The translations under genes and the position numbers were made by a program. A stretch of 16,707 nt of DNA from Candidatus Hodarchaeum mangrovi (GTDB lineage Archaea > Asgardarchaeota > Heimdallarchaeia > Hodarchaeales > Hodarchaeaceae), in NCBI GenBank assembly GCA_016839515.1, contig JAEOUE010000181.1, forward strand, positions 1 to 16,707, written 5' to 3'. Under the pieces are notes generated by a model. That model had not been told where the DNA came from, ran no database searches, and saw only the letters and a list, made by a program, of their open reading frames with translations. Positions 1 to 16,707 of this stretch are shown one piece after another. How positions within the stretch are numbered: the first letter of the stretch is position 1; every line of letters starts with the position of its first letter.

Positions 1-173
1 AAACGATCACGGAAGTAAGCTATGAGTCCAAAGAAAAAAGCGAAACTAATACCAAACAAAAAAGCACTATATAATGGTGAAAAATCAGGCATATAGATTC
101 AATAATTAGCTTGAAACTCCAACTACTTAAAATAAGCTATAATGGTATGTACCAAGAACATGATAATTGAATG

Positions 174-212
174 AACTCCGTCCTGACAGGTTTAGATGTG
201 AAAAATATATAC
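174..212 (+). repeat. Dispersed ~50-bp boundary repeat, copy R1 (degenerate)
   Basis: AACTCCGTcctgacaGGTTTAGATgtgAAAAaTATATAC matches the consensus at both ends; the second GTATATAC half-site is lost. Confidence 0.75.
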
Positions 213-285
213 CATGGCTCTATTCAGCAGATTATTGACATAATCATTCAAGAAAACTGATGTAATAACCTCTGGGGTAATAAGA

Positions 286-1347
286 ATGAGTAGCATTAAC
301 TATAAATTAAAAACCTTCAACACTGTAAAATTGGATCAAATCGTTGACAAAATAATCGGTAAAAAAAACATATTCGGAGCTGTTTTTTATGTTTCATCAG
401 GTGATGGAAACCAATCCTGGTGTGGTGCTTCTGGAAATCTAAGTCCAGAGAGCAAATATTATGTAGCAAGTATAAACAAACTCTTCATTGCTTCAATAAT
501 ACTCAAACTAATTGCTGAAGGAAAGCTTTCCTTAGACGACAAATTATCAAATTATTTACCAGAGAAAATTATGAAAGGCCTTCATGTTATAAATGGAAAA
601 GAGTATTCTAATGACATAACAATACAGCATATGTTGTCTATGACCTCTGGACTACCATGTTATATAGCTGATAAAGATACTAAAGGCAGATCGGTTATGA
701 AGGAATTGGAATCGGGCATTGACCAACCTTGGCCAACTGAAAAGGTCATAGAAAGAGTTAAAACAATGAAACCACATTTTCCACCTGGCCAGGGGAAAAA
801 AGCAAAATATATTGACACAAATCATCAAATCTTAAACCTTGTAATCGAAAAAATTACAGGGAATTCGATCAATATTGTCTTGAATAATCTGTTTAATGAA
901 TTGAAAATGTTTGATACATATGTTGCGGAAGATCTATCAGATACAAGTTACGTATTTCCTTATTATAAGGATATACAAATAAACATTAGTCAATTCATTA
1001 CCTCAACAAAAAATGATATCATTTCCACAGCTAAAGATCAAATGATTTTTATTAAAGCGTTTTTTTCGGGATATTTCTATCCAAAAGATAAACTAAATGA
1101 GCTCGAGAATTGGAAATCAGTCTTTTTTCCTTTCCAATACGGTATTGGTATTCAAAAGTTTCATATTCCAAAATTTCTTACTTTATTTCGGTCATATCCA
1201 GAAATGTTGGGTCATAGTGGTTCTACTGGAACATTTACCTTTTATATACCCAAGCTTGATGTGTATATTACTGGTTGTACCAATCAACAAGCAAATCCTA
1301 ATGTTGCCTTCCAAACTATTCTTAAAATTATTCAGACTATAAAATAA
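286..1347 (+). CDS. Serine hydrolase, beta-lactamase/AmpC-like (peptidase S12) family
   Basis: 353 aa; SxxK motif (ASINK), LSLDD, LLxHxSG-like MLSMTSGL, PG..Y motif (YIDTN) and GHSG motif; no signal peptide. Confidence 0.9.
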   Translation: MSSINYKLKTFNTVKLDQIVDKIIGKKNIFGAVFYVSSGDGNQSWCGASGNLSPESKYYVASINKLFIASIILKLIAEGKLSLDDKLSNYLPEKIMKGLHVINGKEYSNDITIQHMLSMTSGLPCYIADKDTKGRSVMKELESGIDQPWPTEKVIERVKTMKPHFPPGQGKKAKYIDTNHQILNLVIEKITGNSINIVLNNLFNELKMFDTYVAEDLSDTSYVFPYYKDIQINISQFITSTKNDIISTAKDQMIFIKAFFSGYFYPKDKLNELENWKSVFFPFQYGIGIQKFHIPKFLTLFRSYPEMLGHSGSTGTFTFYIPKLDVYITGCTNQQANPNVAFQTILKIIQTIK

Positions 1348-1348
1348 G

Positions 1349-1440
1349 TTTCCTCTCCTCCCGTCTAGGGAGACTTCTTCATTCCATCTCCTTTTTTTTC
1401 TTTTCATTTTTTCAGTCCATCTTCCTTTAAAATTTAATTT
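1349..1440 (+). terminator. Pyrimidine/oligo-T-rich putative terminator
   Basis: Short hairpin CTCCC-GTCTA-GGGAG (1358-1372) followed by several T runs directly after the stop codon. Confidence 0.5.
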
Positions 1441-1448
1441 TCAGAATT

Positions 1449-1504
1449 AACTCCACAGATAGGAAAAAGCTGGTCAAAGGCTGGTTTAAATTACAAAAGT
1501 ATAT
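1449..1504 (+). repeat. Boundary repeat copy R2, with internal partial duplication
   Basis: AACTCCA[cagataggaaaaagctgg]TCAAAGGCTGGTTTAAATTACAAAAGTATAT; truncated within the first half-site. Confidence 0.85.
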
Positions 1505-1580
1505 GATAATCCACAACCTATCTCTATAGTAACAATTTGCTGAAATATGCTCCTATTTCCATAACCAAATAAAATAAACC

Positions 1581-1754
1581 TTACAATTCAGTATATCCAA
1601 TTTTAAGATTAATATATGTATCAAGGACACCTTCTTCTAATGATAACAATTCTTTGATAGTAAGTGATTCAGCATCGGAAGAGCTTAACATATATGGGGT
1701 AGAAAATTCATATTTAGCGTAAAAACGTCCTATTTTAAAATTATTAATTCTCAT
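1581..1754 (-). pseudogene. N-terminal fragment of a class I/II PLP-dependent aminotransferase
   Basis: Manual translation MRINNFKIGRFYAKYEFSTPYMLSSSDAESLTIKELLSLEEGVLDTYINLKIGYTEL* (57 aa) resembles the F-x-LER-YF-x-KYEF...LSSSD-x-ES...LGYTE N-terminus of this family; the rest of the gene is absent. Confidence 0.75.
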
Positions 1755-1889
1755 AATTCAAGTTCGTTTCTCTTTTAGCATTTTTAGTCTACTTAATTAT
1801 TACATATAATTTGTTAAGGTCGGTTCTGAAGGAATGCGATAGAAATATAATAACCCAAACTGTCTTGAGTAAGAAAAGGAGAAAATGAT

Positions 1890-2984
1890 ATGAATCTATT
1901 TCTACTAATTGTGTTATATGTAGCAGGATGTTTACTCTTTCTTTTTCTAGGATTACTACTATTAAGAATATATTTGAGATATTCGACCAAAATAAAAACA
2001 TCAAACGGTATAAGTTCATTGGAAGAGATTACGCTTGGTGATTTAAAACAATGGATATTTATCCGAGGTACAAATCAAAATAATCCAGTATTAGTATTTC
2101 TACATGGTGGGCCTGGAGTACCTTTACTGGGAATGGCAAGTTCCCGTAAATATGATAAAGAACTAATAAAATACTTCACTGTAGTTCATTGGGATCAACG
2201 AGGGGCTGGAAAATCGTTTAACAAGGATATTCCAGCTCATTCAATGACCTATAACCGCTTTGTTGAGGATTGCAATGAATTAATTGAATATTTATGTAAA
2301 AGGTTTGACACTTCAAAAGTGTTTATTGTTGCACATTCAGGAGGAACCGTAATCGGATTAAAAACTGTTCATAGATATCCAGAAAAAATTCATGCCTATG
2401 TAGGGGTGTCACAATCTATAGACGGTTATGACGAACAAAAAGTCGCCTATGATTTCTTACTTGAACAAGCTGAAAAAACTGGCGATCTAAAAAGATATAC
2501 TGCAATCAAAGCCATAGGCCCTCCCCCTTATAACTCGCCAAAAAAATATTTAAAACAAGCTGGGAATATTGGACATTATGGAGGATTTTTGGCTGATTCT
2601 AGCATTAAACAATATCTTAAAATGGGAATTTTAATGATCTACTTCATCATTTCTCCTGAATATTCATTGTTAGAAGGTTTTCGAACCTTCCTAAACAAAG
2701 GATTTAACTTTACTATGAACGCTATATGGGAGGAATATAAAAATATCAATCTTACAAAAGAAATTCAATCTATTAAAGTTCCTGTATACTTTTTTGAAGG
2801 CAAATGTGATATGACAACGCCCGTTGTTCTTGTTGAGAAATTTTATGACAACTTAAATGCTGAAAAGGGAAAAAATCTCATAATTTTTGAAAATTCAGGT
2901 CATCTCCCAATGATAGAAGAAAAAGGAAAATACGAGGAATTATTGATAAATGTTGTTTTGAAAAAAAGTCAGAATAATGAATGA
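1890..2984 (+). CDS. Membrane-anchored alpha/beta hydrolase (proline iminopeptidase-like)
   Basis: 364 aa; N-terminal TM helix, HGGPG, WDQRGAGKS, nucleophile elbow AHSGG, GKCD acid and SGH catalytic His; GGAG upstream. Confidence 0.9.
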   Translation: MNLFLLIVLYVAGCLLFLFLGLLLLRIYLRYSTKIKTSNGISSLEEITLGDLKQWIFIRGTNQNNPVLVFLHGGPGVPLLGMASSRKYDKELIKYFTVVHWDQRGAGKSFNKDIPAHSMTYNRFVEDCNELIEYLCKRFDTSKVFIVAHSGGTVIGLKTVHRYPEKIHAYVGVSQSIDGYDEQKVAYDFLLEQAEKTGDLKRYTAIKAIGPPPYNSPKKYLKQAGNIGHYGGFLADSSIKQYLKMGILMIYFIISPEYSLLEGFRTFLNKGFNFTMNAIWEEYKNINLTKEIQSIKVPVYFFEGKCDMTTPVVLVEKFYDNLNAEKGKNLIIFENSGHLPMIEEKGKYEELLINVVLKKSQNNE

Positions 2985-3192
2985 AGAAAATAAAAGGGAA
3001 CCTTATATAACAGAAAATGCTACTCTTACTTTCAGCAATTGGAGATGTTTCCTCTGGAAGATTTGATAGTAAAATCTTTCTATGATACTAGGGATTTACT
3101 CAAAACAATGTTCCTTTCTATCGCTTAAACCCACTTGGTTGTCATTATAGTCAATGTTTCACTACATACAACTGAGATCTCACCATTATCTG

Positions 3193-3741
3193 TCAAAAAG
3201 CTGTATGGCATACTTCCATAAAAGCACAGGTTGGACAAACACGAAAGCTTACATAAAGAAGCATTCCTACAAGTGAAACTATAAAACCAATTAATCCAAT
3301 CAAAGCAAATACAGAAAAACCTAAAAAGAACGAAATAGGTATGAAAATAATAGGGCCCAGCCATAGTATATACGAATGGAAAAACCATTTTTTCGCACAC
3401 GTCACATGTTTATCCAAGTAAGTTTCTTTCCATTCATCTACAGATAATAGAATCGTTGTTGCCTTTCCCGTCTTTTCATCAATTGTAGCTTCTCTTACTT
3501 TGTAATAACAATAATGGCAATGTTTAATTGGCCATACGAATAAATTAAACCAGACAGAATATAATAAATACACTACAGCAACCCATATACTAAAAAATGC
3601 AATCCCCACAGTGCTAAAAGTTATTAACCCTACCCTAAAAACCAATACAAGTACTGAATTATTGTATGGACACTTAGGATAGAATAGATGCCGTACCCCT
3701 AATTGATGTATTTCAGTCATATTTTTATTCTTCCTATTCAA
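3193..3741 (-). CDS. Cys-rich hypothetical membrane protein (about 4 TM helices)
   Basis: 182 aa; two hydrophobic hairpins, each followed by a CxxC motif (CHYC, CPTC); start may be the internal Met of MTEIH. Confidence 0.7.
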   Translation of the reverse strand: MNRKNKNMTEIHQLGVRHLFYPKCPYNNSVLVLVFRVGLITFSTVGIAFFSIWVAVVYLLYSVWFNLFVWPIKHCHYCYYKVREATIDEKTGKATTILLSVDEWKETYLDKHVTCAKKWFFHSYILWLGPIIFIPISFFLGFSVFALIGLIGFIVSLVGMLLYVSFRVCPTCAFMEVCHTAF

Positions 3742-3836
3742 CTTGATGCAGGATTTTAATCTTTTATAATCAAAAAATTTGTTATTTCTTTTTTAATTGA
3801 GAAACTGTTAAGACACAAAATAACCATGCAATACAC

Positions 3837-4880
3837 CTAGCAGAGACATTCTTTAATTTCTTTAGAAATCATACTAGAGGGAGAAATATCCTGTTTCTTT
3901 TCAATGTCGGAGTTGTTACCTTTACTTATCCAAACGTTCGATAGTAATATCAGGAAGACCCCACTATATATCCATACTGAATAGAATTGTTGTAAAAAAA
4001 TGAATTCTAAAATGAATGGGATAATAACCTGAAATAATTGCAAAAAGGAAGTGCTAATTGAACCTAGCCTAGCTATGGCCCAGTTCCAGAAACCTAAGGC
4101 AATAAAAGTTGGGAAAATCCCTAAAAATAGGATATAAGGCACCAATCCTAGATGAATCTGAAAAGATAATTCACCACTAATCATTGAAAGAAGAAATAGA
4201 GCAAGAAAAGTATGAAAGAGACTAGCATATGTAAAACTCATGAGATCAAATTCTTTCCTCTCTGATTTTTCTACATTCAGAAATTTTCCAGTTATAACGG
4301 CGTAAAAACCCCACATGAAAGCAGCAAATATCAAGATAATGATCCCTATTATAGAAGAATTGGAAAAATTTGCCCAATCCCCATTAAAACTTATTAAAAA
4401 AATACCTAATAGTCCAACGATTCCAATTACTGTTATTTTCCAGCTTAATGGAGTTCCTTCAATCTTCCAAGCAAGAAACGGGACAAGGAATATATAAAAG
4501 GATGCAAGTAATGAAGCTAGGCCTGGTGTTGTAATATCTTGACCAATGGTTGCCGTTAGATACCCCAAAGCATCTAACCATCCTAATATTATGACAGTTT
4601 TTCCTGATAACATTGAAAATCCTTTTCGTCCCTTTATTAGAAGTATGATGAAGGAAAATACCAATACTCCTACTCCAAATCTAAGAGTTGTTGTTTGAAG
4701 GGGTGTGAGAGAAACTAGTGCTACTTCAATAACTAATGGGGTGATTCCCCAAATAATATTTGATAGAAAAAGTACAAACTGTGCACTACGATGAGATGGC
4801 AATGCATTGAAATCGAAGATTCTCAGGGATGATTTAATTAGAAGTGAAATATTATCTAGTTTTTGCATGCATGGATACAA
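3837..4880 (-). CDS. DMT/EamA family transporter
   Basis: About 10 TM helices with two EamA repeats (IWG..P...LRF; A.FMWG.Y); true start probably the ATG at 4868. Confidence 0.9.
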   Translation of the reverse strand: MYPCMQKLDNISLLIKSSLRIFDFNALPSHRSAQFVLFLSNIIWGITPLVIEVALVSLTPLQTTTLRFGVGVLVFSFIILLIKGRKGFSMLSGKTVIILGWLDALGYLTATIGQDITTPGLASLLASFYIFLVPFLAWKIEGTPLSWKITVIGIVGLLGIFLISFNGDWANFSNSSIIGIIILIFAAFMWGFYAVITGKFLNVEKSERKEFDLMSFTYASLFHTFLALFLLSMISGELSFQIHLGLVPYILFLGIFPTFIALGFWNWAIARLGSISTSFLQLFQVIIPFILEFIFLQQFYSVWIYSGVFLILLSNVWISKGNNSDIEKKQDISPSSMISKEIKECLC

Positions 4881-4909
4881 TGCTTCGAGATATAATAAAT
4901 TATAACCTC

Positions 4910-4946
4910 CATATGACGGTATAGCGAATTACTTAACTGTCATATG
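4910..4946. promoter_or_regulatory. Inverted repeat, candidate operator between the divergent EamA and HTH_10 genes
   Basis: CATATGACGGT-N15-ACTGTCATATG, 10 of 11 positions complementary. Confidence 0.45.
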
Positions 4947-5663
4947 TCGGAAAAGTTATATAGTGAAGGCAATTTTTTTTCCTTGGAGAGTTCAATGTTA
5001 TACCAATTCATACTTGAAATTCAACACGATTGCAAATTTTCAGTCTTTTCACAAAATCATCCAAAAGTTGAAATCCAACGTTGGTGTAATACTGAAAATG
5101 ATATTATTGAATTAAAAGGAGCTAAGAACGATCTTGAAGTAGCAATCACAGATGTAAAAGAGTCCCTAGGAAATGTTATTACTATTTTTCCTGATCAATG
5201 TCATATTCAACTCGTTGTGGACCTTTGTTATTATGATGTACTTCGTTTAGATAAAATTTTCAACAGATATAATTGTCTTGAACTTCCACCAGTGAAATAT
5301 TTTGCAGGACGAGAAATTAGCAATCTTATTGTTACACCAGAAGATGCAGGATTAATCCTTGAAGATATTCGTAAGGAAGATCCTAGTGCCAAAGTGAATG
5401 TATTAAAACTTGCGCCTCTGAAGAGTGCTGCTGAACCGTATCCATTTTATCTTCCTTTAGATCGCTTGAAAAATGATTTAACCTCAAAACAACAAGAAGC
5501 ACTTAAGCTTGCCTATACTAAGGGATATTACGAGTTACCAAGAAGTGTTTTCTTAGAAAACCTGGCTAAAGAGCTTAACATCCATCGTAGAACTTATGAA
5601 GAACATCTTAGAAGGGCGGAAAAGAAAATAATGAGCTACTTAGTTCCCTCCCTTATGCTTTAA
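4944..5663 (+). CDS. Archaeal HTH_10 (bacterio-opsin activator-type HTH) transcriptional regulator
   Basis: C-terminal LTSKQQEALKLAYTKGYYELPR...LAKELNI...EEHLRRAEKKI is the HTH_10 signature; N-terminal HDC motif; likely start is the ATG at 4995 after GGAG. Confidence 0.9.
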   Translation: MSEKLYSEGNFFSLESSMLYQFILEIQHDCKFSVFSQNHPKVEIQRWCNTENDIIELKGAKNDLEVAITDVKESLGNVITIFPDQCHIQLVVDLCYYDVLRLDKIFNRYNCLELPPVKYFAGREISNLIVTPEDAGLILEDIRKEDPSAKVNVLKLAPLKSAAEPYPFYLPLDRLKNDLTSKQQEALKLAYTKGYYELPRSVFLENLAKELNIHRRTYEEHLRRAEKKIMSYLVPSLML

Positions 5664-5881
5664 CCGTAAATGTTGGTCATAATACCCGTAATTTTATTGA
5701 CATCATTTGGAAAAATCTCTAATTCATTCATATTGTGTAAAAGAACATCTAAGTTTCCCCCAGTATCGAAGAGTATCTTTTCATTGTCAATTGAAATCCA
5801 AAACGATTGAACATGAGCTCCTCGAAGATTGCTATTATCAGGAGATTCATTTGAATAAATATTTATTATCGTTGCTTGCAT
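5660..5881 (-). pseudogene. Truncated MBL-fold metallo-hydrolase
   Basis: MQATIINIYSN...HVQSFWI...ILFDTGG...LLHNM is an MBL N-terminus; where HGHYDH is expected, a shifted frame reads TAC GGG TAT TAT GAC CAA (YGYYDQ), then the gene ends. Confidence 0.75.
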
Positions 5882-5981
5882 ATGAAAACTCATCTCAAGC
5901 TAGATGTCACTTCGTTATAACATAATAGAGCTTTCAATTGATTAAAAAATTTTGGACATTAGGATAGAAGTCATATAATAT

Positions 5982-6043
5982 TTTTTTAAAAGATTAGGTT
6001 CTGTTTTTTAAAAGATTGGGTTCTGAATCTGACTAGGTTTAGA
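5982..6043 (+). repeat. 22-bp tandem duplication resembling the left half of the boundary repeat (relic R3)
   Basis: TTTTTTAAAAGATTAGGTTCTG / TTTTTTAAAAGATTGGGTTCTG (21 of 22 identical) followed by GGTTTAGA at 6036; compare TAAAAGATTGGTTTAGA in R11. Confidence 0.6.
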
Positions 6044-6101
6044 AAGCCATACAGCTTAGAGATCTTCCCAGTTTAAATAATGATAAAGCAATATTCTGAT
6101 T

Positions 6102-7823
6102 TTATTGGTCTTTTTTCCGTATTAATAAAACTATAGCTAAGAAAATTCCAAAGAAGGAGAAAGTAGAACTTTTCGATTCCAAGGAACCACTGAAAAATAG
6201 GATCTTTGAAAGATTCGCTTGATGTGGTAAGAAATTATTCTTTGATACTGTGATGTTTACCTGTTCAAATTGACCAATATCAATCGGAAGAGTAATCTTT
6301 CCTTCTGAATTAGTAATACCTCTCCAATAATAAGTAGAATTAGTTAAGGTAATCCATGCGTTATCTACTGGTTCATTATTTGAAACCACAATTAATTGGT
6401 TGGTATTATTTATTTTAAAACTCTCTAACTTTGAAGGAATCTTAGTCCATATTGGAACTTCAGGATCCCCCATTAAATTATACTGAGTGAGAGTCCTTAA
6501 ATCTTGATCCTCATTTCTCAGATTTGACTTACAATCTTCTGCGTACGCATTTTTTGCTAATGCTAAAGCTTTTCCAGGATGATTAGAATTTTCAGTGAAA
6601 ATTCTTAGCCAAAACCGATATAATAAACCTTGGGTAACCCAACACTTGTAATTATCTGTATAAATCTCATTATCATAATAAGCTGACTTTGAGCTTCCTA
6701 TACAGCCAATTCCACAATTTCTAACAATATACTCAGTTAAAGAGGTTCCTCCATTAAAAGTTCCTGTTGCACAGGCAGCTAAAAAATATAATCCATTTTT
6801 ACCATAAGTTTCAAATTCAGTGGACGTTGAAATAAACATTTCCGATTCTAAACTATCCACTCCCCAATCAAATAAATTATCACCATCTACATCTTCAGTG
6901 AAAATACTTCTATACATTCCCGTTGATGATCCATGAGCATCTATCTGTACTACCCCAGCACCTGAATTAATAAAATTAATTAAATTATTTTCAGAGATCG
7001 GATAATCATAGTCATAATCAGTAGTTTTTACTCCTTCTGTTTCCCCAAGCATCACTGAATTCCAATGAGAAGGTATAACATTAGTTTTGAGCCAATTATG
7101 ATTCCTATTAGTATCAAATTCTTTCCAATCTTCACTATCTAATTGATTATTACCGTTAGAGTCAGAATTAAAATTCGCAAAAGTACCACCAAACAAAGCT
7201 GTATTCATCCATGAACCAATTGGAGGATTTTTTTCATAATCAATTATTCTTGCAACTAAATTAATCATTTGATCTTCATTATCAGCAGGTAATCTTCCAA
7301 CATAAACCTCTGGTTCCCATTCTGTACCAGTTACAATACTGTCAATTTCTGAATCACTACTCAACCAATCATTATCTAAATTCCCATAATAATTATCACA
7401 ACTGACAGTTAAACCATCTACTAACAAACTTTTAGTAGGAATAATATATTCCCCACCAGCTAAAACAACCCAATTTGTTTCATTATTTAGGTAATAATCT
7501 TGTATGCATCTTCTAATCTTTTCTGCTAAAGAATTCCCCTCATATTTAAGAGAGATAATCTCAGTTGTTTCTATATGAACCATTAATCCGCGTTGAGATT
7601 TCCAATTGACTAAAGGCTGTAATTCATCTAAAAACTGATCTGTAGAGATTATCAGGTAGTCAATTATATTTGGAGTAATTAACGATTCATCATTTTGAAA
7701 AACTTCATTTCCTTGGGTAATTATAATATTCCCAAACAACGTCGATTGATAAACAAAGAAAATAAGTAACAAAGAACACAAAAATTTTGATTCCCCTTTA
7801 TCTATTCCCATATTATTTCCCAT
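6102..7823 (-). CDS. Peptidase C25 (gingipain-like) cysteine protease, secreted and C-terminally anchored
   Basis: YLIIS...L.PL..WK..RG, VVLAGG, DNYY..LD, PEVYVGRLP, catalytic His (AHGS) and Cys (AACATG), YNLMGDP; N-terminal hydrophobic signal and C-terminal TM plus RKK. Confidence 0.9.
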   Translation of the reverse strand: MGNNMGIDKGESKFLCSLLLIFFVYQSTLFGNIIITQGNEVFQNDESLITPNIIDYLIISTDQFLDELQPLVNWKSQRGLMVHIETTEIISLKYEGNSLAEKIRRCIQDYYLNNETNWVVLAGGEYIIPTKSLLVDGLTVSCDNYYGNLDNDWLSSDSEIDSIVTGTEWEPEVYVGRLPADNEDQMINLVARIIDYEKNPPIGSWMNTALFGGTFANFNSDSNGNNQLDSEDWKEFDTNRNHNWLKTNVIPSHWNSVMLGETEGVKTTDYDYDYPISENNLINFINSGAGVVQIDAHGSSTGMYRSIFTEDVDGDNLFDWGVDSLESEMFISTSTEFETYGKNGLYFLAACATGTFNGGTSLTEYIVRNCGIGCIGSSKSAYYDNEIYTDNYKCWVTQGLLYRFWLRIFTENSNHPGKALALAKNAYAEDCKSNLRNEDQDLRTLTQYNLMGDPEVPIWTKIPSKLESFKINNTNQLIVVSNNEPVDNAWITLTNSTYYWRGITNSEGKITLPIDIGQFEQVNITVSKNNFLPHQANLSKILFFSGSLESKSSTFSFFGIFLAIVLLIRKKDQ

Positions 7824-8143
7824 ATGATTAGAAAAACTTCATATATAAATGAATACTAAGTAATTTCTATTTAGAAAGTAAAATCTGATGACTCTTAGAT
7901 GTTATTACACTAGTATTTCTGATTCTAATGAATGAGTAGTGCTTGTGAACCCAGCCCTCTAAAATGAAAAAGTAAATGTTAAACTATTCTCAAACGCCAA
8001 CGATCCACGTAGTGTGTTACATCAGGAGTTTGTGAACCACTGAATCCTCTGTTCAGAATAGAGAGGGGACTCATATCCTCCTCTAAATTTTTTCAATAGA
8101 CTATACTAGAACTTCCAACAAATAGGATGATATTATTTTTAGT

Positions 8144-8180
8144 AATACCGTAAAAGGCTTGTATGGATCGAAAAAGTATA
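8144..8180 (+). repeat. Boundary repeat copy R4
   Basis: AATACCGTAAAAGGCTTGTATGGATCGAAAAAGTATA; truncated in the first half-site. Confidence 0.85.
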
Positions 8181-8209
8181 GAAGTAGAGTAGGGGCAATT
8201 CGATCCAAA

Positions 8210-9259
8210 CTAAAACTTAGCCTTTAATTTATCTGCAAGTTTTTCTGGAGGAGTAAGAACTATTTCGGTTCCAAGCAATTTCTGGAGGAAATAATCATCT
8301 GTTCGATAGTTCTTGTATACATTAGCTCTGGATATTATTCGTATATTAGACCAAAACCAATCAGTTGTTTCACCCATAGGGCCAGAATAGATAACAAAAT
8401 TAAATGTTGAATATCCTTCCTCTTCATAGAATTTTAGAATTTTTGAAATACCTTCTCCTAAAGCTTTGGCCTCTGAGTGGGACAGTCCTAGAAAATTACT
8501 TTTTTCCCCAATGATCCCTTGTACTTCATTATTTCCTAAAGGAGAAAACGTAGCAATCCATTCTATCTCCCCAGTTTTCCCAATATAGCGTTCTTTCGCT
8601 TTTTTTTCCACAGAAATCAAATCATTCCAGAAATTTGACTGGTTTTTCTCAAAGTATTGCAAAGAACCCTCAAACATATTCTTAAGGTAAGTATAAGGGA
8701 CATCCCCGCCTAAAACTTGCATATGTGGGTGAATAACACTAGCTCCTGCAGGGAATAAGTAATTACAATTTATTGTCATATATTTTGCAGAGCTGTTTGC
8801 ATTAAACGCACTTTTAACAAATTTTAAGCATGCCTGAATTCCATTAGCTAGAATCTCTGGAGAAAAGTCTCTTAAGTTCAAATAATGAGTATGAGTTAAA
8901 GCACATACAGCATGAAACTCAGAAAGTGGAAATAAATTTGGAAAAAGAATCGCTTCCCCAACAGTAACTCTTTCCTGAGGTAAAATGTCAGATGAATATT
9001 TAGGAGTAGTCATATTAACTTTTTTAGGACACATAAAACAATGAGGTTTACTTTCTTGAGCTACTTGTTCTATCAAGTCGTGATCTGTGTCACCAAAAAG
9101 CATTTTGGCTTTATCTGCTAAATTATACCCTAAAATGCTCATCGTACTCATTAAAGGATCTTGTCGATACTCTAAAAGGTGAACATCTTCCTGAAAGTTT
9201 TTCAATGGGTTGATGAACTTGGATTTTCTTTTAAAACTAACGAATTGAATATTTTCCAT
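8210..9259 (-). CDS. galT: Galactose-1-phosphate uridylyltransferase (GalT/HIT superfamily)
   Basis: EYRQDPL, CFMCP zinc motif, FPNLFP and catalytic GASVIHPHMQ (HxHxQ). Confidence 0.85.
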   Translation of the reverse strand: MENIQFVSFKRKSKFINPLKNFQEDVHLLEYRQDPLMSTMSILGYNLADKAKMLFGDTDHDLIEQVAQESKPHCFMCPKKVNMTTPKYSSDILPQERVTVGEAILFPNLFPLSEFHAVCALTHTHYLNLRDFSPEILANGIQACLKFVKSAFNANSSAKYMTINCNYLFPAGASVIHPHMQVLGGDVPYTYLKNMFEGSLQYFEKNQSNFWNDLISVEKKAKERYIGKTGEIEWIATFSPLGNNEVQGIIGEKSNFLGLSHSEAKALGEGISKILKFYEEEGYSTFNFVIYSGPMGETTDWFWSNIRIISRANVYKNYRTDDYFLQKLLGTEIVLTPPEKLADKLKAKF

Positions 9260-9325
9260 TTTTCTTATTCCTAAAAGCTGTCTTTTTGAGTCTTAAGTAA
9301 TTATTAAGAAATACACCCTTTTCTC

Positions 9326-9375
9326 AACTTCGCAAAAAGCTGGTTTAGATTACAAAGCATATACTCGGGCATATA
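9326..9375 (+). repeat. Boundary repeat copy R5
   Basis: AACTTCGCAAAAAGCTGGTTTAGATTACAAAGCATATACTCGGGCATATA. Confidence 0.9.
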
Positions 9376-9584
9376 ATATGTTTTAAAAATGCTACAAATG
9401 ACTAAAGATTGATCTAATTTCATTATCCAATCATATCAGTTAATACGATTCAGATTAGGGTGTAAATCCAGGTTTTTAACCAGTATTATTCTTATTTTTA
9501 TTATTATCTGCTTAATCCTTGAAAGTTGTCAGAATCATATATTACTTAAGGAATAGATCCATAAGCAGAATTGAGGGTGAAAAA

Positions 9585-10001
9585 ATGACAGTATTCAATG
9601 GTGGACGCATTATACTTGGAATATTCTATTTAATTTCTGCAGGATTTAATTTATTTCACACAATAAATAATACTGAATATCTATGGATCGTTTGTTTAGA
9701 AAACGTTCGGTTTTCCCTTCAAAAAGAATTTCTAGAGAGATTAATTATCCCAAATGAGACGATAGTTATACTCTTAATTGTAGCATTAGAAATAGTGATG
9801 GGGGTTCTAATTCTAACTCAAGGGACTTATGTGAAAATAGGATTAATCCTCGGAATACTCTGGGTACTGTTTGTAGCACAATTTTTACCTATGAACGATA
9901 TAGTTGGACATATAATATTGGGAGGTATCCAAGCACTCCTACTCCTAGAAACCTATGATGAAACCGGTTTCGAGATAATCAAAGGTGTAATCAAAAAGTA
10001 A
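9585..10001 (+). CDS. Small integral membrane protein (DoxX-like topology)
   Basis: About 4 hydrophobic segments, RIILGIFY and ALEIVMGVLIL motifs; ATG at 9585 follows GAGGGTGA and is preferred over the TTG at 9519. Confidence 0.7.
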   Translation: MTVFNGGRIILGIFYLISAGFNLFHTINNTEYLWIVCLENVRFSLQKEFLERLIIPNETIVILLIVALEIVMGVLILTQGTYVKIGLILGILWVLFVAQFLPMNDIVGHIILGGIQALLLLETYDETGFEIIKGVIKK

Positions 10002-10053
10002 TTTAATTTGATCATGCAAAAAACCCAGATTTCGTTTTTGTCCCCTAAGAACG

Positions 10054-10086
10054 AATTCCATAAAAGGCTGGATTAACACCAAAAAT
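10054..10086 (+). repeat. Boundary repeat copy R6 (left part only)
   Basis: AATTCCATAAAAGGCTGGATTAACACCAAAAAT; the palindromic part is missing. Confidence 0.7.
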
Positions 10087-10367
10087 CCTAATTAAAAATG
10101 AGATAATTCTCACTTTGTAATGCATTGATCACATTAGAAGATTTTCCCACCAATAGATAAATCTATTGATAGAATCACTAGCACCAATATCCAGTGGTTG
10201 GTTCAAATAGGTAAAATTTATGATTAACTCCTAGTGAAGAATATTAACATTACAAATAATTTCTATTTTGAAACTACTCTGGTGGTTTATTAAACTAGTT
10301 TTAATCCGATAGAACAGATTTAACTTTTGATTAGCAAGCAAGAATTCTAGAAAAAACTGATTAAAAA

Positions 10368-11573
10368 GTGATTATTGAGGATTATATTTTGAGAAATAAA
10401 CAAAAAACCTTGGAAAAGGTATTATGTCTTTTAATTGTAGTTAGTATTACATTCTTTACTTTTAGAGTTGAGTTGAGTAATGCAAACACTGGAAACGTCC
10501 AAACTACTTCTCCTCGTGACAGAACCATGCATGCAATGGTCTTTGATTCTATGAATCAAAAATGTATTTTGTTTGGTGGTAGTTGGGATACGTTAACTTC
10601 GGGGTTCCAGCATTTAGACGATACTTGGGCTTATGATTATAACAACAATATCTGGATGGAATTAGCTCCTGCAAATCATCCTTCTGCGAGAGATTCACAT
10701 GGTATGGTGTATGATTCTAAAACCAATCAAACAATACTCTTCGGTGGGGGACCTACAGAAACATGGGTCTATAAGTTTTCAAGTAATTCCTGGACCCAAA
10801 AATCAACAGGAACTTCGCCTCCTTCATTATATTATCATGCAATGGTCTATGATCCAGTTAACCAGAAAGTAATTCTCTTTGGTGGGTTGAATAACCAAAT
10901 AAACGATGAATTTTGGGAATATGACCCTAGTACGAATATATGGACGGAACTTACTCCATCCATAAAACCTGAAGCCCGATATGGTCATACTATGGTTTAT
11001 GATTCAACTAATCAGAAAATCATTCTGTTTGGAGGAAATAGCGCTGAAGGATACAGAGAGGATACATGGGTGTATGATTATACAAACAATACATGGATCG
11101 AGTTAAATCCATCAACCCATCCTAGCCCCCGATATATGCATACTATGATCTATGACAGTAATAGTCAAAAAGGAATCCTCTTTGGGGGTTTTGGTGGAAG
11201 TCTTTTAAGTGAAACTTGGATTTATGATTATGTAACCAATAGTTGGGAGATTTTAAGTACGAGTGGATCCCCATCAGAAAGAATCTGTGCTACATTTGTA
11301 TATGACTCCATAAACGATAAAGGTATATTATTTGGGGGTTATGTGGATAATGGAGATTCTGCAATTACCTTCGGAGACTTATGGGTTTATCATTCAAATA
11401 ATAACTCATGGACACTCAGAAATGTGTTTACACCCTCGAGTACCTCAACAGGGGGTAATTCTACAATCCATACAGAAAAAACTGTCTTTATAACTTTGAA
11501 CGAAGTATTACTTATCTTTGGAGGTATTATAGGCATCTTCAGAGCTTATAGACACAGAAAAAGAATATTATAG
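10368..11573 (+). CDS. Kelch-repeat beta-propeller cell-surface protein
   Basis: Six repeats of P.PR..H.MVYD...K.ILFGG...TW.YD...N.W; N-terminal signal/TM, Ser/Thr linker, C-terminal TM and basic tail; start may be the TTG at 10389 after GAGGA. Confidence 0.9.
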   Translation: MIIEDYILRNKQKTLEKVLCLLIVVSITFFTFRVELSNANTGNVQTTSPRDRTMHAMVFDSMNQKCILFGGSWDTLTSGFQHLDDTWAYDYNNNIWMELAPANHPSARDSHGMVYDSKTNQTILFGGGPTETWVYKFSSNSWTQKSTGTSPPSLYYHAMVYDPVNQKVILFGGLNNQINDEFWEYDPSTNIWTELTPSIKPEARYGHTMVYDSTNQKIILFGGNSAEGYREDTWVYDYTNNTWIELNPSTHPSPRYMHTMIYDSNSQKGILFGGFGGSLLSETWIYDYVTNSWEILSTSGSPSERICATFVYDSINDKGILFGGYVDNGDSAITFGDLWVYHSNNNSWTLRNVFTPSSTSTGGNSTIHTEKTVFITLNEVLLIFGGIIGIFRAYRHRKRIL

Positions 11574-11691
11574 ACTGATAGATACGTCATCTATGGCTAA
11601 TTTAGATTGAAAATGTATATCCCAAGCTACATGCCGTGAAACCTCCCCTCTAAGGGCAGAAAGAAAACTTGGTGAATTATTTACATTTATG

Positions 11692-11743
11692 AACTCTGTA
11701 AAAGGATGGTTTAGATTACAAAAGTATATACTAGGGTATATAT
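11692..11743 (+). repeat. Boundary repeat copy R7 (near consensus)
   Basis: AACTCTGTAAAAGGATGGTTTAGATTACAAAAGTATATACTAGGGTATATAT. Confidence 0.95.
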
Positions 11744-11763
11744 GAACTGTTTCTGTGAATTAA

Positions 11764-12297
11764 ATGGCTCAACAAACAACGCTTCATATGCTAATATGGC
11801 AGTTAGAAAGTTGGTTTCAAGAATTAGTGCGAACTTTATCCGAAATTTCGGAGGAAGAGGCGAAATGGAAACCCACAACACATTCTAAAACAGTAGACGT
11901 ACTTAACCAGTGGTATGGGAAAAGAAAAGACTGGATTTCGGAACACCTTCTTGACCCCATCTCTACAATCGAATATAAAGTAGTGCATTTAGCACAATGG
12001 AAACAAAAATTTTATGAATATGCGTTCAGGGAGGGCAGCCGGAAATGGATAGACCTCGAATGTCCAGAATGGCCACGGTGCATCGATTATTTGAGAAAAA
12101 CACAAAAAAATGTAGTTGAGGTCCTTCAAAATCTGACAGATGAACAATTGGATGACAGGGTTCCTACACGTTGGGAGGAGGACTGGTCAATGAAAAAACT
12201 AATCTCTACCTTGATCTATCACGATGCATATCATTTGGGTCAAATTAATACCATAAGAAATCTCTATAATATTGCGAACAAAAGAAAAGCTGGTTAA
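11764..12297 (+). CDS. DinB/YfiT-like four-helix metalloprotein
   Basis: SEEEAKWKP, TI...VVHLA and HDAYHLGQI (His triad). Confidence 0.85.
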   Translation: MAQQTTLHMLIWQLESWFQELVRTLSEISEEEAKWKPTTHSKTVDVLNQWYGKRKDWISEHLLDPISTIEYKVVHLAQWKQKFYEYAFREGSRKWIDLECPEWPRCIDYLRKTQKNVVEVLQNLTDEQLDDRVPTRWEEDWSMKKLISTLIYHDAYHLGQINTIRNLYNIANKRKAG

Positions 12298-12312
12298 AAT
12301 TGAAAAAATATG
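12285..12312 (+). repeat. Boundary repeat copy R8 (degenerate, overlaps the DinB stop codon)
   Basis: AAAAGCTGGTTAAAATTGAAAAAATATG. Confidence 0.7.
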
Positions 12313-12348
12313 TCCTTTTATATTTCTGTACAGCTTAATAATCGTCTT

Positions 12349-12397
12349 AACTTCGTAAAAGGCTGGTTTAGATCCCAAAAGTATACCAGGTACATAT
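12349..12397 (+). repeat. Boundary repeat copy R9
   Basis: AACTTCGTAAAAGGCTGGTTTAGATCCCAAAAGTATACCAGGTACATAT. Confidence 0.9.
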
Positions 12398-12434
12398 CTT
12401 TAACAGGTAGAATCTGTGATAGGCTTCTAGAAAG

Positions 12435-13364
12435 TTATTTGTATAAATCTCCACTTAAATATTTGAGACCAGAATCTACTAGCAATGTGACCACAGTTGC
12501 ATTAAGATTTGATTGTTTCGCTATTTTGATAGCTGCAGCGACATTTGCTCCTGACGAAATTCCCGCAAAAAGACCTTCTTCTCTTACTAATCGTCTAGCC
12601 ATTTCTTTTGCTTCATTGGTTGAAATTGATATTATATCATCAACAATGCTTGGATTCCATAAAGGTGGAGTAAATCCTATTCCAATTCCTCCAATACCAT
12701 GAGAACCACTCCTGCCCTCTGATAATACAGGGGATTCTGCAGGTTCTACAGCGTAGATTTTTATGTTTGGTTTATAATTCTTCAAAATACTAGCAGTTCC
12801 TTGCAATGAAGCTGCTGATCCAACGACATGAACAAATGCATCAATATTACCATCTGTTTGTAACCAAATTTCTTCTCCTAATTGGTGATATCCAGCAATA
12901 TGGTCTTCATTATTGAGTTGGTCAGTCCAATAAGTATTAGGTTCCTTACTAAATTCTCTCGCTGTTTCTATCATTTTTTCAACGAGAGTTTTGGTAATAC
13001 CCCTTCCTTCACTAGAAATAATAGTCATATCTGCACCAAAAGCCTTCATATGATTTATTTTGTCTTGACTAAAGGCATCAGAGGATACAATACGAAGATG
13101 ATAACCTTTAACAGCACAAATAAGTGCTAAAGAAGTACCAGTGCTTCCTCCTGAATACTCAACAACAGTGCCACCTCTAACTAATCGTCCATCTTTTTCT
13201 GCTCTTGAAATCATAGCTTGTGCCATACGATCTTTCATACTCCCAGTAGGATTTTCCCATTCCAACTTTACTAATACGCTTGCACAATCAGGAGGTACAA
13301 CGTTATTCAACTTCACTATAGATGTATTTCCTATAGCTTTGAGGACATTTTCAGCAATTTTCAT
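12435..13364 (-). CDS. Cysteine synthase family PLP enzyme (CysK/CBS-like, variant motifs)
   Basis: IGNT, KLEWENPTGSMKDR (PLP Lys), AVEPAES, EEGLFAGISSGAN, DSGLKYLS; GGAGG upstream. Confidence 0.9.
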   Translation of the reverse strand: MKIAENVLKAIGNTSIVKLNNVVPPDCASVLVKLEWENPTGSMKDRMAQAMISRAEKDGRLVRGGTVVEYSGGSTGTSLALICAVKGYHLRIVSSDAFSQDKINHMKAFGADMTIISSEGRGITKTLVEKMIETAREFSKEPNTYWTDQLNNEDHIAGYHQLGEEIWLQTDGNIDAFVHVVGSAASLQGTASILKNYKPNIKIYAVEPAESPVLSEGRSGSHGIGGIGIGFTPPLWNPSIVDDIISISTNEAKEMARRLVREEGLFAGISSGANVAAAIKIAKQSNLNATVVTLLVDSGLKYLSGDLYK

Positions 13365-13517
13365 TTGGAGGCATCCTTTAATAAGATTAATTAGGTATAC
13401 TACAGGATATAATTAATCTTTCGAATCCATTTTTAATAATCAGAATTTTTCATGGAAATTTCAGATTTGATTCATCAATAAAATTGGTGTTCAAGATTTC
13501 TAATGTGCCACTAATTA

Positions 13518-13576
13518 TTCGTAAAAAAACACCTAAGGCTGGGTTAGATAAGAAAAGTATATACTATAGTATATAC
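13518..13576 (+). repeat. Boundary repeat copy R10, with perfect 20-bp palindrome
   Basis: TTCGTAAAAAAACACCTAAGGCTGGGTTAGATAAGAAAA followed by GTATATACTATAGTATATAC (13557-13576). Confidence 0.95.
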
Positions 13577-13680
13577 AAAACATTAGTTATTTTCAAACTA
13601 GAAAGATAGAAAAAAAAGAGAAGAGCAAAATTAACTACAAGTACTAAATACAGTATTTGGAGCTAATTATCCTACCTAAA

Positions 13681-15105
13681 TTATGGCTTGATATTTCGGT
13701 TTAAACGGAAGAAATTCAATGGATCATACTTTCTCTTTAGCAGCGAAAGACGCTTCAATTTAGCACTTCCATAAGTGGTTTGAACTCGATCATCTCCTTC
13801 GTCCTGACTCTGGAAGTTAATATAAGCACCACCTATTGAAAACGGCTGTAACGCTTTCCAAAATTCACGTGTCCATTGGATATGCTTTTCTGATTCTTTT
13901 GGATCTCTCCAAGTGGTGTTTAAGATGAGCGAATAAGCAGCTTTTCGGTGACTGTATGCCGTCGCATCCTCGTCAACATGACTTATCGCACCACCGAGAT
14001 GAAATCCAGCAATAACGGATAGAGGTGATGTTATTTTTGAAGCATGCTCAACAAGTGTATCAATAATTTCGTTGCTAAGGGCAGGAAGAAATTCAGATTT
14101 CACATAATAATTCCAACCTGGTTGAGCTGATACATCTAACATGGATTGGAGGGCTCGAAATGGTTTAGGACCAATTCCATCGACCAAAGGCGTTCCGTAT
14201 TGCCTTAAAGGCGCGATTAATGCTTCCCCTTTTTCAATTACCCCTGTATATAGAACAATGACCCCAACAACAGGTTTACCATGGACATCTTTTGGCAAAA
14301 ATGGGGCAGCTGGGGCAAGACGGAGTATGGGTACAACAGTAAGTTCATCTGGGACATCAGCGATGAAATCACGGTAAAACCGTAGAAACTCACGAGCATC
14401 CTCCATGGGATGAAGAAGCATTCCTCCGAGAACTATCGGACCAATTTTTTGTAGTCGATATTCGAATGAGGTAACAACACCAAAGTTACCTCCACCTCCA
14501 CGTAAACCCCAAAAGAGATCCTCATTTTCTGTTTCACTAGCTGTTAGGAATTCGCCTTCAGCTGTCACTATATCAACTGAAATGAGGTTGTCAATGGAGA
14601 GTCCATATTTACGTGAAATATATCCAAATCCTCCACCAAGAGTTAATCCTGCAATACCAGTTGTTGTTACTATTCCAGATGGAACAGATAAGCCGAACAT
14701 CTGGGTCTCCCGATCAAGCTCTCCTAGAGTAACACCAGCTTGGGCACGTACAGTTTTAGATTTTAGATCTAGATGAATGCCCTTCATTTTAGATAGGTCA
14801 ATCACCATTCCATCATCACACAACGCATTACCCGCAACATTGTGGCCACCACCTCGAATCGACACTAAGATATTATGTTCGCGTGCGAACTTTATCGCAT
14901 CGATAACATCTGCAGGACCTGTACAACGTACGATGAGTGCAGGACATTTGTCAATCATACCATTCCAAATTTTACGGGCATTATCATACTCATTATCAGT
15001 GGGTAAGAGCACATCTCCTTGAATTAAGGATTTTAATTTATCTAAAGCATCTTCAGATAATAAAAATTCTTCGTACGAAGAAGTTATTGCCTTGATCTTG
15101 GACAT
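13681..15105 (-). CDS. FAD-binding oxidoreductase, berberine-bridge/6-hydroxy-D-nicotine oxidase-like
   Basis: RGGGHN covalent-FAD His motif, GIAGLTLGGG, DLFWGLRGGGGNFGVVT, C-terminal BBE motif YINF...KYDP.N.F. Confidence 0.95.
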   Translation of the reverse strand: MSKIKAITSSYEEFLLSEDALDKLKSLIQGDVLLPTDNEYDNARKIWNGMIDKCPALIVRCTGPADVIDAIKFAREHNILVSIRGGGHNVAGNALCDDGMVIDLSKMKGIHLDLKSKTVRAQAGVTLGELDRETQMFGLSVPSGIVTTTGIAGLTLGGGFGYISRKYGLSIDNLISVDIVTAEGEFLTASETENEDLFWGLRGGGGNFGVVTSFEYRLQKIGPIVLGGMLLHPMEDAREFLRFYRDFIADVPDELTVVPILRLAPAAPFLPKDVHGKPVVGVIVLYTGVIEKGEALIAPLRQYGTPLVDGIGPKPFRALQSMLDVSAQPGWNYYVKSEFLPALSNEIIDTLVEHASKITSPLSVIAGFHLGGAISHVDEDATAYSHRKAAYSLILNTTWRDPKESEKHIQWTREFWKALQPFSIGGAYINFQSQDEGDDRVQTTYGSAKLKRLSLLKRKYDPLNFFRLNRNIKP

Positions 15106-15192
15106 ATTAGGTTCTCCACCTATAAATATTCGATATTTTCATTTTGATCACATTTTCAATAAAAAAATAAAAAAAAGATTTAGATCATTTAT

Positions 15193-15537
15193 TTAAGCAG
15201 AAACTGAAGTCAGACTAAGTTCATTTCCAAAACAATCTTGGAATACTGCTACGTATCCAAAGTTCTCGTAATTAAATTTCTCTCTGATTACTTTTCCTTC
15301 TTTTAAAAGCACTTTCTCTAAAGTTTCATCGATATTTGCTACTTGGAACCCAATATTAAGGCCTTTTGGTCTAATTTTCTTTGTTTGAAAAATACTTATT
15401 CCAATAGAACCATTGATTGTGGCATAACCTTGGTTTGGCATTCTTGTTCTATCAAATGTCCAACCAAAAACAGTTTCATAAAATTCTATTCCTTTTTCTA
15501 AATCTAGAACAGGAATTTCAATTCCTACATCTTCCAT
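15193..15537 (-). CDS. VOC/glyoxalase-bleomycin resistance family protein
   Basis: EIPV.DLEK...FYE.VFGW, F.V.NIDE, A.FQD.FGN. Confidence 0.9.
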   Translation of the reverse strand: MEDVGIEIPVLDLEKGIEFYETVFGWTFDRTRMPNQGYATINGSIGISIFQTKKIRPKGLNIGFQVANIDETLEKVLLKEGKVIREKFNYENFGYVAVFQDCFGNELSLTSVSA

Positions 15538-15687
15538 ATTTATTACTTCCTTAACTATTGTTAATTTTTTTGGATAGTTTAACGAAAATAATCAAATTAT
15601 AAAATACTATAGTTCAGAAAATCGTAAAATTATTTCTTAGGATTTAGGAATTTAACTAATCTTTGATAGATACTAATTTATCTTGCA

Positions 15688-15736
15688 TCGTAAAAGATTG
15701 GTTTAGATTGGAAAAGTATATACAAGAGTATATACT
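15688..15736 (+). repeat. Boundary repeat copy R11
   Basis: TCGTAAAAGATTGGTTTAGATTGGAAAAGTATATACAAGAGTATATACT. Confidence 0.95.
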
Positions 15737-15950
15737 GCAAAATACTCCCTGTACTTCCAACAATTCATTAAAATATTGACTCTCTTCCACGAAACATCCT
15801 TTTAATAAATCCAAGTAGAGAGGAATTTGACTTAATTTCAGCTATATCTTTATAAGAGAGCTCATTTTGTTGATTAACATGGTTTTCATTGATTTAGAAT
15901 TTGATTTTATAGCCAAGTTTTACAATTGTATAATTTTTACCTTTATTATT
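15737..15950 (-). pseudogene. Possible decayed AIM24-like gene fragment
   Basis: Minus strand reads ...LSYKDIAEIKSNSSLLGFIKRMFRGRESIF, then after frameshifts FNE and VGSTGSIL; reminiscent of the AIM24 motif GG-LKR...GESFF-N; contains stops. Confidence 0.3.
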
Positions 15951-16053
15951 GATTTTTCCTGATTTTAAATGTTTGAATTTTATTATTGAGAGCAAAAGCA
16001 GAGATTTCTGGTTCTTTAGCGTGAAAACTAAACATCAAATCTAAGTGAATATT

Positions 16054-16212
16054 ATGAGTTATGGAAATTCATACAATCGTGGACCACGAGAAATGCACAA
16101 AGTAACCTGTGCTGATTGTGGAGTAGAAACTGAAGTTCCCTTCAAACCTGATGGAACTAGACCAGTCTACTGCCAGGAATGTTATAGAAAACGTAGACCA
16201 AGAAGGTACTAG
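16054..16212 (+). CDS. CxxC-x17-CxxC zinc-finger small protein (absent from the ORF track)
   Basis: MSYGNSYNRGPREMHKVTCADCGVETEVPFKPDGTRPVYCQECYRKRRPRRY* (52 aa); exact CxxC-x17-CxxC spacing with VPFKP and RPVYC. Confidence 0.93.
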   Translation: MSYGNSYNRGPREMHKVTCADCGVETEVPFKPDGTRPVYCQECYRKRRPRRY

Positions 16213-16243
16213 GTATCAAAAGATTATCTGAGGATATTCTTCA

Positions 16244-16257
16244 TTTTTTTTTTTTTT
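16244..16257 (+). terminator. Oligo-T terminator
   Basis: 14 consecutive T about 30 nt after the zinc-finger gene stop. Confidence 0.6.
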
Positions 16258-16324
16258 CTATTCAAAAATAATTAACCTCATACTGTTTAATATACAAATC
16301 GTTGCATTGCTCAGGATAAAACCC

Positions 16325-16376
16325 AACTCCATCAAAGGCTGGTATGGATTGGAAAAATATATACTAAGGTATATAC
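16325..16376 (+). repeat. Boundary repeat copy R12
   Basis: AACTCCATCAAAGGCTGGTATGGATTGGAAAAATATATACTAAGGTATATAC. Confidence 0.95.
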
Positions 16377-16600
16377 ACGATCATAGAGAAGTTCTATTCA
16401 TTTTTGAATTAATAGTATGAAATTAAGACTCTATCACTAAATTCACATTTTCTTACGTCTCTTCAACCAATGCACACCAATAAATCCCGCGCAAACTGGA
16501 TAATGTCTGACTAATGAGCATCCATCCTAATCCATCCTTTTATATAATACGAACATCATCAATAAATCTTTCTGCTAAATAATAAGATGAAATATAAGAT

Positions 16601-16705
16601 TTATGTTTGGACCAGATCAAGAATAACTCGATAGAGTCCTAATTTTTTTTCTAAATAGTCAAAAATATGCTCCTTTGGGATACCAATAATTTCACATAAT
16701 TCTTC
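16601..16705 (-). CDS. Possible 3' end of a gene entering from the right edge
   Basis: Open frame EELCEIIGIPKEHIFDYLEKKLGLYRVILDLVQT* runs from the window edge; no family recognised. Confidence 0.3.
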   Translation of the reverse strand, partial: EELCEIIGIPKEHIFDYLEKKLGLYRVILDLVQT

Positions 16706-16707
16706 AA

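Follow-up and report, generated by a model that had tools for sequence, protein, structure and literature searches.

Integron cassettes are mostly promoterless, co-oriented, and read from a common promoter, and the IntI gene normally adjoins attI at the start of the array; attC sites are imperfect palindromes whose single strands fold into a long stem with extrahelical bases (R''-L''...L'-R'). CRISPR repeats measure about 24 to 48 bp and are separated by short, regular spacers. The ends of MITEs and transposons carry terminal inverted repeats, are accompanied by a target-site duplication, and are dispersed on both strands. Acinetobacter pdif sites are XerC/XerD sites of 28 bp; they look like chromosomal dif and alternate in orientation. 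According to the passages of the literature drawn on here, integrons are enriched in Asgard archaea, mostly as CALINs (PMC9668308); archaeal dif has an 11-6-11 layout with conserved flanks (PMC8371274, PMC2958812); and repeated integration at one att site leaves co-oriented direct repeats (PMC8371274).

The window analyzed here is the whole of contig C115 (16,707 nt; JAEOUE010000181.1) from the 4,006,905-bp genome G000 of Candidatus Hodarchaeum mangrovi. It carries a repeat, which we call the tag, whose arrays have features of several of these systems. Like integron arrays, as far as PMC9668308 is cited here, tag arrays hold unrelated accessory genes, each with a single co-oriented site of the recombination type at its boundary, and a highly diverse cassette pool that is rich in toxin-antitoxin genes and small enzymes and common to several species. 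Like the Acinetobacter dif modules, as the cited parts of PMC6449649, PMC13141974, and PMC12907356 describe them, tag modules are discrete accessory units with short recombinase-type sites, shuffled between replicons and strains; the Acinetobacter modules rely on a host housekeeping recombinase acting in trans, from outside the array. Tandem elements at one att site (IMEX at dif; same limit on PMC8371274) likewise show co-oriented direct repeats between inserts. CRISPR arrays resemble tag arrays in that regular direct repeats on one strand alternate with unique DNA and the repeat sequence is lineage specific, but the tag "spacers" are 0.05 to 12.5 kb long and encode functional genes.

A polar repeat divides the window into modules

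In the window, a 52-bp unit recurs 12 times, always on the + strand (Table 1): 10 copies are clear, and 2 are weak or partial. The 17-mer AAAGGCTGGTTTAGATT, with up to 3 mismatches allowed, matches the window 8 times, always on the + strand; 0.12 matches were expected, and 0 of 200 shuffles reached 8. Copies were placed with an nhmmer profile built from 75 tag copies. All are intergenic save the copy at 12283, which overlaps the last codons of the DinB gene. A preliminary description of this DNA had listed 11 copies, all on the + strand and at gene boundaries. These copies are real and far above chance, except that R5 and R7 are weak or partial, and a further copy at 11583 had been overlooked; both the 17-mer and the profile confirmed the strand, and the boundary location holds with R7 as the exception. 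The copy said to start at 1449 begins at about 1467, and a "relic near 5982" found no support in two profiles: that site is a 21/22-bp tandem duplication, absent from the contigs of three metagenomes. The R5 variant, with its left half and the same continuation, recurs in another locus (L030).

Table 1. Tags, modules, and genes of the window, in order of position
Feature	Position	Strand	Profile span	nhmmer E	Remarks
Tag R1	174..225	+	171-222	1.9e-6	core deviant, GACAGG replaces GGCTGG
Serine hydrolase module	226..1466	+			beta-lactamase-family gene 286-1347, PF00144 E 9.7e-32
Tag R2	1467..1518	+	1471-1507	3.1e-9	left end and second palindrome arm degenerate
Composite block, tag-free inside	1519..8143	.			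six genes, Pfam
Alpha/beta hydrolase gene	1890-2984	+			composite block, Pfam
Membrane protein gene	3193-3741	-			composite block
EamA gene	3837-4880	-			composite block, Pfam
HTH_10 regulator gene	4944-5663	+			composite block, Pfam
ORF	5660-5893	-			composite block
C25 peptidase gene	6102-7823	-			composite block, Pfam
Tag R3	8144..8195	+	8142-8180	3.1e-5	degenerate right half
Module	8196..9325	-			gene 8210-9259, without Pfam family
Tag R4	9326..9377	+	9322-9377	3e-12	
Membrane protein module	9378..10053	+			gene 9519-10001
Partial tag R5	10054..10092	+	10052-10075	0.027-0.029	left half only, then ...GGCTGGATTAACAC
Kelch module	10093..11582	+			Kelch beta-propeller gene 10368-11573, PF24981 E 2.8e-72
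Tag R6a	11583..11634	+	11582-11637	5.2e-6	left-end subtype B, ...GTCATCTATGG
Tag R6	11692..11743	+	11689-11745	7.8e-15	near-consensus
DinB module	11744..12282	+			DinB-family gene 11764-12297, PF12867
Degenerate tag R7	12283..12325	+	12286-12311	2.6	17-mer with 3 mismatches; overlaps DinB gene end
Tag R8	12349..12400	+	12346-12399	1.7e-11	palindrome arms degenerate
CysK-like module	12401..13524	-			PLP-dependent gene 12435-13364, PF00291 E 8.9e-68
Tag R9	13525..13576	+	13532-13577	3e-11	degenerate left end, perfect palindrome
Oxidase/VOC module	13577..15683	-			FAD/BBE oxidase 13681-15105 and VOC/glyoxalase 15193-15537, Pfam
Tag R10	15684..15735	+	15685-15738	2e-12	perfect palindrome
Zinc-finger module	15736..16324	+			treble-clef zinc-finger gene 16045-16212, PF23477
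Tag R11	16325..16376	+	16322-16378	8.1e-15	

The FAD/BBE-VOC module differs in composition from the rest (GC, 0.40 to 0.42 versus ∼0.32 elsewhere), and in a four-genome alignment the zinc-finger gene has a conserved upstream region of ∼220 nt and a poly-T tail. The gene at 8210-9259 had been labeled GalT; it matches no Pfam family. What had been called a five-to-six-gene block is indeed a tag-free interval, but its standing as a single unit is doubtful: it is probably composite, because its parts are separate or rearranged in relatives and because a contig from metagenome X2 joins position 5634 to a tag directly after the HTH_10 gene. A search of the window for tRNA genes found none.

Anatomy of the tag

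The tag is a polar unit of the form (AACTCCGTMAAA)-(GGCTGG or, in other arrays, CGCACA)-(TTTAGAT)-N3-(AAAAGTATATAC)-N4-(GTATATAC), in which an 8-bp palindrome is present twice. Its conserved blocks hold 1.2 to 1.7 bits per position, compared with 0.2 to 0.7 bits in the variable spacers (positions 32 to 34 and 47 to 49), whose lengths are fixed despite their variable letters; 19 columns are conserved at ≥90%. Conservation stops abruptly at positions 7 and 58, and no flanking duplication was seen. The two 6-bp core families never mix: 25 loci are purely GGCTGG, 4 are purely CGCACA, and 0 are mixed, and in pairs of tags that share a flank, the core types are 33 (1,1), 4 (2,2), and 0 (1,2). The most conserved part of the tag and the family-specific core sit 15 to 27 bp to the left of the palindrome. 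When six tag strands were folded as single-stranded DNA, they formed only an AT stem of 7 to 9 bp (−3.6 to −5.9 kcal/mol), with the remainder unpaired, and an Rfam search returned zero matches. The weak hairpin agrees with the earlier designation of a non-attC site; fold, interval size, and the Rfam result together uphold the view that neither integron attC nor CRISPR fits. Because conserved blocks with fixed spacers occur together with a palindrome and mutually exclusive 6-bp cores, the sequence pattern suggests a protein-recognized recombination site.

Distribution and cargo across the genus

Most tag matches in G000 sit on the window contig; clear copies elsewhere are found one each on short contigs C319, C321, and C196, with weaker copies on C148, C167, and C32. 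The repeat is thus clustered and not a genome-wide motif, and rather than being spread evenly in both orientations, it is one-stranded: in 30 of 31 fetched loci with ≥2 copies (120 copies in total), all copies lie on a single strand, the exception being one opposite copy in L058. The tag is restricted to a single genus of Asgard archaea: 19 of 21 sister genomes carry it, and none of 61 genomes sampled from 17 further genera in the class does. Closed genomes have only 1 to 6 matches each, and the few inspected were degenerate or incomplete. A limited literature search yielded no published description of these repeats.

Across the genus, we delimited 69 tag-bounded intervals of 54 b to 12.5 kb, 25 of which hold a single gene. 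Modules span anything from a single gene to a whole operon, each with its own upstream space; the complete CbiMNQO-NikR operon, for example, forms one module in 4 genomes. The 197 in-array ORFs fall into 162 clusters, with families that include PIN toxins, transporters, methyltransferases, and DinB. Among the Pfam results for the window and the families listed for 150 in-array proteins, none points to integrase, replication, or structural genes in the modules.

Cargo lies in either orientation, as originally described (22 modules "+," 25 "−," and 15 mixed). The repeat keeps no constant distance in front of genes: the first gene that follows it is on the + strand in 31 cases and on the − strand in 31, and start codons lie 60 to 470 b from the nearest tag, on either side. 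Gene pairs flanking 81 tags are distributed as (−,−) 30, (+,−) 19, (+,+) 19, and (−,+) 13, about the same frequencies as in 306 control junctions (96, 55, 101, and 54 for the same classes). All four configurations occur at ordinary frequencies, in line with the earlier argument against a simple promoter or operator; tags do not show the fixed position and orientation relative to gene ends expected of a promoter or terminator. A general promoter idea was also abandoned: a crude k-mer scan of the DNA preceding 1111 long ORFs lacked a sharp TATA signal and showed no enrichment of the tag words GTATAT and ATATAC.

Reshuffling of modules and movement between species

Among 45 pairs of tags that share a flank, 19 share the left flank only, 25 share the right only, and 1 shares both. 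Modules are reshuffled across tags, because just this 1 pair keeps both sides; gene order in relatives is not syntenic across the repeats. On one metagenome contig, the zinc-finger module with its tag directly abuts the CysK module, indicating a different module order in a natural population. Three other metagenome joints (3303>15161, 830>998, and 2076>2175) were rejected, since their very short sides likely reflect chance or other organisms; parts of the window without cover in metagenomes X7 and X15 were left uninterpreted.

Change-point mapping of 166 tags placed homology breakpoints near tag positions 11 to 16, 30 to 35, and 48 to 58, often at or beyond the tag edges, although breaks at the edges are partly soft because the ungapped method is disturbed by small indels. 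A single crossover in the N4 spacer, proposed from a few pairs, did not survive this mapping. The spread of breakpoints fits homologous recombination or gene conversion better than classical fixed strand exchange.

When the window was compared with other genomes, 44 of 103 non-self matches were ≥80% identical, with a maximum of 96%. Matches to its modules are scattered in relatives; in the closed genome G009, for instance, they occupy 7 places from 0.33 to 4.48 Mb. The DinB block matches G011:C47 at 96% identity over a segment that ends, on either side, within the flanking tag; the module with the 8210-9259 gene has a 94% match to G019:C268, beginning at 8209. The highest identities (94 to 96%) are on short MAG contigs, which are possibly mis-binned. 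On closed chromosomes and long contigs, module identity is 81 to 88%, still above that of the core: in an equal-sized core control, where the region is collinear, 0 of 136 matches reached 80% (maximum, 79%). Modules therefore move between species of the genus, being scattered yet up to 96% identical, whereas the core is collinear but at most 79% identical. The CysK, FAD/BBE, C25, EamA/HTH, and zinc-finger genes have tag-free homologues in the closed genomes (G009 and G015) or on long contigs, and the neighbors of the FAD gene differ in most relatives, even without a nearby tag; together, these findings argue that accessory genes of the genus also move without tags.

Search for a recombinase

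G000, which is 91% complete, has a single PF00589 match, off the array contig: XerA (C187:5159-6049), which scores 278 bits on NF040815 (cutoff, 220) and 157 on the integron integrase model TIGR02249 (cutoff, 265). XerA is the only known recombinase that we found in this genome, in which searches for serine, Y1-HUH, IS110, rve, and DDE_Tnp_1 enzymes found none; PF04986 (Y2 transposase) was also unmatched, but control genomes were equally silent. PF00589 is absent from array contigs of G000 and 4 relatives, and no recombinase was found in the flank ORFs of two complete array ends or, among the families listed (the 25 commonest), in 150 in-array proteins. A 70-aa ORF in L033 resembling an integrase N terminus matches no family. 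The recombinase expected at the cluster ends was thus found neither on nor beside any array examined. The preliminary description had further proposed recombinase-driven, site-specific integration at a growing array; this goes beyond what the data show, given that breakpoints are spread, the arrays examined lack an adjoining recombinase, and several of the same genes are tag-free in two closed genomes.

Interpretation and alternatives

On balance, the window is probably part of an array of mobile gene modules in the chromosome, with the tag serving as a protein-recognized recombination site. At the tag, modules would enter, leave, and change their order, and species of the genus would exchange them. 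Integration or excision of a circle with one tag would amount to recombination between parallel tags, which would keep all tags co-oriented. We infer recombination within the tag, a protein that reads it, and the kind of enzyme: a candidate acting in trans may be a site-specific recombinase or else a nuclease that is specific for the tag and sets off gene conversion, and the latter would explain the crossover spread.

The tag could instead have another primary function, for example as an operator or insulator to which a regulator of accessory genes binds; shuffling would then follow passively from ordinary homologous recombination between the 52-bp direct repeats, some of it with tag-flanked DNA taken up from relatives. 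We regard this as unlikely. Dimeric regulators typically bind palindromes with fixed spacing, breakpoints are distributed along the repeat, searches of G000 found no dedicated recombinase, and homologous recombination would likewise keep tags parallel and be hindered by the four core mismatches; however, tags are unlinked to gene starts or ends, the repeat is restricted to arrays rather than accompanying accessory genes generally, and a purely regulatory site needs no strict single strand over tens of kilobases with mixed gene orientations. It is quite unlikely that XerA excises and inserts modules by acting on the palindromic part as an 11-6-11 site (AAAAGTATATA-CNNNNG-TATATACnnnn), in the manner of Acinetobacter dif modules or IMEX, even though XerA is the sole tyrosine recombinase found in G000, the other enzyme classes searched are missing there, Xer resolution naturally acts on direct repeats, and archaeal dif is described in the cited parts of PMC8371274 and PMC2958812 as 11-6-11 with conserved flanks. 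The palindromic part can be read as 11-6-11, but its right arm is unconserved at the four outermost positions; the most conserved part and the varying core lie outside the palindrome, and breakpoints fall off the spacer edges, from tag position ∼11 to beyond 58. The symmetric 28-mer (≤3 mismatches) occurs in only 10 of 22 genomes, is lacking in closed G015, and, among the places listed, lies mostly on known tag-bearing contigs; such patchiness argues that it is not the single-copy dif of the genus. Tags also differ from Acinetobacter sites in being 52 bp long, all parallel, and chromosomal.

That the repeats are MITE ends, or att sites marking where complete mobile elements integrated in tandem, seems very unlikely. 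The element is short, intergenic, and genus specific, and tandem integration does yield co-oriented att repeats (PMC8371274, in the part cited), but terminal inverted repeats and target duplications are missing around the unit, strict clustering on a single strand is unlike a MITE, and the inserts are single genes or operons with no integrase, replication, structural, or virion genes among the families listed. Neither a tRNA nor a dif anchor was found. Least credible of all is a classical integron, or a CALIN (attC cluster without an integrase), with divergent attC. What recommends it is the array architecture, the integron-like cargo (PIN toxins, DinB, and VOC proteins), and the enrichment of integrons, mostly CALINs, reported for Asgard archaea in the cited part of PMC9668308. 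The tag, in contrast, is a conserved 52-bp sequence (at the 19 columns noted above) rather than a folded attC with a long imperfect hairpin; arrays are without IntI in the 91% complete G000, where the sole tyrosine recombinase falls short of the TIGR02249 cutoff; attI and a Pc promoter were not seen; modules occur in both orientations, bring upstream regions of their own, and can be as large as whole operons; and breakpoints are not confined to one nucleotide. With attC fold, IntI, and orientation bias all missing, this is not the pattern of an integron.

Implications

A bolder reading, which we hold only tentatively, is that the window represents an undescribed platform for gene capture and exchange: a 52-bp polar site might be read by a new enzyme (a recombinase or a gene-conversion nuclease), the 6-bp core might set which arrays exchange, and promoter-bearing genes and operons might move between species in this way. 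No known prokaryotes are more closely related to eukaryotes than the Asgard archaea of the Heimdall/Hod group, and for the question of how these archaea acquire and rearrange genes, the tag array provides a concrete, scannable locus. Such an array would store, reorder, and pass accessory genes and operons between species whose core DNA differs by ∼30%. The 52-bp tag could be used as bait for the mobile gene pool of the genus in metagenomes and for the protein that reads it; if that enzyme proves to be new, the known classes of site-directed recombination would gain one whose 6-bp specificity core can be swapped.

Tag copies in the window and in the source genome

The window (G+C ∼32%) is the whole of contig C115 of a genome bin of 4,006,905 bp in 348 contigs that is 91% complete. 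Repeat finding recovered the co-oriented direct-repeat family reported in the preliminary description, and a simple word count confirms it: the 17-mer AAAGGCTGGTTTAGATT, with up to three mismatches, has eight matches in the window, all on the + strand, compared with 0.12 expected by chance, and eight matches were reached in 0 of 200 shuffles. We call this 52-bp polar repeat the tag, and the DNA between two successive tags a module. The window was scanned with a tag profile built from 75 copies (see table). The earlier list of copies stands apart from details: the copy placed at 1449 begins at ∼1467, the copy at 11583 had been missed, and two others (10054 and 12285) proved to be partial or weak. 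A supposed tag relic near 5982 was rejected, having no profile support; the site is a polymorphic 21/22-bp tandem duplication of TTTTTTAAAAGATTRGGTTCTG (two copies, 5982-6025), and contigs from three metagenomes (X2, X6, and X7) lack 21 letters at 5989.

Tag copies, modules, and matches in the window and in sister genomes (handles beginning with G)
Feature	Location	Strand	Basis or content
Clear tag copies (n = 10)	unit starts 174, 1467, 8144, 9326, 11583, 11692, 12349, 13525, 15684, 16325	+	profile
Left-half tag copy	10054	+	profile
Degenerate tag copy	12283	+	profile
Window modules, each between tags			beta-lactamase-family hydrolase; six-gene block; gene without Pfam family; membrane protein; Kelch propeller (Pfam, ORFs)
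Further window modules			DinB; CysK-like enzyme; FAD/BBE oxidase + VOC protein; zinc-finger protein (Pfam, ORFs)
Six-gene block of the window			alpha/beta hydrolase, membrane protein, EamA, HTH_10 regulator, small ORF, C25 peptidase
Window matches, closed genome G009	0.33, 3.07, 3.39, 3.68, 4.40, 4.42, 4.48 Mb
Window matches, closed genome G015	0.12, 0.86, 0.95 Mb
Window matches, genome G019	9 or more contigs
CGCACA-core tags, separate arrays	G018:C4, C211, C200; G004:C26
CGCACA-core tags, single copies	G002:C51, G020:C142, G013:C128, G011:C39

The expected clustering was also found: besides the copies on C115, a genome-wide profile scan yielded single copies near the ends of three short contigs (C319, C321, and C196), plus a few weak matches. 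The tag forms a localised array and does not recur as a motif throughout the genome; tag words showed no enrichment in the DNA preceding 1111 long ORFs. Contigs of metagenomes X2 and X6 carry the joint 15736>1, with a further tag immediately upstream of window position 1, so that C115 begins just past a tag; it ends 330 b past another. Searches of the window for tRNA genes and Rfam families found none. At the end of C319, the tag adjoins a Ras/Rab-like small GTPase gene (4632-5219), as expected for an Asgard genome.

Distribution and anatomy of the tag

Every one of the 22 genomes in the genus was matched by a sequence model of the tag at E ≤ 0.01 (1 to 27 matches per genome); at E ≤ 1e-4 the model matched 19 of 21 sister genomes versus 0 of 61 genomes from 17 other genera of the class. 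Three single-contig genomes gave only 6, 1, and 1 matches, and in the tags read in two such genomes (loci L034, L035, and L038) the palindrome is degenerate. Another 80 stretches, taken from sister genomes, contained 166 tags at E < 1e-3. The strand bias holds in these relatives: of 31 loci with at least two tags (120 copies), 30 keep every tag on the same strand. The exception, L058 (G003:C97), has one tag opposite to its array mates (∼17127-17171), 28 b from the contig end; this tag may mark the point where two arrays meet head to head, or it may be an artefact of assembly.

Outside the tag, conservation drops abruptly on both sides. The tag reads AACTCCGTMAAA, the core GGCTGG, and TTTAGAT, followed by a variable 3-base spacer, AAAAGTATATAC, a weakly conserved 4-base stretch, and GTATATAC. 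Conserved blocks (1.2 to 1.7 bits per position) are interrupted by variable spacers whose length is fixed (positions 32-34 and 47-49; 0.2 to 0.7 bits). GTATATAC is palindromic and occurs twice per tag, 4 bp apart; folded as a single strand, the tag forms only a short GTATATAC hairpin (−3.6 to −5.9 kcal/mol), bearing out the original designation as a non-attC site. The six-base core defines two families, GGCTGG (140 of 166 tags) and CGCACA (10 of 166), with the remainder of the tag conserved. Both occur in the same genomes and never at the same locus (25 loci are pure GGCTGG, 4 pure CGCACA, and none mixed); likewise, typed pairs of tags that share a module were GGCTGG-GGCTGG in 33 cases, CGCACA-CGCACA in 4, and across families in none. 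Judged from these patterns, the core appears to behave like a specificity or overlap core, although the two families could alternatively reflect two old, separately evolving arrays. Conserved blocks with fixed spacers, the palindrome, and above all the unmixed core families are probable signs of a protein that reads the tag.

Further variants were seen. Among the tags of loci L020, L023, and L024 and window 11583/11692, the left end is either of subtype A (AACTCCGTMAAA) or of subtype B (..GTCGTCCATGG), and in the four pairs of abutting tags that we read (54 to 109 b apart), B precedes A. Two copies from different genomes, window 10054-10092 and L030 (∼5139), keep the left half, followed by GGCTGGATTAACAC and then divergence; they may represent a third site variant or a hybrid junction. 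One metagenome contig has a similar tag middle containing TTTAACAC.

Modules and their cargo

The 69 inter-tag modules on 21 oriented contigs range from 54 b to 12.5 kb; 7 contain no ORF, 25 contain one, and 37 contain more. Cargo lies in either orientation, as first described: 22 modules are all +, 25 all −, and 15 mixed. Start codons are 60 to 470 b from the neighbouring tag, whichever side they face, and stop codons are often within about 15 to 65 b of it. Gene pairs around 81 tags (30 −,−; 19 convergent; 19 +,+; 13 divergent) are distributed much like those at 306 tag-free junctions (96, 55, 101, and 54, respectively), which argues, in agreement with the earlier case against a simple promoter, that the tag is neither promoter nor terminator of its neighbours. 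The modules look self-sufficient.

Cargo is very diverse: 197 ORFs fell into 162 clusters, 142 of them singletons, and the commonest families among 150 representatives were PIN (8), ABC ATPases (4), and methyltransferases (4). One recurrent module, present in four genomes, is a complete CbiM-CbiN-like-CbiQ-CbiO-NikR operon. The FAD/BBE module is a compositional outlier in the window (G+C 0.40 to 0.42), and its nearest relatives beyond the genus are bacterial or haloarchaeal (46 to 57%). Upstream of the 55-aa zinc-finger gene, ∼220 nt (15825-16044) that include a TTTATAA box are conserved like the gene itself in four genomes and may be a structured leader or small RNA; a poly-T run lies 3′ of the gene.

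Reshuffling and exchange of modules

All tags were compared pairwise over the 150 b that flank them to the left and to the right. Only the left flank was shared in 19 pairs, only the right in 25, and both in one (11/11/0 and 13/11/0 in smaller samples). In G019:C179, for example, the C25-peptidase module adjoins the zinc-finger module; these lie 8 kb apart in the window. Modules thus appear to be reshuffled at tags, with loss of adjacency and with breakpoints that are not fixed in the repeat.

Module order also varies in natural populations. In 20 metagenome runs from seven studies, 54% or more of the words of window 6701-16700 are present, and four of these runs were compared with the window as assembler contigs, not reads, which bear on presence only. 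One run has a 3× contig in which the left part of a tag leads into the zinc-finger module and its downstream tag (15717-16377), 35 diverged letters, and then the CysK module from 12434, whereas the main 7 to 10× contigs keep the window order. In a 2.65× contig of another run, the end of the HTH_10 gene (5634) is joined to a tag start.

Over the alpha/beta hydrolase gene (the stretch 1672-3342 of the window), summed contig depth is 20 to 300× in all four metagenomes, versus about 3 to 9× elsewhere in the window, with up to 26 different contigs and many loose ends; near-identical stretches apparently also exist in other organisms or contexts of higher abundance. This gene and the EamA-HTH_10 pair (window 1876-5677) are also neighbours in G001:C71, G016:C62, and G021:C151, where the pair is inverted and lies only about 32 b from the hydrolase gene and where no membrane-protein gene is present, with no parallel tags involved.

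Used as a DNA query against the genus, the window gave 103 non-self matches, 44 of them at least 80% identical (maximum, 96%), at scattered positions. An equal-sized core control around xerA (C187:1-16707) gave 136 non-self matches, none at ≥80% (maximum, 79%; mostly 64 to 73%), collinear within one 13- to 30-kb stretch in most genomes (e.g., G009 2,222,100-2,240,546). Array modules are therefore less syntenic yet much less diverged than the core, as recent horizontal exchange predicts, and we infer that they move between species. The 94 to 96% identities come from short contigs, which may have been misassigned in binning, whereas those of 81 to 88% on closed chromosomes or long contigs (G009, G015, G006, G020:C163, and G004:C78) are free of this problem. 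Tags are not the sole route by which accessory genes move in the genus, because several window genes have tag-free homologues in closed genomes, the zinc-finger and VOC genes of G004:C78 adjoin each other with no tag between them, and the FAD gene, even where tags are absent, has different neighbours in most relatives. Ordinary chromosomal sites may both supply genes to the arrays and receive genes back from them.

Site of exchange and candidate enzymes

The cleanest case is the DinB module, for which the window and G011:C47 share 96% identity. The matching stretch opens at position ∼14 within the left tag and gives out somewhere from ∼24 to ∼38 within the right one, so the mobile block ends inside both flanking tags. 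The switch point is not constant over all tag pairs. In three pairs, homology of the right flank extends across the entire tag as far as position 11 to 16; in two, left-flank homology reaches position ∼50; other pairs switch near 30 to 35, and many pairs switch at or past the tag edges; an early reading that placed the switch in the N4 spacer failed in a larger sample of tags. This spread does not support a classical recombinase acting at one fixed point. It is consistent with gene conversion or homologous recombination inside the tag, perhaps begun by a tag-specific break.

The preliminary description placed a recombinase outside the window. None occurs among the 25 commonest families of the 150 cargo representatives, nor in the flanks of two complete array ends, which encode PanE, a methyltransferase, PNPOx, and ArsA. 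In the source genome bin, 91% complete, we found no serine recombinase, Y1 HUH transposase, IS110, rve, or DDE_Tnp_1, and a TnpB-like match was sub-threshold only; MAGs often lose mobile genes. The one tyrosine recombinase is an XerA equivalog in a housekeeping neighbourhood, which fails the integron-integrase model (157 versus a cutoff of 265). An 11-6-11, dif-like reading of the tag palindrome is possible, although the outer right arm is unconserved; archaeal dif has an 11-6-11 architecture (PMC8371274, PMC2958812). The symmetric 28-mer of the palindrome is found in 10 of 22 genomes, mostly at tag copies, and in closed G015 not at all, and hence is not a universal single-copy site. XerA as the tag enzyme is possible but unsupported.

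Relation to known systems

In logic, the tag arrays are closest to integron cassette arrays and Acinetobacter dif modules. Judged by the defining features of integrons, namely the attC fold, IntI, and oriented cassettes without their own promoter, they do not qualify; what separates them from dif modules is the length of the site, its parallel orientation, its location on the chromosome, and its lack of clear likeness to a dif. The archaeal integrons reported from Asgard genomes have attC sites with a bacterial-type fold and cassettes mostly in one orientation (PMC9668308), whereas tag arrays have neither such a fold nor such a bias. The mobile elements treated in passages on Heimdallarchaeum are aloposons, integrated viruses, and transposases (PMC8813620), not these repeats, and the literature searched yielded no published description of them. 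The integron-like reading is right in spirit, with mobile modules, a polar non-attC site, and an enzyme elsewhere, but unproven in mechanism, since switch points are spread and no recombinase was found beside the arrays examined. The tag is of high interest both for the lineage in which it occurs and because it makes a mobile gene pool directly searchable.
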